A DNA stretch of 64,000 nt, taken from positions 186,001 to 250,000 of the forward strand of contig JALMLS010000461.1 in the NCBI GenBank assembly GCA_038496445.1. Reading direction: 5' to 3'. Both the position numbers and the translations under genes were made by a program. Below, piece by piece: positions 1 to 64,000 of this stretch (its first letter is position 1; every line of letters starts with the position of its first letter). This DNA is from Trichosphaerium sp. ATCC 40318. Its lineage: Eukaryota > Protista > Tubulinea. The notes beneath the pieces were generated by a model. The model was not told where the DNA came from and did no database searches. It worked only from the letters and a program-made list of their open reading frames with translations.

Positions 1-1248
1 ACTTGATGAGCTTCAATTATCGTGTGACGCCAGGAACACATTGAGAGAGTATGTAAGAGAACATGGCTACGCTATTGTGTCAGTTCCAACCGAAATGGTT
101 TGTACGGTCCTGAAAATGTGTTCTAATACGCGCCTTATAGGCCCAGATCTTCCGGCAAACTACTGACAGGTACATTTGCAACATTTCAAATCAAACATGA
201 TAGAACTGCAACTGAAACGCTACATACTCCTCCATATCGTTATGTCATCAACTTACGACTATATTAGCGCTGCTTCGTTTTTTGGCTATACAGAAGAGGT
301 GAAACGTGCTACACAGCAACTATTCTACGAAGTACCTCCCCACAAGGTATGTTTACAGGCTATTAGCTCGTTTTGCTCGTTGACACATGACATGTTACAA
401 TGCCATACTAATCTTAAAGCAAAAGGGTTTACTCGGTTACAATAGGCCTTCAGAAGCCAAAGAAGTACGGATTACCGCATACAGTAACCTTTAATCAATG
501 TAAGGTGTTTAGAATACGCAGAGGAGCTTACACAAAATGGCCTCAGGGTGACTTTAAGCAACAAGTTCTGAAATCTTTCGATTGTCTTGAGAAAATTGTA
601 GAATTGACAATGATTGCTTTACTGGGTTACCATAATATTTTTAGCACCCTTAAAACTAATGAGTGTATAGAACCCTTTGATTTTGACTATGATACACTCT
701 TAAAAGACACGTGTGACGACGTGGAACATCTTGATAAGGAAAATTTTTCGAGTTCTCCTTTTGATATTTTTCATTATTTCAATGTTGAGGAAGACACAAC
801 AGAACCAAAGAATTGTAGTATCCATGTCGATCCAGGTACTCACTTAATATAGAAGTTTAAGTTAACTGTTGTAGGATATCTAACGGTTGTGCCTTGTTGT
901 CAAGTACCAGGATTGGTTCTAAGAAGCAGAAGAGAGAAAGATTGGATACAAGCTGAAGTAGACCAACCACGTGCGTTAGCTGCAAAAGAGTTTTAATGTT
1001 AATTCCCACAAAGCGTTTGAGCAAGTATGCATATTCCCAGCTGCTGGTCTTCAAGTAGTATCAAGGAACTATTATGAAGGTAAAACGGTTATTTATTGCA
1101 TTCTTTATTTACATCAAGTGTATTTATAGGCACTGTCCATTATGTCAGTAAGAATCCTGAAATGGCACCGAGATTATCGTTAGTTTATGAACTACGCCCA
1201 AAGGCGTCCTATAATGTAACTACGTTTGTGAAAAAACTGAGTAATTAA
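1..1248 (+). CDS. 2-oxoglutarate/Fe(II)-dependent dioxygenase (IPNS-like), multi-exon, 5' end outside window
   Basis: Hand-spliced product CSIHVDPG|YLTVVP...GTVHYV...PRLSLVYELRP contains the HxD...H iron triad and RxS motif; TAA at 1246-1248. Confidence 0.8.
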
Positions 1249-1294
1249 ATAAATGAATAAAACGTGATAGATGATTTATTTACTGTAAGCTTCT

Positions 1295-3348
1295 TCAAGA
1301 CATGTAGGGTCCCCAGAATCCTCCATATAACCTTGCAAATAAGCAAGCCCGTTCGCTTGGATCGTCGTATGTTACGTTGAAAACAGTTAGACCAATCTCC
1401 TTTGAGCGCGTCATCAATTGTGCATGTACAAGAGGCATAGATTGCGATAGTTCTTCGTATTCATTGGGATCTTTAATAATATTGTAGAGGCACCCTGAAG
1501 TACAGTCTTGTGTTATTCTGGCAGTTAAGTAAACATTGGTAGCGTTAGGATACTGAGGACCGGTCCAACCTACGAAAAGAAGGCTAAGTTCCTTGTTTTC
1601 GGCAAGTTAAGTGATAGTCACACCTGCGTACTGTTCTTCACCAACCAACAGTTTGTATTGTCCTGAAATAAGATTTACATATCCATCTTGTTCTCCAGTC
1701 ATACCAGAGTAACTAGATAATGGAATTTCGTTCCTTGGTGACGTTGTAGTCGCACCAGTTAGCAAACTTAACAAAAGAGTTAGATGGTGTTTCAAAACCA
1801 TAATTAGTAGTCAACTCACGGCCACATGTTCAAGCTGTCAATAGGCATTAAACCTGCTTTTTCAGCTTCATGATCTTTTGGATCAACCCCAGCGAGATAG
1901 CAAAACGTTGCATACCTAGTTTTGGAAACAAAACATGTTAGATGCGAGATTGCAACTAAATCACGTGACGTACCAATCACATATGTGTATGTATCCACTT
2001 TGTTCTGTGCCATACAGTTTTTTTGGTATAAGCCCTCCTGTCGCTAAAGCTACGGTACGGACACCTCCTTCCCAATCAGAAGTTTTACCTCCTTTTAGAG
2101 GAAAGTTATTTGCTCCTCCATCTATTACGCTATTTATTGGACCCCAGTAGGTGGGACTATAAAGACAAAAGTTAAAACATATAGAATGGTTTGTCTACAA
2201 AGGTACCCTCCATTGTCAGCCGAGAACACAATAAGTGTGTTTTCCCACATTCCTTTTGCAATTAACGCCTTTGTAATATTCCCTATCGCTTCATCTAAGA
2301 ATGTCACCATTCCTTGGTACAAACGTCTGTGTTCGTTTATAGGTTGGTTTGAATATCTATCAACATATTCTTGAGGTACTTGAAGAGGTGCTATGTAATA
2401 AAACCGTTAGTTCCTGTCTGCGAAAAAAACCGGAATGATCGTACAATGAGCGTTTTGAAAGGCAGCATACAAAAAGAGGGGTACTCTGGTATCATGAGTT
2501 ACAATTGTTTTTACAGCAGCTTCTGTATAAAGGTATCCTCCATATGTACCGTTTAAACCAGTAGCAGGTTCATCAGTCTAAATAGTGTTAAGTTTTTCAA
2601 CAGGTCTTTAGTTCGTACATTCCACAAGTCAACGAACTCTTCTAAACAAGGAGGATTTCGTATCTTTTGAGTGTAATGATCCTCCGCCCCTTCAAAGAAG
2701 CCTAAGGCACTATCAAAACCTCGCCCTTCTGGAGTCTTATCAGGGTAAGCCTAAGGAGAAAGTCAATTGCCGAATCTTCACATCGAAGTTACCATGCCCA
2801 TGTGCCATTTTCCTAAGACGGAGTTAGCCTATCGCCATTGAACAAGTTTTATTGGAGTGTACCGACGTGGTGTGTTGCGTATCCTGCAGACTTTAATTTT
2901 GCAGATATCATAGTCATTTTCCTTGGCACTCCACCATTTGGAACACTGTTAGGATTATTTCTTTCGTTGACATGTATGGGCAAACGTCCTGTCATAAGGG
3001 AAGAACGAGTAGGAGAACAGAACTATACCAGTTTTAGTTGTTGGATTTTACAACTACCGAAGCTGTACCTTGTATGCGTAGTGACGTGTAAGTTCAATAC
3101 CATTCTTTTTAAAGCTATCAAGTGTTGGTGTAATCATTTCGCTGTTGTGGAATCCAACGTTACTCCATCCCAAGTCCTTGGTAAGAAGTTTACAACCATT
3201 GAATAACAGAACACGTGTTACAGTTTTCTTATCACGTGGTGTAAAGGATCGCACGTACGTCGGCAAGAATATAAACTATGTTTGGTCGAGTTCCAGCTTG
3301 AGCTGCAGCAAGACCACAAAACACAAATATGAGGAGCAGTGGAGACAT
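1295..3348 (-). CDS. Secreted arylsulfatase (ARSB-like), multi-exon
   Basis: Signal peptide MSPLLLIFVFCGLAAA, RPNIVYILADD, formylglycine motif CSPTRSSLMTGR, GKWHMG, NTLIVFSADNGG, C-terminal GFWGPY. Confidence 0.92.
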
Positions 3349-4111
3349 TGATGCTGTTCGTTATGGTTTATCAGTATTTGGCCGCAAAGATCGGCTTAAG
3401 CTCCAAAACTGCCGAAAATGACGCCGAAACTTCTAGCCTTAAGCTATGTACCAAAGCACGTTCGCATATATACCACTAACACGAAAACGAACCATTCCTT
3501 GTTAGTCAGATTTGTACATTTTTTTGTGTAAACACAGTTTAAAGCGTCAGTCAAGGATATTCAACACTTTTTGGTAATTTTTGAAGTGGCTGTACCAATG
3601 TCGCTGATTTATACTAATCGGTTCAATTGTGCTTATTCAATGGTGTTCTATCAGTTGCTGTAGAAAACATACAAAACTCAAAGAATCAACTTGTCGGAAA
3701 ATATATTTTTCCAATTTCTTTGATCTGGATTCTACACAATATCCACACTAAGAATGAACAGGTGTTTGATATCCCCTCTATGAAAAACCTCTTTTCATGA
3801 AATGAAAGGGACAGTTCATTGTTCACATGAAGTTTTTTTAACACGTGAAGAATGAGTGTTTTAATCAAAATCACGTGATTATTAAGAATTCATGCGCTTT
3901 CGTTTCATAGTTGCATTCTTTCTTGATAAAACCCTAGAAAACAAGACGCCCTTTGCACGTCTGTTAATGCTGGCAAGTGTCTTTATTTTTATTCATGAGT
4001 GCTTGTTGCTCATTGTTGGCGTCATCCCAAAACCAAGTTAGGTTCTTTAGTTTAACGTTATCAAACCGCAACTACTCTTTGAAGCTAAAAACATCATAAC
4101 ACTATAAAATT

Positions 4112-4546
4112 ATGCAACATACGACGTCAGCAATAAGTTCTCTAAACATAACCATCTTACGAGTATCCAACACCAAAAACAAATCAAAACAGATATCTGT
4201 TGAAGTGTATTTGTGGCCTCTTTATAAACATTCACGAGCAAATAAGGAGCGTACACGTTATGAGCCTATAAACAATTTAAAGTGCGTTCACTGGAATGCT
4301 CAGTTACTTCCATTGAAGGTCGATTGCACATCTATAGTTCCACAGTTTATTGTATTCAAGCTGAAAGAGAAGAAAATAATAAGAAACAAAACTATTGCGA
4401 AGACCTTCATCAATATAGATAGCTTTGGAGATATGGAGAAAAGGTTCAAAGGTACCTTCAAGATTAACATGAGAAACGGAAAGAAGAAGAACCATCCTAT
4501 TCTACAAGTCACAATACAAAACAAGCCGTTGGATAAAACAACATGA
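4112..4546 (+). CDS. Small intronless protein, probable C2 domain
   Basis: 144-aa ATG ORF with C2-like strand pattern (LNITIL...VEVYL...RTRY...VHWN...IVFKLKEK...TIAKTFINI). Confidence 0.5.
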   Translation: MQHTTSAISSLNITILRVSNTKNKSKQISVEVYLWPLYKHSRANKERTRYEPINNLKCVHWNAQLLPLKVDCTSIVPQFIVFKLKEKKIIRNKTIAKTFINIDSFGDMEKRFKGTFKINMRNGKKKNHPILQVTIQNKPLDKTT

Positions 4547-4696
4547 TGTGGCACAACAGCACAGGGCAGTAGTATATATCAACGTATCTGATGAATGGAG
4601 TGATGTACATAAAATAACATAGGAATCTACAAACATTGTTCATTGTAAACATATTTTTTATGGCTAAATATTGTATTCTTAGTTCTTTCCCTGATT

Positions 4697-5818
4697 TCAG
4701 TGGTGACAAATTAGACAAGGTACACCAGATATCACGTTCAACCCTTCATCTGTTACACTTGTGCCTGATAAGTTGATTGTGTGAACTCCTGCTAGTGCTC
4801 CAATGCCTTCATCTGTTATTCCTGTACAAAATCCAAGTCCAATTCTATGAGCTCTAGATAGTGCCCCTAGGCATTCGTCTGTCACATTAGTAGACATTAA
4901 ATCAATTGTATGAACTCGACTCAATGCTTTTACACCCTCATCTGTTATTCTATTGCATTCTATCAAGTAGATGTTATGCACACTTCCCAATGCCTTCAAA
5001 CCTTCGTCTGACACACTTGTACGTGTTAAATCAATTGTATGTACACCTGCTAATGCTTTTACACCTTCATCTGTCACATTGGTGCACACCAAAGAGATCA
5101 TGTGTACACCTGCCAACGCCTTAATACCCGAATCCGTTATTGATTTACAATTAAACAAGTTGATAGTGTGTACACCTGTTAATGCTGACAAACCGTCATC
5201 TGTTAGGTTATGACAACCCGAAAAAGCAATTGTGTGTACCCCTGCCAATGCCTTGATACCTGAATCTGTTATGTTATTGCACTGCGACAAGTCAATAGTG
5301 TGTACACCAGCCAAAGCTTTCAAACCTTCATCTGTTATGTTATAGCAACTCATCAAGTTGATAGTGTGTACACCAGCCAAAGCTATCAAACCTTCGTCTG
5401 TTACTCTTGTGGCTCCTAATTTGATATTGTGTACACCGGCTAATGCTTTGATTCCATCGTCTGTTATTCTCTGACAACAAAAAAGATCAATTGAGCGCAC
5501 TCCTGAAAGCAGATGTAAAGAATCATCGAAGACTGTATTGCTGATAAAATGCAAAGAAATTGCAGTGTTCTGAAGTAAAGGGCTGCCAGAAAGTACATAC
5601 ACCTCACTTTTGCTAGAAACATTAATTGTATTGTATCCCACGTGATAGTGTACAATGTCTCGCATCAAACGACATGTTTGGGCTGATCTCAGTGTAAATG
5701 GCCCGCATTTCAAAATAAGAACGATAATTTCAACTGGAAATGAGATAAGCTCAATATTGTGCCTATTTGAGATGTCGCTTTGCTTTTTTGGAATAGGTTC
5801 GTCTATTTCGTTTTCCAT
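4697..5818 (-). CDS. F-box-like/leucine-rich repeat protein, paralog 1 (intronless)
   Basis: N-terminal LISFPVEIIVLILK...AQTCRLMR, then about 12 repeats of TDEG(I/L)KALAGVHTIxL. Confidence 0.88.
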   Translation of the reverse strand: MENEIDEPIPKKQSDISNRHNIELISFPVEIIVLILKCGPFTLRSAQTCRLMRDIVHYHVGYNTINVSSKSEVYVLSGSPLLQNTAISLHFISNTVFDDSLHLLSGVRSIDLFCCQRITDDGIKALAGVHNIKLGATRVTDEGLIALAGVHTINLMSCYNITDEGLKALAGVHTIDLSQCNNITDSGIKALAGVHTIAFSGCHNLTDDGLSALTGVHTINLFNCKSITDSGIKALAGVHMISLVCTNVTDEGVKALAGVHTIDLTRTSVSDEGLKALGSVHNIYLIECNRITDEGVKALSRVHTIDLMSTNVTDECLGALSRAHRIGLGFCTGITDEGIGALAGVHTINLSGTSVTDEGLNVISGVPCLICHH

Positions 5819-6353
5819 TGTGTAGAACCGGTTTTAGAGGCTATTACGACTAAGATAGTCAAGAGTTGTTGTAGTGTTGTATACTATTTATTTTGGTCTT
5901 AAGGACAGCGTACATTAAGTAGGTCTTCTGTGAAGGTTGGTTGAACCTCAATGTGATTCTTGATGACTAACTGATTGATTTCCACCTTACAAGAGTCGTC
6001 AATTCCGTATGTCACGTGATAATTGTTACTTTTTTGACAGTTGTATCCGCCCTTTTGCGCAGAACACATGTACCACAACAATATTAAATTGCATGTCATA
6101 TGATAAGATAAAGATGGTAGGCAAGATATCACCTGCATGACCACTCAAGAATTGGAAATTAGCCTGGACATCCTCCAATAGATATTGAATACTTCGAATC
6201 AACAATCTGTATTCTCCAAAAATACAAGTTTCCTTCAGGTTTAGTCGAAGTTTCAAATGAGAAAAGTCGACTGTTTTCCTATTTTAAAGAACGAACGGTA
6301 ACGCCAACCGCTTTTCGTGTACGAACCGCTTCCACTAACCACTCCAGAATAGT

Positions 6354-7998
6354 ATGGCACTTACTCAGGCATATAGCCTCACGTTGGATACTCTACATAC
6401 AGTTACGCCTCAACAGGTAATTAAAACGCTAATTAGCCTCATAGGACATTTACGGAATGATTGTGTCCCGTTTAGACGTAAAGGATGCTTTATCGCTCTT
6501 CGCAACGAATAATACGCTAAATGAAGTACTCACTAGACTCCTACACAATTATCACTAATTTCAGATACACAATTACGAATGGATCTGGCGATTGCTGTTA
6601 AAACGCGATTATACTCACATAATACCACTACTTGACGCGAAGAAGAGCAACATAGAAGTTTACAAGGAGCTTAGTACGTATTGAGAGTTTGTTTTATTAA
6701 AACAGCGTTGAATGGCTTTAAGACAAAAATTTGTTGTACCACAGGAACCACAACGTGCAAAAAACTTTTGGTGACTACAGGTCATCGGTTGTTTGCCGTA
6801 AAAAAAATTTGCTCTTAATGCCTATTTTTAGCCCTTAAATACCCTTCAACATTTGGTTACAAAAGAGATGATGGGCATGAGGCTAGCGTTATTACGAATA
6901 CTAATGATGGCCGACTATGTTTATCAAAAGCAATTGGTCGCGTCATTGTATGTGTCAAAACTTTGAAGGACAACATTCTCTTTTTTTTCTTACAAAAAGC
7001 TACTGTATACAGTTTGGCTGTTGCTTTCGATTCCAAGATAGCTAGAGCTCACTTGTTATTTTAGACGGATCAATCAATCCAAAGATGGCCGTGGGTTTCT
7101 GACATATTTGATTTAAAAGTAGCTTATTATGAAATCGAAGTTGTTGAAGGGTATGCTCAATCTTTGTTGTTGCTTTCTTTAGTTGTAAATATTAGCTAAG
7201 GAAATCGTTTAGACAAGGTTGTATTGGGTTCGGTCAGTTTAATTATACTAGAAACAACGCTGTTGGATGGAATTTACATAGTATTGGATTCCACAGTGAT
7301 GATGCAGGTATGAAACAATTTTTTTGGAAATTGTTTTTCAAGTATCCTTTTTTCGTCAATTAACTGGATAATAGGAAAGTTCCATGGAAATTCAGTTTGG
7401 AAACACTCATTTACATACGAAAATAAAAATAGAAATCTAGGTCCTGGATGCACTATTGGTGAGTCAATGTTTTTGTTTGATGAAATCTGAAAGGGTTTTT
7501 TTTTTAAAACTGACCCTAACTCTTTCAGGCGCGGGATTGCTTGCAAATGGCCTTGTCTTTGCTACTTTAAATGGAAAACTATGTGAACTTGGTTCAAAAA
7601 CTTTTTCAGAGGAAGAAAGAGATTCGGTTCATCCTACAGTTACAGTAGTTAATTCAAGCGATGTTATTAACATAAACTTTGGCAAGGTAAACTAACCTTC
7701 TCTTTTTTTTTTTTTTTTGACAATCTCCTCTAAGTTAGAGATACTTTTATTTTCTTTTGATGTAAAACTCTTACTTGGGTATCCTTCAATCTCAGGAGAA
7801 CAAAATAAGTTTTGACTTTCGTCTAACTTTTTTTTCTTGCACCAAAAGGCTCGGTTTATGTTTGATGTTGGTTCTTTTTTGAAGACTCACGACTGGCTGA
7901 TTAAAAAGTTGCAGGATGATATGTTTAAATTATTAAAAGTAAACCCTGAATGGGATCTAACAAATCCAAATGAAGAAATAGAGTTTGTATACAAATAA
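6354..7998 (+). CDS. F-box-like + SPRY domain protein, multi-exon
   Basis: Exons encode DIYGMIVSRLDVKDALSLFATN (F-box-like), AYYEIEV, VGWNLHSIGFHSDD, GLVFATLNG, HPTVTV...INFG (RanBP9/Ssh4-type SPRY motifs). Confidence 0.7.
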
Positions 7999-8189
7999 AA
8001 AAACACTTTCCAACTCCATATCGACTAACAACACCCCTCCTGTACTCCCAAAATAAATCATGTCATTTCCTAAGACAACCCACTACCACCACTACGCTCC
8101 CCAACTCCTTCTTGGGTACACGGGCTAAGCACTTTGGCATAGCGTCTTGGGTTTTGTACCTTTTCAAGCCCAACCCTATTGAGTCACCT

Positions 8190-11100
8190 GTTATGATGAC
8201 CGTGTCGTTTTCATTTCTGCTTAAGCAAACACAATTGAAAAAAGATTAAATAACTAACTATATTAATGGGCTACTAATAATAATTACACCAATCGAAAAA
8301 AAATTTGTTTACAACAATCTATGATACCCCCTTGAAATGAAAAAGTTGGAGGTTGGGGTTTTTTCTTGTTTTCTTCTTTTGTTTTTTTTTTTGAAATTAG
8401 TCGATATAACCTTTCAGCAATCCTTCTAATTGGTAATCACCACCTATTTTATGTCCTATTTGAGTCAATATGTGAGTTTAACAGAGCTTTTGTAGACCTG
8501 TACATACCTAACAAAGGCATCTTTGGTCGTTTATAAAGACGAAGAAGTAGTGAAGATGTGACAACAGACACAGAAGAAAAAGCCATACAAACACCGGCCA
8601 GATAAGGAGGTATTGTGATGCCTGCTGGTAGAAGTACACCAGCAGCAAGAGGAATACCTAAAACGGAGTAAATTAGAAAAGGATAACAGGCACTTGAAAA
8701 AGAAGTAGTCATCTAATTCAAACAGTTGGCGTACCAATGATGTTGTAAAGCAAAGCCCACAAATAATTAAGTTTAATACGAGAATAAGTCTTTTTAGACA
8801 GATCAATAGCAGTCAATACATCAGTAAGTATGCTCTTTACAAGTACCATATCAGCTGCCTCTATTGCAATGTCCTATTAAAGAATACCATTAAAAACAAA
8901 TTCAACACAACATAAAAAACCATCCCGTCAGCTGACACGTGTCATAAAAGAGTTTATCTAATGTGAATTAAAAGCAAACGTACTGTTCCAGCGCCAATAG
9001 CGATACCAATATCAGCGGCTGCAAGAGCAGGTGAATCATTTATACCATCACCAACCATAGCAACTACCTCAGATAGTGCCTAAAAAAGTTTTTGGCATTA
9101 GCGACATGAGAAAGGTTTATTCCTTTAAGGTACGTACTTGAAGTTCTTTTACTTTTTCTGCTTTTTGTGCTGGTAAGACTTCTGCAATAATATTATCAAT
9201 GCCAACCTTTAAAAAATGTTTGTAAGTCAGCGTAGCCATGTAGGGTCGTACTTTTGCTGCTAGTGCATTGGCAGTTGTTTTATTATCACCTGAAACCATC
9301 CAACAAGCGATTTTCATTCGGTGTAGTTCTTGGATAACAAAGGCAGCTTCAGGCTGTTTATCGAAAAAACACGTGAGTTTCAACAAAAAAAATAAGAACT
9401 TGTGTGGTTACCTTAACTGGATCACCAATAGCTATGAGTCCACATAAAATATTTCTAATTGAAGCAAATACAACTGTGTTTCCAGCCTGTTCCATAGTCA
9501 AAGCCCTATTCTCAACATCACCTAGCAACGTTTTGTTAACAAAAAACACAGTTTGGCTTTTTTTTAGTTGAATACGTACTCGCTATCGAAATACCATGTT
9601 CCTTCATCCAAGCTCTATTGCCAACAATCACTGGCTGTCCTTTTACATTACACGATACACCTTTACCACTTGTTGACTATCAAAAACTGTCAGATCTTCA
9701 AAAAGTCGTATTTTTTCAACAAAAAAAAAAGTTCGTCCAGTCACTGACTAGTGTACGTACAATAAAGTTTTGTGGAGATGGTATTGGTCCATCTGTAACT
9801 TTATTTGCTGCTTTTACTATGGCTACAGCCAAGGGATGTTGACTAGCAGATTCTGCTGCTCCAATCTAAAGGAAATAAAAAGTGAGCAAAACTGTTAGAT
9901 TTTACAAAAGAACTGCAAGGGACGGTACATACAAAATCATAAAATTGCCTTTCAGATTTAACGATATCTTGTCCATGTAATAAGATTGTTTCCATAACCT
10001 CAGGTTCACCTAAAATAGTGTTAACACATCGAAATTGTAGTTCTTTTTTTTTCTGTTTTTGTACCTTTAGTTAGTGTCCCAGTTTTATCAAATATAATAA
10101 CAGACACCTTGTGTGCGGTTTCAAGCGCAGTACCACTTTTAATGAGGATACCTAGCACATGATTTTAACTTCAAAGTCCATAACAGCAAAGCATGAAATG
10201 CTACAAAATATGCTTCAAAAAAGTAAATTATACTTACCATTCTGTGCGCCAATACCCGTTCCAACCATAACAGCGGTAGGTGTAGCTAATCCTAAAGCGC
10301 AAGGACACGAAATGACAACAACTGATATAGCAAACAACAGCGAAAACAAAAATGGGCTAGTCCCTGCACGTGGCAAAATAAGCTTAATAGCAAACCTTTC
10401 TTATGTCACGCACCGTGCAAATATTTTGCAGGTATATACCCTTCTACAGTAAGCCAGAACCATATCATGAATGTAAATAGAGAAATGCCTATTATGAAAG
10501 GTACAAATACTGCAGAAACGTTATCTGCAATGAGCTGTATAGGTGCTTTGTCCATCTGAAGTAAAAAAATTGAGTGAACAAATGTTGAATGTGATTTTTA
10601 GTTGTACCTGCGCTTGATGCACTAGTTTGATTATATTTGCAAGACTAGTATTTGAACCAACACGTGTTGCTTTATATAGGATCATACCATTTCTGGCTAT
10701 TGTACCAGCAATAACAGTTGAACCTGGTTTTTTTGATCGAGGCATTGACTCACCTAAAAATTATTGGTTTGTTGTTTGTTCGCTTAACACTTCATTTGTT
10801 AATTACCAGTTAGCATTGATTCATCTATATTAGTGGTGCCGAATACAACTAAACCATCTGTAGGCACTCTATTACCTGCAGTGACCTTGGATAGAGGTAA
10901 GAAAGAACATTGATTTTGAATAACATGAATGTTGTACCTTAATTACATCGCCAGTTTGAAGCAAATTGGCGTCAATCTCCTTTTCAGAAGTGACATTAAA
11001 ATCTTTGTCAACAACCACCAACGTAGCTACATCGGCCTATAACATAATTTAACCCTAAGGCTGCAAGAAGAAGCAAGAAAAATATGAATACAGTAAAAAA

Positions 11101-13283
11101 AAATAACAAACCTGCAGTCCCATTAAGTTTGCAATTGCATTCGATGTGTTGCCTTTAGCAACTGTCTCCAAGTATTTACCAAAAGTAATTATAGGTATAA
11201 GCATAGCAGAGGTATCAAAAAACGTGTGCACTACAACAAAACCCAACAATTAAACAAACAATACAACGTCAAAAAAAGTATAATTATTAAAAACGTACAA
11301 ACAAAGTCTGGTTCAACCATGGCGTATAAAACAGCGCATACACTATAGGTAAAAGCTGCGCTTGTTCCAAGTGCAATTAAAACATTCATGTCACCTCTTA
11401 AATGCTTCAAAGACTTCCAAGCACCAACGTAGTACCGCTTACCAATACCAAACTTGAACAAAGTTAACAAAGATAAAAAGTAAGTTAATCTTGAAACGAA
11501 CCTGTATAGGAATTGTAAGAATGAATTGCAAAAAAACTCCAATACTCAAGCTTGGTAATAGCTTTACATCTAAAATTCGCTTCATAACTATTATATCACG
11601 TGAGCAAGAGTTTAAAAAAAAATAGGTTCAAACTTCTGATTAAAATCATAGGAAAAAAAGTAGATGTTGTTCGCTTATTTTTAAGTGTAATTAAAGGGTA
11701 GAAGTACTTACAACTAATATGGTTCAACACCATTGATATTATGACTACAGGTAATGCAAATATAATGCTAGAGAACAACAAGATTAACAAAAACAGGATA
11801 TTTTTGAAAACCAAAAAAAAAACTCAGTATTTGATGAAACGAACCTAATAAACATGACCCATCTTAATTGCTTTCTCTTTCCTAACTGCTGTAATCTTTG
11901 TACAGAAACAACATCATTTGTCATTATTTTCGCAGTAAATCCACACTACAAAACAAGTATTAGTGACCAAAAAAATAAGTAATAGGTTTTTGAAGCAAAC
12001 ACAAAAAAAAACCAGTACATCTTCTATAATTTCTATGATATCGCGAATACCAATAAGACTAGAGTTATATTTTACCACTCCAATATCTGTAGAAGCAGAA
12101 ACGCTAATATCTTTTACACCATCTTCACCACCGACCTGTAATAATACGTTTTACAAACTAATTTTTTCATATGACAGTTTCTGATAAATCACCGACTTAC
12201 CATGCTCTCAATTGTGACAGCACAAGCACCACATGTCATACCACTTATCATTAATCGTACAGTATCATCTTCAATCTATAAAGAGTGGTATAAGCGAGAA
12301 AACCTTCCGGTTTTTTTCATACCACGTCAATTTTCTTTGCGTGGAATCCAAGGTCTTCAACAGCCTCTTCAATCTCTTTGACCTTAACTGAATTAATACC
12401 TTACACCAAAGACAAGACGACATACGTCTTTTAATATTGACGGGTCTATAATTACATTTGCCACTTCAGCAACAAGAGAAACATTGATAGAAACAACACC
12501 ATCCATAGATCCAACAAAACTCTCTATTGTCTGAGAACAAGCACCACATGTCTAAAACCCACGTGATTAACAAATATACTTAATAAAAACACCCATACCA
12601 TCCCAGTTATACTAAAAGCTACAGTCTCCATGCCTTCTTGAGGGTCTAGAATGACAAGTTGTTCTGGTTGAGATTTGTGAAGTGAACTTTTTTTTTCCTG
12701 TTTGGAATAGTCTTTAGCTTCTTTTACGTCTGCATCCTTTTGTTTGAACCAAAAAAAATACGTACCGGTATTGTATTCATTTCTATACGTGTATCTGTAG
12801 TTCTATCGTTCGATGACACCTTGCTATAACCCGATTTGGGTTTAGTTTTATTACTCGCTTTAAGCGGCTTATCGCTCTCGTTTGTGTAATTGGAAGCAAT
12901 TTTTGATGCGATCGTATCTTTTGGTGTTGGTTTAACCACTCGTGACATGTCGACAAGCAAAGACGCTTCGAAACCTACGTTAAAGGATATTTAGATGCGC
13001 GTGAGTGTCGTTGGAAAAATATTCGTAAAACGTTGCGGAATTACGCACCGTAGTCATTAACTATCTCCAAAATGTCGTCCACTACAGGCGTGCCATAAAC
13101 AGTAGCTTGTTTCGCTTCAAGATCCATTATGACGTTCGTAACATTGTCTATAGTGCGTATAGCTGACTCTACTGATGATGTACAGCCACTAGAGAAGTAT
13201 AAGAACAGTAAAAATTATACCGGCGCTTATTATTACCCGCAAGTCATGCCGTTCACTCTAAGGTAGATAACCTGAGGCTCCAT
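8190..13283 (-). CDS. Copper-transporting P1B-type ATPase (ATP7/CCC2-like), many exons; 3' end approximate
   Basis: Three GMTCxxC HMA domains, [62 protein letters not shown] at 13283; last exons ambiguous (stop near 8190 or at 8449). Confidence 0.95.
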
Positions 13284-13825
13284 GGTTCCACTTTTACTGT
13301 GAAATGTACTGATAAAGGAATAGTTGCTATAAACCGTAAATTTACGACTATTATACCGTGTGTCTCAAGGGTGTATATAACTTTCGAATATCCGTGCAAG
13401 TGGTCAAAATCTGTCTGTTTTTAGAAAATATAAATCATTTCAAAATCATGAGTTTTCACAAACACCAACCTCCATAATGTGGTCTAACTACGCTCCAAGT
13501 GATGTAGTACTTACACTTGACTGCATATGGGTCTTCCAGATGAATAATTGAACTTTGAAGTAAATACAATTAACTGTGTAAGAAGGTTTTACCTAGGTAC
13601 TTACAAACGCGTGTAATATCCGATCCGTCAACAGTTTTGCTGTTGAGTCATTTTAGGACTTTTACAGATTTTTGACAAAAATGCGTTCCACATCTACTTT
13701 CCGTTTTAATAACATTTCGAAAATCAAACCAGGGCATTAACAAACCGCAAGCAAGATATTGGAGAAGGGAATCGTACTTGCGTTGGTGGTTACACGAAGT
13801 CAACTCCGGTCTTTTTGGACATGCA

Positions 13826-16800
13826 ATGAGTAGGAAGCAACAGCCCTCCGTTAACGCGTACACGTTCTTGAACGAGACCAGGGAAAAATTGAGGGAAATA
13901 TCTCCTCAAGCGGTGCCACAAAACCGAACTGGTCAAAAACGACGCCGCGAGCCAGTTGAGCCAGATGCTAGATACCAGCAACTAGAGCAACAACTTCTCC
14001 GCTTAAATACACGTTTGCATCAATTAGAATCAATAGGGAATGGTGTTACCGCTAATGCGAATAGAAACGTACCTGAAGCAAGGTACCAACGATCAAATCT
14101 TTTTTGTTTGAAAAAAATTATTTAGCCGTTTGTAGGCAATATCAGCACCTAGCAAAAGCTGAGGCAGTAGTAAGTCAATTATTGCTCGAGAAAAAGTCGT
14201 TAGAACAAAAAGTTCAAGAACTCGTAGCAGAACGTCATCACTTGCGTAACGTGGTACGAGAAATTGTTTATTAACAAACAAATTATGCATAAATCGTATT
14301 TATTCAATACTGCTGTTGTACCTGGCCTAAAACCACTACAGCTACAGAATAAAAAAGCTAGAACAGCTCAACAACACAGAGGAGGCGGAAGACCACGTGC
14401 AGGACAGCAAGGTACGAAAATAAATAAAAAACGAGGAGAATCGCTACAAAAACTTTCTACGATGCAACCAGATTTTTTGAAGGGTGTTTCAACGTATAAA
14501 TTAGACCGGCGCTTCTATTTTTATTTTTTTTGAATCTTTTTAATTTTGCTTAGATGGTTCATCAAATGAAGGAATGCAACCTCCTGTGTACGTTGATTTA
14601 TTTTATTTCTCGAAATTAACGACATAATGATGTTTTTTTTGCGGTTTCATCGTTTTTCACATTTGTTTTCTACGCTCTTTTGTACCTGCGTTTTGAAGCC
14701 AATGCTTACTTTCGTGATAGCCGTGGGCCTCGTGTTCGCTACCCAAAGGGTTATAACCCTACTAAGAGGCGTTTTTCAGTCAGTAGCGAGTCGTTTTGTC
14801 CAGAAAGCTTTGTACACGTGGAACGTAAAGTTATAAAAAAGCCAGACGAAGTTCGAAAGCAAATACAAGCTGGTTTGATGGAGAATGTTCTTTTCAATCG
14901 CTTGCATGATACACAAATACAAGAAGTAGTTGATGCGATGCGTAGCGTGAAATTAAAGCCAGATGAAGTTGTTATTAAAGAGGGTACATAGACAACTCTT
15001 TTATATCGTTCTCTCTGTAGTATGTTCAAGTATTCTTATATATGGTGTAGGCACTTCTGGTGATGATATGTATGTCATCGATGAAGGAACAGTGGCTGTT
15101 CTCTATTCAGGTAAGTAAAAAAATATCATAACTTTTTGGCTGTTTTATGAAAAACGTGATTAAAAGCAAAATGTCAATTTTTGGCATCTTGTTGTTTTTT
15201 TTGTTTCCTTAAATATTTTTTAGAGGAACAAGTAGCCGAGTTGGGTCCTGGACGCGCGTTTGGTGAATTGGCGCTTATGTACAATTGTCCTAGAACTGCA
15301 ACAATCAAGGTACGATAATTTTGTATTTTTTGGATGCTTGTGACATAACTTGTGGTTGTTAGGCTATTACAGATTGTCAATTATGGGCTTTAGATAGAGG
15401 TACATTTAGACGTATAATTATGGAAGCATCCATCCGTAGACGACTTCAGTATGAGTCTTTCTTGTGCAAAGTACCTTTATTTGGTAAGCTCTAATTAACT
15501 CCTTTGTACACTCATCTCATATGTTAATATAGCTTCTCTATTGCCTTATGAGAGATCTAAAGTGGCTGACGCATTAGAAGCAGCACATTTTAAAGCGGTA
15601 TGTCATTGATACGCGACATAGTTTGCATTTTTTTGCAATTCCGACGCCTAATTTCCAAAAAAGGGTCAAGTCATTTTGGAGGAAGGTGCACAGGATAACG
15701 GCACTTTTTACATTGTAGAGAAAGGTCAAGTTATTTGTACAAAGAAACCGCCTAAAGAAGGTGTTGAACCAGCAGAGTCTCTACGTTTGGAAAGTGGTAC
15801 GTATCATATTAACAAAACTCTGCTGTGATTTCCTTGATTGTTATTAAATTGTTGCTCAGGTGGTTACTTTGGCGAATTAGCGCTTCTTACGAATAATCCT
15901 CGACAAGCTACTGTTACAGCAGTGAGTGATGTGGAGTGTTTATGCATTGCAAGGTATTAAAAGATGTTTTTTGAAATCAAGAAGCTTACTCTGATTGTTT
16001 AGAAAGCACTTTAATATGGTTATGGGTCCTGCTGTTGATATCTTAAAGCGTAATATGACAACATATAAAACATATGAAGAACTTGTTAAAGGCGCTGGTG
16101 GTGCTTTAGGTGAGATCGAAGCAATGGAAATTGAACCAGGTACCTTTTTTTGAAGAAAAATAAAAAAATTCTTATTGTTTGCGAAAAACCCCTCTGAGTC
16201 TGACTTTCTTCCAATTTCTTAGTTGATAGAAAAACTACATTGAAGAACTTGCTTAACAGTGAGGTGGAGTACACAGAGTGCTTGAATAAGATCGTAGATG
16301 TACGTTTTTTTTCATTTTTTATTTGTTGTATGATTAATTTCTTTTGTGTAGGGTTATATGGAAGCTATGGAGCAACGTAATGATTTAAAGATTTCAGTGC
16401 AAGAATCAGCAATATTATTTGCAAACGTTAAAGATATTCTTAACATCCATGATGCTCTGGTATTGTCTTGATTCTTATTTCTCTTTTTTTCTTTTTTTCG
16501 AAAAATACTTGTATTAAAACACATGCCATTTATTTGCTTCTGCTGCTTTTTGCTAACTTTTTTGTAGCTCCACGAATTTGAAAAATGCGCTCTTAATCCT
16601 GAACTCTCGATTGGTCCTCTGTTTACTCATTTGGTACGTTATACTTTTGCTATAGAGACATTACTACTTCACTGTATAATAATTATTAATTTTTTTTTAC
16701 AATTTAGGCTGAAGGTTTGAGGATATATAACGATTTTGTATCGCATTACTTCGCCAGTAAAATTGTGCTTGGAAAGAGCAAAAGTTTGCCATCATTCAAC

Positions 16801-17714
16801 AAATTTTTAAAGGTACGTGTCACGTTCTTTAGTGAGAACAAGAAAGTTTAGAAAATTTTTCTTTCACGTGAGTGTTCTTCGTTTGTCTTATATTTTCTTC
16901 GACAGGATGTACAAAGTAGCGCTTTGGTTGCTGGTGTTGAACTCGAAGACCTATTAGAAACAGTTTTCATGCGTGTAGGTGCCTATGTCAAACACATTAA
17001 GGTTCGTCCCATCTTTTCTTTGTTTTTTCTTGATTTCTAGTATCGTATTCTTACTTTTGTCTTTCGTCTCTTATGTGATTAATTAACCCTTCGCTTAGAA
17101 TTTGATGGAAACAACACATGAGGATCATATAGATGCAATGCTATTACCAAGATCAATGGAAAAAATCAAACAAGTCGACATTTCAATAAATCAATGCAAA
17201 CTTGTTGCAGAGACAGTATACAAGGCTCAAAAGACTATCTCTGGCGAATTCCAGGTAACTTTAAATTGTACCCTTCTTTATGTACAAAGTACTAAACGAT
17301 CTATTACTTCTAGAACCTAGTTGTACCAGGTCGTACACTTTTAAGAAGAGGTGATTTAGAAGATGTTCTTAGCAAGATTGTAATTCATTGCTTCTTGTTT
17401 AATGATATTATTGTTCTTTGTAAGCCTATTCCTATTGAGAAGGATGAGGTTAAACTGGTATATAATGGTATCATTAACCTATCACGTACGTTCTTGCACT
17501 CAAAAACGCCAGACATTGTCCAAGAAAACCAGAAGCGACTAGGAGTTTTTTCTTATTTTTTGTTTTAGAGTCGAAAGTTGAAGAAACAGATGAAGGATTT
17601 TGTGTTTCTTACAAGACTGATCAAGGCAAGGAACAGAAGTTTATTGGTAAAACGCCCCATAAGGATTGGTTTGAGGATTTAAAGTCCGCTATTGGTAGCA
17701 TAGGAAATGCTTGA
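13826..17714 (+). CDS. Fusion protein: coiled coil + PKA regulatory subunit-like module (inhibitor site, two cNMP-binding domains) + RhoGEF DH-PH
   Basis: KRRFSVSSE; [15 protein letters not shown]; [15 protein letters not shown]; no stop before intron 16140-16222; then [42 protein letters not shown] (DH) and [12 protein letters not shown]...[12 protein letters not shown]...WFEDLKSAI (PH); TGA 17712-17714. Confidence 0.85.
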
Positions 17715-18472
17715 AAGGTGTTGGAGTTCAAACGCATAAAAAAAGAAAAAAAAAAAAAAAAGAAAGACAAACTCTAATTAATACGAAGCCTTTCTACAAC
17801 ATTAGAGACCCTTTTTGGTTGCCCTTTACTTGTCCTTGTAAATAAATCATGACGTAAATCATTTAAAAGGTGTACAAGATCTTTGTTTGAGAAGAAACTG
17901 TCCACGCTTTCAGAGTTACCTTTTTTAAAGTGACTTGACAAAAATAGAGTGATTGAGGCCTTGTGCTTGCATGAACAAATGATACGTTCTGGATTCTCAT
18001 GTATAATAGCCAAAAGGCCGATAGGTAATGGGAATCCACAATACACAGGTGGCCATGAGAGCACCGAGAACACCACAACTTTGTTTGGTTTTTACTTTTC
18101 GCATTTTTCAAAAAAAAATATTGTGGGTTATATCATTATCGAACTATTGCTATTCCAACAGAAAATGTTCTTTTTAAGAAAACACAAGCAATTGTATTAT
18201 TAGGTAAATGGTTTGACAAACACCAAATCCAATGCCATTTCTATATTCAGTGAACAATGTGCGGTCAACACAATTTTGTTGTTTTATTAATAGTGAATTA
18301 CATCTTTTTGTATGTACGTATTTGTAGACCTTTCACTTCATTCTGATAAATGACCACGTGCTGGAAGTTTAAAAGACTGAAAAAGTTTATAACATTGTTG
18401 TGGTACACGACCAGTAAGCTCAAATTAAAACTTATGATTTTATTTGTTTTTGAACTGGTATGAGCTAGAAGT

Positions 18473-19615
18473 TTATAAATTCACACGTGTTCCAATCAGT
18501 GCTTTAGCCCCTTCTTCTGTTACCCGAGTGTTGTAAACTGAAACGTAACTTGAGCCCAAAAGTGCCTTAATGCCTTCATCTGTCACTGAAGTACCTGCAA
18601 GGTAAATAGTATCAACTCCAGCAAGCGCTTTAACTCCTTCATCTGTAACAACAGTACCTATAAGATTTATATTATGTACCCCAGCAAGTGCTTTAACTCC
18701 TTCATCTGTTACATCTGTGTTTTGTAAATAAATCATGTGCACACCTGCCAATGATTGGATGCCTTCATCTGCTACTGACGTGTTGTTAAGGTCAATAGTA
18801 TGAACGCCAGCAAGTGCCTTAATGCCTTCATCTGTGATTGAAGTGTGACCAAGGTAAATAGTATGAACACCTTTAAGCCATTTAATGCCTTCATCTGATA
18901 CTGAAGTACGAGCAATGTCGATATTGTGAACTCCAGTCAATACTTTAATGGATTCATCTGTTACTGAAGTCTGACGAAGATTAATTTTATAAACACCTTT
19001 GAGTGCTTTGACACCTTCATCTGTAACAGAAGTACCCCATAGATCTATAGTATGTACTCCAGCAAGCGCTTTAACACCTTCATTCGTTACTGAAGTATTG
19101 TTAAGATGTATAGTGTGAACACCAGCAAGAGCCTTAATGCCTTCATCTGTAACTGAAGTGAAACCAAGGTTTATAGTATGTACTCCAGCAAGTGCTTTCA
19201 CACCTTCATCTGTTAGAGTGTTACATAAAACAAGGTCAATTGTATGAACCCCTGCGAGTGCTTTAATGCCTTCATCTGTTACTGAAGTATCATTATGAAG
19301 GTAAATAGCTTGAACCCCCGCAAATCTTTTGACAATATTGTCATCAAAGCAACCACCAGTAAGTACAATTGTAGTGTGTCTGAGAATGCCCTGGTGTTGT
19401 AGAACTGATTCTGCTTGACTTACGGTTGTAATGGTGATAGAATCGTAGCCAATAATATCGTGGACGATAGATGCAAGGAAATGGCAAGTCTGGCAGGCTG
19501 CAAATTGCGATTTGGTTGTTTGGCTTAATATCCGTGCTAATATCTCTGTAGGTAGCTGTAGTAACCACGTACTGGTGGTGTCATCGAGTTTAATGCGTCC
19601 TGAGGAAGAAAGCAT
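18473..19615 (-). CDS. F-box-like/LRR protein, paralog 2 (intronless)
   Basis: LLQLPTEILARIL...CQTCHFL plus about 12 TSVTDEGxKALAGVHTIxL repeats. Confidence 0.88.
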   Translation of the reverse strand: MLSSSGRIKLDDTTSTWLLQLPTEILARILSQTTKSQFAACQTCHFLASIVHDIIGYDSITITTVSQAESVLQHQGILRHTTIVLTGGCFDDNIVKRFAGVQAIYLHNDTSVTDEGIKALAGVHTIDLVLCNTLTDEGVKALAGVHTINLGFTSVTDEGIKALAGVHTIHLNNTSVTNEGVKALAGVHTIDLWGTSVTDEGVKALKGVYKINLRQTSVTDESIKVLTGVHNIDIARTSVSDEGIKWLKGVHTIYLGHTSITDEGIKALAGVHTIDLNNTSVADEGIQSLAGVHMIYLQNTDVTDEGVKALAGVHNINLIGTVVTDEGVKALAGVDTIYLAGTSVTDEGIKALLGSSYVSVYNTRVTEEGAKALIGTRVNL

Positions 19616-19735
19616 AATAGCGTAGGTTTGAAGGTGTAGTTACTATGCGCCGTTTAGTACACGTGTTTTCTTGGTAGGTTAAATGACTGCAATGGTCTTT
19701 AGTAACTGTCTTTTTTTTTTACCCTCTATTTTCTC

Positions 19736-22458
19736 GTGATTGGTAATTTGCCAACTTTTTTTGTCAATTTGTCAATTCTGTCAACTATCTCTTACTATGT
19801 AGTGCAGGTAAGATGTGTGCTTGTAATAGGTAGTGATACCTCCAATAATATTCTGGTGTCATGGCATGGAAGTACAAATCACGTGGTTTTTTTTTTCACT
19901 GTAGGTTTGATCTACACAAGCTGTGTTACTTGTATGTCATTTCTACGCGTAGAAAAGCGCTGTAGCAGTATCTATGCTACCATTGAGTATTTTTAGGCTG
20001 AGTTTTTTACACAAAGGGTAAACTTGCTCTAACAGCGTTTGTTAGATGCATTTCCGTGTTTTCTGAAAGTTTGCGTGAGACTTAATAAGATTGAACACAC
20101 AATTAAACACTAGCAATGCTAACAGCACTAGAAAGATGCCCCACACGGCCAGCAACACCAACAATGGGCAATATTGGATTGCTGACATGGATGGAGTGCA
20201 ATACTCCTATTTTTTATTGTTCTCCTCAAAAAAGATGGGCTCGGCAGTACAGTCCCATCAGACATGCTGAAAAAGGCAATTTGACCACATGGTATTACCG
20301 TTGTAAAAACCGCCGTAAGTGCAAAGCTAAATTACAAATACTCTCAAAACATGGAAGAGGCACGTCAATACTAAACATAAAGGAAACTGAAGGTATTTTT
20401 ATTTGTTTTAAACAAAATGGTAAATATATTTGTTTAGGACATGTAAACGAGTGCTGTCCTGTGCACATATCGAAGCTGAAGCTCAATAATAGCGTTAAAA
20501 GGAGTATAGAACAAGATATTGAAAGAGGGATACCTCCGCTTAGTGTGGTACGTCAAATTATTCTAGACACTACCCTTATCATTTTCTGTACAGTATAAAT
20601 CATTTTTGGAGAATGATGCTCATGATCCGCTGAATTCGTCAGAAATACCTAGCACGGACAACATGGCATACCTTGCGCGTAAGGTACACCGTAGGCACGA
20701 AATGCACCACGAGGTATTATTTTTGGTTAATTAGAAATGTTTTTACACTAACACAAACTAGGTGTACTCAAACATTCGGTTAATGCATCCTTTGTCCTCA
20801 CGAATTGTTCAGGCAACGAATGATGTCATATCATTTGTTCACCCTGAGTTAAACACTTATTTACGTGATTTTGATAATAGTGTACTCTTTGTTGATGGCA
20901 CCTATGGAATAGCAGATATTAATGCGCAGGTGAGAGCTACACAGGCACAACTCTTCTTTATTTTTTTTTGTAGGCTTTGTTTTTTTGGGTGAAAGCAGAA
21001 GGAGCTAAGCGTACTAAAGGAACCTGCATTAGCTTTGCAATCATGCATGCCAAGAACCTTCCTGAGTATGAGTATGCATTCATGCATCTAAAAAGTGTAT
21101 GTGGAGTGCCTTTTCAGCGGTTGATGACTGATGGAGAAACAAATATGAAACGAGGTAAACTTTTTTGTATTTTTTGTTTAGAAGACTCATATTTTATTCA
21201 GCAGCTGTAAATGTACTGGGCCCTTTAAAAATATCCCAATGTATCTACCATATTGCTGAAGCGCACAGAAGAAAGCGTTCAGAGCTGGGTATGAAGAAAG
21301 AAGGGCGTGAAGAGGAGAATAGATGGTGTAAGTTGGTGTCAACAACTTTACTATATGAAAAAAATGAGAAAAAGTTTTATCGTTATTGGAATTCCTTTCA
21401 GAAGGAAGCACTTGAAAAAACAAATGACTGTAGAGCATACATTAAGTACCTAGCCAACACATACATGAATGTTACTGATGAAGTCACCAAGTACGTTATT
21501 CAATACTTGTTTATTAATTATTGCTTTTTTTTTTACCTTACATTTTTTATACCAGATGTCCTCCATCTACATGGGCGCTATGGACAGTTACTGATACCCC
21601 TTGGGAGCATACGCGTACCAATAACATCAGTGAGGGTAACAACAGTGCTGTTAAAAAGGTGCTCTCATATGAGGGTACAAGGAAACGTCCTTGTGATGTT
21701 GTTTTTTCTTCACTGGTAAAGTTTGCTACTTGCAGCTTAAAAGATGGTCAACGCACAGTTATTGGAATAGCTGTGGGCACACCTAAGAGTGTCACTTTAA
21801 AGAGGCGAAAAGATCAAGCTGAGAAAATTGAGAAGAGGTGTAAGTGACCAATACTGTTATGGTCTATGAAATTAACATTGTCAAAGTGAAGAAACTAAAT
21901 ACCCCGCTTTTGAAAATTAAAGCACAAAGACAAGCAAAAAGAGCTGCTAAAAAAAAAAAGATGGAGAAAAAGCAACGCCTCCAACATAATCAACGTCTTA
22001 AAGCTCCATTAAAGGTAAGTAAGAAGTTTTTTGGTTAATTAACATGACTGCAGCTACGAAGGAAAAAAACCATAACAATTAAAAAAAGTGTACTCAAAAA
22101 GTATCTCGCCAACCAACTTAAATAAATTTTATTGACTTTTAATTTGTTCTATTACGTACATACACTTTATTTTGATTTATAACGGCATATAAGTCCACTG
22201 AGGGGTGATTTTCAGTATCTGAAACAATTGAAAATGGTATTGTCGCTGAAAAAAAGTTTTGTCAACAAAATATTACACGTGTTCACACCTTTACCCAAAG
22301 CCAAAATCAGAATTCAAATACTATTCCATTGCCTTACATGTATCCAATGTAACTGTAGTCAAGTCAATCAACAATATAGCATGGTCAGAGTCATTGATAG
22401 CGGATTGACAAATAGTTGACAAAAAAAAGTTGACAAAAGTTGGCATTTTCCTAGTCAC
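19736..22458 (+). mobile_element. Mutator-like (MULE) DNA transposon, apparently complete
   Basis: Imperfect TIRs (GTGATTGGTAATTTGCCAACTTTT vs reverse complement GTGACTAGGAAAATGCCAACTTTT); flanking direct repeat CTATTTTCT at 19726-19734 and 22459-22467; internal transposase. Confidence 0.88.
20116..22120 (+). CDS. MULE transposase, intron-containing; 3' end approximate
   Basis: WYYRC...C...H zinc finger; catalytic motifs LFVDGTY, LMTDGE, CIYH, RTNNISEGNN. Confidence 0.85.
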
Positions 22459-22610
22459 CTATTTTCTGAATACACTACTATTTCGTGACTGCCCTTTTTA
22501 ATACAATATGACTTACGTACATTAAGGGTGCGGTGACTCAAAATATTGAACCCGCTTTTGGCCGCGGAATTGTAAAACACGTGTTTTGCTTTTAACAACA
22601 AATAAATGGC

Positions 22611-22678
22611 GTGATATTGCCGCTGATTTCTCCAATGACGAATACGTTGCTTAGTGGAGAAATCAGCGGCACTATCAC
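22611..22678. repeat. 24-bp-stem hairpin inside element A
   Basis: GTGATATTGCCGCTGATTTCTCCA (22611-22634) pairs 23/24 with 22655-22678; 20-nt loop. Confidence 0.9.
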
Positions 22679-22840
22679 TAATGTTTGCCCGGAAAACGCT
22701 TATAGGTACGTTAAATATTTAACACGGTTGACTGAGGCTTTTGATGTTGGTGATGACGCCCAATAACGCCACGAGAACTAAATTCGTTATATTGTGTACG
22801 TTATGATTCCACACCATCATAAAACACCAAAACACTAACA

Positions 22841-23550
22841 ATGGACAACCCAGGAGAAGTACTAGCGAGATTGCCAAATATAAAAAGATTGCCGACTAAG
22901 TACAATTATCAAGGAAGGCGACAAACACTTGAGGACATTATGCACCAAAGAAGTCAGATTTTCTTAAAACCGGTGATCCTTTTCATGCTTATCAGCGAGT
23001 TTTGGCCAATGACCTTAGGATTGTTCCTCTTGAGATAGCAAGACTGAAGCTTGCATTGATGATGAGGAATACCGAGAGAACAGGTACTTGCTTTAATTAT
23101 TTTTTTTTGATGAAAATCAAAAATTTATTTCTCCTCTTCCGCTTATTAGGTACTCTAACTTTTTACTCTCATTGACTGTTCTTTATTGTAGAAAGTGGAT
23201 GTCTTGTACTTACAGCTAACAACAGAAAGGACAATTGGGGATATCCTAGAGCTAAGATTGGTTACAAGAATTTCAAAATGGGACATTTGGTGAGATATTG
23301 CCGTGCTGGTTTTACTATTTACACTGAGGTTCCTGGTCTTGATGGAGATGACAAGTACATCATTTGGTCTGGTGTCAATAGAAGCAGGATTGATCTTAGC
23401 CATCGTTGCCACAACAAAGAGTGTATTGATTGTGAGCATGTGGTTTTTGAACCTTCTGTTGTAAATGTGGCCAGAAACAATTGTGCTTCCGCAGGCCAAT
23501 GTTTCCACCATAGATACAATGGCATTCAATTACCAGATTGTATCTTGTAA
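22841..23550 (+). CDS. His-Cys box (His-Me finger) endonuclease-like protein; spliced, with an apparent frameshift near 22960
   Basis: SGCL...WGYPR...GHLV...IDLSHRCHNKECIDCEHVVFEPSVVNVARNNC...QC..H...C matches the SHxCH...C...H...E...N..R..C zinc-binding loop of I-PpoI-type enzymes. Confidence 0.8.
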
Positions 23551-25133
23551 ACAAATTCTTGTTTCCAATAAAGGAATTTCTCAGTCATACAAATTCTATG
23601 TAGTAGGTACCTAAAATATTTACTTTGCTAGACCACCATTGGCAGCGAATATGATGCTATTATCACGTGATTTGTTCTTTCTGTTTTAGGTATTACAGTT
23701 TCCGTCAATTGACCTTTTCCTTAATATATCATCCTATTGATTGCACACTTCTGGTCACACAAATTCTGCATATAGGTACCTATGCGTATTTATAGCGGTT
23801 CTGGAATAAAATGGACTATTTTCTATGGCCTCGCATAGCCATTTCAAGCCCCTGAGCACAAGCGCCTTGGTGGATTACATGGCCAAAAGTTTTCGTTTGT
23901 CGCTAGCTGTATGAGTAACTGAAAATTTGCCAAAAAACAGCTAACTTTTTTACCCACGTTTAAATTTTGCTTATACTCTCTCAAACGCTTTACCCACACG
24001 TGTGGATATCATTTATATCCGTAACTGCTTACAAGATAAATCGTTTTATGTACTTTTCGTTTAAACTTTGTCAATAACGTCTCGCACGTGTGCTCGGCAC
24101 TTTTTAAACCCCTACCCCTAAAAGTGTTTATTTTAAAATAGGTTTTGACTTAAAAAAAGTATAATCGACTTTTTACTGACATTAATATTACACTCATTCA
24201 CTATTGAATTTTTTTAACTTACTTCTACGACAAATTATACACTGTGTTATTAGTCTATTCCTCAAATATTTTGTCATACAGTAATGTTTGACAAGTGATT
24301 TGCACAATTTCAAAAAAAGTAAAAAAATTATTTTTCTTAGTATGTATTCCAGCCGCTCAATTCTCAGGTATGTTATTCCCTCGCCATGTGCAAGGATGCT
24401 CAAAAAAAAAAAATTGAACTAGATGAATTTCTGTCATAGTGGAACCGGGGTGTTAAGTGAAATTAAGTCTCACCATTGGCAGCGAGATCACTACTAGACA
24501 CTTACACAATAGTTGTGTTTAAGTCATTGGGGTATAGGTACTCTAAGTGTTTTAGTCACAGCAATTAAATAAACTAAGTGTGTACCACAAGGTAACATTC
24601 AGTAAACCATTTTAATAGCAGCTATTGTCTACGTGGTAAAAACCACGTGGTCAAAGGCACTATTCAATGAACAACAAGTAACGGATCATAACACATGTGT
24701 ACAATGGCTTCCAATGCCCTGATTGTATCATTTTCTAAATAAACAACTGGTATAGGTAGTCTAAGGCTTTACCACCATTGACCATTGGCAGCGAGTTTGT
24801 TTTGCTTTTTTAGTGATGTTTTTTTTTGTTTTGTTGCCTCATGTTGCCTAGTAAACTGTGATCTGGTATCACAGTTTGCGTCTATTGAGGGATCACTTGT
24901 ACCTTTTTCTATTAAGTTGTCTGGGTATAGGTATGCTAACTGTGTTAAGTTACTGCACCCTTAAGTGGTGGCCACGTTTTTGTTTGTGAAATGTAGCTCC
25001 TTTGATACCTTAGGTTCTTTGTAATAGCAATGTTACAAACGAAATAGAATAGTGAATATTTTGGAGTCATTTAGAAGCGGATAAATTTTAATCAAGGAAA
25101 TTTTTTTTGAGCATTCAGAAAAACTAATATTTA

Positions 25134-28100
25134 GTCAAACAGGTAAAGTGTCCCAAAACATGTAAAATGTCCCAGAAAAAAATGGTTAAGTTTTTTTTGT
25201 ACAGGTCTAAAAAAATATACCAGTTTTTTTGGTATATACCACTTTTATACCACTTTTTTATACCAGTTTTTTATGGTATATACCAAAAAAAGTGGTATAT
25301 TTTGACTGAAATATACCAAAAAAAGTGGTATATTGACCAAATATACCAACAATATACCAAAAAAAACAGGTATAAAAACAGAAAATATACCACTTTTTTT
25401 CACCAGAAAAAAAAAAATATACCACTTTTTTATACCACTTTTTTTAGGTATATACCACTTATATACCACTTTTTTATACCAGTTTTTCATGGTATATACC
25501 ACTCTTATATACCACTTTATGCTTACTTATGGTACACCTGCAATTCCAGAAAATACACTTTATTTAATACACAGTTTGTGAGTTACAAGTTTTGGACAAT
25601 GTCCACTACAGTTACATTACTATGGGCGTCTGGAAAATTTGTCCATCTCCATGATCTTGCTGTACCTACTGTAAAAACATGCTGCGCACCTAATGAAAGT
25701 GGTCCCACCTGAATCCATCAATTACTAAGGCCTACGGAGGTCGGTTAATGTATATCAAACGAAAATAAAATAAAACTTTGTCTGGTACCCACGAACGTCT
25801 GTATAATACCTGCAATATAGTTTCCTTAATGTAGATACTGGAATCAGGTCCTGCGGTTCGAATGAGCTTGGTTTGGTTAGATTCTATGATATACTAAGGT
25901 ACCTACGCACCGTTTAATGTATGACGTCTATGATCATTCAACAAGAAAACCCATTACCAAAAAGCTCCTTAATGACCTTCTTGAAGCATACCATAAAAGT
26001 GGTATATACCAATAAAAAGGTGGTATATACCACATACCATAAAAAAATGGTATATACCACTTTATATACCATTTTTAGAAGGTCTCATTATGTGAATGAA
26101 AAGTGGTATATACCACTTCCATATACCTCTTTTTTATTCACTTAATTTCTAAAAAAAGTGGTATTTCAAAATGGTATATACCAGTCCATATACCATTTTG
26201 TTGAAAAAAGTGGTATATACCATAAAAAAACTGGTATATACCACTTTAATTTTTAGACCTGTAATTCTGTTTTTAATGTTGTGCTGGTATCATATTTTTT
26301 TAACAGTTCGAGACAGTTGTAGCAACACTGTTGTGCACCCAATTACATTGTGATAGTTTGGATGAGCCTTTGTTTCCTAGTGTAATATTCTACTTTTGTC
26401 CTATTTCCAATGTATTACTAATATCATCTGCCAAGGTAACACTATGCTCGTAATGTAATGTGGTATTGATGACCACTATACACACCTAGAATCAAAATTC
26501 CTAAAATTTGCATACTTGCTTCAGGTGCCTTTTTTTGGGAATGTCTTTGCAGTATAAAATTAATTTTTATTGTATACGCTCTCCCTACTGTTCTCAATAT
26601 TCTGGGTGGGTTTTTTCTGCTTGCATGTATGCACTATCCCATTTCCTATTGATTCTGTACCTGAACTATAATCTCTATTTGTTAGTGTGTATGAATTGTA
26701 GCCAAAAAATAGTGCATGAAATGTGTACACATCCCCAGCCTTCATGTTGCATAAGAACTTTTTTGAGTGATTGATAAGCGGTACCATACGCAATATATAT
26801 TCTACAGCATATTTAAAGATGTCAAATTTATAGTCAGTATGCATGAAATATTAAAAAACGAATTTAAGCCATTTCTTTTTTTTTTTCTCCAAAAAATACT
26901 TTGCAATGGTTTAGGTATACACCAAAGACTTTTCAAGCGTTTTAATTAATCCAAGCGAACGTATCTATAGATATTGCACGATATATATGCTCAAATTAAG
27001 AATCAAACTTTCTGTCGTAGCTGCAGCATGCTCACTCTAACTATTGCACATTATTTTATTGCACAACTTGTTGTGGCTAGTGAACAGCTGTAAATAGGTT
27101 ACTGAAAACCAATCACATACACACACCACAAAAATATCATAGGTTCACTGGATAGATGTTGTAAATGGTAAAGTTTTTTCAGACAAGCAGATCAACAAGT
27201 ATCAAATACTAGCAGAATAGTGAAAATATTGAGCAAAAAAAGTGTTCATTTCATATCATGGAACCACATCAACTTTAATACTGTTTCCTGCCCAGTATTT
27301 GATGATATAGTTGAGGTAACATGAAACTAAAAATTGGACGATTCCGTCCATGTGAAAGCGAAATTCAAAAGGTTCAGTTTATGTTGACACTTTTTCAGCA
27401 GATTCAGTGAGAACAATGGAGTGCACCTTGCAATTAGCCAAGGTCAAAAAATCCAATGTGATATTCCCCATAGGGGTTGTGGAGATAATATCACATTGCA
27501 TTTGCTTTGTTGATATTCTTACCTGGTGAGTAAATTTGTGGGAAAGCAAAAACATACTAGTAAGAAAAAGTAATGTGCACTCTTTCGAGAATAGCTTGAA
27601 TTTATTGTTGGAATTAGTTGTAGGTTTTAATTCTTTTGTATTACAGTCAACAGCATAGCGCCAATGGGTAGAGATAATATTGGGAAACAGAATCACTTCA
27701 CAACAGAAATCTGATAAACTTTTATTGAGTAGTAGCAATCAATGTCTCCTTTCAGTATTGGTTTGTTTTTTGGGGAACACACAACCCACAAGTTACGGGA
27801 TGAATACAGAGAACACACGCATAAGATGTACCAATTGGAAGAGTATCCCTCAAGTTTTTTTTCTTATTTTCGTTAACAGTAAATTTTTAACGTTCAATTT
27901 CTCTGCACGTGTTGGTTATCACGTGCTCTTTTGCAGTTAATTCTGGTACAATTATAAGCGTGCACCTTCTCCACTTAAAACTAGGTTCCGTGACATATCA
28001 GGCTCCTCATTTCATCAGCCTCAAAATTTTACCGCATCAAACACGTTGTTTGTGCGGCGACCTCGTTTTGATTAGTTAGAGCTCTGTTTGTGAAAAAAAA

Positions 28101-28145
28101 TATTTGGGACACTTTACCTGTTTTAGGACACTTTTCATGTTTGAC
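25134..28145. mobile_element. TIR DNA transposon relic with TA target duplication (Tc1/mariner-type target) and a nested MITE
   Basis: Left TA|GTCAAACAGGTAAAGTGTCCCAAAAC; right reverse complement TA|GTCAAACATGAAAAGTGTCCTAAAACAGGTAAAGTGTCCCA; interior has only broken ORFs. Confidence 0.7.
25202..26261. mobile_element. Non-autonomous MITE/foldback-like element with GGTATATACC/TATACCAC subterminal arrays
   Basis: TA|CAGGTCTAAAAA ... TTTTTAGACCTG|TA; dense repeats at about 25215-25520 and 25985-26245. Confidence 0.82.
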
Positions 28146-28240
28146 TAATTTGTTTTATTCGCTTTTGTTTGATTTAGAGGTCCCATTAACAGTAAAATCC
28201 AAAGAACAACATAACGCGTTCTTTATTCGTTTAGTTCTTA

Positions 28241-29615
28241 TCAAAAAAGGTACTGTAATCTATTTCCAGCAAATATAATCAAGTTACGTTTCAATAAAAT
28301 ATTTACAATTTCTTCCAACTCATCATCAGAAAGAGGTGTTTTTCCTTTTTTTGTGACACCATTAATAGAATTCTTAAGCTTCCTCTTGTTCTTTGGTCTT
28401 CCTTCAGGAGATCCTAGAAAGACATAAGCGAAAAAACCAACCGAGGTGTAACCCAGCAAAGGGAAACTTGTGTTACCTTTGCTTAACATTTCAACAACTT
28501 TCATCACGTGATTACTTAAGTCACCAATAGGTGCTTTTGGTTTTTCGTTTATGCTTGATGCTATAGCTTTATCAATCTCAGGGTGATCTTCCAGGCCACT
28601 CAATTTTGAACTCAGTCTAATCATCTTCGGTAGTCCAGCAGCGAACAAGAAACAAGGTCGGCTAAAACGAAAAAAAAGTCAGGAAAGAATGTCTCCATGT
28701 TTTCTGATTTTTTTCTTACCCAAGTTGACGAAGATGGTACAGTACGTTCTGCATTCCTTTGTCCTCAGAAATAATAAGAAACGGTACTTCTATAGGAGCT
28801 ATTTGATGCATTAACCCTGTATACAGTGCAAGTGCAAAATCACTGGCGTTTGGTGCAACTTTTGGAGTGAAGATAACACGCATTTCTGCAAGGAACGTGG
28901 TTAGTACGAATCCTGTAGATGCTACTATCAAGGATATGTCTGTACCTTGGTTTCTGTATTTTTCTGCCATCATTGGGAGCAATCGTGTTGACACCTTAGG
29001 AAGTGCCTGGAGGAGAATAAGACAATAGTTCGAAAGATATTTCTTGAACAGAGAAAAACTCCGTTCTAGATGAAGCCATGAATCGGGTTTTGGCTTAAAA
29101 GGCGTACAGGGCCACCAAATAAATACGACAAGCAGCTTTTACATTCTGGTTCAACAATATGAACTAGTTCGGAGCTACAATTGTCTAGGTCGAAGAAAAG
29201 TATATGAGATGGTTTGTAGTGTAGTGTAAGGAGCTTTGCAGGATCATTTGTAACAAACAATGAGTTTGCCTGCGTAAATGTTATTTAAATACTCTACAAG
29301 GAGGCTTTAACGCGCCTGGTGCTCCTCTTTGTTCCTATTAACGGGCTCTTTTCGGTTATTTTGCTCTTCTATTACTTTTTTGCTATCTGACACTATAAGA
29401 TTCAATGGAAGCCTTTCTGTTTCCTGATACTCGAATTGCTTTGCTATTTGCGCGTCTAGGTCCTAAAACGCTTAGAAAAATTGTTAGTACGTTTTATAAT
29501 GTACCACACGATTTAATGGTTGTTCAGTATCACCATCGTGCGTTGTAACGTGTATTAACAAATCTGAAAGATTAAACGACTTGAAACAGTACGGACAGTT
29601 CTCTCTATCTTCCAT
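28241..29615 (-). CDS. C2H2 zinc finger + PIN-like nuclease domain protein, multi-exon
   Basis: CPYC...IHVTTH; LFFDLDN, NASDFALALYTG, PFLIISEDKG (PIN acidic motifs resembling the ZNF451 C-terminal PIN); C-terminal RPKNKRKLKNSI...LSDDELEEIV helical domain. Confidence 0.7.
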
Positions 29616-30702
29616 AAGGGCAGGTAGGTACAAAATAGTAAATTCTGTTAAGCAATGTCTGATGGCATTACGTGAAATTTCAGTTTTGATGTTTTACATC
29701 ATATTTACACGTGGCGCAGTGTTCTTTGTTTATTTGACGCCAACAAGCCAGCTACAAGTTTATTGCTATGGCAATGAAGCTTAAAATTTTGCAAGTTTCG
29801 TGTCATTTACGTTGAAAACTTGTACAGTTTTCACATGCGAATTTTTGCAAGAAAACTAGCAGAAAAGTCGGCCTTCGTTACCTCTTGTTTACATCGAAAC
29901 ACAACCAATAATGCTCATCCATTGAAAAATAGTATACAAAGCGGTACAGCATCTAGAAATCACATTCAGTGTTATCAATTAAGATTAATATTTTGGGGTT
30001 TTTTTTAAATGGTTTTATTGAACTAGTATTGTTTGGGTTGTGTACGAAATAACAAGACTATTGTTTGGTGTTTTATCTGAGTTAGGAGGAGATGTGAGAA
30101 CATCTCAGATTTCCATTTGTACAAATCTAAACGAAGCTGTATGTAGCAAAGTCTTTTCAATAGGGATGTTTCATTTGCCTTTCGAAATCAATCAATTTCA
30201 GTTTCCTTGCAATACTTAGCACATTCCTTGGTCGTCCTACAATTGTTCGAATTTGTTAGAAAATTAAGTGAGTGTGGGATTTGATCTGAAATAACACTAT
30301 TTTGTGGTAGTGCCTAAGCCAGATTTTTCGAGACGGTTTGTGAACATAGGTAGCCTTTTGCAAATCTGCAAGCTATACTATTAGTGTATCCTTATGTAGT
30401 ACTTTATGTGAGCATAAGTGTAGAAAGTCACGTGTGCAACAAATCGGGAGTGGCCTTTTAAAAAGTTGGGTTTCATAAAATAAGGCTATTTCATATCAAA
30501 TCTGTGGGACAACGAATGCAAGCAAGTAGAGGACTCGGTTTGCTTTCGGTCACAATTTGTCGGGCATTGCAATGGTGCGGTTTATTTGATGTAGAAATAA
30601 AAAAATAGCCATAATTCCATTTAAAAAACATGAATGAATATAGATTATTTCAACGCGTTTGAACAGAGTGGACCAAACTGTCCTTTTTTTTCTTTCGGTA
30701 TT

Positions 30703-33083
30703 GTTTTGGTAGAAGCTTTCGTTAAATTGTACAACCCAAATTTTGGAAGCTATTGGGCACGCATAGGGTTCCGGAATGCGTATCCGCAATTTCTTGGCTT
30801 TTTGACAAAATACTACCCAAGCTTGAACTAGAATCCCCACTTGTTGACCGGGAAAGAAATTCCGGAATACTACATAACCCTATGAATCCATTACTAAAAA
30901 ACCCGACAAACTTAATGTGTCAATTCCTAAAAATAACAATCCGTTTAATAAAACACTCATGAATGTTAATTAGCTCTCTACACGTAAAGACTGGACAGGT
31001 TTAGATTTAGTCACACCAAAACCACATAATCATACTTAATTAAGCACACAACAGCTAAATTTAGTGCTATTAAAATCATAAAAGCTATTTTCGTACACAC
31101 AACGCAACATGTACAACATACAAGCTGTTGTATCTTTCTGTTTTGTAGTCGCATTCCTGCAACTAGCAGTCACTCAGACTCTAATACATGAATTTAACTT
31201 TGACGGCAACCTATCAGATAGTGTTGGTAATGGGTATGCTGGAAACGCCTTTTGAATGATTTTCTGACTGTTTCTCGAAATAGAAACTTAACAATAGGCA
31301 TACCGGAGGTCTACAACATGACAGAGGGCTGTTTAGAGCTTCCAGATACTACAAACCCATTTCTGATACTAAACAACCCTGTCACGCTTATAAACAACCC
31401 ATACACTATTGTAATACAACTTGATATTGATTTATCAACTTCCGCTGCGTGGGGGAGAATCCTTGGATGGGATATTACCTCGGATGCTGGATTTTACTTT
31501 AATGGGAACGAGCTTAATCTTGCTGCTTCTGCAGATCCTTCTAGAACTAGTTCGCTTCAAAGTGGTTTTATGTCAATCTTTTTCGCGTACGTCAGCAACC
31601 AAATTGAGTTCAAAAACACATGTTCAGTTTACTAACTTTTTGTTCATTTCAGGTATGATCCTTCAACACGAAATGCTACTTATGGTATTATTGAAGATTC
31701 ATCAATACTGGAATCAACTATCAGTTCTTCTTTACCAACTATTACAGATACAGTACGAATAATGACAGATGAAAATGGCGGAGGCGAGCATTATAAGTCT
31801 TGTGTGTATACAGTGATGTTCTATTCTGGAGCTTTTATTCCAACACTGAACACGCCCCCATTTACTAGACGTCCGAGTGCTCCAACTACTATACCTCCGA
31901 CTACTGCGCCTCCAACTACTGTGCCTCCGACTACTGCGCCTCCGACTACTATACCTCCAACTACTATACCTCCAACTACTACAACTCCGACTACTGCGCC
32001 TCCGACTACTGCGCCTCCGACTACTGCGCCTCCAACTACTATACCTCGGACTACTACAGCACCAACTACCATGCCTCTGACTACTACAACACCAACTACT
32101 GTGACTCCAAATACTACCCCAACAACCGAACCGCCAACTGCTGCCCCAACTGTACCTCCAACCACTCTAACAGGTGTAATTCAAACAAATGCACCTACTT
32201 CTGTATCACCTACAACTATTTCTCCAACGACTGATCAACCAAGTACACCGGGAGCAATATCTTGCTCTTACATTTCAATACCTTCACTAACTGTGTTGTT
32301 TGTTACTATATTTGCATTACTTGTAATATAATAAAGTCATCGCACATGTTTGTTTTGTTGTTTCTTTAATAGCCTTGTCAAACTTTAAATTTAGTATGTA
32401 CAGCTTCAAGGGAAAGTTAAAATAAAACAATAAAGTACCATGCTGTGTGATGTAATAAGTCACCATACTCTGAACCTTTCATTTGCGTTATTTCTTTTCT
32501 TGTTGTTTTCTTAGCTAACATAGTCAAGAACTACTGAGATTCTAGTACTAACAGGATATGTTTGACATTTATAGTGGTTTAACTTTGAAGAGTTATGGCA
32601 AAGCAAGTTGCTTTTTGATAATTGCTGGAACGCCTCAGATCTATGAAAGTGGAACTTTGAAGCAAAGGTTGTATGTGATGGTAGTGATAGTCGAAATATG
32701 TTTTAGATTCAGAGTATGAGTTTCACAATTGCAATAAGTCTAAATAAGGTTCACTATAGAAATGTAGAATGAAAATAACCAAGAAAGCTGTTGTGTTATA
32801 AGATGAGCATTCATAGTAAGGTTTAGCAAGTCATAGTAAATTGTAAGGTTTGAGCTAAGAATCGACGCTAAGAATAAGCCGACAATAACAGTATTCGAAT
32901 GTTAAAGAAATAGTTCTGAGATTAAGAGGTTCTAAATAAACTCAGAAAAAAAGACAGCGAGCAGTAAATAAGCAACAGCGTAGAAGTAAAATGGTAGTTT
33001 TTGTGTACAAGTTTACAAACAATAACCCAGAAAGCAGCAAACAAGCGACAGCGTAGAAACGGAAATTAATATGATTTTGAGTT
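30703..33083 (+). repeat. Inverted segmental duplication, arm 1 (partner 47418-49952)
   Basis: Upstream region, gene, introns and downstream region match the reverse complement of about 47418-49952 over long near-identical stretches. Confidence 0.93.
31109..32331 (+). CDS. Surface protein copy A: signal peptide, LamG/ConA-like domain, PPTT mucin stalk, GPI-like tail
   Basis: MYNIQAVVSFCFVVAFLQLAVT; HEFNFDGNLSDSVG; WGRILGWD; (PPTT)n; hydrophobic C-terminus SLTVLFVTIFALLVI; two short introns. Confidence 0.8.
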
Positions 33084-33400
33084 GGTCACATTATTGTAAT
33101 ACAAGACGAATACGTGTGGGGTAAAATAAACGCCGATATGTTAGAAAAAGGAGCAGGATACGTTTTTCAATGGCACTTGATGTTCGTATGGTGTTTAACA
33201 AAAAAGGGTCAAATATTTGGCCGAGAACGCTTATATGGTACTTTCACCGCTATAACACGCACAATCAAGTGACTACTGTGCTTGGCGAGATAATTGTGAA
33301 ACAAAAAAAAGTTAACTTAATCACGTGTGATTTAGCATGTTTCCAACAGTTTTTTTCATTAATTTCAAAACAACCCGACAGTTACAACAACTAAACAAAA

Positions 33401-35037
33401 ATGTCCGGAGCAATACTTAAACATCCTGAACGTAAGAGTGGACTCAGTGAGTACCGTCTACTTGGCAAATCAGGTATGTCACGCCATAAAGTGCGCTCAT
33501 TTTCTTAACTTCCACTTCAAGGCCTTCGCGTATCGCCTCTGTGCTTGGGTATAATGACTTGGGGACAACATTGGAAAGCTTTCGGTATGTTATTCTCTAT
33601 CTTCAACCTGCTCCATCTAATACACCTGAAGGAGTCCACATGGAGAAAGAAGAAGCCAAGAAGGTCTTTAAGCATTTCATTGCTGAAGGTGGTAATTTCT
33701 TTGATACCGCAGTCAATTACCAAAACGGCCAATCTGAGGAATGGTTGGGCGAATTTATGGAAGAAGCTGGTAACCGCGAAGAGGTACGCAATGTGAAAAA
33801 ATCACAATACCAACTTCTTGTTGTGAATGAAAATGAAAATAGTTTCCTTTTTTTTCCTCCGTTGTTGAAAATTGTTTCTAAGTTTTTCTCGTTTGTACTT
33901 GGTCTCATTCTCTTTTTCGTAGCTCGTCATTGCGACCAAGTTTAGCGCACCTTTTTTTGGCGTTCCAGTGAACATTAACCATGCTGGAAACGGTTTAAAG
34001 AACATGTTGTACTCAATAGATTTGTCGTTGAAGAGACTTAAAACATCATACATTGTACGTCAAGCAACATCTTTTGTTGAAACATTCACGTGCTGATTCT
34101 TCTTTTAGGATGTTTTATATGTACACGTATGGGACTACACCACACCTATCGAAGAAGTAATGCGTGGTTTGGACACTTTGGTAAGTAATCCCTTCTGGTT
34201 TTGAGACGGAAAACAGACAAAGAATTTGTATTAGACATGTTCTTTAAATCATTGACGGTTTTGTTGTGTAGGTTCGTTCTGGTAAAGTTCGATACATTGC
34301 AGTGTCTGATACACCAGCTTGGGTTGTTTCTTACGCTCAAGCAATCGCTGATAAATATGGATGGGCGTAAGTGCATACAATTTTCCCTTCTATGTAAGGT
34401 TGATGTTCTTCTTAGCAAGTTTATCGCTTACTCAGGCCGCTACAACGTTGGCGATAGAGAGTTTGAAGCTGATGTGATCCCAATGTCTCTTCAAATGGGT
34501 CTTGGCGGTGTACCGTGGGCAGCTCTCGGTGGTGGAAAGTTTACCGGAAGATTTTTGCGTGGACAAGAGGTACATCTTTATAACAGTCGGAGAACCATGT
34601 ACTAAATTATGATACAGGCAGGAGAAGGTCAAAGGATGGTTCAAATGAGCGAAAAGGACTACGACATTGCTGACGAACTTGTCAAAATCTCAAAAGAACT
34701 CGAATGTACTCCTTCTCAAGTTTCATTGAACTGGGTACTCCAACAACGTGGTATCACGTCTGCTCTTGTTGGTATTTCGAAAGTTCGTCATTTGAAGGAT
34801 AACATTGGTGCTTTGGAGAGTAAATTCAGACTCACTAAAGGTACTTTCTTAATCTTTTGGAGAAGACTTCAACACTAACACGTGATTTTTTCTTGATTAG
34901 ATCATATGGAACGTTTGGCCAAGGTTGCTGACTACAAGGTACCTTTCCCACATAGCATGTTGGGTGGTACTAAAACAAGTGAAATCTACTGGATCAAACC
35001 TGCTGGCAAGATTGTTGACGGGTATTCAAACTGTTGA
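33401..35037 (+). CDS. Aldo-keto reductase (aryl-alcohol dehydrogenase-like), multi-exon
   Basis: YRLLGKSGLRVSPLCLG, GGNFFDTAVNYQNGQSE, IATKF, DVLYVHVWD, VRSGKVRY; D-Y-K-H tetrad present. Confidence 0.93.
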
Positions 35038-36364
35038 TATCTCCAACCAATTTGTGGAGATTCTAGCTAAAAAAAAAAGACAAGTTAAATGTATGGAAAG
35101 GGCAGTAGAGGCTATAATAATGAAGGCTAGTGTAAATAAGCACAATATCTTCTTGTATTATATTTAGCCAAGTATACTGAACAATAAAGCATTTATCTAT
35201 CACGTACTTGTTTTAGCTAAAAATATGTCACCAATTTTGACATGATTTCAATTGACTGTTTATGCTGTACCGAGAAACAGTATTTCTAAAAATGGCTCAA
35301 AAGCGATGCTGTACCATTACGTTAGGGACACTTATTCATAAACTTGAGGAAGAATGTAAGGTTGTGGTGCACCACAAATACAGTTAATTTGACCAAAAAA
35401 AAGGTGAAGCCTACAAAGTTGACTTTTTTTATCTTTATTCATTGTTAACTGCATCGTCACACGTGTACAACAATAAGAAAGTACCTGATACACATATATT
35501 CATTTCTTCCAATGATTCCTTGGCCTCAAGATGACCGAACCTATACAGCTTTTAGCAAGCACACAAATACAAGTTTTATTGGCATACTTTTTAATAAACT
35601 CCGGAATGGTTGTATCAACAGCTACAAACAGTAAGTTAGAATAGGTACATCTTGAGTACATGAGAAAACGTACTGTTGTGAGAGTATGGGTTGCGTCCGA
35701 CTGCCCTAATTTCGTTAACCAGGGGCGAGCGCATCTCGAAGTATTGCTAGAACACGATTTAGGTTAACTACATGTTTTGTAACTCACATTAGGGTTCAAC
35801 ATCTGGCTTGGCGCCTTTCCTTCAAGGAGTTGCTGATTTTGATTTGGTTCAGCCCTGGATATGCAAGCGTTGAACACATGAGAGAAAAGCAACTAAAAGG
35901 CTCTTATGGCGTTAAACATACATTCTGTTTGTTTGACAGTTTAACCTTCTTTGAATATTAAAGCTATCGTATGAGTAAATCAACTAAGTATCCTTTAAGT
36001 TTGACACACAAGGTTGCCAAGCATTCACTAAACTATTTGACTTAGCGCCGAAATTGAGAATTGTACAGGATTCTTACTATTCGAAGATCTGCATGCTTGT
36101 CTATGTTAGTCCTTTCAATGAAACATAACAGGAAAAAGAGTTTGGCCACAACAGAGGTGAGTGACAATGACGTAGTTGGCTAATCTGTTAACCCTTTTAT
36201 GGCGGCTGCAGAGATTTTGATTGGTCGCTAGTTGCCATCGTGATTGACGTTGTATTGTCGTTCTTTTCTGGTCAATCCAAAAGTTTGAAATGTGACGTCT
36301 TGTTTTCACATTTGTTTTATCCATAATTGTGTATACAAGTCAGAGCGTAGTCTTTTCTAACAAT

Positions 36365-37695
36365 ATGACAAGACACCTGTATTGCTTTATTCTTTGTTTC
36401 TCTTCAATACTATTACTCCACTATTGCAAAGCAACGCCCTGGGTTCATAAGTGGGATACATTATCAGATATGCTTTATATGCACGGCACAAATGGGAGCG
36501 GTATGTTAACAGATGCTCAAATAAAGTTCATGGCAACAAACTACAAAATAATTACGTTTGGAAATTGCTTTGGATCTTTCAAGTATGGTACCACAAATGA
36601 AGAAGCTGTGCTAAAAGCTGCTTCTGAAGTAAAGGTAAATCACGTGATACAAAAACGAAAGGTTAACGTATTTTTCAGGCGGTTAATCCAGACGTAAAAA
36701 TAATTTTTTACTTCAAGTCGGATATTGGCGAACAACTCGCAGAGTGTTCTAGTGCTTCTAAAACGTGGTTACAAAATGAAGATAAATGGGCTCTTCGTGA
36801 TGATAAAGGCAACATCGTTTACCATAGTAGTACGCTTTATAACGTAATAGAATACGCGCTTATGTCTTTACTAGACTCGGTAATGTTTGACCCAACTAAA
36901 CAAGATTTTGTTGACTTTTTTGTTGGCCATTTAGTGGATCTAGCAAAACATCGCCTCAGTAATGGAAAGGTAATAATTGACGGATTCTTCCTTGACGGCA
37001 TGCCAAACTCTGATACGCAAATATCAAACCTTACAAAAGCGGAAAATGACGCTCACAACAAAGCTCAAACGGCAATGATAAGAAAATTGCAAGATTCATT
37101 AAATGGACTTGGAGAAAACCAAAAAGCTCTAATGAACGGCTTAGACAGCGATTACGCTCTGAATCTTCACGTTGAAGGAGGATCAGCGTCAATGGTTGAT
37201 CACTTTGCTATACTTCAGTTTCTTGACTCTAAAACTGGAAAAATGATACCTGAAGCCATGCAACACCTCTTATTCGAAGTAATAACTTCTCCATTGAACA
37301 GTAACCGCACTCTCGAGATAAAGAGTTGGCCTGGACCGCTTATTCATCCAAAGACATGGCCTAACAATACCATCCCTAAAACACCTGCAGGATTACGACA
37401 GATGATGACTGACGAGTTTAATAATGCGTTATCGTACTTTTTACTCATTGCGGAGGAGAACCACTGGTGGGGATACTCATTATTCTGGGGAATCTCGGAT
37501 TATATCCCTTATGGAAAAGATCACACTTGTCCAGATAACTTTTATCCGCACTTACATTGTAAACTTGGTGCTCCAAAAGGTCCAGCAAAACGTGTTTCAA
37601 ACACGTGGGTTTACACTCGTGAGTTTGAATTTGCAAGCGTTTATGTTGACTTGTCAAACAGAGCTGTATCAAAAGTAACTTGGCACGACTGCTAA
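36365..37695 (+). CDS. Secreted putative glycoside hydrolase (GHL15-like), two introns
   Basis: Signal peptide; IDGFFLDG; C-terminal LGAPKGPAKR...VYTREFEFASVYVD resembles the hypothetical GH15-like family as recalled, not searched. Confidence 0.6.
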
Positions 37696-38969
37696 ATCTC
37701 AATAAAGTCAACCTTCATTCGTCAGTTTTTTTTGATTTTGTTGCATGACTAAAAGACGTTTGTAATGTTGGAAATGAAACAAATGTCAAAAGGTGGAAAA
37801 AGTTTTCAAAGTAGACACTGATGACTGTGAAGTTAAAGACAACATGAGTTTGGTTCTTTTCTTTGCATGTCGTGATAGGTGTTAAGTCAACACTTGGTTT
37901 TAAGTTTCATGTTCCCTCACACACCAGAACTCTTGTACATACGGTCAATGTCAGATTTCAAGCAACGCAATTAATCATTTTAAAATTTCGTTTATTTATT
38001 CTACTTCTTTTCTTCCTTTTCTTTCTTCTCCTCTTCAATTTGTTCCTCAGTTTTATTTACTTGTGGCTTCATAGCAAGGGAAAAGAATAACCTCCTATAC
38101 GCAAGGCGTTAATCAATGAATAATACATAAAATGGGACCATCAAGTTTCAATCTTCTTGAAGTCCCAACTGTAAGTAATTCAACAGTGGACGCATTTGTA
38201 GCTAATGTTCAAGTCTCTAACATTTGAACTATAGAGGCAGATGCTAATGCATTTATTGATGGACAAACAGCTTTTGTTGCAGTTGAACTAGGAAATGCTA
38301 ACGCTTTGCTATTTTATACATTTCTCATAGTTATCACTGGTGCTACAAAATGGTTTTATTATATACGTCGCTCTAAAAAAGTAACCATGAAGGGAAGTGT
38401 GTAGAAACAAAAAACAAATACGAACTAATGTAAATAAAATAAATAAAACTAAAAGTCCCGAAAGTACCCTTCCTTAACACAAAATATTTCGTCTTGTGAA
38501 GTCAGATTACTTGTTAAAATTGAGTTGTATAGATATCATATTAGTTGATTATGTTTACCCACGTGCATGATCTACATATGGGCTGGTTAAATCACGTGGT
38601 TTGAAACGGCTAGATTCACAAAAAAGAAATTGTTGACTTGAAAAGCGCAGTGGCAGGTCACATTTAAATATGATAGAGTTGCAAGTTCTGTCAGAAGCGA
38701 CAGATAGGTTAAAACATGGATTTTTTTTGCTAAAAGTCAGTCTGTCTCTAAACTTGAAATGAGACAGACAACAGTACTGCTTTCAAAACAGTAGCTTACC
38801 TGTATGTTAAAATTCATTTTGTATGTTGATTTCGGTGGTTAGCGTTATTGTCGGTCGCTACTTGAGGAAAAAACGAATTTATTAGTCAACATCCTGTAAA
38901 TAAATTTTCCGATCATCTAACAATAACATAATAACAAACATAGCCACGTTTCGAGCGTATATTAGCAAA

Positions 38970-40181
38970 ATGAATGAAGAAGAGGTTAGCCAGAACATTA
39001 GTGACCTTGTCGCGCTCCCCGTTGAACTAGTAGTTCATATTCTCAAACAAGGCACTTTTACACTTCGTTCCGCGCAAACTTGCCGCTTCTTGCGGGATAT
39101 TGTCCATAACCACGTCGGATATCATCAAATTATTGTTAAAAGCAGTACCGAGGTGACGATGCTTTCTGGCAGTCCTTTATTGCAGAATACACCCATTCTG
39201 TTCTATAGGTATAGAGATGTAAACGACAATCAGTTGAGGTTACTAGCGGGAGTACATACAATCAATTTGTTTAGTTGTGAATCAATAACAGACGAAGGCA
39301 TCAAGGCATTGGCTGGAGTCTATGACATTGGATTATCAGAGACAAACGTGACAGACGAAGGCATCAAAGCATTGGCAGGTGTACACAAAATAGATTTACG
39401 TTTTTGTGAATCAATAACAGACGAAGGCATCAAGGCATTGGCTGGAGTCTATGACATTGGATTATCAAGGACAAACGTAACAGACGAAGGTTTGAAGGCG
39501 TTAGCAGGTGTACACTCTATCTTTTTACAAGGTAGTCTATCAATAACAGACGAAGGCATCAAGGCATTGGCTGGTGTACACACGATTGGGTTAAGCGACA
39601 CCGAGGTAACAAATGAAGGATTGAAGGCATTGGTAGGCGTACACACTATCAATTTGTTTCGCTGCAATGTAACTCATGAGGGCATCAAGGCGTTGGTTGG
39701 TGTACACAATATTAATTTATCGAATACAAAGGTAACAGATAAAGCTTTGAAGGCCTTGAAAGGTGTCCACACTGTCCAGTTGTATAGATGTAAATCAATA
39801 ACAAATGAAGGCATTAAGTCATTGGCTGGAGTCTATGACATTGGATTATCAGAGACAAACGTGACAGACGAAGGCATCAAAGCATTGGCAGGTGTACACA
39901 AAATAGATTTAGATTTTTGTGAAAACATAACAGATGAAGGCATTAAAGCATTGGTTGGTGTACACACTATAAATTTGGAACACTGTGACGTAACAGACGA
40001 AGGCGTTAAAGCATTGGCTGGTGTACACACTATAGATGTATCATACACCGAGGTAACAGATGAAGGATTGAAAGCATTGGCAGGTGTACACACTATAACC
40101 CTGTATGGTTGCTCCTCAACTTCAAAAGAGGGTGTCCAGGCAGCCGGTGCACAGGTAGTAAGGGCAGATTTCATTGTATAA
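38970..40181 (+). CDS. F-box-like/LRR protein, paralog 3 (intronless)
   Basis: LVALPVELVVHIL...AQTCRFLR plus about 14 LRRs. Confidence 0.88.
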   Translation: MNEEEVSQNISDLVALPVELVVHILKQGTFTLRSAQTCRFLRDIVHNHVGYHQIIVKSSTEVTMLSGSPLLQNTPILFYRYRDVNDNQLRLLAGVHTINLFSCESITDEGIKALAGVYDIGLSETNVTDEGIKALAGVHKIDLRFCESITDEGIKALAGVYDIGLSRTNVTDEGLKALAGVHSIFLQGSLSITDEGIKALAGVHTIGLSDTEVTNEGLKALVGVHTINLFRCNVTHEGIKALVGVHNINLSNTKVTDKALKALKGVHTVQLYRCKSITNEGIKSLAGVYDIGLSETNVTDEGIKALAGVHKIDLDFCENITDEGIKALVGVHTINLEHCDVTDEGVKALAGVHTIDVSYTEVTDEGLKALAGVHTITLYGCSSTSKEGVQAAGAQVVRADFIV

Positions 40182-40326
40182 CAGTGCTGTCTAGACTTAT
40201 CATAGTACACTTTTTATTGCTTTGTTTTAACAAACAGAATAAATGAAAACAAAATTAGTCTTAATGTTATTACGTTCACGAAAAGCAGACAGCTATGTTT
40301 GCATTTAGTGTTTTTAGGCGAGTTAA

Positions 40327-40419
40327 AACTGTCAAGAATATTTATTTTGTCATGTGTCACAATTGTCAGTGTAATAACGTTTAAAGCAATACAATCACTA
40401 GAAATACTCTCTGTCAGTT
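40327..40419 (-). promoter_or_regulatory. Candidate SECIS element (type II, GUGA core variant) 3' of the deiodinase-like gene
   Basis: Minus strand: helix 1 AACUGACAGAGAGUAUUU/AAAUAUUCUUGACAGUU; GUGAU + 11 nt + AAA; apical mini-stem GUUA/UGAC; 3' UGAC; begins about 28 nt after the stop. Folded by hand; helix 2 is imperfect. Confidence 0.6.
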
Positions 40420-40446
40420 GAATTGTTTCTTGGTGTAGTAGAAGTA

Positions 40447-41299
40447 TCAAAGATTTTGCTCTAGCCAAGCATCAACCTCTGATAGCTTGTAGCCAAAAGG
40501 ACCTTCACCTCCTTTGTACATTATCTTCTTGTTTTTAAGTATGTACAATCTAACATGTGATCAACTTCACAGTCACATGATAAACAAAAGTAAAAACTGT
40601 ACCTCTCTGGTAGAGCTTGGTATGCTTTGTTTGCATTATCATCCATAAGATCAACAAATATCGGAACCTTAAAGTTTGGGTTGTTTGTTTTAAAGTCTTC
40701 AATGATACCAATACGATCTTCAATATCCTTGGGCATACGATAACATACTTCGTTACCCGATAACTTCCATCCATCTGAAGCATGTGCTTCTAAACATTTT
40801 GTTCAGAGTTTGTACGTGTACATTGAATGTAGGCCAGAAATGGTGCGAAATTCACAAGCCATTATTTTACCCGAGGGCCGGGGATTTATTTTTTTCCGGC
40901 GATAAAACTGTTGATTGGAAGTGTACAAAGTAGCAAATTCCGTATAACATTCGGTTGTTTCAAAAAAAGTTCACCCGGAAGCTTTTAGGGAAAAACATTT
41001 TGAATTTGACCCGGATTTGAAACTAGAACATGTTGGAATTGTAAGAATTAAGTGGTAGGAAATGAGTTTTGTAACGGTTTTATTGTGTCAGCCTCTTTCT
41101 TCAATTCTCGTTTAGGTTTAACTTTTATTCATCCTCGTAAGTTCTTACACAGTGAATGTTATAAATACGATAAAAACATGACACGTGAGATAAACAGCGA
41201 AGAACTAATAGTGCCTATTCGCTTTTTTACAAAATTTGATTTTGGATGTGCTGAGCTCAGACTTTCATTTCAAGAACAAAGTTTATCATCATTTGGTCA
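40447..41299 (-). pseudogene. Iodothyronine deiodinase-like selenoprotein gene; C-half intact, N-half disrupted
   Basis: EAHASDGW...IEDR...IFVDLMDDNANKAYQALPER|LYILKNKKIMYKGGEGPFGY...EVDAWLE (40447-40791); FFAVYL remnant at about 41185-41204; tentative UGA-Pro at 41297-41299. Confidence 0.75.
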
Positions 41300-41580
41300 A
41301 AGAATAAATGAAGGAGACGCATATGGCATGTTGCAAAAACGTACTTTATCAAGAAGTCTGGCAGTTGTTTGTGGTGAGCAGTCAACTTGTCTGTCCTTGC
41401 ACAGCTTATAATTTAGGTATAACTATGCAAATGCCAACTTCTACACCTGCTTTGATAAGTGATTCTATGCGTTTGTTTGTAGTATGAGCACAATCAATCA
41501 AAACATTCAAATAATAATTGTACTTCTTTAACTAACTTTAGTTCTATTGTTACTATGTACAACAAAATAATTTGGTGTTA

Positions 41581-42552
41581 TTAGTGTGTTCCTGGTTTAC
41601 GATAAAGTGTTTGAACATATACCACAACTTTTTTTTCCCTAAGCTCTTCAACAAACTCATCACTAAACATACCATAGCTACATAGCAACATCTCCAAACT
41701 AATCAAGGGATTTATACCATCCTCGCTTATGTTCTTACATCCCTTTATAGATAACGTCCTGACAGTAAGTAGTTCTTTAATTCCGTTGTCTGTAACACTT
41801 TGGATATCGTTTAGGGTAAGCATCTTAACACTTTTTAAAGCTTTAATGCCTTTGTCTGTAATATTTTGACAGTTGCACAAGTCTACACACTCAGTTCTGG
41901 ACAATGCTGTAATACCCTCATCTGTTATTGTAGAACAATTAGAGAGATCTACTTTGTAGGCACCAGCCAATGCTTTGACACCTAAAATAGTATTACAATT
42001 GACACAAACAGGAATATTGCTTAGCATACCTGTATCAGTAATATTCATACATTTACGAAGGACTATTGAGTGTACACCAGACAGATGTACAAGTGCGTCA
42101 TCTGTTACATTAGTATGATTTAATACTATAGTATGAACTCCCTTTAGTGCTTTAATGCCTTGATCAGTTATGTTCTTACACCAGCCCAGCCTTATCTCAT
42201 AAACTCCAGCAAGTGATGAAACACCCTCATCTGTAATTTTACAGCATGAGAACATATCCAACCTGTGAACACCTTTCAGAAGTTTAAGCTGTGAGTCTTC
42301 AACATTATGAAAGCAACACATAGAAATTCTTGTGCTTTTAAGTAAAGGACTTCCACATAACATCTTGAAATGTTCTTCTCTTTTTATGAAAAGAAATCCA
42401 TATCCCACGTGTTTATTAACGATATTTCGCATTAAATGACACGTCTGAGCTGCGCGCAGGGTATACCTGCCGCATTTGAGGATGTAAACTATTATCTCCA
42501 CTGGTAGAGAAATAAAGTCGATGAGGTTCCCTGTTTGTTCAGTGTTACTCAT
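41581..42552 (-). CDS. F-box-like/LRR protein, paralog 4 (more divergent; probable 48-nt in-frame intron 41982-42029)
   Basis: FISLPVEIIVYIL...AQTCHLMR; LRRs; removing GTATGC...TTTAG restores ITDTGVKALAG. Confidence 0.85.
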   Translation of the reverse strand: MSNTEQTGNLIDFISLPVEIIVYILKCGRYTLRAAQTCHLMRNIVNKHVGYGFLFIKREEHFKMLCGSPLLKSTRISMCCFHNVEDSQLKLLKGVHRLDMFSCCKITDEGVSSLAGVYEIRLGWCKNITDQGIKALKGVHTIVLNHTNVTDDALVHLSGVHSIVLRKCMNITDTGMLSNIPVCVNCNTILGVKALAGAYKVDLSNCSTITDEGITALSRTECVDLCNCQNITDKGIKALKSVKMLTLNDIQSVTDNGIKELLTVRTLSIKGCKNISEDGINPLISLEMLLCSYGMFSDEFVEELREKKVVVYVQTLYRKPGTH

Positions 42553-42716
42553 TTTTAAGCTTGTAAAAGTTGTTTCTATATTCTAAAGATGTGCGGCTTT
42601 AGGTTTCTGTGTGTATACTTAACCCACGACTTAAACTGTTGCTGTTTACAAACTATTCCTTAAAATACAGTATAAGAACAATGTGGTTGTTATCCATGAA
42701 CAGGAAAACAACGTGT

Positions 42717-45700
42717 TTATTTCAATACAGTATTTCGGTGGTCAGTGCGTTGTCTCTTCAGGTCAGCATTACTTCTATATTCGTAACGTTCTGGCGATCT
42801 GGATCTCTTTCTCTGCTGTCTATACCCTGACGAATTGTATGATCCTGGATGATTATCGATGGTGGTATGTGTTAAAAGAGATTGTCTGTTGAATCTTACA
42901 CTGAGATAGGTGTTAGAAAAGCAAGGTAAGAAAAAACTCGTCAAAAAAAAAAGTAAAGAAGAATGGCTTGTACGTTTGATTCCTCACAGGTACTTCATTT
43001 TCTGATTGTTGTTCTATGTTACAACCTTTGTATTCATCCACGTTTTCGAAATGCACATCATCATTTCCAGACAAACCAGTTAAGGCAGCATTGAATTGTG
43101 TTCTGTGATAAGAACTTAAAAAATGCTTCAGTGACTCCACCTTTGGGTCCTTTTGCATGTTTCTACTACAACCGCAGATTTTACACAAATACCACATACG
43201 GTCATCAGAGGCATAACCAAAGTCTATCCAGCCTTGGTCATAGGCAAGAACAACATCATCTCGAAATGCTTGATTAACCAAGTTCAAATACGCCTTAACC
43301 CTCAACCTGTTCTCCTTAGCTTGTATTGATGGATAGCATTCGCTCTTGTTTATAATATCAATATGAACATCCTCCCAGTTCTTACAGTGCTTCAGCCAAT
43401 CATATTGCTTCACAGGAAAGCGTTCACAAGTTTGGTCAATATAAAAAACTGAACTGTTGCAAACCACTTTTGTAACCCATCCAAGAGCTATAAGACGTGC
43501 TGTAATGATACTGTTAACCTCTTCCTCACTTTCTACTTGTTCAACTTTATTGTGAGCCATTGTTATATCTACCAATTCTTCTGTTAGCTAAAAAGTAAGA
43601 AAAAACAAGGAATCATGAACGAAGAAACCATTCTTAAAAAAAAAGCATCTGTATACCTTTCTCGTTGTTATCAATAGCTACAGTTTGTGGTAAGACGTTT
43701 GTTGGCTGTGTTATAATAGAATAGTTTGCATTTGGATAGAGTAAGACTTCCTCACATTTCGCTGAAGCTTCCAAAATTTTTACAAAGTACAAGTCTTTTA
43801 CAACGTCCTTAAAATACAGACTGTTTCTACAAACAGGACATTGCCAAGAATTAGATTTGTTACATACAGTAAGCCAAGTTACAAGGTCAAAACACTAAGA
43901 AGAAAATGAAAAAATGAAAACAAACAAAAGAGGTAACAAAACAATTACATACTCTAAGATGTTCGCACAGAGCTCCACGGCAGGGTATTTTAACCTTCAC
44001 AAAACTCAAAGGATCATTTAGAGGTACTTTCACTTGGCTTAGTATACCACCAAGCGCCGAAAAAGTAGTACGAACTAGTCTTAAGTTAGTAAAATGCGAC
44101 GAACTTGAATGATCTGTACTTTTGTGCTTGGACTCAGCTGTGCTGAAGGGCTTCACATGTTGAACAATCTCATTTGTGTGTCTTTTTCTCATATACTGTA
44201 CAACAAAGTACCAACCCTAAACGTGTCAGAGGAGAGCTTTCAGATTTGTAGTAATGAGACTAAAATGAACCTTTTTTTTTGCTATTTTGTTGCATTTTAT
44301 AGATATTTTGTTCCATCCTTTGATTGCCTTGTCAGTCAAGTCCCAAACTCCCTTTTTCTATTGACCAATTAATTAACATATAAGAAAGATATCCCATTTA
44401 AAGACGCACATTACCAATACTCAGACAACTACCATTGATAGTCAAAGTCGTTAATCCTCTTGGCGTGATGCTCGAACAAAGCCTTTTCTTGTCAATGTAG
44501 CACCTTAGTATTATCATATAATCGCTGTTATTGTCATGATCGAAGGTAAATATATGAGAACCAGCTTTATTTATTTTGAAGAGACCAAGAGGTTTTGTAT
44601 CAGCAGGTGGAACACGAAAAGGATCATTGTTTTCACATTCTGGAATTAACTTTTGCATCGTCTCAGGCATGTCTTCTAGCTTAATACCTGTAGGGCGTAT
44701 TGGCTTATACCCAGATGATTTTGGTACTGTGTACTTAGTATCACAGTTATTTTTTTTGCTACAGAGGTATTTCTTAGCAAGGAGTTCATGCGAGCAGAAA
44801 AAAAACGTGATTTATGAAAAATAAGGAAACGGGTTTTTTTTGTTTGTAGATTACACGCTACACGTTAATTTCAAGCCTGTGAGTATTCCATTTGATTCAT
44901 ATTCGAATCATTATAGCGATAGATAGCCACAACGAAGGACAAAACATGACATTTTGTAAAAAAAAAAGTTTTGGTCAACTACTACGTTTAAAATGGCTTT
45001 GTATCTGATTTGAGCATACGATGTATGATATATGTACTATATCTATTCATATGTAAAGTCACAAGGCTTGATTTGAATCACTCACGGATCTTTTACGCAA
45101 AGAAGAGTTGTAGTTTACAACCAAGTTTTGTAGAATCAGTGTAAAAGAGTTTACCTTACAACCTCAATTACGCGTAAGGCATCCCGTAGATGTTGTTCAT
45201 GAACTTTAGTTGGGTACTTGTAACAACAATATCGCTTCATTACGTCCACAATAGTATTTTCGAGTGTTTTAGAGGCCTCGAAATGGTTTCTATTCTCACA
45301 ATCATTAAAACCCAGTTTTCTAACCCGAATTAATGTTTTATAGCGCTGTAACAACGTCTAAAGTGTTAATACGTACGACAGACATTCCTTAATGTGTTTC
45401 AGCTCAAAGACTCTTCGAATGATAGACTACGTACCCTGTTAGGCGTGAAAACCATCTAACAGAGCGCGTGGGCGTGCTCCGTAGGAAAGATTAAAAAAAC
45501 GCTTACTTGTATTTTAGAGTACTCATAGAGGTCTTTAACTTCTCGGAGCGTTCGACTTCTACACTCAGACATTACTTTGATTACTCAAAACGGAACACTA
45601 ACAAAGAAAAACGCTGAAAATAAATGAAAAAAAAAAGCCTTTTGCTTTTCCCGATTTGGAGCACGTGATACTTGAAATATTGCCTGGAGTTCATGGGAAT

Positions 45701-45793
45701 AACGTAGATAACCACTCCTACGTTATTGGATCCTCCTCTTGAAAACTGGCTAAAGTGCGACAAGTCCTTCAACAGTAGGTCAGCGAAGGTCAT
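42717..45793 (-). CDS. SP-RING/MIZ zinc finger protein (Siz/PIAS-like SUMO E3), multi-exon; start uncertain
   Basis: VPLNDPLSFVKVKIPCRGALCEHL...DLVTWL...WQCPVC...VKDLYFVKIL. Confidence 0.75.
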
Positions 45794-45932
45794 CTAGTTG
45801 TTAAAAAACGCAGAAAAAACCTTGTTCCTACATAAAGAGATCAACTCTTACCCATTGTCGTACTTTATAACACCAACGGAGATTTTCACCTGAGTTTCGC
45901 AACATAAACGCACTAGAGATTATTGCAGTAAT

Positions 45933-47246
45933 ATGAAGGCATCACCATTAAAAAAGGTAAATATGGATATAAAAACTTGATCTAATTTCGCCAAGCAAAT
46001 TAATAAACCAGAATCGACGTATTGCAACACGTTACTTGCCCTTCCGCTCGAGTTACAGCTAGAAATATCAAATTTAGAGTTTGAAGTGTTCCAGAAGTGG
46101 CCTATTTTATCAAAACACACAGCAATAACAACAAGGTTTGATGCAGATTTGAAAAAACATGGCACTTGGCTGCAATGTTGTGAAGAAGAAAACACGAACA
46201 AAAGCAACAAAACAACTCCACTAATAGCATCACAGAATACAATAATATGTCAGGAATCTTATAAACACGGCATTTTAGATGGAGAGGCCAAACTGTGGGA
46301 TAGTAAGACAGGTTTGCTATTTATTCAGTGTATATACATAAATAACAAGAAGCATGGTGATTTCAAAACGTGGTACACAAATGGTAAGTTACGACAGTAC
46401 AGTCACTACATTGACGGAAAGAAAAATGGATGTCATAAAAAATGGCATTGCAACGGACGTATGGCTTTTAAATGTAATTATGTTGACGATAAACAAGAGG
46501 GAGAATTTAAGTTGTGGTATGACAATGGAAGATTATTTAAAGAGTATAAGCTTGTCAATGGTTGTGATAGTGAGCACAAGGAGTGGTTTCGTAATGGTCA
46601 AATACAAACATATTGTTATCGTGATAAAGACAATATTACACGACAATACAAGGAGTGGCACGAAAATGGGCAGTTAGCCAAAGTTCACAATTACATAGAT
46701 AAAGATTGTACTCAGTATGAAGAATCAATGTGGCATGACAATGGACAATTGCTTAGCCAATGCACTATTATCAATAACAAAGAACAAGGACAGTACAGAC
46801 GTTGGCATAATAATGGACAGATATGGATTCAATGTAATTATGTGGACAGTAAAATAGATGGAGAGTACAAAGAGTGGTATTACAACGGCCAACTGAAGCA
46901 AAGTTATAGGTATGACAATGGTGAGTTAGTCGGTGATGCTAAAAAATGGTACTACACTGGCCAATTGTGTGTTCAATGCCATTATATTCAAGGTAAAATG
47001 GAAGCAGAGTACAAGCAATGGCATATAAACGGACAGTTACATGTATTGTTTAACAACGAAAATGACAAAATGGTTGGAGAATATAAAAAATGGGACATGA
47101 CAGGAGAGTTGTATCTTTCTATCAATTTAGTGAATGGTGGTTTTGAAAGAAATAGAAGCTACAATAACTTGCTAACTGAGGAAGAGATATTCTTCAGGCA
47201 ACTAAAGACATATGATGATTTCGATTTTGAAGACGGTATGGACTAA
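45933..47246 (+). CDS. F-box-like + MORN-variant (YwqK-like) repeat protein; short 5' intron 45957-45995
   Basis: MKASPLKK|QIN...LLALPLELQLEI, then about 11 repeats of GEYKxWxxNGQL. Confidence 0.8.
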
Positions 47247-47417
47247 GTAGAACAACTGATAAACAATCTTTATGGCTGTACACGTGTTTTACTCTGTTAC
47301 AGACATTTGGGTATAATATAACAAATGCTTGGCACTGCACTAGAGCCACAAGACATTTTGTCTTCTTCCCAACATCGTCTATAGTTAGTGTTCCTTGGTT
47401 AGTTGATAGAAGAAAGT

Positions 47418-49952
47418 AACTCAGAATCATATTAATTTCCATTTCTACGCTGTCGCTTGTTTGCTGCTTTCTGGGTTATTGTTTGTAAACTTGTACAAAA
47501 ACTACCATTTTACTTCTACGCTGTTGCTTATTTACTGCTCGCTGTCTTTTTTTCTGAGTTTATTTCGAACCTCTTAATCTCAGAACTATTTCTTTAACAT
47601 TCGAATACTGTTATTGTCGGCTTATTCTTAGCGTCGATTCTTAGTTCTGACATGGGTTTGAAGAGGACCAGATTTCCGAAAAGAATAGCAAAACTGCACT
47701 AAATAATGTTACAAATACATCACTTGCTTTTGGTTTTTTTACCAATTTGGCCCATGCAAAGTTACCACAACAAACCGCCGAACCACCTCTGTAGCATGGC
47801 CATTGTGTGGCATTTCTATAGTGAACCTTATTTAGACTTATTGCAATTGTGAAACTCATACTCTGAATCTAAAACATACAACCTTAGTTCCACTTTCATA
47901 GTCATAATCCATGCTATTCAAAAGCTTGTAGGGATTACTTTCGTTCATAGATATGAGGCGTTCCAGCAAGTATTCAAAAAGCAACTTGCTTTGCCATAAC
48001 TCTTCAAAGTTAAACCACTATAAATGTCAAACATATCCATGTGATCGTCTGTTAGTCCTAGAATCTCAGGAGTTCTTGACAATGTTAGCTAAGAAAACAA
48101 CAAGAAAAGAAATAACGCAAATGAAAGGTTCAGAGTATGGTGACTTATTACATCACACAACATGGTACTTTATTGCTTTATTTTAACTTGCCCTTCCTTG
48201 AAGCTGTACATACTAAATTTAAAGTTTGGCAAGACTATTAAAGAAACAACAAAACAAACATGTGCAATGACTTTATTATATTACAAGTAATGCAAATATA
48301 GTAACAAACAACACAGTTAGTGAAGGTATTGAAATGTAAGAGCAAGATATTGCTCCCGGTGTACTTGGTTGATCAGTCGTTGGAGAAATAGTTGTAGGTG
48401 ATACAGAAGTAGGTGCATTTGTTTGAATTACACCTGTTAGAGTGGTTGGAGGTACAGTTGGAGCAGCAGTAGGCGGTTCAGTTGTTGGGGTAGTATTTGG
48501 AGTCACAGTAGTTGGAGTTGTAGTAGTCAGAGGTATAGTTGGAGGCACAGTAGTCGGAGGCGCAGTAGTCGGAGGTATAGTAGTTGGAGGCACAGTAGTC
48601 GGAGGCGCAGTAGTCGGAGGCATAGTAGTTGGTGCCATAGTAGTTGGAGGCGCAGTAGTCGGAGGTATAGTAGTCGGAGACACAGTAGTCGGAGGTATAG
48701 TAGTCGGAGGCACAGTAGTCGGAGGCGCAGTAGTCGGAGGTATAGTAGTTGGTGCCACATTAGTTGGAGGTATAGTAGTCGGAGGACGCATAGTAACTGG
48801 GGGCGTGTTCAGTGTTGGAATAAAAGCTCCAGAATAGAACATCACTGTATACACACAAGACTTAAATTGCTCGCCTCCGCCATTTTCATCTGTCATTATT
48901 CGTACTGTATCTGTAATAGTTGGTAAAACATCAGTGACAGTTGATTCCAGTATTGATGAATCTTCAATAATACCATAAGTAGCATTTCGTGTTGAAGGAT
49001 CATACCTGAAATGAACAAAAAGTTAGTAAACTGAACATGTGTTTTTGAACTCAATTTGGTTGCTGACGTACGCGAAAAAGATTGACATGAAACCACTTTG
49101 AAGCGAATCAATAGTAGCAGAACCTCCCGGAGTAGCAAGAACAAGTTTTTCCTGGTTAACGTAAAATCCACTATCCGTGACACTAGCCCATCCAAGGATT
49201 CTCCCCACACGGGGGATGTAGGTAACTCAATATCAAGTTGTATTACAATAGTGTATGGGTTGTTTATAAGCGTGACAGGGTTGTTTAGTATCAGAAATGG
49301 GTTTGTAGCATCTGGAAGCTCTAGACAGCCCTCTATCATGTTGTAGACCTCTGGTATGCCTATTGTTAAGTTTCTATTTCGAGAAACAGTCAGAAAATCA
49401 TTCAAAAGGCGTTTCCAGCATACCCATTACCAACGCTATCTGATAGGTTGCCGTCAAGGTTAAATTCATGTACTAGAGTCTGAGTGACTGCTAGTTGCAG
49501 GAATGCGACTACAAAACAGAAAGATACAACAGCTTGTATGTTGTACATGTTGCGTTGTGTGTACGAAAATAGCTTTTATGATTTTAATAGCACTAAATTT
49601 AGCTGTTGTGCTTAATTAAGTATGATTATGTGGTTTTGGTGTGACTAAATCTAAACCTGTCCGGTGTTTACGTTTAGAGAGCTAATTAACATTCATGAGT
49701 GTTTTATTAAACGGATTGTTATTTTTAGGAATTGACATGTCAAGTTTTCGGTTTTTTACTAACTGGACGCATAGGGTTATGTAGTATTCCGGAATTTCTT
49801 TCCCGGTCAACAAGCGGCGATTCTAGGTCAACCTTGGGTGATATTGTGTCAAAACGTTAAGAAATTATGGAATAATATTCCGGAACCCTATGCGTGCCCA
49901 ATAGCTTCCAAAATTTGGGTTGTACATTTTTACCGAAAGCTTCTACCAAAAC
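47418..49952 (-). repeat. Inverted segmental duplication, arm 2
   Basis: Reverse complement of about 30703-33083. Confidence 0.93.
48276..49548 (-). CDS. Surface lectin-like mucin copy B; -1 frameshift in a G run near 49205 (real or sequencing error)
   Basis: Paralog of 31109-32331; TGGGGAGA (4 G) versus TGGGGGAGA (5 G) in copy A splits the exon between two frames. Confidence 0.72.
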
Positions 49953-50130
49953 CGAAAAAAGGTTGGTTGTAAAAATAGGATTGTCACTATTTTTTTATTG
50001 ATACCTTTTATTCAAATTTGGCAGAGTTTTACACGCTCCACCAATGGCTGACAACATGTCGGCATCCACTTAAACATTTCCGCTTTGCGGCAAAAAAGCC
50101 GAAAATTGTGCGAGTTTCCTGTCATTTAGA

Positions 50131-50380
50131 GCGCGTTTTACAAAGAAAACTCGTAAAGTTGTCAGCTGCATTTGTTATCCCACTCTCACAATTTTAGAAC
50201 AAATGCCGACTTCCAAACGTTTCCGCCTCTGCCTGGGCTGTAAATGTAGAAGAGCCAAGTTCGACTATTTATATGCGTTTCAGGAGCGTTGAGAGCGAGA
50301 GGCAAAAAAGCCGAAAACAGTGTAAACACGCCAAAAAATGACAACCTGAAAACTTAACGAGTTTTCTTTGTAAAATGCGC
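50131..50380. mobile_element. Short MITE-like inverted-repeat element
   Basis: GCGCGTTTTACAAAGAAAACTCGTAAAGTT versus reverse complement of 50351-50380 (28/30); no clear TSD. Confidence 0.55.
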
Positions 50381-50730
50381 CAATGCCAACATGCAAACAA
50401 TTTACAGGACACCTGAACTCTACAAGATACGCTCATGTTAATGTTAGTCTGTTTAGAACTGAATTACAGGAAGGACACTACCATTTTTGACAGAAAGCTG
50501 TTCCATCTTTGACTTCCGTGTTACCTTTTCTGAGTCATTTTCGTTCACTATTTACTAACAAATGTTCAATTTGTTTATTATTGTTTATACAAGGCTACAT
50601 CTTTGTGTTATCATCTTCTCGCTCCAGTATACTAGTATCAGCAATCTGCTTGGCGTTGATTAAGGTAGCTTTGTCTTCTAATTGTAGTTCCAAAGTTGGT
50701 TTATTCAGAATCTTTAGAAAGAGTTGTTAG

Positions 50731-53276
50731 TCAAATTTCTTTATGGTTAGTGTGTTTCGTTACCTCATTATTGTCTTCTAGAAGACTAAAATCTTGCACT
50801 GTATCCAAGTGTTCTGTGAATAAATCTGTGACTTCTTGTCTGAAACCAAATGTATTAAAGAATGGTTCTAAAGGTTGAGCCAAGAACTTTTTTTTCTTCT
50901 CCTCTTTTTCATCATCCAACGCCCATTCCTTTTCTTTTTTAAGTAGTTAGAACCTTTGGCAGCTATACTCGTTTACTTTTCATACCTTTTAAAGCTTGAG
51001 CGTTATCTTTAAGAGCAATACTAGCGCTTGACTTGAGCCTTTCAAATTCTTTGTCCAAAACACCATCATAGTTTTCAATTGCTTTTTCAGCCTTCTCAAT
51101 GCGTATTTTATCGGCAATAGTGATCTTAACCTTTGGTTCTTTAATTGAATTCAACACTTCTGATGTTGAGAGTCTCTTAAATTGTCTAACAGTCGTGATA
51201 TGCTTGGAAATCTTATCAACAATCTCTTTACGAACTTTACACTATGGTAATAGTTAGTTGTGATACCAACAATCTACAACAAGCACGTGTACCTTTGTTA
51301 AAAAGTTATCTATTGGAGATGCAAGATCTAGACGGTCACCACCAACATGGTTTGCACTCTTGAGTATGCATGCTTTGTTAGCTGTAAGAGATGCAGATAT
51401 TTTTTCTTCTATCTTGCATTGCCTCAAATACCCAACTAAAGCAGCACAAGATATGTTCTTTCCTTCCAAGTGTTTAGTGAGGGTATCACACTCTTTGTCC
51501 GTTGCCTCGGGAAAATACTTTCTGAATAAACTTCGTTGTTGTGAATCATCAGACCAATCAAGTTTGATGTGATGATTGAAACGTCCAACTCTTAAAAAAG
51601 TAAGAAAAAAAATTGTGTTGAGGGGTATACCGTATAAGTGCTTCGTCAAGGTTTTCGTATCTGTTTGATGTAGCAACCACAATTGGTCCATCTTTGTTCG
51701 CTGGTCCATCAAGAGCAACTATATAGACGTTTAGCTCATAGTATAGCAATGAGAAAAGTGAAGTACATACGAAGTAATCCTCCAAGAGAAACTCTGCTAG
51801 AATGTTTCTTTGAAGTATCTTTCGAAAAATCATCTCGTTTTGGACAAACGACATCTATCTCTTCTATTGCTATCAAAGTTCTCGGATTTATACGACCAAA
51901 CATTCCTTGAAAAAACAAAGACTAAGAAAAAAACAAAGATTTCATAACGGGTTCACATACTCAATAACCTAGAGTCGTTCAATGTTCCAGCAGTTAAGCT
52001 TACAAGTATTATATCATACCTTAAGGTATTTATTGTTAGTGAGTGCACGTGTTCGGTTAAATAGTCACGTACTTTAGGAACCCAGCAATAAAACCTAGAA
52101 GCATAGTTTTGCCAGTGCCTGGGGGACCTACTAGTAGTATACTCTCACGATGATTCTGATTATGTTGCTTCCACATCTCTACAGTAAGAAAAAAAGGTAA
52201 ACAATTTCATAAAACAAACTGTAGGTATTACCAGGGTGATACTTGAAGTTTGTTAGAATCTTCATAATATTGGTTTTTACGCTGTCTGCGAGTATGATGT
52301 TATCTAATGTAGAAACACGTGGTTTTGTTACAAGTCGTCTTTGACCACTCCAGTCAGGTTGCCTATAAATGTTAGCTTGTTTTAATTGCCTTTGACGGTC
52401 TTACCAGATGATTGTTTTGTTTGGATTCTTATTTTTTTCGTAAGTCTCTCCTGCTTCATTCAATACTTTTGAGAAAACGTCAGAGTTCCATCTGAATGTT
52501 GAAAGGGTAATAGTATGAATCTAATGATAAAATACATAAGAGTTCTTACTATCAAAGATAGTTATTAACGCACACTGCCAGGTTGATTCTCCCACCCAAT
52601 ACCATGCTGAAGTTGTTCTTTCTTAATATCGATCCATAAATTAGCACCATTGTAAGATATCATATAGCTCCCATCGTCAGGTTGAAAAACAAGATTCATG
52701 TCATCTTCTGGGATACCTGCCAAAAAATTAAAAATATAAATGCAATTTAACAAACAATTGAACGTACTTTCGTCACTCCAGTAATATTCTGATGTCTCTA
52801 CTTTTATACTAGAATTACTTACTTTATCTTTGTAATTATGCGAAAGCCAGAAGCACAATCGATCGTATACAGGGCCATCATCATTACCATTTGTAACCTA
52901 ACAAACACTTTTAGAAAAAAAAGTCAAGCAAGCTAAGGTAAAACGAACAGTGAGCGAAGATATTATGCCCCATTCTCCAACAATATGCTTCCAACAGAAT
53001 TTAAACGTTGAGTGAACTGCATCTTTCATATAATACAGAATTCCCATAACAACAGCGCTTCTAAAGATAGTCTCTTTCATCATTTCATTTGAAAATGAAA
53101 AAACTACTGATGAGTATGCACGCAGTATAGCCATAGTGCTCTATAACATCTTAGTATTTCATATTGGTATTATCGCCATAGGTACGTACAACGATAAATA
53201 CTGCAGCCCCTGCGTATATGTAGTACTGGATGTTGTTGACATCACCATCAAGATGACTGCTCTTCTTTTCAGACAT
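50731..53276 (-). CDS. BCS1-like AAA+ ATPase, multi-exon
   Basis: N-terminal hydrophobic segments, ILLVGPPGTGKT (Walker A), IAIEEID (Walker B), VSLGGLL..LDG, ATSNRYENLDEALIRVGRF. Confidence 0.85.
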
Positions 53277-53873
53277 TTCTCTTTGAAGGTTTGAAACGTG
53301 TTTGGTTTCTTATTTTATAGGTACAAGAACCATTTAATATTCCTTGAAGTATGGGATAAAACTTAGAATAAACAGACCTACGTCATCGAAAAAGTTCCAC
53401 ATGATAGCAAAATTGCGAAAAAGATTAAAAAAACAATTGTGTTGCACATTTTTTTTGAAATTGTTACAGATATTACTTAAAAGTATGTGTAAGTACCTTG
53501 TAAGCGCCACTATTTGAGTTCATTTAATGTCACGAGGAGCATCATTTGCAGACCAAGAGAAAGCTGGAGCATGTAACGCGATTTTCGGCATGGTAAAAGC
53601 GTTGGGTTTCCGTATGTTTACAAAAGACCTTGATTGCACCTACAACACAACAATCTCACTAAGTCCATCGTAAGTAAACATGTATTATCAAACATGCCAA
53701 ATTATACCTGTTGATGCTTTCCCTGTTTGAATGGTGCCAACACTGTAAAACCTATTCGAGCACAAGAGAACAAGTTAACAGTACACGCCACTTTGAAGCG
53801 AATGTTGAACGCCAAAACACGTGATTTCTGTTGAATGCAACCTTTTCGCCAAATAGAAGCCCAAAATGTAGTT

Positions 53874-54951
53874 TTAGAACACGGAAATTCATTTGCGATC
53901 TATCAGACGTGAAGTCGTCGATGATACGCTATATCTGCTTTCAGGGGTACACTCAATCAATCTTTCGCGTTGTGAATACATAACAGATTACGGCATCAAA
54001 GCATTAGCCGGTGTACACAAAATCAATTTAGGAGGTACAAATGTGACAGATGAAGGTTTGAAAGCTTTGGCTGGCGTACACACTATTTTGTTGTATAGCT
54101 GCGATGGTATTACAGATAAAGGCGTTATCTGCTTGGCAGGTGTACATACAATTGACTTGTGTCAGTGTAGATCAATAACAGATTCAGGTATCAAGGCATT
54201 GGCTGGTGTACATACAATTATGTTATCATGTACAAATGTAACTGATGAAGGTTTGAAAGCTTTAGCTGGTGTACACACTATTTCGTTGTCTAGTTGCAAT
54301 GGTATTACAGATAAAGGTGTTATCTGCTTGGCAGGTTGTTATCAGATTATGTTACTATCTTGTCAATCAATAACAGATGAAGGTTTGAAGGCATTAGCTG
54401 GAGTACACACTATCAACTTGTGGAATTGCGGTAATATCACAGATGAAGGCATTAAGCCATTAGCTGGAGTTTATAACATTAATATTGCCGGTTGCCGGAG
54501 AATAACAGATGAGGGCATAAAGGCATTAGCAGGTGTACATGAAATTGAATTAACTAATACGAGTGTGTCAGATGAAGGCTTGAAGGCATTGTCAAGCGTA
54601 CATACTATCATCTTGACAGAATGTGAGAGAATAACAGATGAGGGTGTAAAAGCATTGAGTCGAGTTCATACAATTGATTTAATGTCTACTAATGTGACAA
54701 GTGAATGCCTAGGGGCACTATCTGGGGCACACAAAATTTCACTTACACTTTGTCGAGGAATAACAGATGAAGGTTTATCAGAATTGGCAGGTGTACATAC
54801 AATTAATTTAGCACATACTTCAGTAACAGATGAAGGCATTGGAGCACTAGCAGGAGTTCACACAATCAACTTAATAGGCACAAGTGTGACAGATGAAGGG
54901 TTGAAAGTGTTGGCTGGTGTACCTTGTCTATATTACCACCGGATAAACTAA
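53874..54951 (+). pseudogene. LRR paralog 5, 5'-truncated (no F-box, no ATG); LRR frame open
   Basis: Similarity to paralog 1 starts abruptly near NTEIHL...DDTLYLLSGVHSI; the ORF-track start is TTG; about 15 LRRs. Confidence 0.7.
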
Positions 54952-55320
54952 GAATATAATATCAACATCCATAAATAAATACATATCACGTTACACTGAG
55001 CCTTATTTCCTTGTGTTGCCCTTAAGGGGGCACGCTGAGAAAGGAATGACCTTAGCCCCACGGGCATCTTCGGGCTTTAAACCCATCTAAAATCGCGTAA
55101 AACGCTGAAAAAATATGATAGCGAACTGTGTAGATTGATTACTTGATTTCAAAGCCCGAAATGTCATTTTTTTTCTCAACTTTTTGACCTTAATTACACG
55201 GATTTGAAACAACTTTTAAAGTTATTCATCCGCTATTGCACCACTTGGAGACGCATTTTAGGTGGTGTAGAGCAAATTCGGTATTGTTCTGCGTTAATAA
55301 CAATACTATTGTAGGGTATA

Positions 55321-55795
55321 CAAATAACTAATTTATTTCTAAATTAAGCGCAATCAATCTACATGTGTGGATTATTTATCAAAACATTGTTGCATCTTTA
55401 GATTGATTTGGGTATTGGCGACAAAACACTAAATTTATTACTAAATTGGCAACTAAATCAATCTTGGGTATTGGCGACAAATAGCTAATTTATTTCCTAA
55501 TTAAGCACAATCAATCTACATGCATGGATTATTTATCAAAACATTCTCGCATGTATTGATTGAATTTAAAGTATTGGTGACAAATAACTAATTTATTTCC
55601 AAATTAAGCGCAATCAATCTACATGCGTGGATTATTTATCAAAACATTCTTGCATGTATTGATTGAATTTAGAGTATTGGCGACAAATAACTAATTTATA
55701 TCTAAATCAGGACTATTTATGTCTAAATTGGGTATTAGTTATCAAAACATTGTCGCATCTTTAGATTGATTTGGGTATTGGCGATAAAACACTAA
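55321..55795. repeat. Tandem array of ~103-bp hairpin-forming units inside element B
   Basis: Full units start at 55321, 55478 and 55581, plus partial units; CAATCAATCTACATGC...GCATGTATTGATTG inverted arms (clearest in units 2 and 3) and a GTATTGGCGACAA box. Confidence 0.9.
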
Positions 55796-56229
55796 TATTT
55801 ATCCTTATTAGGACAAGGTGTATAAGGGTATATGGTCCGCCGGATTTATTCCTTTAGCGGTCCCCAACAGATTTACATATCTGTCAGGAACTCTTACAGA
55901 GAAAATAGTTTTGTTGTTATAAGTGTGAGATACAAAATTTCTTCTCTCCGTCGGTATGATTCATATTCCATTTTGTTTTTGATAATTTTGTATTTGCTTT
56001 TGTAGTTATTTTCATGTTTTTGTAATTTAGATTGTTTGGTTGTGGGTACGGGTGGGTGCTATCGTAGGATTGCGGAAACGTTGTTACGTTCAAGGAACAA
56101 AAGGGCTTAAGAATATCGTATTGTTAAGCACTTTGAACAATACCTACAATAAGTTAAGTACCATTACTTACACACATAATAACACTAATAGCAGAAAACT
56201 AAAAATAGAAATAAAAACCAGTTGTTTAT

Positions 56230-56613
56230 TTAAGTGAGAATACAATCACGCATTTGTACTTTAATACCAGCAATAATACAAGAATGTCCACGGCATTGGC
56301 CATTTCTCTTACACCATCTTCTTGAACTGTTAACTTTACCAGGCTCCAAGACAATGTGATCTGGGTTAGTACAAAAGGTACAATGACACAAGTGTGATGC
56401 ATCTACTAAAGTACGGGCCAAACCCGGATACCATAAGTAGTTGCCATCAAGCCCTTTGTCAAACAAAGTAATGCCCTTCTCCACATATAGAACTGTATGG
56501 GCTAGATTGAAAAGTCTGCTCATTTTTCTGGTTCTAAATACAGCACGGAGGTACCCTGCACTAGTGGTTGACCCTCTGGTGCACAATTTGCACCCGGTAT
56601 CTAGAATATACAA
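56230..56613 (-). CDS. His-Cys box (His-Me finger) endonuclease-like protein, main exon; start exon unresolved
   Basis: TGCK...AGYLR...AHTV...VDASHLCHCTFCTNPDHIVLEPGKVNSSRRWC...QCRGH...DCIL. Confidence 0.82.
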   Translation of the reverse strand: MYILDTGCKLCTRGSTTSAGYLRAVFRTRKMSRLFNLAHTVLYVEKGITLFDKGLDGNYLWYPGLARTLVDASHLCHCTFCTNPDHIVLEPGKVNSSRRWCKRNGQCRGHSCIIAGIKVQMRDCILT

Positions 56614-57632
56614 TAAGTTTCTGAGTGATTACTTTGGTTGCTTTGTTAAGGTATACGCTTAAGCACACACACAATAACCCTAATAGTGACGCATTTGAAT
56701 ATGGATTTATACTTCAACTTGTAAAGGATTGGGCCTTGAGCTGTTTGTAGTTGTAGTTTTATCAATCTCAATATGGTTAAGCACGTGTACTTAAAATGAA
56801 ATAGCCCGTATCAATATAACTCAGTGATTGATTATGCATTGTTGGTTAAGGACATCAACTTAAAGTGAAATAGCCCATATCAAAGTACAACTTTTCAATC
56901 ACCTTCAGAATCTGATTAAGGATGTGTACTTAAAACGTAATGACTCTAATGGTGGCAAATACAACATTGGTTGTTGGCGAGGGTTTTAAACAATCTAATT
57001 TGTAATTGTAAACGCTTTTGGAATCAATCTGGTAACTGTGTTAAGTAGGTGAACTTAGATCGTAATAGCAACAATCAATCTAGATAAAGTGCATTAAGGA
57101 TGTGTGCTTAAAGTGTAATAGCAACAATAGTTCCACTACGTACTTCGTACTACGTAGAACAATGTAACATTATTTTTTTTTGCTTTCAAATTGAGACTTT
57201 TTATTGAAAGTGTACCCATAGCATGTACTACGTGTGTAGATGCTATGGGTAACGTAGTTTTGAACAAATGTGCTTTTAAACAGAAAGATTGAAAAAATGC
57301 AGTTGTTTTTTGAAAAAACTTTTGCAACAAAAAAACCTCACAAAAAGGCACACGCTAAAAGTTGGGTTTTTCAAAAGCCCTCATGTCAAAGATATAGGCA
57401 CGAAAATTTGAGCCGATTTGAACAATTTCTGCACATCTCAGCGTGCCCCCTTAAGTTTATATCAAGTTAGACTAAATGAAGAAATATTGTTTAAGAAAGA
57501 ATCCAACTTGTCAGGTTGTAAGGCACCCGGACAAGCTCGGTAGGCTCTAATTGCTTCTTTCACTGAAAATGGGTCAATTTGAACAAATACCCAACCAAAA
57601 CGACCCAATACCCATATTCGTAGATGAAACAA

Positions 57633-57998
57633 ATGAATATAACAACTCTACTCTATATACTAGCAATCACAATAACTTCAGTACGTTTTTGTTCAGGTTT
57701 GTTTCGATTGGTAAACAATACGTGTACGGTTGCTTATACTGTACGTTTATAGGTTCTAGCACAAGATGCATCCGCTGGAGTACCTTGGTGGGGTTTTCTA
57801 CTCATCGTTGTGGGTTTATCCTGCCCAATATGTGGTTTCGTTACAATTGTTTGCGTGATGGTATGCCTGACTAGAAGAAGAAGAGTAAAAGAGGAAGATA
57901 TTGAATGTACTGTATCTGTAGTACCCCCAGAAGTCGAATACGCTGACGAACTAGAAATGGAAGCGGATGTAGACTCACCATACGCAGAAGTTCACTAA
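57633..57998 (+). CDS. Small single-pass membrane protein of unknown function
   Basis: Signal-like MNITTLLYILAITITS|VLA, TM segment WWGFLLIVVGL...VMVCLT followed by RRRR, acidic tail. Confidence 0.6.
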
Positions 57999-58053
57999 AA
58001 AGGCTGAAACAAATCGAAAATGGTTTCAAACTAAGGCAATTGCGTAAGTCTAC

Positions 58054-59934
58054 TGAAACGTTAAAGGGCACACGAAAGATGAGAATACGTGTAAGAAAGA
58101 CGTGGCCTTAGTTGTAGGATAATAGCGTAATTTATTAGTGACATACGTAATACATTCAGAGAATACATTTGTGTATTTCGTCAAAGTTCACAATGAATAT
58201 CTTCGTGGAAATACTTGGAAAGAATGCATACTGAACATGGTGACGTTGCATGTTACATTTTCCCCCAGGTTAGAATGAAGTCGGTGAAAGATAAAACAAT
58301 CACGTGACTTTAGGTGAAAAATGCGTCAAAGTCATCGTTGATCATCTTGAGAGCTTGAGTCAGTCCTTTGAGTCCTTTGGATGACTTGATCAACTTGATA
58401 GCCTTGTGACGTTCTCTATGAGTAGAGAACATGTTTATATTTGATTTGAGCTGTTCTTTGTAAGCACGAATGTTGGGATACTTGGTGCTTTTGCTGAGAG
58501 TATCATACGAATCTTGGAATAACTTTCTTAATGGTTCTTCTTTGTTGTTATTCTTCTTGTTAGTGTTCTTCTTGTCGATTGTAATCTTCTTAGGTACTAT
58601 TGTCGGTCTTACCCCCTTGGTTGCATCATTGTTGGTCTTAGATTGCGTTTGTATTGATTGCTGTTGTGTCTTCTGAGCTGTTGAAGTTACCAATTGATCA
58701 ACATCAGTGTCTTCAAATATATAAACAGGAGCATCAAATGGTCGTAAATTAGAGGTAAAATAAGGTCTGAGACGTTTAACTGAGATCCAGCTTTCTTGTT
58801 TGAGAATAGTGCCATCGAGTTCTTGAGCGTATATGATAAATTAATCTTAGCGTGGGTCGTAGTTTCTTCTGTTGAGGAGCACTTGAACTGTCAAATAGAT
58901 AAACAGAAGTACTAAATGATAGGTTAAAGGTATTTAACTGAGATCCAGATGTCTTAAACCATGAAATGTTTGTTTTAAGCGTTTAATGTAAATAGTAGCG
59001 CTTGAGTTGAGTTCACCAATAAAGGTGTAATACTGAAAGAATACATCACCTCTGGTTGCAAGTCAGTTGAAATGTATTTAGTAATATGATAAAGATATGG
59101 GGATGGGGATGGGGATGGGGATGGGGATGGGGATGTGTGTGCTTTTCTTTTGATTTATGTTTGCTTTGACGGACTAGTATGTCTCAGCTGTCAAAAGACA
59201 AATTAGCACAGAGTTGTTTAATATGTGTAACCCATAGTCAGTATTGAAACCGTAATGTCTTGAGTGTAATTGAAGATATCTTTGGGTATTAGGTTATGAG
59301 CCTTTTGTGATCCATGATTGCTTATGAAGCTGCGTGAAATAATTTGAAGTTCAAAATGTTTGTATATCCTTTATAACCTGAAATATGGAGTATGGACGAC
59401 AGTGAGCACCATTTGCTATTTGATGACACCTCTCCTTTGAGCATGGACTCCAGTAGCTTTCTTGTCACTTCAGCGTCCTGATGTGAGCCTGGTGTGTTGT
59501 TTGCCGGTATGGACATCAAGAATATGCATTTCATTTCTTAGCTTGAATACTAGCACATGATCATAAATTATAAAAGGACATGAATTGTTGCAGCATGGCT
59601 GCTTTATCGACCATATGATTGGAATAGCGCTGGCTGGTGATAATCCAGCGCATGCTGTTATTTAAGTGATCCATTGAAACTATCGTAATACATCGTGGTC
59701 ATGAAGGTTGTGTGCAGTGTAAGTTCAAAATCTGTGTATGTCGCCAAATGAAACGTTAAAGGAATACGTGTAAGAAAGACGTGGCCTTAGTTGTAGGATA
59801 ATAGCGTAATTTATTAGTGACATACGTAATACATTCAGAATACATTTGTGTATTTCGTCAAAGTTCACAATGAATATCTTCGTGGAAATACTTGGAAAGA
59901 ATGCATACTGAACATGGTGACGTTGCACGTTACA
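58054..59934 (-). mobile_element. Internally deleted LTR retrotransposon (TRIM-like, 1.9 kb)
   Basis: LTRs 58054-58257 and 59749-59934 with TG...CA ends; 5-bp TSD TCTAC; minus-strand PBS-like TGGCGACA next to 59748; polypurine tract GGGGGAAAA next to 58258. Confidence 0.92.
59096..59135. repeat. (GGGGAT)n microsatellite inside the LTR element
   Basis: About six tandem GGGGAT units. Confidence 0.9.
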
Positions 59935-60115
59935 TCTACGATTAACAGGGCCTTTTTAAAGACAGACAAACAAGGAACGTAAAGGGACCTTTACGCGCGT
60001 AAACACATTGTAAATAATTACCACAAAAAATGAAAATAAAAAAAATCTTTTCTTCGGGTTTGTTTTAAAGTACACATAAAGTCTCCTGTTTACTGCAAAG
60101 AAAGTAGAATTTCTA

Positions 60116-61332
60116 TCAACCCAATTTAAATCCAAGAGTTACTCCTATTACTATCATCATTATAATCACAAATCCAAGGTATGTCTTCAATACAGCAACG
60201 AAACTAAGGCAACAGTTAACCCAAAAAAAAAATTTAATTTGAAAAATTGATTTCGTACTTTGGAAATTTACCGTGAATCATCATTGCTAATGTCAAAGTA
60301 ACTGTATTCCATCGTGTATTTCCTACGCGGTGTATAAGCATTAATTTATGGCAACAAAGGGGAACACCAAAGGCAGAAATTTTACCAACAAATAAAAAAA
60401 TGGTTGGCTTGTTAATACCACGTGCCTTTAAAGTTCAAATTATTGAGTGCCATGGCAACGTGATCATGGCAATTATTACTGTAATAAGTCAATTTTATAA
60501 TACGCATAATACCACACGTGTACTAAATCATAACAAAACGTACCATAGTAGGTTATGCTAAAAGATACAATTAGTATTTGTGTAGACAAAAAAAAAAAAA
60601 GAAAAAAGACATTAACTAACCATCATCTGATCATATTCTTGAGAGCTATTCTCTATAGCAGCATCCCATGCTTCTGGACCAGATTCACCCTCCGCATTTT
60701 GAAAATTTACACCAGCGATGTGCCAATACCTAAACAACTCATAAATTTCGTTTGTTTTTATAATCTACTGACAACACTCCGAAACACTTTAAAAACCAAC
60801 ACAGCTTATGCCGAGGGTGACTATATTTAAGACATTCACCACAACGTTCAGCTCAAATAGTTGGTATTAGTGAGCTCGCTTGATTTTTCGTTTGGTATTT
60901 GGGCACGGGACAAGTTTCTGTAAGTCAGGCACGCAAACACATAAGACGTACTTTGTTACATAGCCAAAACCCATTCTTTTTTTGTTTCTGTTTACATAAT
61001 ATGGACCGGCAAAGTCGTGAATTACACCTACAAATGCCATCAATGGTCGTACACCTAGTTGGAAATTCACGAACCGTCGCTTGTAACTATTCCCAAGTGG
61101 CCAATGAATGGTAAAAGCCACCTACAGCTATAAGTAAAGTTTATCGCTTCAATTGAATTTTTTGTACGATAATACTGGCAATGGCATCCAAACTATGCCT
61201 AAAAAATATTTTAGAATACTACAACGCATTTGAAGGCACACTCATTGGAAAATGGCGTTTATTAGGTTGAATATTTATTGTAATCTCGTCATTACTCATC
61301 AGAATTGGCGTTGATGATTCTGTGGCGCTCAT
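60116..61332 (-). CDS. TMEM222/RTE1-family membrane protein, multi-exon
   Basis: IVWMPLPVL, GVIHDFAGPYYVN...MGFG, WDAAIE, NNCHDHVAMALN, hydrophobic C-terminus. Confidence 0.85.
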
Positions 61333-61357
61333 ATTATCACTGCGAAGCCTGTTTTGC

Positions 61358-62008
61358 ATGATAACGGCCGTTTCGTTAAGTCAGGTATTTTTTCTGTTTA
61401 AGCAACTACACAACAGATTTCTAAACGGTCATTCCGTACTGGCACAATTTCGTCTTTACGCCACGTAACGAGGATAAGTAGGAGAAGCTACGCTTCTTTT
61501 ACGCAGTTTCAGGCAAGTATAACAAATTTTGCGCAGAAGACAAAATTATCTATTCCCAAGCATACAATAAATTAATTGGAGCGTATGGGATTAAATTTAG
61601 CCATAAATTCACCAATCCGTTAAATAACTGGCTGATGCTCAGGGCTTTGATAAAATACCCAAATGGTCCGTTAGAAAGGCATTCGCGAAAGAAAGCGTCA
61701 AAAAACAATTCTCACCGGACGATCTGACGCGAATCACTCGCCTTTCACTTCTAGAACCCACAAGCGCGGAAAAAACCAAACTGGCAAACGAAATTGATGA
61801 CGTACTACACTACGTATCATCAATAACGCAAGTAGCAACAGAAAAAGTTGAACCACTCCGATCTGTTCTCGAAAACTGCTCACTGTACCAACACAATGAT
61901 AACGCAAACGACCTTGCTAAGTTCAAGGATTTTCCACCCATTTTGAAGAATGCGAAGCAACGAAAAGGGTCATTCTTTATTGTACCAAAAGTTATCGGCG
62001 ACGCATAA
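61358..62008 (+). CDS. gatC: Glu-tRNA(Gln) amidotransferase subunit C, probably mitochondrial
   Basis: Arg/Ser-rich presequence; DLTRITRLSLL...LANEIDDVLHYVSSITQVATEKVEPL...ILKNAKQRKGSFFIVPKV. Confidence 0.8.
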
Positions 62009-62404
62009 AAACAACAACAGAATACACAAACGCGCTTATATAACAAGTATAATATAAAAACCAGTGTCAACAAAATTACATCGTCGCTGCACTACACCAT
62101 GAATTTTTCGAGCACGCAAACACCCAATATTATGCGTATACCATGCCCCCGTCCTCAATAATTTTTTTTCAAATATTTCTGAGGGTGGTTTTTTTCAGGA
62201 CGCTCACTTTTTTGAAAACATGCGAAATTTAAAAAAATTCATCTCCAAAAAAATTCCGAATCTGCTCGTCTTCGGACTTTGCTCATAACGTAATTCGTAT
62301 AAACAGCAATAATACGAGAAAAAACAAAAGAGAAGAAGTGTACGTAGGGTTTATAGAACAAGGACGAGGATACTCCTCGGGATTTTTTTGGTTTTTTTTT
62401 AATT

Positions 62405-64000
62405 TTACAATATTTGTTGCATTGGTTTGATTACGTTGTAATCGGCAACACGCGAGTATTTTGGTAAACTGTACTTTCCATGTACGGCACGGAGCTGTGA
62501 CATAGAAGCACCAGAATGTATATTACAGATAATGGCCATGATGTGTTTTACGGAAGAAAAAGAATAGCCGGTTACTCCCTCCACGTTAAAATTCTAAAGC
62601 AGCAAAAAAAAATAAGCACTTTACAATCTAACGACGAAAGATGACGAATAAACGTACGGAACAATCAATAGATAATGTTGTGAGAGCAAGATATATGATA
62701 GCAGCAGCAATGGTAGATGGATCATACTGCCAAAAAGTTTTGTGCACGAGTGTAGTTTCGGAAAAGTACTACGAAGGAGATAAGGAAAAAGTGTGATACA
62801 ACTTTTAAAAAAAAAAACCCAATAGGGCTGTTTGTGAACAAAGATAGCTAGCGCAGCGCTTGTTTGAAAAGATAAACATACATGACACAAGTGTTGAAAT
62901 ATATCAGATACAGCACAACCAACCAAAAAATGAGAAAGGAAACTATGTACAGTAGAGATTGTGAGCTCAAACTTTAGTGTAACTAAAATCTCCGTTTCCA
63001 TCGTTATTATCTACAACAAAAAACAATTAATAAAAAAATCGAAACACGGACCACTAGTCGTCAATAGATCGACTTGTACCAAAAAAAAATTTTCCGTTTT
63101 TTTGCTAAAAAGCGCGAGGCACAAAAAGTTTTGCCGCTTGCTGTCATAATTACGGCTCGTCTGGGTTCGCCCCTTTAAAGCTATCATATCAAAGCTATTG
63201 CGTACCTGTTCCCGTGTATAAGTGTTATCCGAAATGTAAACAAACTCATCTACTGGAGGTGGGTGTATCTCTTCGTACTTACTAAACAACACTGTTACAA
63301 GATGAACGAATAGAAAAAAACCAAAAGCAAGTTCACATTCATAACAAGAACGAAAAAAAAAAAAGAGGTTGATGAAACAAAACCTAAATATGTACGTATT
63401 TAAAATAAGATCTTATTCTAAATACATAAATGAACATATTTAGAACATTCGTTTTGGGTGTGAACGAAAAACGTTTTAAAGCCCAAGCGGGAACAAAGGG
63501 GTTTTTGAAAAAAGTTAAAAAAAAGGATGCGCCCAAAGGGTAAGAATTGATATGTTCGTTTGATGTTACCGAATGGGATAAGCATCGTTTACGACATAAC
63601 AAAAAAAAAGATAAACGGCAAAAAAAAATCTAAATGCGCTTTTCTTCATTAATGCGATATCAAAAACTCTAAGAACACACGTACGACGCTATAAACATGC
63701 ATGTAATACCAATCAGTTGTAAATCCGATCGTTCTACAGTTCTCAAAGCAGTATAGCGATCAACGTAGTGAACAGCCAAAAATAACGTTTGCCGCCGTAG
63801 TTTATACTCTTCTGCTACTTCTACGAGCCAATCGACTAAAATCGCTCGCATATTGAGATTAATCTGTGTTTGAACTTTTTCAAAAGAATATTGCGACTTG
63901 AAGTTACGTTGCTTCTCCTAAACCAAACGATTTCAAGTTAGCGCGCGGTTTTTTTTTTCAATTTAAATTTGGACAAGGCCGAAAAAAATAGATAGCGCGC
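62405..64000 (-). CDS. A-type cyclin, multi-exon, 5' end outside window
   Basis: [39 protein letters not shown]...[14 protein letters not shown]. Confidence 0.93.

Follow-up and report, generated by a model that had tools for sequence, protein, structure and literature searches.

A PKA regulatory-subunit core and a Dbl-type DH-PH module on one amoebozoan polypeptide: a Trichosphaerium member of a conserved fusion family

Introduction

We describe here a gene of Trichosphaerium sp. ATCC 40318 that encodes, on one chain, the predicted core of a PKA regulatory (R) subunit followed by a Dbl-type DH-PH module, and that is a member of a family of R-RhoGEF fusions conserved in Amoebozoa. cAMP/PKA signalling and the Rho-family GTPases jointly steer cell migration. 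The animal scaffolds that link PKA to Rho are non-covalent and their logic is still debated, whereas a conserved fusion hard-wires both partners. We think it probable that this single chain works as a cAMP-responsive RhoGEF that docks PKA-C. The gene lies in a window of 64,000 nucleotides (contig JALMLS010000461.1, positions 186,001 to 250,000, forward strand), and all positions given below are counted from the first letter of this window. We provide a verified gene model, the distribution of the design across the family and a residue-level case that both halves are functional.

Results

One expressed gene

The exon model was obtained by a frame-aware splice search and then compared with transcript contigs (Table 1). 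The start ATG lies at 13826 and the stop codon at 17712-17714, and all 19 of the 19 GT..AG introns are spliced out in transcript contigs from the runs of three studies. Single contigs of 2398 and 2504 nt cover 13817/13831-17731. Of the X1 contig, 2376 nt are aligned, exactly the exon sum plus 17 nt of 3' UTR, in base-exact agreement with the model. A 34-nt micro-exon is backed by the contig joints 14409>14552 and 14587>14721, and a model without it is ruled out by these transcript data, as is an intron 2 acceptor at 14347, since the transcripts place this acceptor at 14341. Transcripts of other strains carry two synonymous third-position variants within the domain A cassette. When exon 5 was compared with protein representatives, no identical protein was found and the best match reached 53%; it thus seems that protein libraries lack the protein of this gene.

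The preliminary description of this DNA had placed an in-frame fusion at a phase-1 GT-AG intron, 16140-16222, and the transcripts bear this out: exon 12 closes with '...EIEP' at 16139, the joint that skips the 83 nt of this intron is present in four of the four runs compared, and contigs that connect 16139 to 16223 run on to 17731. The same description had the R-like half running without a stop in genomic DNA, where it is in fact split by 11 introns, its frame being continuous only after splicing. That adjacent R and RhoGEF genes were merged by read-through or by chimeric assembly seems very improbable to us. Contigs are blind to transcript ends, and one that spans two genes would be no proof of a single transcript; however, in runs of three studies the two halves are joined across a canonical spliced intron that keeps the frame, neither a stop nor a start signal is present at the joint, at least five named amoebozoan genera share the design, and genomic contigs carry the fusion as one unbroken ORF of 867 aa in the closest full-length relative, the environmental protein P0199. 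The locus is thus one expressed amoebozoan gene with a single mRNA and a single chain.

Table 1. Coordinates of the gene and of the features of its product within the window.
Feature	Residues	Position	Strand	Remarks
Whole coding region	1-787	13826..17714	+	20 exons, 787 aa + stop
Exons 1-5		13826-14082, 14136-14253, 14342-14411, 14554-14587, 14721-14983	+	
Exons 6-10		15051-15110, 15224-15309, 15363-15483, 15533-15597, 15664-15796	+	
Exons 11-15		15860-15953, 16003-16139, 16223-16299, 16352-16459, 16568-16633	+	
Exons 16-20		16708-16812, 16906-17001, 17099-17254, 17314-17485, 17569-17714	+	
N-terminal region	1-127	13826..14347	+	Read from sequence
Basic, Gly/Gln-rich linker	128-170	14348..14751	+	Contains the 34-nt micro-exon
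PKA inhibitor/substrate site KRRFSV	175-180	14764..14781	+	Alignment
cNMP-binding domain A	212-329	14875..15461	+	Pfam PF00027 on single exon; alignment to canonical R
Domain A phosphate-binding cassette		15259-15309	+	Alignment
cNMP-binding domain B	333-461	15471..16084	+	Pfam PF00027, exon 11 alone; alignment
Domain B phosphate-binding cassette		15868-15918	+	Alignment
Linker, 19 residues	462-480	16085..16224	+	Split by the phase-1 intron 16140-16222
DH (RhoGEF) domain	481-682	16225..17254	+	Six exons
PH domain	683-787	17314..17711	+	Directly C-terminal of DH

The R-like half

The elements named in the preliminary description, that is an RRFS inhibitor site, two complete cNMP domains, a DH and a PH domain, were all recovered at their places by sequence, Pfam and alignment. 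Its view that the N-terminus is a coiled coil rather than a D/D domain also held up, as this region has two heptad-patterned helices (aa 48-70 and 88-127), a pattern kept in the alignment of fusion relatives, and no Pfam match to the RIIa D/D domain (PF02197) was found in exon 1 or in any fusion relative. The R subunit of Dictyostelium likewise has no known RIIa D/D domain, so that this domain is not universal among R subunits.

Just upstream of the inhibitor site stands a family motif, YPKGY, that is kept in the alignments. The site itself is type-II-like, with a Ser at the P-site (RRFS, aa 176-179, 14767-14778), and KRRFSV aligns with the RRxSV of RIIalpha, RIIbeta and the R subunits of an oomycete (Phytophthora) and a fungus (Piromyces). 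Its residues R, R, S, V, E and S do not vary among seven aligned fusion proteins, and in the wider family the site reads RRxS[V/I] followed by ES. The inhibitor site has no role in cAMP binding, and its invariance argues for continued contact with the active site of the kinase.

Pfam PF00027 matched single cassette-bearing exons of both cNMP domains (E 6e-5 for A; E 1.1e-7 for B, exon 11). Both cassettes, when aligned with canonical R subunits, keep Gly-Glu...Arg-x-Ala, and the capping residues are kept as well, namely the Trp of LWALDR and the Tyr of the C-terminal lid ILKRNxxxY (here KRNMTTY). The R half of the window protein is 46% identical to the R subunits of Phytophthora (oomycete) and Actinomortierella (fungal). 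In the relative P0199, PKA RI-beta and RI-alpha were matched at 1e-82 and PKG at 5e-56, and its predicted model superimposes on RI-alpha with a TM of 0.78. The R-like half is thus closer to PKA R than to PKG, Epac or other cNMP families, a placement in which the 46% identity comes from the window's own protein and the rest from P0199. Judged from its sequence, it is a complete PKA regulatory-subunit core in which a coiled coil replaces the D/D domain, and it would be expected to bind both cAMP and PKA-C.

With canonical PKA R subunits (type II, fungal Bcy1-type and oomycete) the protein shares the Ser P-site and the tandem CNB-A/CNB-B with intact cassettes and caps, at about 46% identity over about 285-300 residues. 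Unlike them, it has no RIIa D/D domain, and whereas a canonical R subunit ends about 10-25 residues past KRNxxxY, the window protein runs on into some 320 residues of DH-PH.

The DH-PH half

For this half, Pfam and structural comparisons were made on relatives (P0199), and the window's spliced protein was compared by local BLAST/phmmer and alignment. Residues 479-787 match the DH-PH region of P0199 by BLASTP at E 8e-43, with 33% identity over 284 aa, and P0199 in turn matches RhoGEF PF00621 at E 2.4e-27 and ECT2 at 7e-17, with NET1 and P-Rex1 also matched by sequence. A search with the DH-PH region of P0199 gave only its own cluster and ARHGEF10L, the word index being too coarse for so divergent a DH; compared directly with ARHGEF10L, the window protein scored 39.9 bits. 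On single exons of the window, Pfam was weak for DH (PF00621, E 0.11), and exon 19 alone gave weak PH matches (SOS1_NGEF_PH, E 0.0049; PH_13, E 0.009). The model of the P0199 DH-PH has a pLDDT of 89 and a pTM of 0.84, and its fold corresponds, over about 320-345 columns, to the DH-PH tandems of NET1, P-Rex1, Ephexin4 and intersectin; the PH region of the window protein aligns with the beta-sandwich and C-terminal helix of this model. No match to RasGEF/REM was found in the exons of the window or in the relatives, and RhoGEF is the only catalytic domain found. The DH-PH half is therefore a real Dbl-type module.

Several catalytic-interface residues of the DH domain are retained: Glu493 of CR1 (16261-16263), Arg621 (16972-16974) and Tyr625 of CR3, and Asn661 (17189-17191). 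In place of the usual P-x-Q-R, CR3 of the window protein has T-V-F-M-R, with Pro replaced by Val and Gln by Met, and the conserved alpha6 Asn varies among relatives, being Asp in P0199. Because CR3 is degenerate and this Asn variable, GEF activity or specificity may be atypical, or lost in some members of the family. The same features would suit an R subunit whose DH-PH is a non-catalytic targeting or scaffold module, binding a Rho-GTPase or the membrane as a built-in AKAP. Localising a protein is a common task of PH domains and of coiled coils. However, Glu493, Arg621 and Asn661 are kept in the window gene, the DH domain is Pfam-recognisable in at least 12 members and is modelled with a pLDDT above 90, and the alignment shows no Gln of P-x-Q-R in NET1 either, although NET1 is an active GEF. 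We thus regard a purely anchoring role as quite unlikely.

A fusion family in Amoebozoa

Fusions of two cNMP domains with a RhoGEF domain were found in Arcella intermedia (UniRef100_A0A6B2L2C3 and A0A6B2L149), in Difflugia compressa, Echinamoeba exundans, Ceratiomyxa fruticulosa and Clastostelium recurvatum (EukProt), and also among environmental proteins (P0199/P0087, P0086, P0042 and P0009). They have in common a coiled-coil N-terminus, YPxGY..RRxS[V/I], two cNMP domains, a short linker and a DH domain, with a PH domain where the sequence is complete; several of them are truncated transcript models. Overall identity is only 30-39%; for P0199 compared with the window protein, it is 56% over the R half and 33% over DH-PH. 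Their names in databases are no more specific than 'cyclic nucleotide-binding domain-containing protein' or 'cAMP-dependent protein kinase regulator'.

In a tree of the R halves, all fusions fall in one group (SH-aLRT 86), within which the window protein sits in a 99* subclade with P0199 and the Echinamoeba and Arcellinida fusions. No stand-alone amoebozoan R subunit, such as Dictyostelium PkaR, was present among the best 120 matches, and the tree is for this reason silent on the R lineage from which the fusions arose. One candidate for a stand-alone R, P0003, was rejected: it has the motif of the family, its sequence extends to the edge of a 1174-nt contig, and it is most likely a fragment of a fusion.

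The preliminary description knew of no fusion of an R subunit with DH-PH, a claim that has to be withdrawn. Besides the UniProt entries of Arcella intermedia, Phypo_04156 of Physarum polycephalum precedes ours; it was described, in a single line, as a 'PKA-R related protein with additional RhoGEF domain' and is listed as a novel arrangement (Schaap et al. 2016, PMC4758236, supplementary section 11.2). As described, it has the same design as the window gene, a PKA-R-like tandem of cNMP domains with a RhoGEF in an amoebozoan host. Its description (PMC4758236) leaves unmentioned an inhibitor site, a PH domain and a coiled coil, whereas the window protein has all three. We infer from architecture and taxon, as given in that description, that Phypo_04156 is orthologous to the window gene. 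The architecture search thus found a design already catalogued, which removes its novelty. Kannan et al. 2007 list no such fusion class, and our literature search found no functional study of a cNMP/PKA-R-RhoGEF fusion. The architecture was catalogued before and never analysed functionally, and the window gene adds a member to it.

Discussion

How might the two halves work together? At low cAMP, the R-like half would dock and inhibit PKA-C through RRFS and domain A, so that a PKA holoenzyme would be seated on a Rho/Rac exchange factor. Binding of cAMP to both domains would then release PKA-C beside the GEF and its substrates, and the freed or rearranged R module may alter the access to, or the activity of, the adjoining DH-PH. 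That the release of PKA is coupled in this way to Rho/Rac control is a plausible proposal. A direct allosteric link from the R module to DH-PH is unsupported, because the linker, though short, is predicted to be flexible, its counterpart in the closest relative being modelled with low pLDDT, and because the arrangement of the domains is not modelled with confidence (pTM 0.57).

Single chains with cNMP-binding domains beside a GEF domain are known in Epac1/2 and in Dictyostelium GbpC/GbpD. These proteins carry a CDC25/RasGEF acting on Rap/Ras, whereas the window protein has a DH-PH of the Rho/Rac type; no PKA inhibitor site is known in them, and the cNMP domains they carry lie outside the PKA-R subfamily. 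The window protein might nevertheless be an Epac-like sensor only, with cNMP domains that regulate DH-PH in cis, no holoenzyme with PKA-C, and RRFS as a mere phosphorylation site. The placement of cNMP domains N-terminal to the GEF domain is indeed the layout of Epac/GbpD, and the D/D domain is absent. Moreover, Physarum has a separate likely PKA-R, Phypo_08741, beside Phypo_04156 (PMC4758236), and the fusion need not, therefore, serve as an R subunit. Against this, the R core keeps about 46-50% identity to distant canonical R subunits and PKA R scores far above PKG, and, had the docking of the kinase been lost, one would not expect RRxS[V/I]..ES and its flanks to be invariant in the family. 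We therefore judge a pure sensor to be unlikely and retain the reading of a cAMP-responsive RhoGEF that also docks PKA-C.

The proposed mechanism would be the in-cis counterpart of animal pairs in which an R subunit and a RhoGEF meet in trans. P-Rex1 acts as a non-canonical AKAP: PKA-C inhibits it, and RI activates it in a manner that depends on cAMP. The Rho-GEF AKAP-Lbc serves as an anchor for PKA (review PMC9361040). As in the window protein, P-Rex1 and AKAP-Lbc (AKAP13) couple an R subunit physically to a DH-PH exchange factor, and P-Rex1 ranks with the best matches to the DH-PH of the family, both in sequence and in fold. In contrast, the animal pairs are non-covalent and rely on PDZ domains or on an amphipathic helix that needs the D/D domain, whereas the window protein is a single polypeptide in which the D/D domain is missing.

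A bolder and tentative reading, which we hold to be possible but doubtful, is that the family is an ancient amoebozoan single-chain node which predates the Tubulinea/Evosea split, and in which one cAMP event both frees PKA-C at a Rho/Rac site and switches the GEF. If this is true, the family would be a 'Rosetta stone' for the partnership of R subunit and RhoGEF as a deep and recurrent solution, and it would hold the first cyclic-nucleotide-gated exchange factor for Rho-family GTPases.

To conclude, exchange factors regulated by cyclic nucleotides form a short list (Epac, PDZ-GEF and GbpC/D), which the fusion would extend by a member directed at Rho. The fusion also offers a simple system in which to ask whether an R subunit can gate DH-PH directly, whether occupancy by the kinase excludes GEF activity and vice versa, and by what means amoeboid cells link cyclic-nucleotide signals to their actin cytoskeleton.

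A single transcript spans a PKA regulatory-subunit core and a RhoGEF module

The genome surrounding the fusion gene is intron-rich and eukaryotic, with a G+C content of ~37%, and three-frame translation of the region gave short open segments in a chain. Using a frame-aware search for GT..AG introns, we obtained a model of 20 exons on the forward strand that starts with an ATG at 13826 and stops with a TGA at 17712-17714; its 787-aa product joins a PKA regulatory subunit (R)-like half to a DH-PH (RhoGEF) half. The preliminary description had read the R-like half as free of stops, whereas in the genome 11 introns precede position 16140; the elements that it named (RRFS, two cNMP domains, the ...EIEP stretch, a phase-1 intron and DH-PH) are all present as described in the spliced model.

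Features of the predicted 787-residue fusion protein
Feature	Residues (aa)
Two heptad-patterned helices	1-127
Basic Gly/Gln-rich linker	128-170
KRRFSV inhibitor site	175-180
cNMP-binding domain A	212-329
cNMP-binding domain B	333-461
19-residue linker between halves	462-480
DH domain	481-682
PH domain	683-787

We aligned transcript contigs from four public runs (three studies) to window positions 13700-17800. Single contigs from runs X1 (2398 nt) and X4 (2504 nt) span 13817/13831-17731 with all predicted introns spliced out. The aligned part of the X1 contig (2376 nt) is as long as the model exons counted from 13831 together with 17 nt of 3' UTR, and therefore confirms the model to the base. 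The contig stretch between exons 12 and 18 is 452 nt, the sum of exons 13-17, and a 34-nt micro-exon (14554-14587) was likewise confirmed; one intron acceptor, at 14347, was replaced by 14341. The proposed intron at 16140-16222 was borne out, its 83 nt (GT..AG) being skipped in all four runs. Transcript contigs cannot reveal transcript ends. Nevertheless, the joint between the two halves is spliced in frame without a stop or start, so that little room is left for a two-gene reading of the locus. Two variants in other strains (15264 T>C and 15273 G>A) fall on third codon positions in cassette A and are synonymous. A small contig from run X3 (15062-15251), with intron 6 unspliced and a 2-nt deletion at 15123, represents either retained-intron or unspliced RNA, DNA or a strain difference.

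An A-rich tract (17732-17770) begins ~20 nt past the stop; because the contigs end at 17731, a true polyadenylation site is indistinguishable from a genomic A run. Tail-to-tail with the fusion gene, ~760 nt downstream, lies an intronless 380-aa ORF (18473-19615, reverse strand) encoding an F-box (F-box-like, E 1.5e-4) followed by ~13 near-identical LRR_6 repeats (E 5e-25, both Pfam) of the type TSVTDEGIKALAGVHTIDL.

Residues kept and replaced in the two halves

The fusion protein contains a complete R-subunit core. The single exons that bear its phosphate-binding cassettes each matched Pfam cNMP_binding (E 6e-5 and 1.1e-7), and local BLAST found 46% identity to oomycete and fungal R subunits over ~285-300 residues; some Pfam, PDB and fold tests of this half used relatives 33-56% identical. 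In residue-level alignment the inhibitor site matches the RRxSV of RII-alpha, RII-beta and fungal R, and alignment with canonical R shows Gly-Glu...Arg-x-Ala kept in both cassettes and the LWALDR tryptophan and KRNxxxY tyrosine present.

The DH-PH half is of the Dbl type. None of its exons is long enough on its own for detection by Pfam (RhoGEF E 0.11; PH families E 0.005-0.01), and Pfam, PDB and fold tests were made on relatives 33-56% identical, as proxies. Fusion residues 479-787 match P0199, an environmental protein that is the closest full-length relative, with E 8e-43 and 33% identity over 284 aa. P0199 itself carries a Pfam RhoGEF domain (E 2.4e-27), matches the DH-PH of ECT2, NET1 and P-Rex1 in sequence, and gave an AlphaFold DH-PH model (pLDDT 89, pTM 0.84) to which only DH-PH tandems matched over ~320-345 columns. 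A direct comparison of the window's own DH-PH with vertebrate ARHGEF10L scored 39.9 bits. By alignment, CR1 Glu493, CR3 Arg621 with its Tyr, and alpha6 Asn661 are kept, whereas P0199 has Asp at the alpha6 position; in the P-x-Q-R of CR3, Pro is replaced by Val and Gln by Met, NET1 likewise being without this Gln. Among the first DH residues, RKTT at 482-485 (16228-16239) is a second match to the basophilic-kinase consensus [RK][RK]x[ST]; it is not conserved in P0199.

The fusion belongs to a catalogued but unstudied amoebozoan family

Relatives were collected by an exhaustive search with exon 5 and two word-index searches, and their architecture was assigned by Pfam. Two cNMP domains with a RhoGEF domain occur in Eumycetozoa (Ceratiomyxa fruticulosa, Clastostelium recurvatum), in Tubulinea (Echinamoeba exundans, Difflugia compressa, Arcella intermedia) and in about ten environmental sequences; a fragment from Nematostelium gracile clusters with these fusions. 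Conservation across seven aligned members covers the helical region at the N-terminus, the YPxGY..RRxS[V/I]..ES motif, the two cassettes and the DH start. P0199 (867 aa) is an uninterrupted 2604-nt genomic ORF between other genes on four metagenome contigs (L001:3001-5604; L002-L004), and the fusion is thus confirmed without any splicing model. These JGI contigs have 42% G+C, with UDPGP and D-Tyr-tRNA deacylase neighbours ~100-130 nt away on both strands; the source genome is apparently very compact and intron-poor.

In a quick IQ-TREE of R halves (58 rows, with no stand-alone amoebozoan R in the sample), all fusions and probable fragments clustered together (SH-aLRT 86) and were separate from the R subunits of opisthokonts, oomycetes and others; the window's R half fell within a subclade (99*) that also contains P0199, Echinamoeba and the Arcellinida. 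In other protists, PKA-R-like modules have unusual contexts: three to six or more units are repeated in tandem (as in a 1049-aa protein of Diphylleia rotans and another of 3779 aa), or the module is fused to EF-hands or GST domains (P0021, P0006, P0008, P0025, P0031, P0090 and P0098).

The preliminary description knew of no R-subunit/DH-PH fusion, but in a narrow sense the architecture was already catalogued: two Arcella proteins are in UniProt under no other name than 'Cyclic nucleotide-binding domain-containing protein', and Physarum Phypo_04156 has a one-line record as a PKA-R-related protein with a RhoGEF domain (Schaap et al. 2016, PMC4758236, supplement). Kannan et al. (2007) include no RhoGEF-linked class in their CNB classification, and our literature search found no functional study of a PKA-R/RhoGEF fusion. 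The family is still unexplored, and neither its wide distribution in Amoebozoa nor the intactness of its inhibitor site appears to have been described before. The fusion in the window is genuine, expressed and conserved, and joins this family.

A possible in-cis switch

Across the family, the kinase-docking residues RRxS[V/I] are invariant, as are the cAMP-binding residues, and we infer that the fusion protein binds cAMP. At low cAMP the R half would dock and inhibit PKA-C; cAMP would then free PKA-C beside the GEF and may alter GEF access or activity. The protein could instead be a purely Epac-like sensor, but an inhibitor site kept invariant speaks against this, since cAMP sensing has no use for such a site. 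A rigid allosteric link between the halves is likewise disfavoured: the inter-domain linker is predicted to be disordered, the two-half model of P0199 reached a pTM of 0.57, and its R half is nearer to cAMP-bound RI-alpha (TM 0.78) than to the holoenzyme form (0.43).

The proposed mechanism has a precedent in animals, where AKAP-Lbc is a PKA-anchoring Rho-GEF and P-Rex1 a non-canonical AKAP that PKA-C inhibits and RI activates in a cAMP-dependent manner (PMC9361040). Whereas these animal partnerships between PKA-R and RhoGEF operate in trans, the window fusion places both partners in cis. As a naturally occurring in-cis form of this partnership, the gene holds moderate interest.

Follow-up and report, generated by a model that had tools for sequence, protein, structure and literature searches.

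Kolobok-like elements of Trichosphaerium carrying a His-Cys-box nuclease gene flanked by its own probable recognition sites

Two elements that look like non-autonomous Kolobok-type transposons, A and B, lie within the 64,000 nucleotides of Trichosphaerium sp. ATCC 40318 DNA analysed here (the window), each with an I-PpoI-like nuclease gene. In most genes of this nuclease group, including those of A and B, a locus-specific direct repeat is found in the intron and just past the stop codon, and often upstream as well. We assign a probability of about 0.5 to the overall reading that A and B are Kolobok-type non-autonomous elements with a travelling nuclease as cargo, that the repeated motif is the nuclease's own site, and that the nuclease represses itself and cuts within its element family.

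Ends and layout of the two elements

Element A comprises the following features.
22526-24960, + strand: element A, 2435 bp, non-autonomous terminal inverted repeat (TIR) element with GG...CC ends, TIR 13/16
22522-22525: TTAA target-site duplication (TSD), left of A
24961-24964: TTAA TSD, right of A
22611-22678: hairpin near the left end, 24 bp, 96% complementary
22703-22714, + strand: upstream copy of the A motif, TAGGTACnYTAA type
22841-23038, + strand: ORF of 65 codons, shifted by 1 base relative to the nuclease frame
23059-23083, + strand: short candidate for exon 1 of nuclease A (8 codons plus 1 base)
23084-23191, + strand: predicted phase-1 intron, 108 nt, with a motif copy at 23147
23192-23550, + strand: His-Cys-box (I-PpoI-like) nuclease exon A
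23604-23648, + strand: motif copy 53 bp past the stop, then a 13-mer
24535-24941, + strand: three further motif copies (24535, 24753, 24928)
24700-24888, + strand: degenerate duplicate of the last codons of nuclease A and 3' flank (23515-23712)

Element B comprises the following.
55026-57450, - strand (that of the gene): element B, 2425 bp, perfect 15-bp TIR
55022-55025: TTAA TSD, left of B
57451-57454: TTAA TSD, right of B
55311-55814: tandem repeat block, 103/157 bp
56154-56191, - strand: B motif and direct-repeat copy, 40-75 bp past the stop
56230-56600, - strand: His-Cys-box nuclease exon B
56646-56686, - strand: B motif and direct-repeat copy in the predicted intron, TTAAG-N7-CTTAA
56774-57131, - strand: upstream pseudo-palindrome TTAAG-N8-CTTA(A), five copies
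57213-57251: hairpin, 16 bp

The original prediction of two TTAA elements with one nuclease each was confirmed by the TSDs, the GG...CC ends (A starts with GGGTGC), the TIRs and the PF05551 exons. Throughout the window A and B are the only TTAA pairs to reach 6 exact matches and 13/16 or better in the TIR, and shuffled sequence yielded 0.14 such pairs per window, or 0.055 with RR ends; the ends of B are far beyond chance, those of A only moderately so. Since neither a second copy nor an empty site of A or B was found within the window, their mobility is deduced from TSD and TIR alone. The 4-bp TTAA TSD, the 5'-RR...YY-3' termini and the short TIRs are those of the Kolobok superfamily and are common to its non-autonomous elements, from which A and B differ in having a conserved protein gene on board; the DDD/E transposase of autonomous Kolobok members was found in neither with a KolobokP transposase HMM. 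A piggyBac identity was rejected, as 5'-CC termini would be expected inside the TTAA where A and B have GG. By these sequence features A and B look like non-autonomous Kolobok-type elements.

As had been claimed, no transposase or remnant of one was detected in A or B with KolobokP, RAG/Transib-like or local MULE probes, and a KolobokP transposase HMM found no match in A, B or the whole window. A MULE to the left of A was rejected as part of it, having its own TIRs and its own TSD. A and B might have arisen by internal deletion from an autonomous Kolobok that encodes the nuclease as well as a transposase and would be the protist equivalent of KolobokP, nuclease-only copies being by-products. 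Complete transposase-plus-nuclease elements do occur among the relatives (L001, L002, L044) and non-autonomous KolobokP families of 1.7-3.3 kb are known (PMC9587614), but neither a transposase remnant nor long direct repeats were found in A and B, and we hold this origin to be unlikely.

The near-equal size of the elements had been read as the sign of a fixed size class, which was not supported. Two repeat blocks make up about 860 bp of B, the length of A includes an internal duplication plus filler, and the similarity in size looks like coincidence. Kolobok-type ends, no transposase found and an intact, conserved nuclease were upheld, and together they suggest that this is probably a recurring nuclease-only, non-autonomous type.

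The nuclease gene and its relatives

Exons A and B were searched separately, and a single PF05551 exon was found in each element, at 36 and 43 bits against a cut-off of 27. The exons are 36% identical, with identities of 0.50/0.57/0.26 by codon position and open frames. The interiors of the two elements had been said to lack DNA similarity, which is nearly so, except that 32 bp of the nuclease 3' end align (E=0.001). A word-indexed homologue search with exon B gave no match. Catalytic and zinc residues are intact in both nucleases, and the Ser-His, His, Glu, Asn and zinc ligands are invariant across 18 proteins. The fold is closest to I-PpoI (Z 6.5), and the catalytic His and Asn, second His, Ser, Glu and zinc-binding Cys/His of the His-Cys-box enzymes are all present. 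I-PpoI and I-DirI of nuclear group I introns have the same fold and the same catalytic and zinc residues, and some His-Cys-box homing endonuclease genes also contain spliceosomal introns (PMC2602781, PMC9548176); the genes of A and B differ in being carried by TIR elements, outside rDNA and group I introns. Rfam gave no match in the window, so that a location in an rDNA group I intron does not apply.

A candidate splice acceptor at the same codon, also claimed originally, was confirmed: in A and B alike, a phase-1 AG lies 3 codons upstream of the first Cys. In 7 homologous loci a phase-1 intron is predicted, not from RNA, 1-2 codons before the first Cys, and L047 is without an intron. The intron copy of the motif lies at the branch-point location, where a role at the RNA level is possible. 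With the candidate short exon 1, nuclease A would be 127 aa, the simplest intact model. The 65-codon ORF of A is either an upstream ORF or a frameshifted nuclease N-terminus; one contig from an RNA-like run spans it. Only two small public runs contain any part of the region under study. An apparent likeness of this ORF to homologue N-termini was not significant. As A may be frameshifted and exon 1 of nuclease B was not found in B, either copy may be dead. Both signs would suit a captured homing-endonuclease gene that is passive cargo and now decaying, but its catalytic residues are fully conserved despite saturated synonymous divergence, and the gene recurs in many lineages and carriers with a stereotyped repeat layout; we regard neutral carriage as exceedingly improbable.

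The nearest relatives are a protist group with spliced genes, selected with a profile built from these same sequences, which stands apart from the KolobokP nucleases in both trees, if weakly (88/69; AU p=0.055 against joining KolobokP). A RAG1/Transib-like transposase adjoins relatives in three loci, one of which has a CAC-type end with three different flanks; one relative adjoins a DDE_Tnp_4 gene and one lies near a primase-helicase, the closest kin being found in RAG1/Transib-like, Harbinger-type and other gene contexts. The RAG1/Transib-like assignment is based on motifs and on a low-confidence model (pLDDT 42) whose top 37 matches are RAG1 or HzTransib; by sequence, the neighbouring transposases had no match in the PDB. 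Judging by these contexts the nuclease family is not Kolobok-specific, and kin beside several transposon types suggest that it hitchhikes across superfamilies as Fanzor does. No TTAA/GG nuclease-only element was recognised in the foreign loci, most of whose contigs are short, and viral contigs gave one unrelated phage HNH and no TIR match. An inverted repeat around the Tet/JBP locus L045 was rejected as a TIR since it is a tRNA gene pair.

The repeated motif around the gene

A direct repeat between intron and 3' end was found at p<0.05 in 7 of the 12 loci, against a background of 4.9%, and in 0 of 8 KolobokP controls, a metagenome scan having returned mostly KolobokP-like loci that served as such. 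A three-region test (upstream, intron, 3') gave p<=0.013 in 5 of 11 loci, and the repeat was confirmed blind in L049 (23 nt, exact); it was not found in L044, L012 and L045. Most motifs are pseudo-palindromic, and they are locus-specific and rare elsewhere on their own contigs. The 13-mer behind the post-stop motif of A has three occurrences, in A only. An identical 9-mer is shared by three loci that cannot be aligned at the DNA level and encode proteins with 41-57% identity; at the sequence level, the repeat and its motif were shown to follow the nuclease clade. The motifs found in A and in L001 are similar to AGGTAG, the half-site of I-PpoI (PMC2602781), and operator copies beside a homing endonuclease gene have a precedent (PMC2988022). 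The motif is probably the nuclease's own recognition site.

The repeats might instead be RNA signals (duplicated branch-point or acceptor stretches through which the catalytic exon could be skipped) or recombination scars, the nuclease acting in another step of transposition. That the intron copy lies 31-66 nt upstream of the acceptor would agree with this, as would the fact that the repeats are all direct and that some, at 30-50 nt, exceed a His-Cys dimer site. However, there are also upstream copies, five in B, and the palindromic form of the motifs, their locus specificity, their scarcity elsewhere on the contigs and their tracking of the protein clade speak against it, so that we give it a distinctly small probability.

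Empty sites, proposed mechanism and known systems

The original prediction envisaged Fanzor-like homing, in which the nuclease would cut the site left empty or newly excised, whether or not an element RNA took part, and repair would restore the element. I-PpoI does cut at a central TTAA (PMC9587614), capture by many superfamilies is as in Fanzor (PMC3627910), and the empty site of A ranks 18 among 447 TTAA sites for its own motif. The empty site of B, however, ranks 261, the two sites have TTAAGT in common and nothing more, and the partial match of A persists at the filled left junction. RNA structure that might represent a guide at the right end of A was not significant (z -1.2 and -1.3), and Rfam was likewise negative. 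Of the OMEGA features, capture by several transposon superfamilies was observed, but no RuvC nuclease and no structured, element-terminal guide RNA; the genes terminate 1.2-1.4 kb short of the element end, and the nuclease, of ~125 aa, has no RNA-binding part. Furthermore, it has been argued that an enzyme guided by protein is unable to switch to a new target with every jump, which would rule out such homing unless insertion is site-specific (PMC13565253). Since the two empty sites have little sequence in common and fail to match the motifs, empty-site homing is not supported and we consider it very improbable.

We propose that A and B are cut-and-paste elements that would be moved by a transposase encoded elsewhere. 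Their cargo is a spliced I-PpoI-like gene of a protist group that travels with several unrelated DNA-transposon superfamilies. The motif upstream, in the intron and past the stop would be the recognition site of the enzyme. A nuclease dimer on imperfect copies would hold down its own expression, comparable to the I-TevI operator, and the nuclease would cut better-matching or unprotected copies inside the element family, leaving the empty insertion site uncut. Repair of the break off another copy may then spread and amplify the nuclease-bearing version, and the same repair may have left the internal duplications of A and B.

Autorepression of I-TevI at its operator and the free-standing homing endonucleases of T4 (PMC2988022) share with A and B likely site copies near the own gene and a nuclease outside a self-splicing intron; A and B differ in being eukaryotic, in their fold and in a three-position layout of putative sites with an intron copy. 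KolobokP, the sole transposon group with an I-PpoI-like nuclease in the literature searched, where its role is untested (PMC13565253), has Kolobok-type ends and such a nuclease in a DNA transposon, as do A and B, and cutting within the element's own repeats was proposed there as it is here (PMC9587614). In contrast to KolobokP, with its terminal direct repeats of ~450/660 bp, A and B have none in self-alignments, no transposase was found, the host is a protist, the gene is spliced and the nucleases tree apart, though weakly; the intron/3' repeat of the protist group is missing from the KolobokP controls. Fanzor1 and TnpB (PMC3627910, PMC13565253) are likewise accessory nucleases captured by several superfamilies and occur in nuclease-only non-autonomous elements, but they are RuvC enzymes, whereas A and B have a His-Cys-box fold, no detected guide RNA and a gene that does not abut the element end.

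What is new is a protist nuclease group across transposon superfamilies and the intron/3' repeat layout at its genes, and the pairing of nuclease and transposon now takes in protists as well as several superfamilies, among them a relative of RAG1/Transib. Tentatively, these genes may represent an undescribed and widespread protist class of selfish, spliced His-Cys-box cassettes, flanked by their own recognition sites, that invade Kolobok, RAG1/Transib-like and Harbinger elements. If so, the class would be a guide-free counterpart of Fanzor, spread by protein-guided cutting within transposon families, and the intron and flanking DNA of each gene would put the target of its enzyme on display. 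Each enzyme now has a specific candidate site in DNA, by which the role of a protein-guided homing nuclease for a transposon becomes directly testable, and if the repeats are the cognate sites, the family would provide small nucleases (~125 aa) that come naturally matched to the sequences they cut.

Boundaries and content of the two elements

The two TTAA-flanked elements, A and B, are the sole TTAA/inverted-repeat pairs of their kind within the window, and the positions and TTAA flanks given in the original prediction were confirmed.

Elements A and B and positioned copies of the A motif
22526-24960: element A, between TTAA copies; GGGTGC ends; inverted repeat, 13/16
22703: motif copy upstream of the A nuclease gene
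23147: motif copy in the A intron
23604: motif copy 53 bp past the A stop codon; others further on
55026-57450: element B, between TTAA copies; perfect 15-bp inverted repeat; nuclease gene on the minus strand

In shuffled sequence, 0.14 pairs per window were expected by chance at the level of A, or 0.055 when RR ends were required. We regard the pair as real; the boundaries of B are secure and those of A probable. No further copy or empty site of either element was found within the window. The host is a eukaryote with introns and AT-rich DNA, and its gene content is amoeba-like. As originally predicted, no transposase could be recognised, since HMMs of KolobokP transposases and of RAG/Transib-like transposases from relatives' loci had no match in A or B. 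KolobokP is the Kolobok group known to carry an I-PpoI-like nuclease (PMC9587614), and its elements have long terminal direct repeats. Since these are absent from A and B, assignment to KolobokP was ruled out. A and B are thus Kolobok-type elements of the non-autonomous sort, and their cargo gene belongs to a mobile protist group of His-Cys nucleases that is so far undescribed.

Their similar size had been taken to indicate a fixed class, a view that is not supported. The lengths are 10 bp apart but composed differently. In B, tandem repeats account for 504 bp and repeats upstream of the gene for another 358 bp, and in A the end of the gene and its 3' flank (23515-23712) recur in degenerate form at 24700-24888; we therefore treat the equal size as chance.

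A MULE at 19736-22459 (~50-bp imperfect TIRs, 8-9 bp TSD, spliced transposase) stops 66 bp left of A and was rejected as part of it, being a separate element; contigs of the public sequencing run X1 leave out two introns, of 48 and 47 nt. The element at 25200-26260 has TATACCAC-type repeats at both ends and is matched at 98.6% by a 667-nt contig from a second run, X2. B lies 70 bp past one member of a dispersed F-box/leucine-rich-repeat gene family (4697-5818, 18473-19615, 38970-40181, 41581-42552 and 53893-54951). At 653 and 6838 (minus strand) there are Kolobok-like ends of the form TTAA-GGG(T)GCT that have no partner. Also present are a 2.1-kb inverted duplication (30703-32764 and 47811-49952, 89%) that includes a Thr/Pro-rich repeat protein gene, a 176-bp direct repeat (58083-58258 and 59762-59935, 98% identical, spacing 1.68 kb), a GHL15 glycosyl-hydrolase-like ORF (36862-37695) and a MORN_2 repeat ORF (46086-47246).

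The nuclease gene and its relatives

Homology searches, run exon by exon, matched PF05551 above cut-off in one exon per element. The two exons are 36% identical; both match I-PpoI in a PDB search, weakly in the case of A, and the predicted structure of exon A (pLDDT 93.5) has I-PpoI as its nearest fold (Z 6.5 over 90 residues). An 18-protein alignment shows no variation at the Ser-His, second His, Glu and Asn or at most zinc ligands, the same catalytic and zinc residues listed for the I-PpoI-like group (PMC9587614), and the catalytic exon is intact. Identity between A and B by codon position (0.50/0.57/0.26) shows saturation at synonymous sites alongside conservation of the protein.

In both elements this exon starts at a phase-1 AG three codons ahead of the first Cys, and in seven homologous loci a phase-1 intron is predicted one or two codons ahead of it. 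The splice acceptor proposed earlier is therefore credible. The simplest intact gene model for A has its ATG at 23059 and an intron at 23084-23191, giving 127 aa. A 65-codon ORF upstream in A is one base off the nuclease frame. A single contig (depth 3.4) of an RNA-like run whose type is not recorded spans 22854-23008 with no differences; this excludes misassembly as the source of the offset, and the upstream region of A appears to be transcribed. No convincing first exon was found upstream of the nuclease exon of B, and either copy could be inactive.

The full-library search yielded 155 related proteins. The closest relatives have in common an insertion before the catalytic His and group with A and B in the tree, with nine KolobokP-like nucleases from metagenomes falling outside this group (weak support, 88/69; p=0.055 for a joint clade with KolobokP nucleases). 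The gene has been captured across transposon superfamilies. Three relatives' loci contain a spliced DDE transposase that is probably RAG1/Transib-like, as suggested by its motifs and by a low-confidence structure model whose top 37 hits were RAG1 and HzTransib. The family of one foreign locus, L002, has a CAC-type terminus ...TTCAAAGTG with three different flanks. At L047 the nuclease gene, without the shared intron, has telomere repeats on one side and a DDE_Tnp_4 (Harbinger-type) gene on the other. At L012 (957-8492; assembly GCA_049309705.1) a distance of 3.8 kb separates it from the gene for a 1082-aa primase-helicase (DUF5906), and at L045 (6256-8624) its neighbour is a Tet/JBP dioxygenase gene, with tRNA genes on either side. 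Fanzor1 is likewise spread over transposon superfamilies (PMC3627910); in the incomplete literature covered, we found no published account of such spread for His-Cys nucleases beyond KolobokP.

Among these foreign loci, L001, L002-L007 and L044 are protist transposons combining a RAG1/Transib-like transposase (no Pfam hit) with a His-Cys nuclease. L029, a single metagenome contig, has at least three PF05551 genes inside 4 kb, and in the KolobokP-like element L022 (659-1133) the long direct repeat is itself an imperfect palindrome of roughly 470 bp.

Repeats around the gene and their possible role

A carries eight copies of a TAGGTA-centred motif, all on one strand. B has the pseudo-palindrome TTAAG-N7/8-CTTA at five upstream positions, with one further copy in the intron and another past the stop, and seven of the eight such sites in the 64 kb fall in B. 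Foreign loci have the same layout with different motifs. Of 12 loci tested for a same-strand repeat between intron and 3' end, 7 gave p<0.05, and four of these reached the lowest attainable value, 0.002; the background rate is 4.9%, and none of eight KolobokP controls showed the repeat. A three-region test gave p<=0.013 in 5 of 11. L049, obtained only after the pattern had been noted, has an exact 23-nt repeat between intron and stop codon, and three relatives' loci lack the repeat. The 9-mer TTCACTGAA is common to three loci that cannot be aligned as DNA and encode proteins 41-57% identical; a transposase is visible in just one of the three. ACTTGG marks another pair. Since motifs are shared in this way, the motif, as judged from these comparisons, tracks the nuclease and not the carrier transposon.

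The original prediction was that the nuclease might cut excision or empty sites to drive homing, as TnpB/Fanzor do, and several observations argue against empty-site homing. The empty sites of A and B have only TTAAGT in common and, when scored with their own motifs among 447 TTAA sites, rank 18 and 261, respectively. Searches for structured RNA and for Rfam families were negative, the nuclease genes end 1.2-1.4 kb short of the element end, and a protein-guided enzyme has been argued to be unable to follow a transposon to new sites (PMC13565253).

We propose that A and B are mobilised in trans by a Kolobok transposase and that the repeats may be the nuclease's own sites. The nuclease would bind these sites in its element and cut inside the element family, with repair from another copy then following; we give this sequence of self-binding, cutting and repair roughly an even chance. 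The I-PpoI dimer binds a pseudo-palindromic site, and the motifs of A and L001 are similar to the half-site of that enzyme, AGGTAG (PMC2602781). I-TevI represses itself via an operator resembling its own homing site (PMC2988022). The proposed route is akin to the KolobokP model, itself putative, and the motif-bearing duplications in A and B fit it without proving it. Both the spread over superfamilies and the arrangement of the repeats are new, and together they make the target of the nuclease testable.
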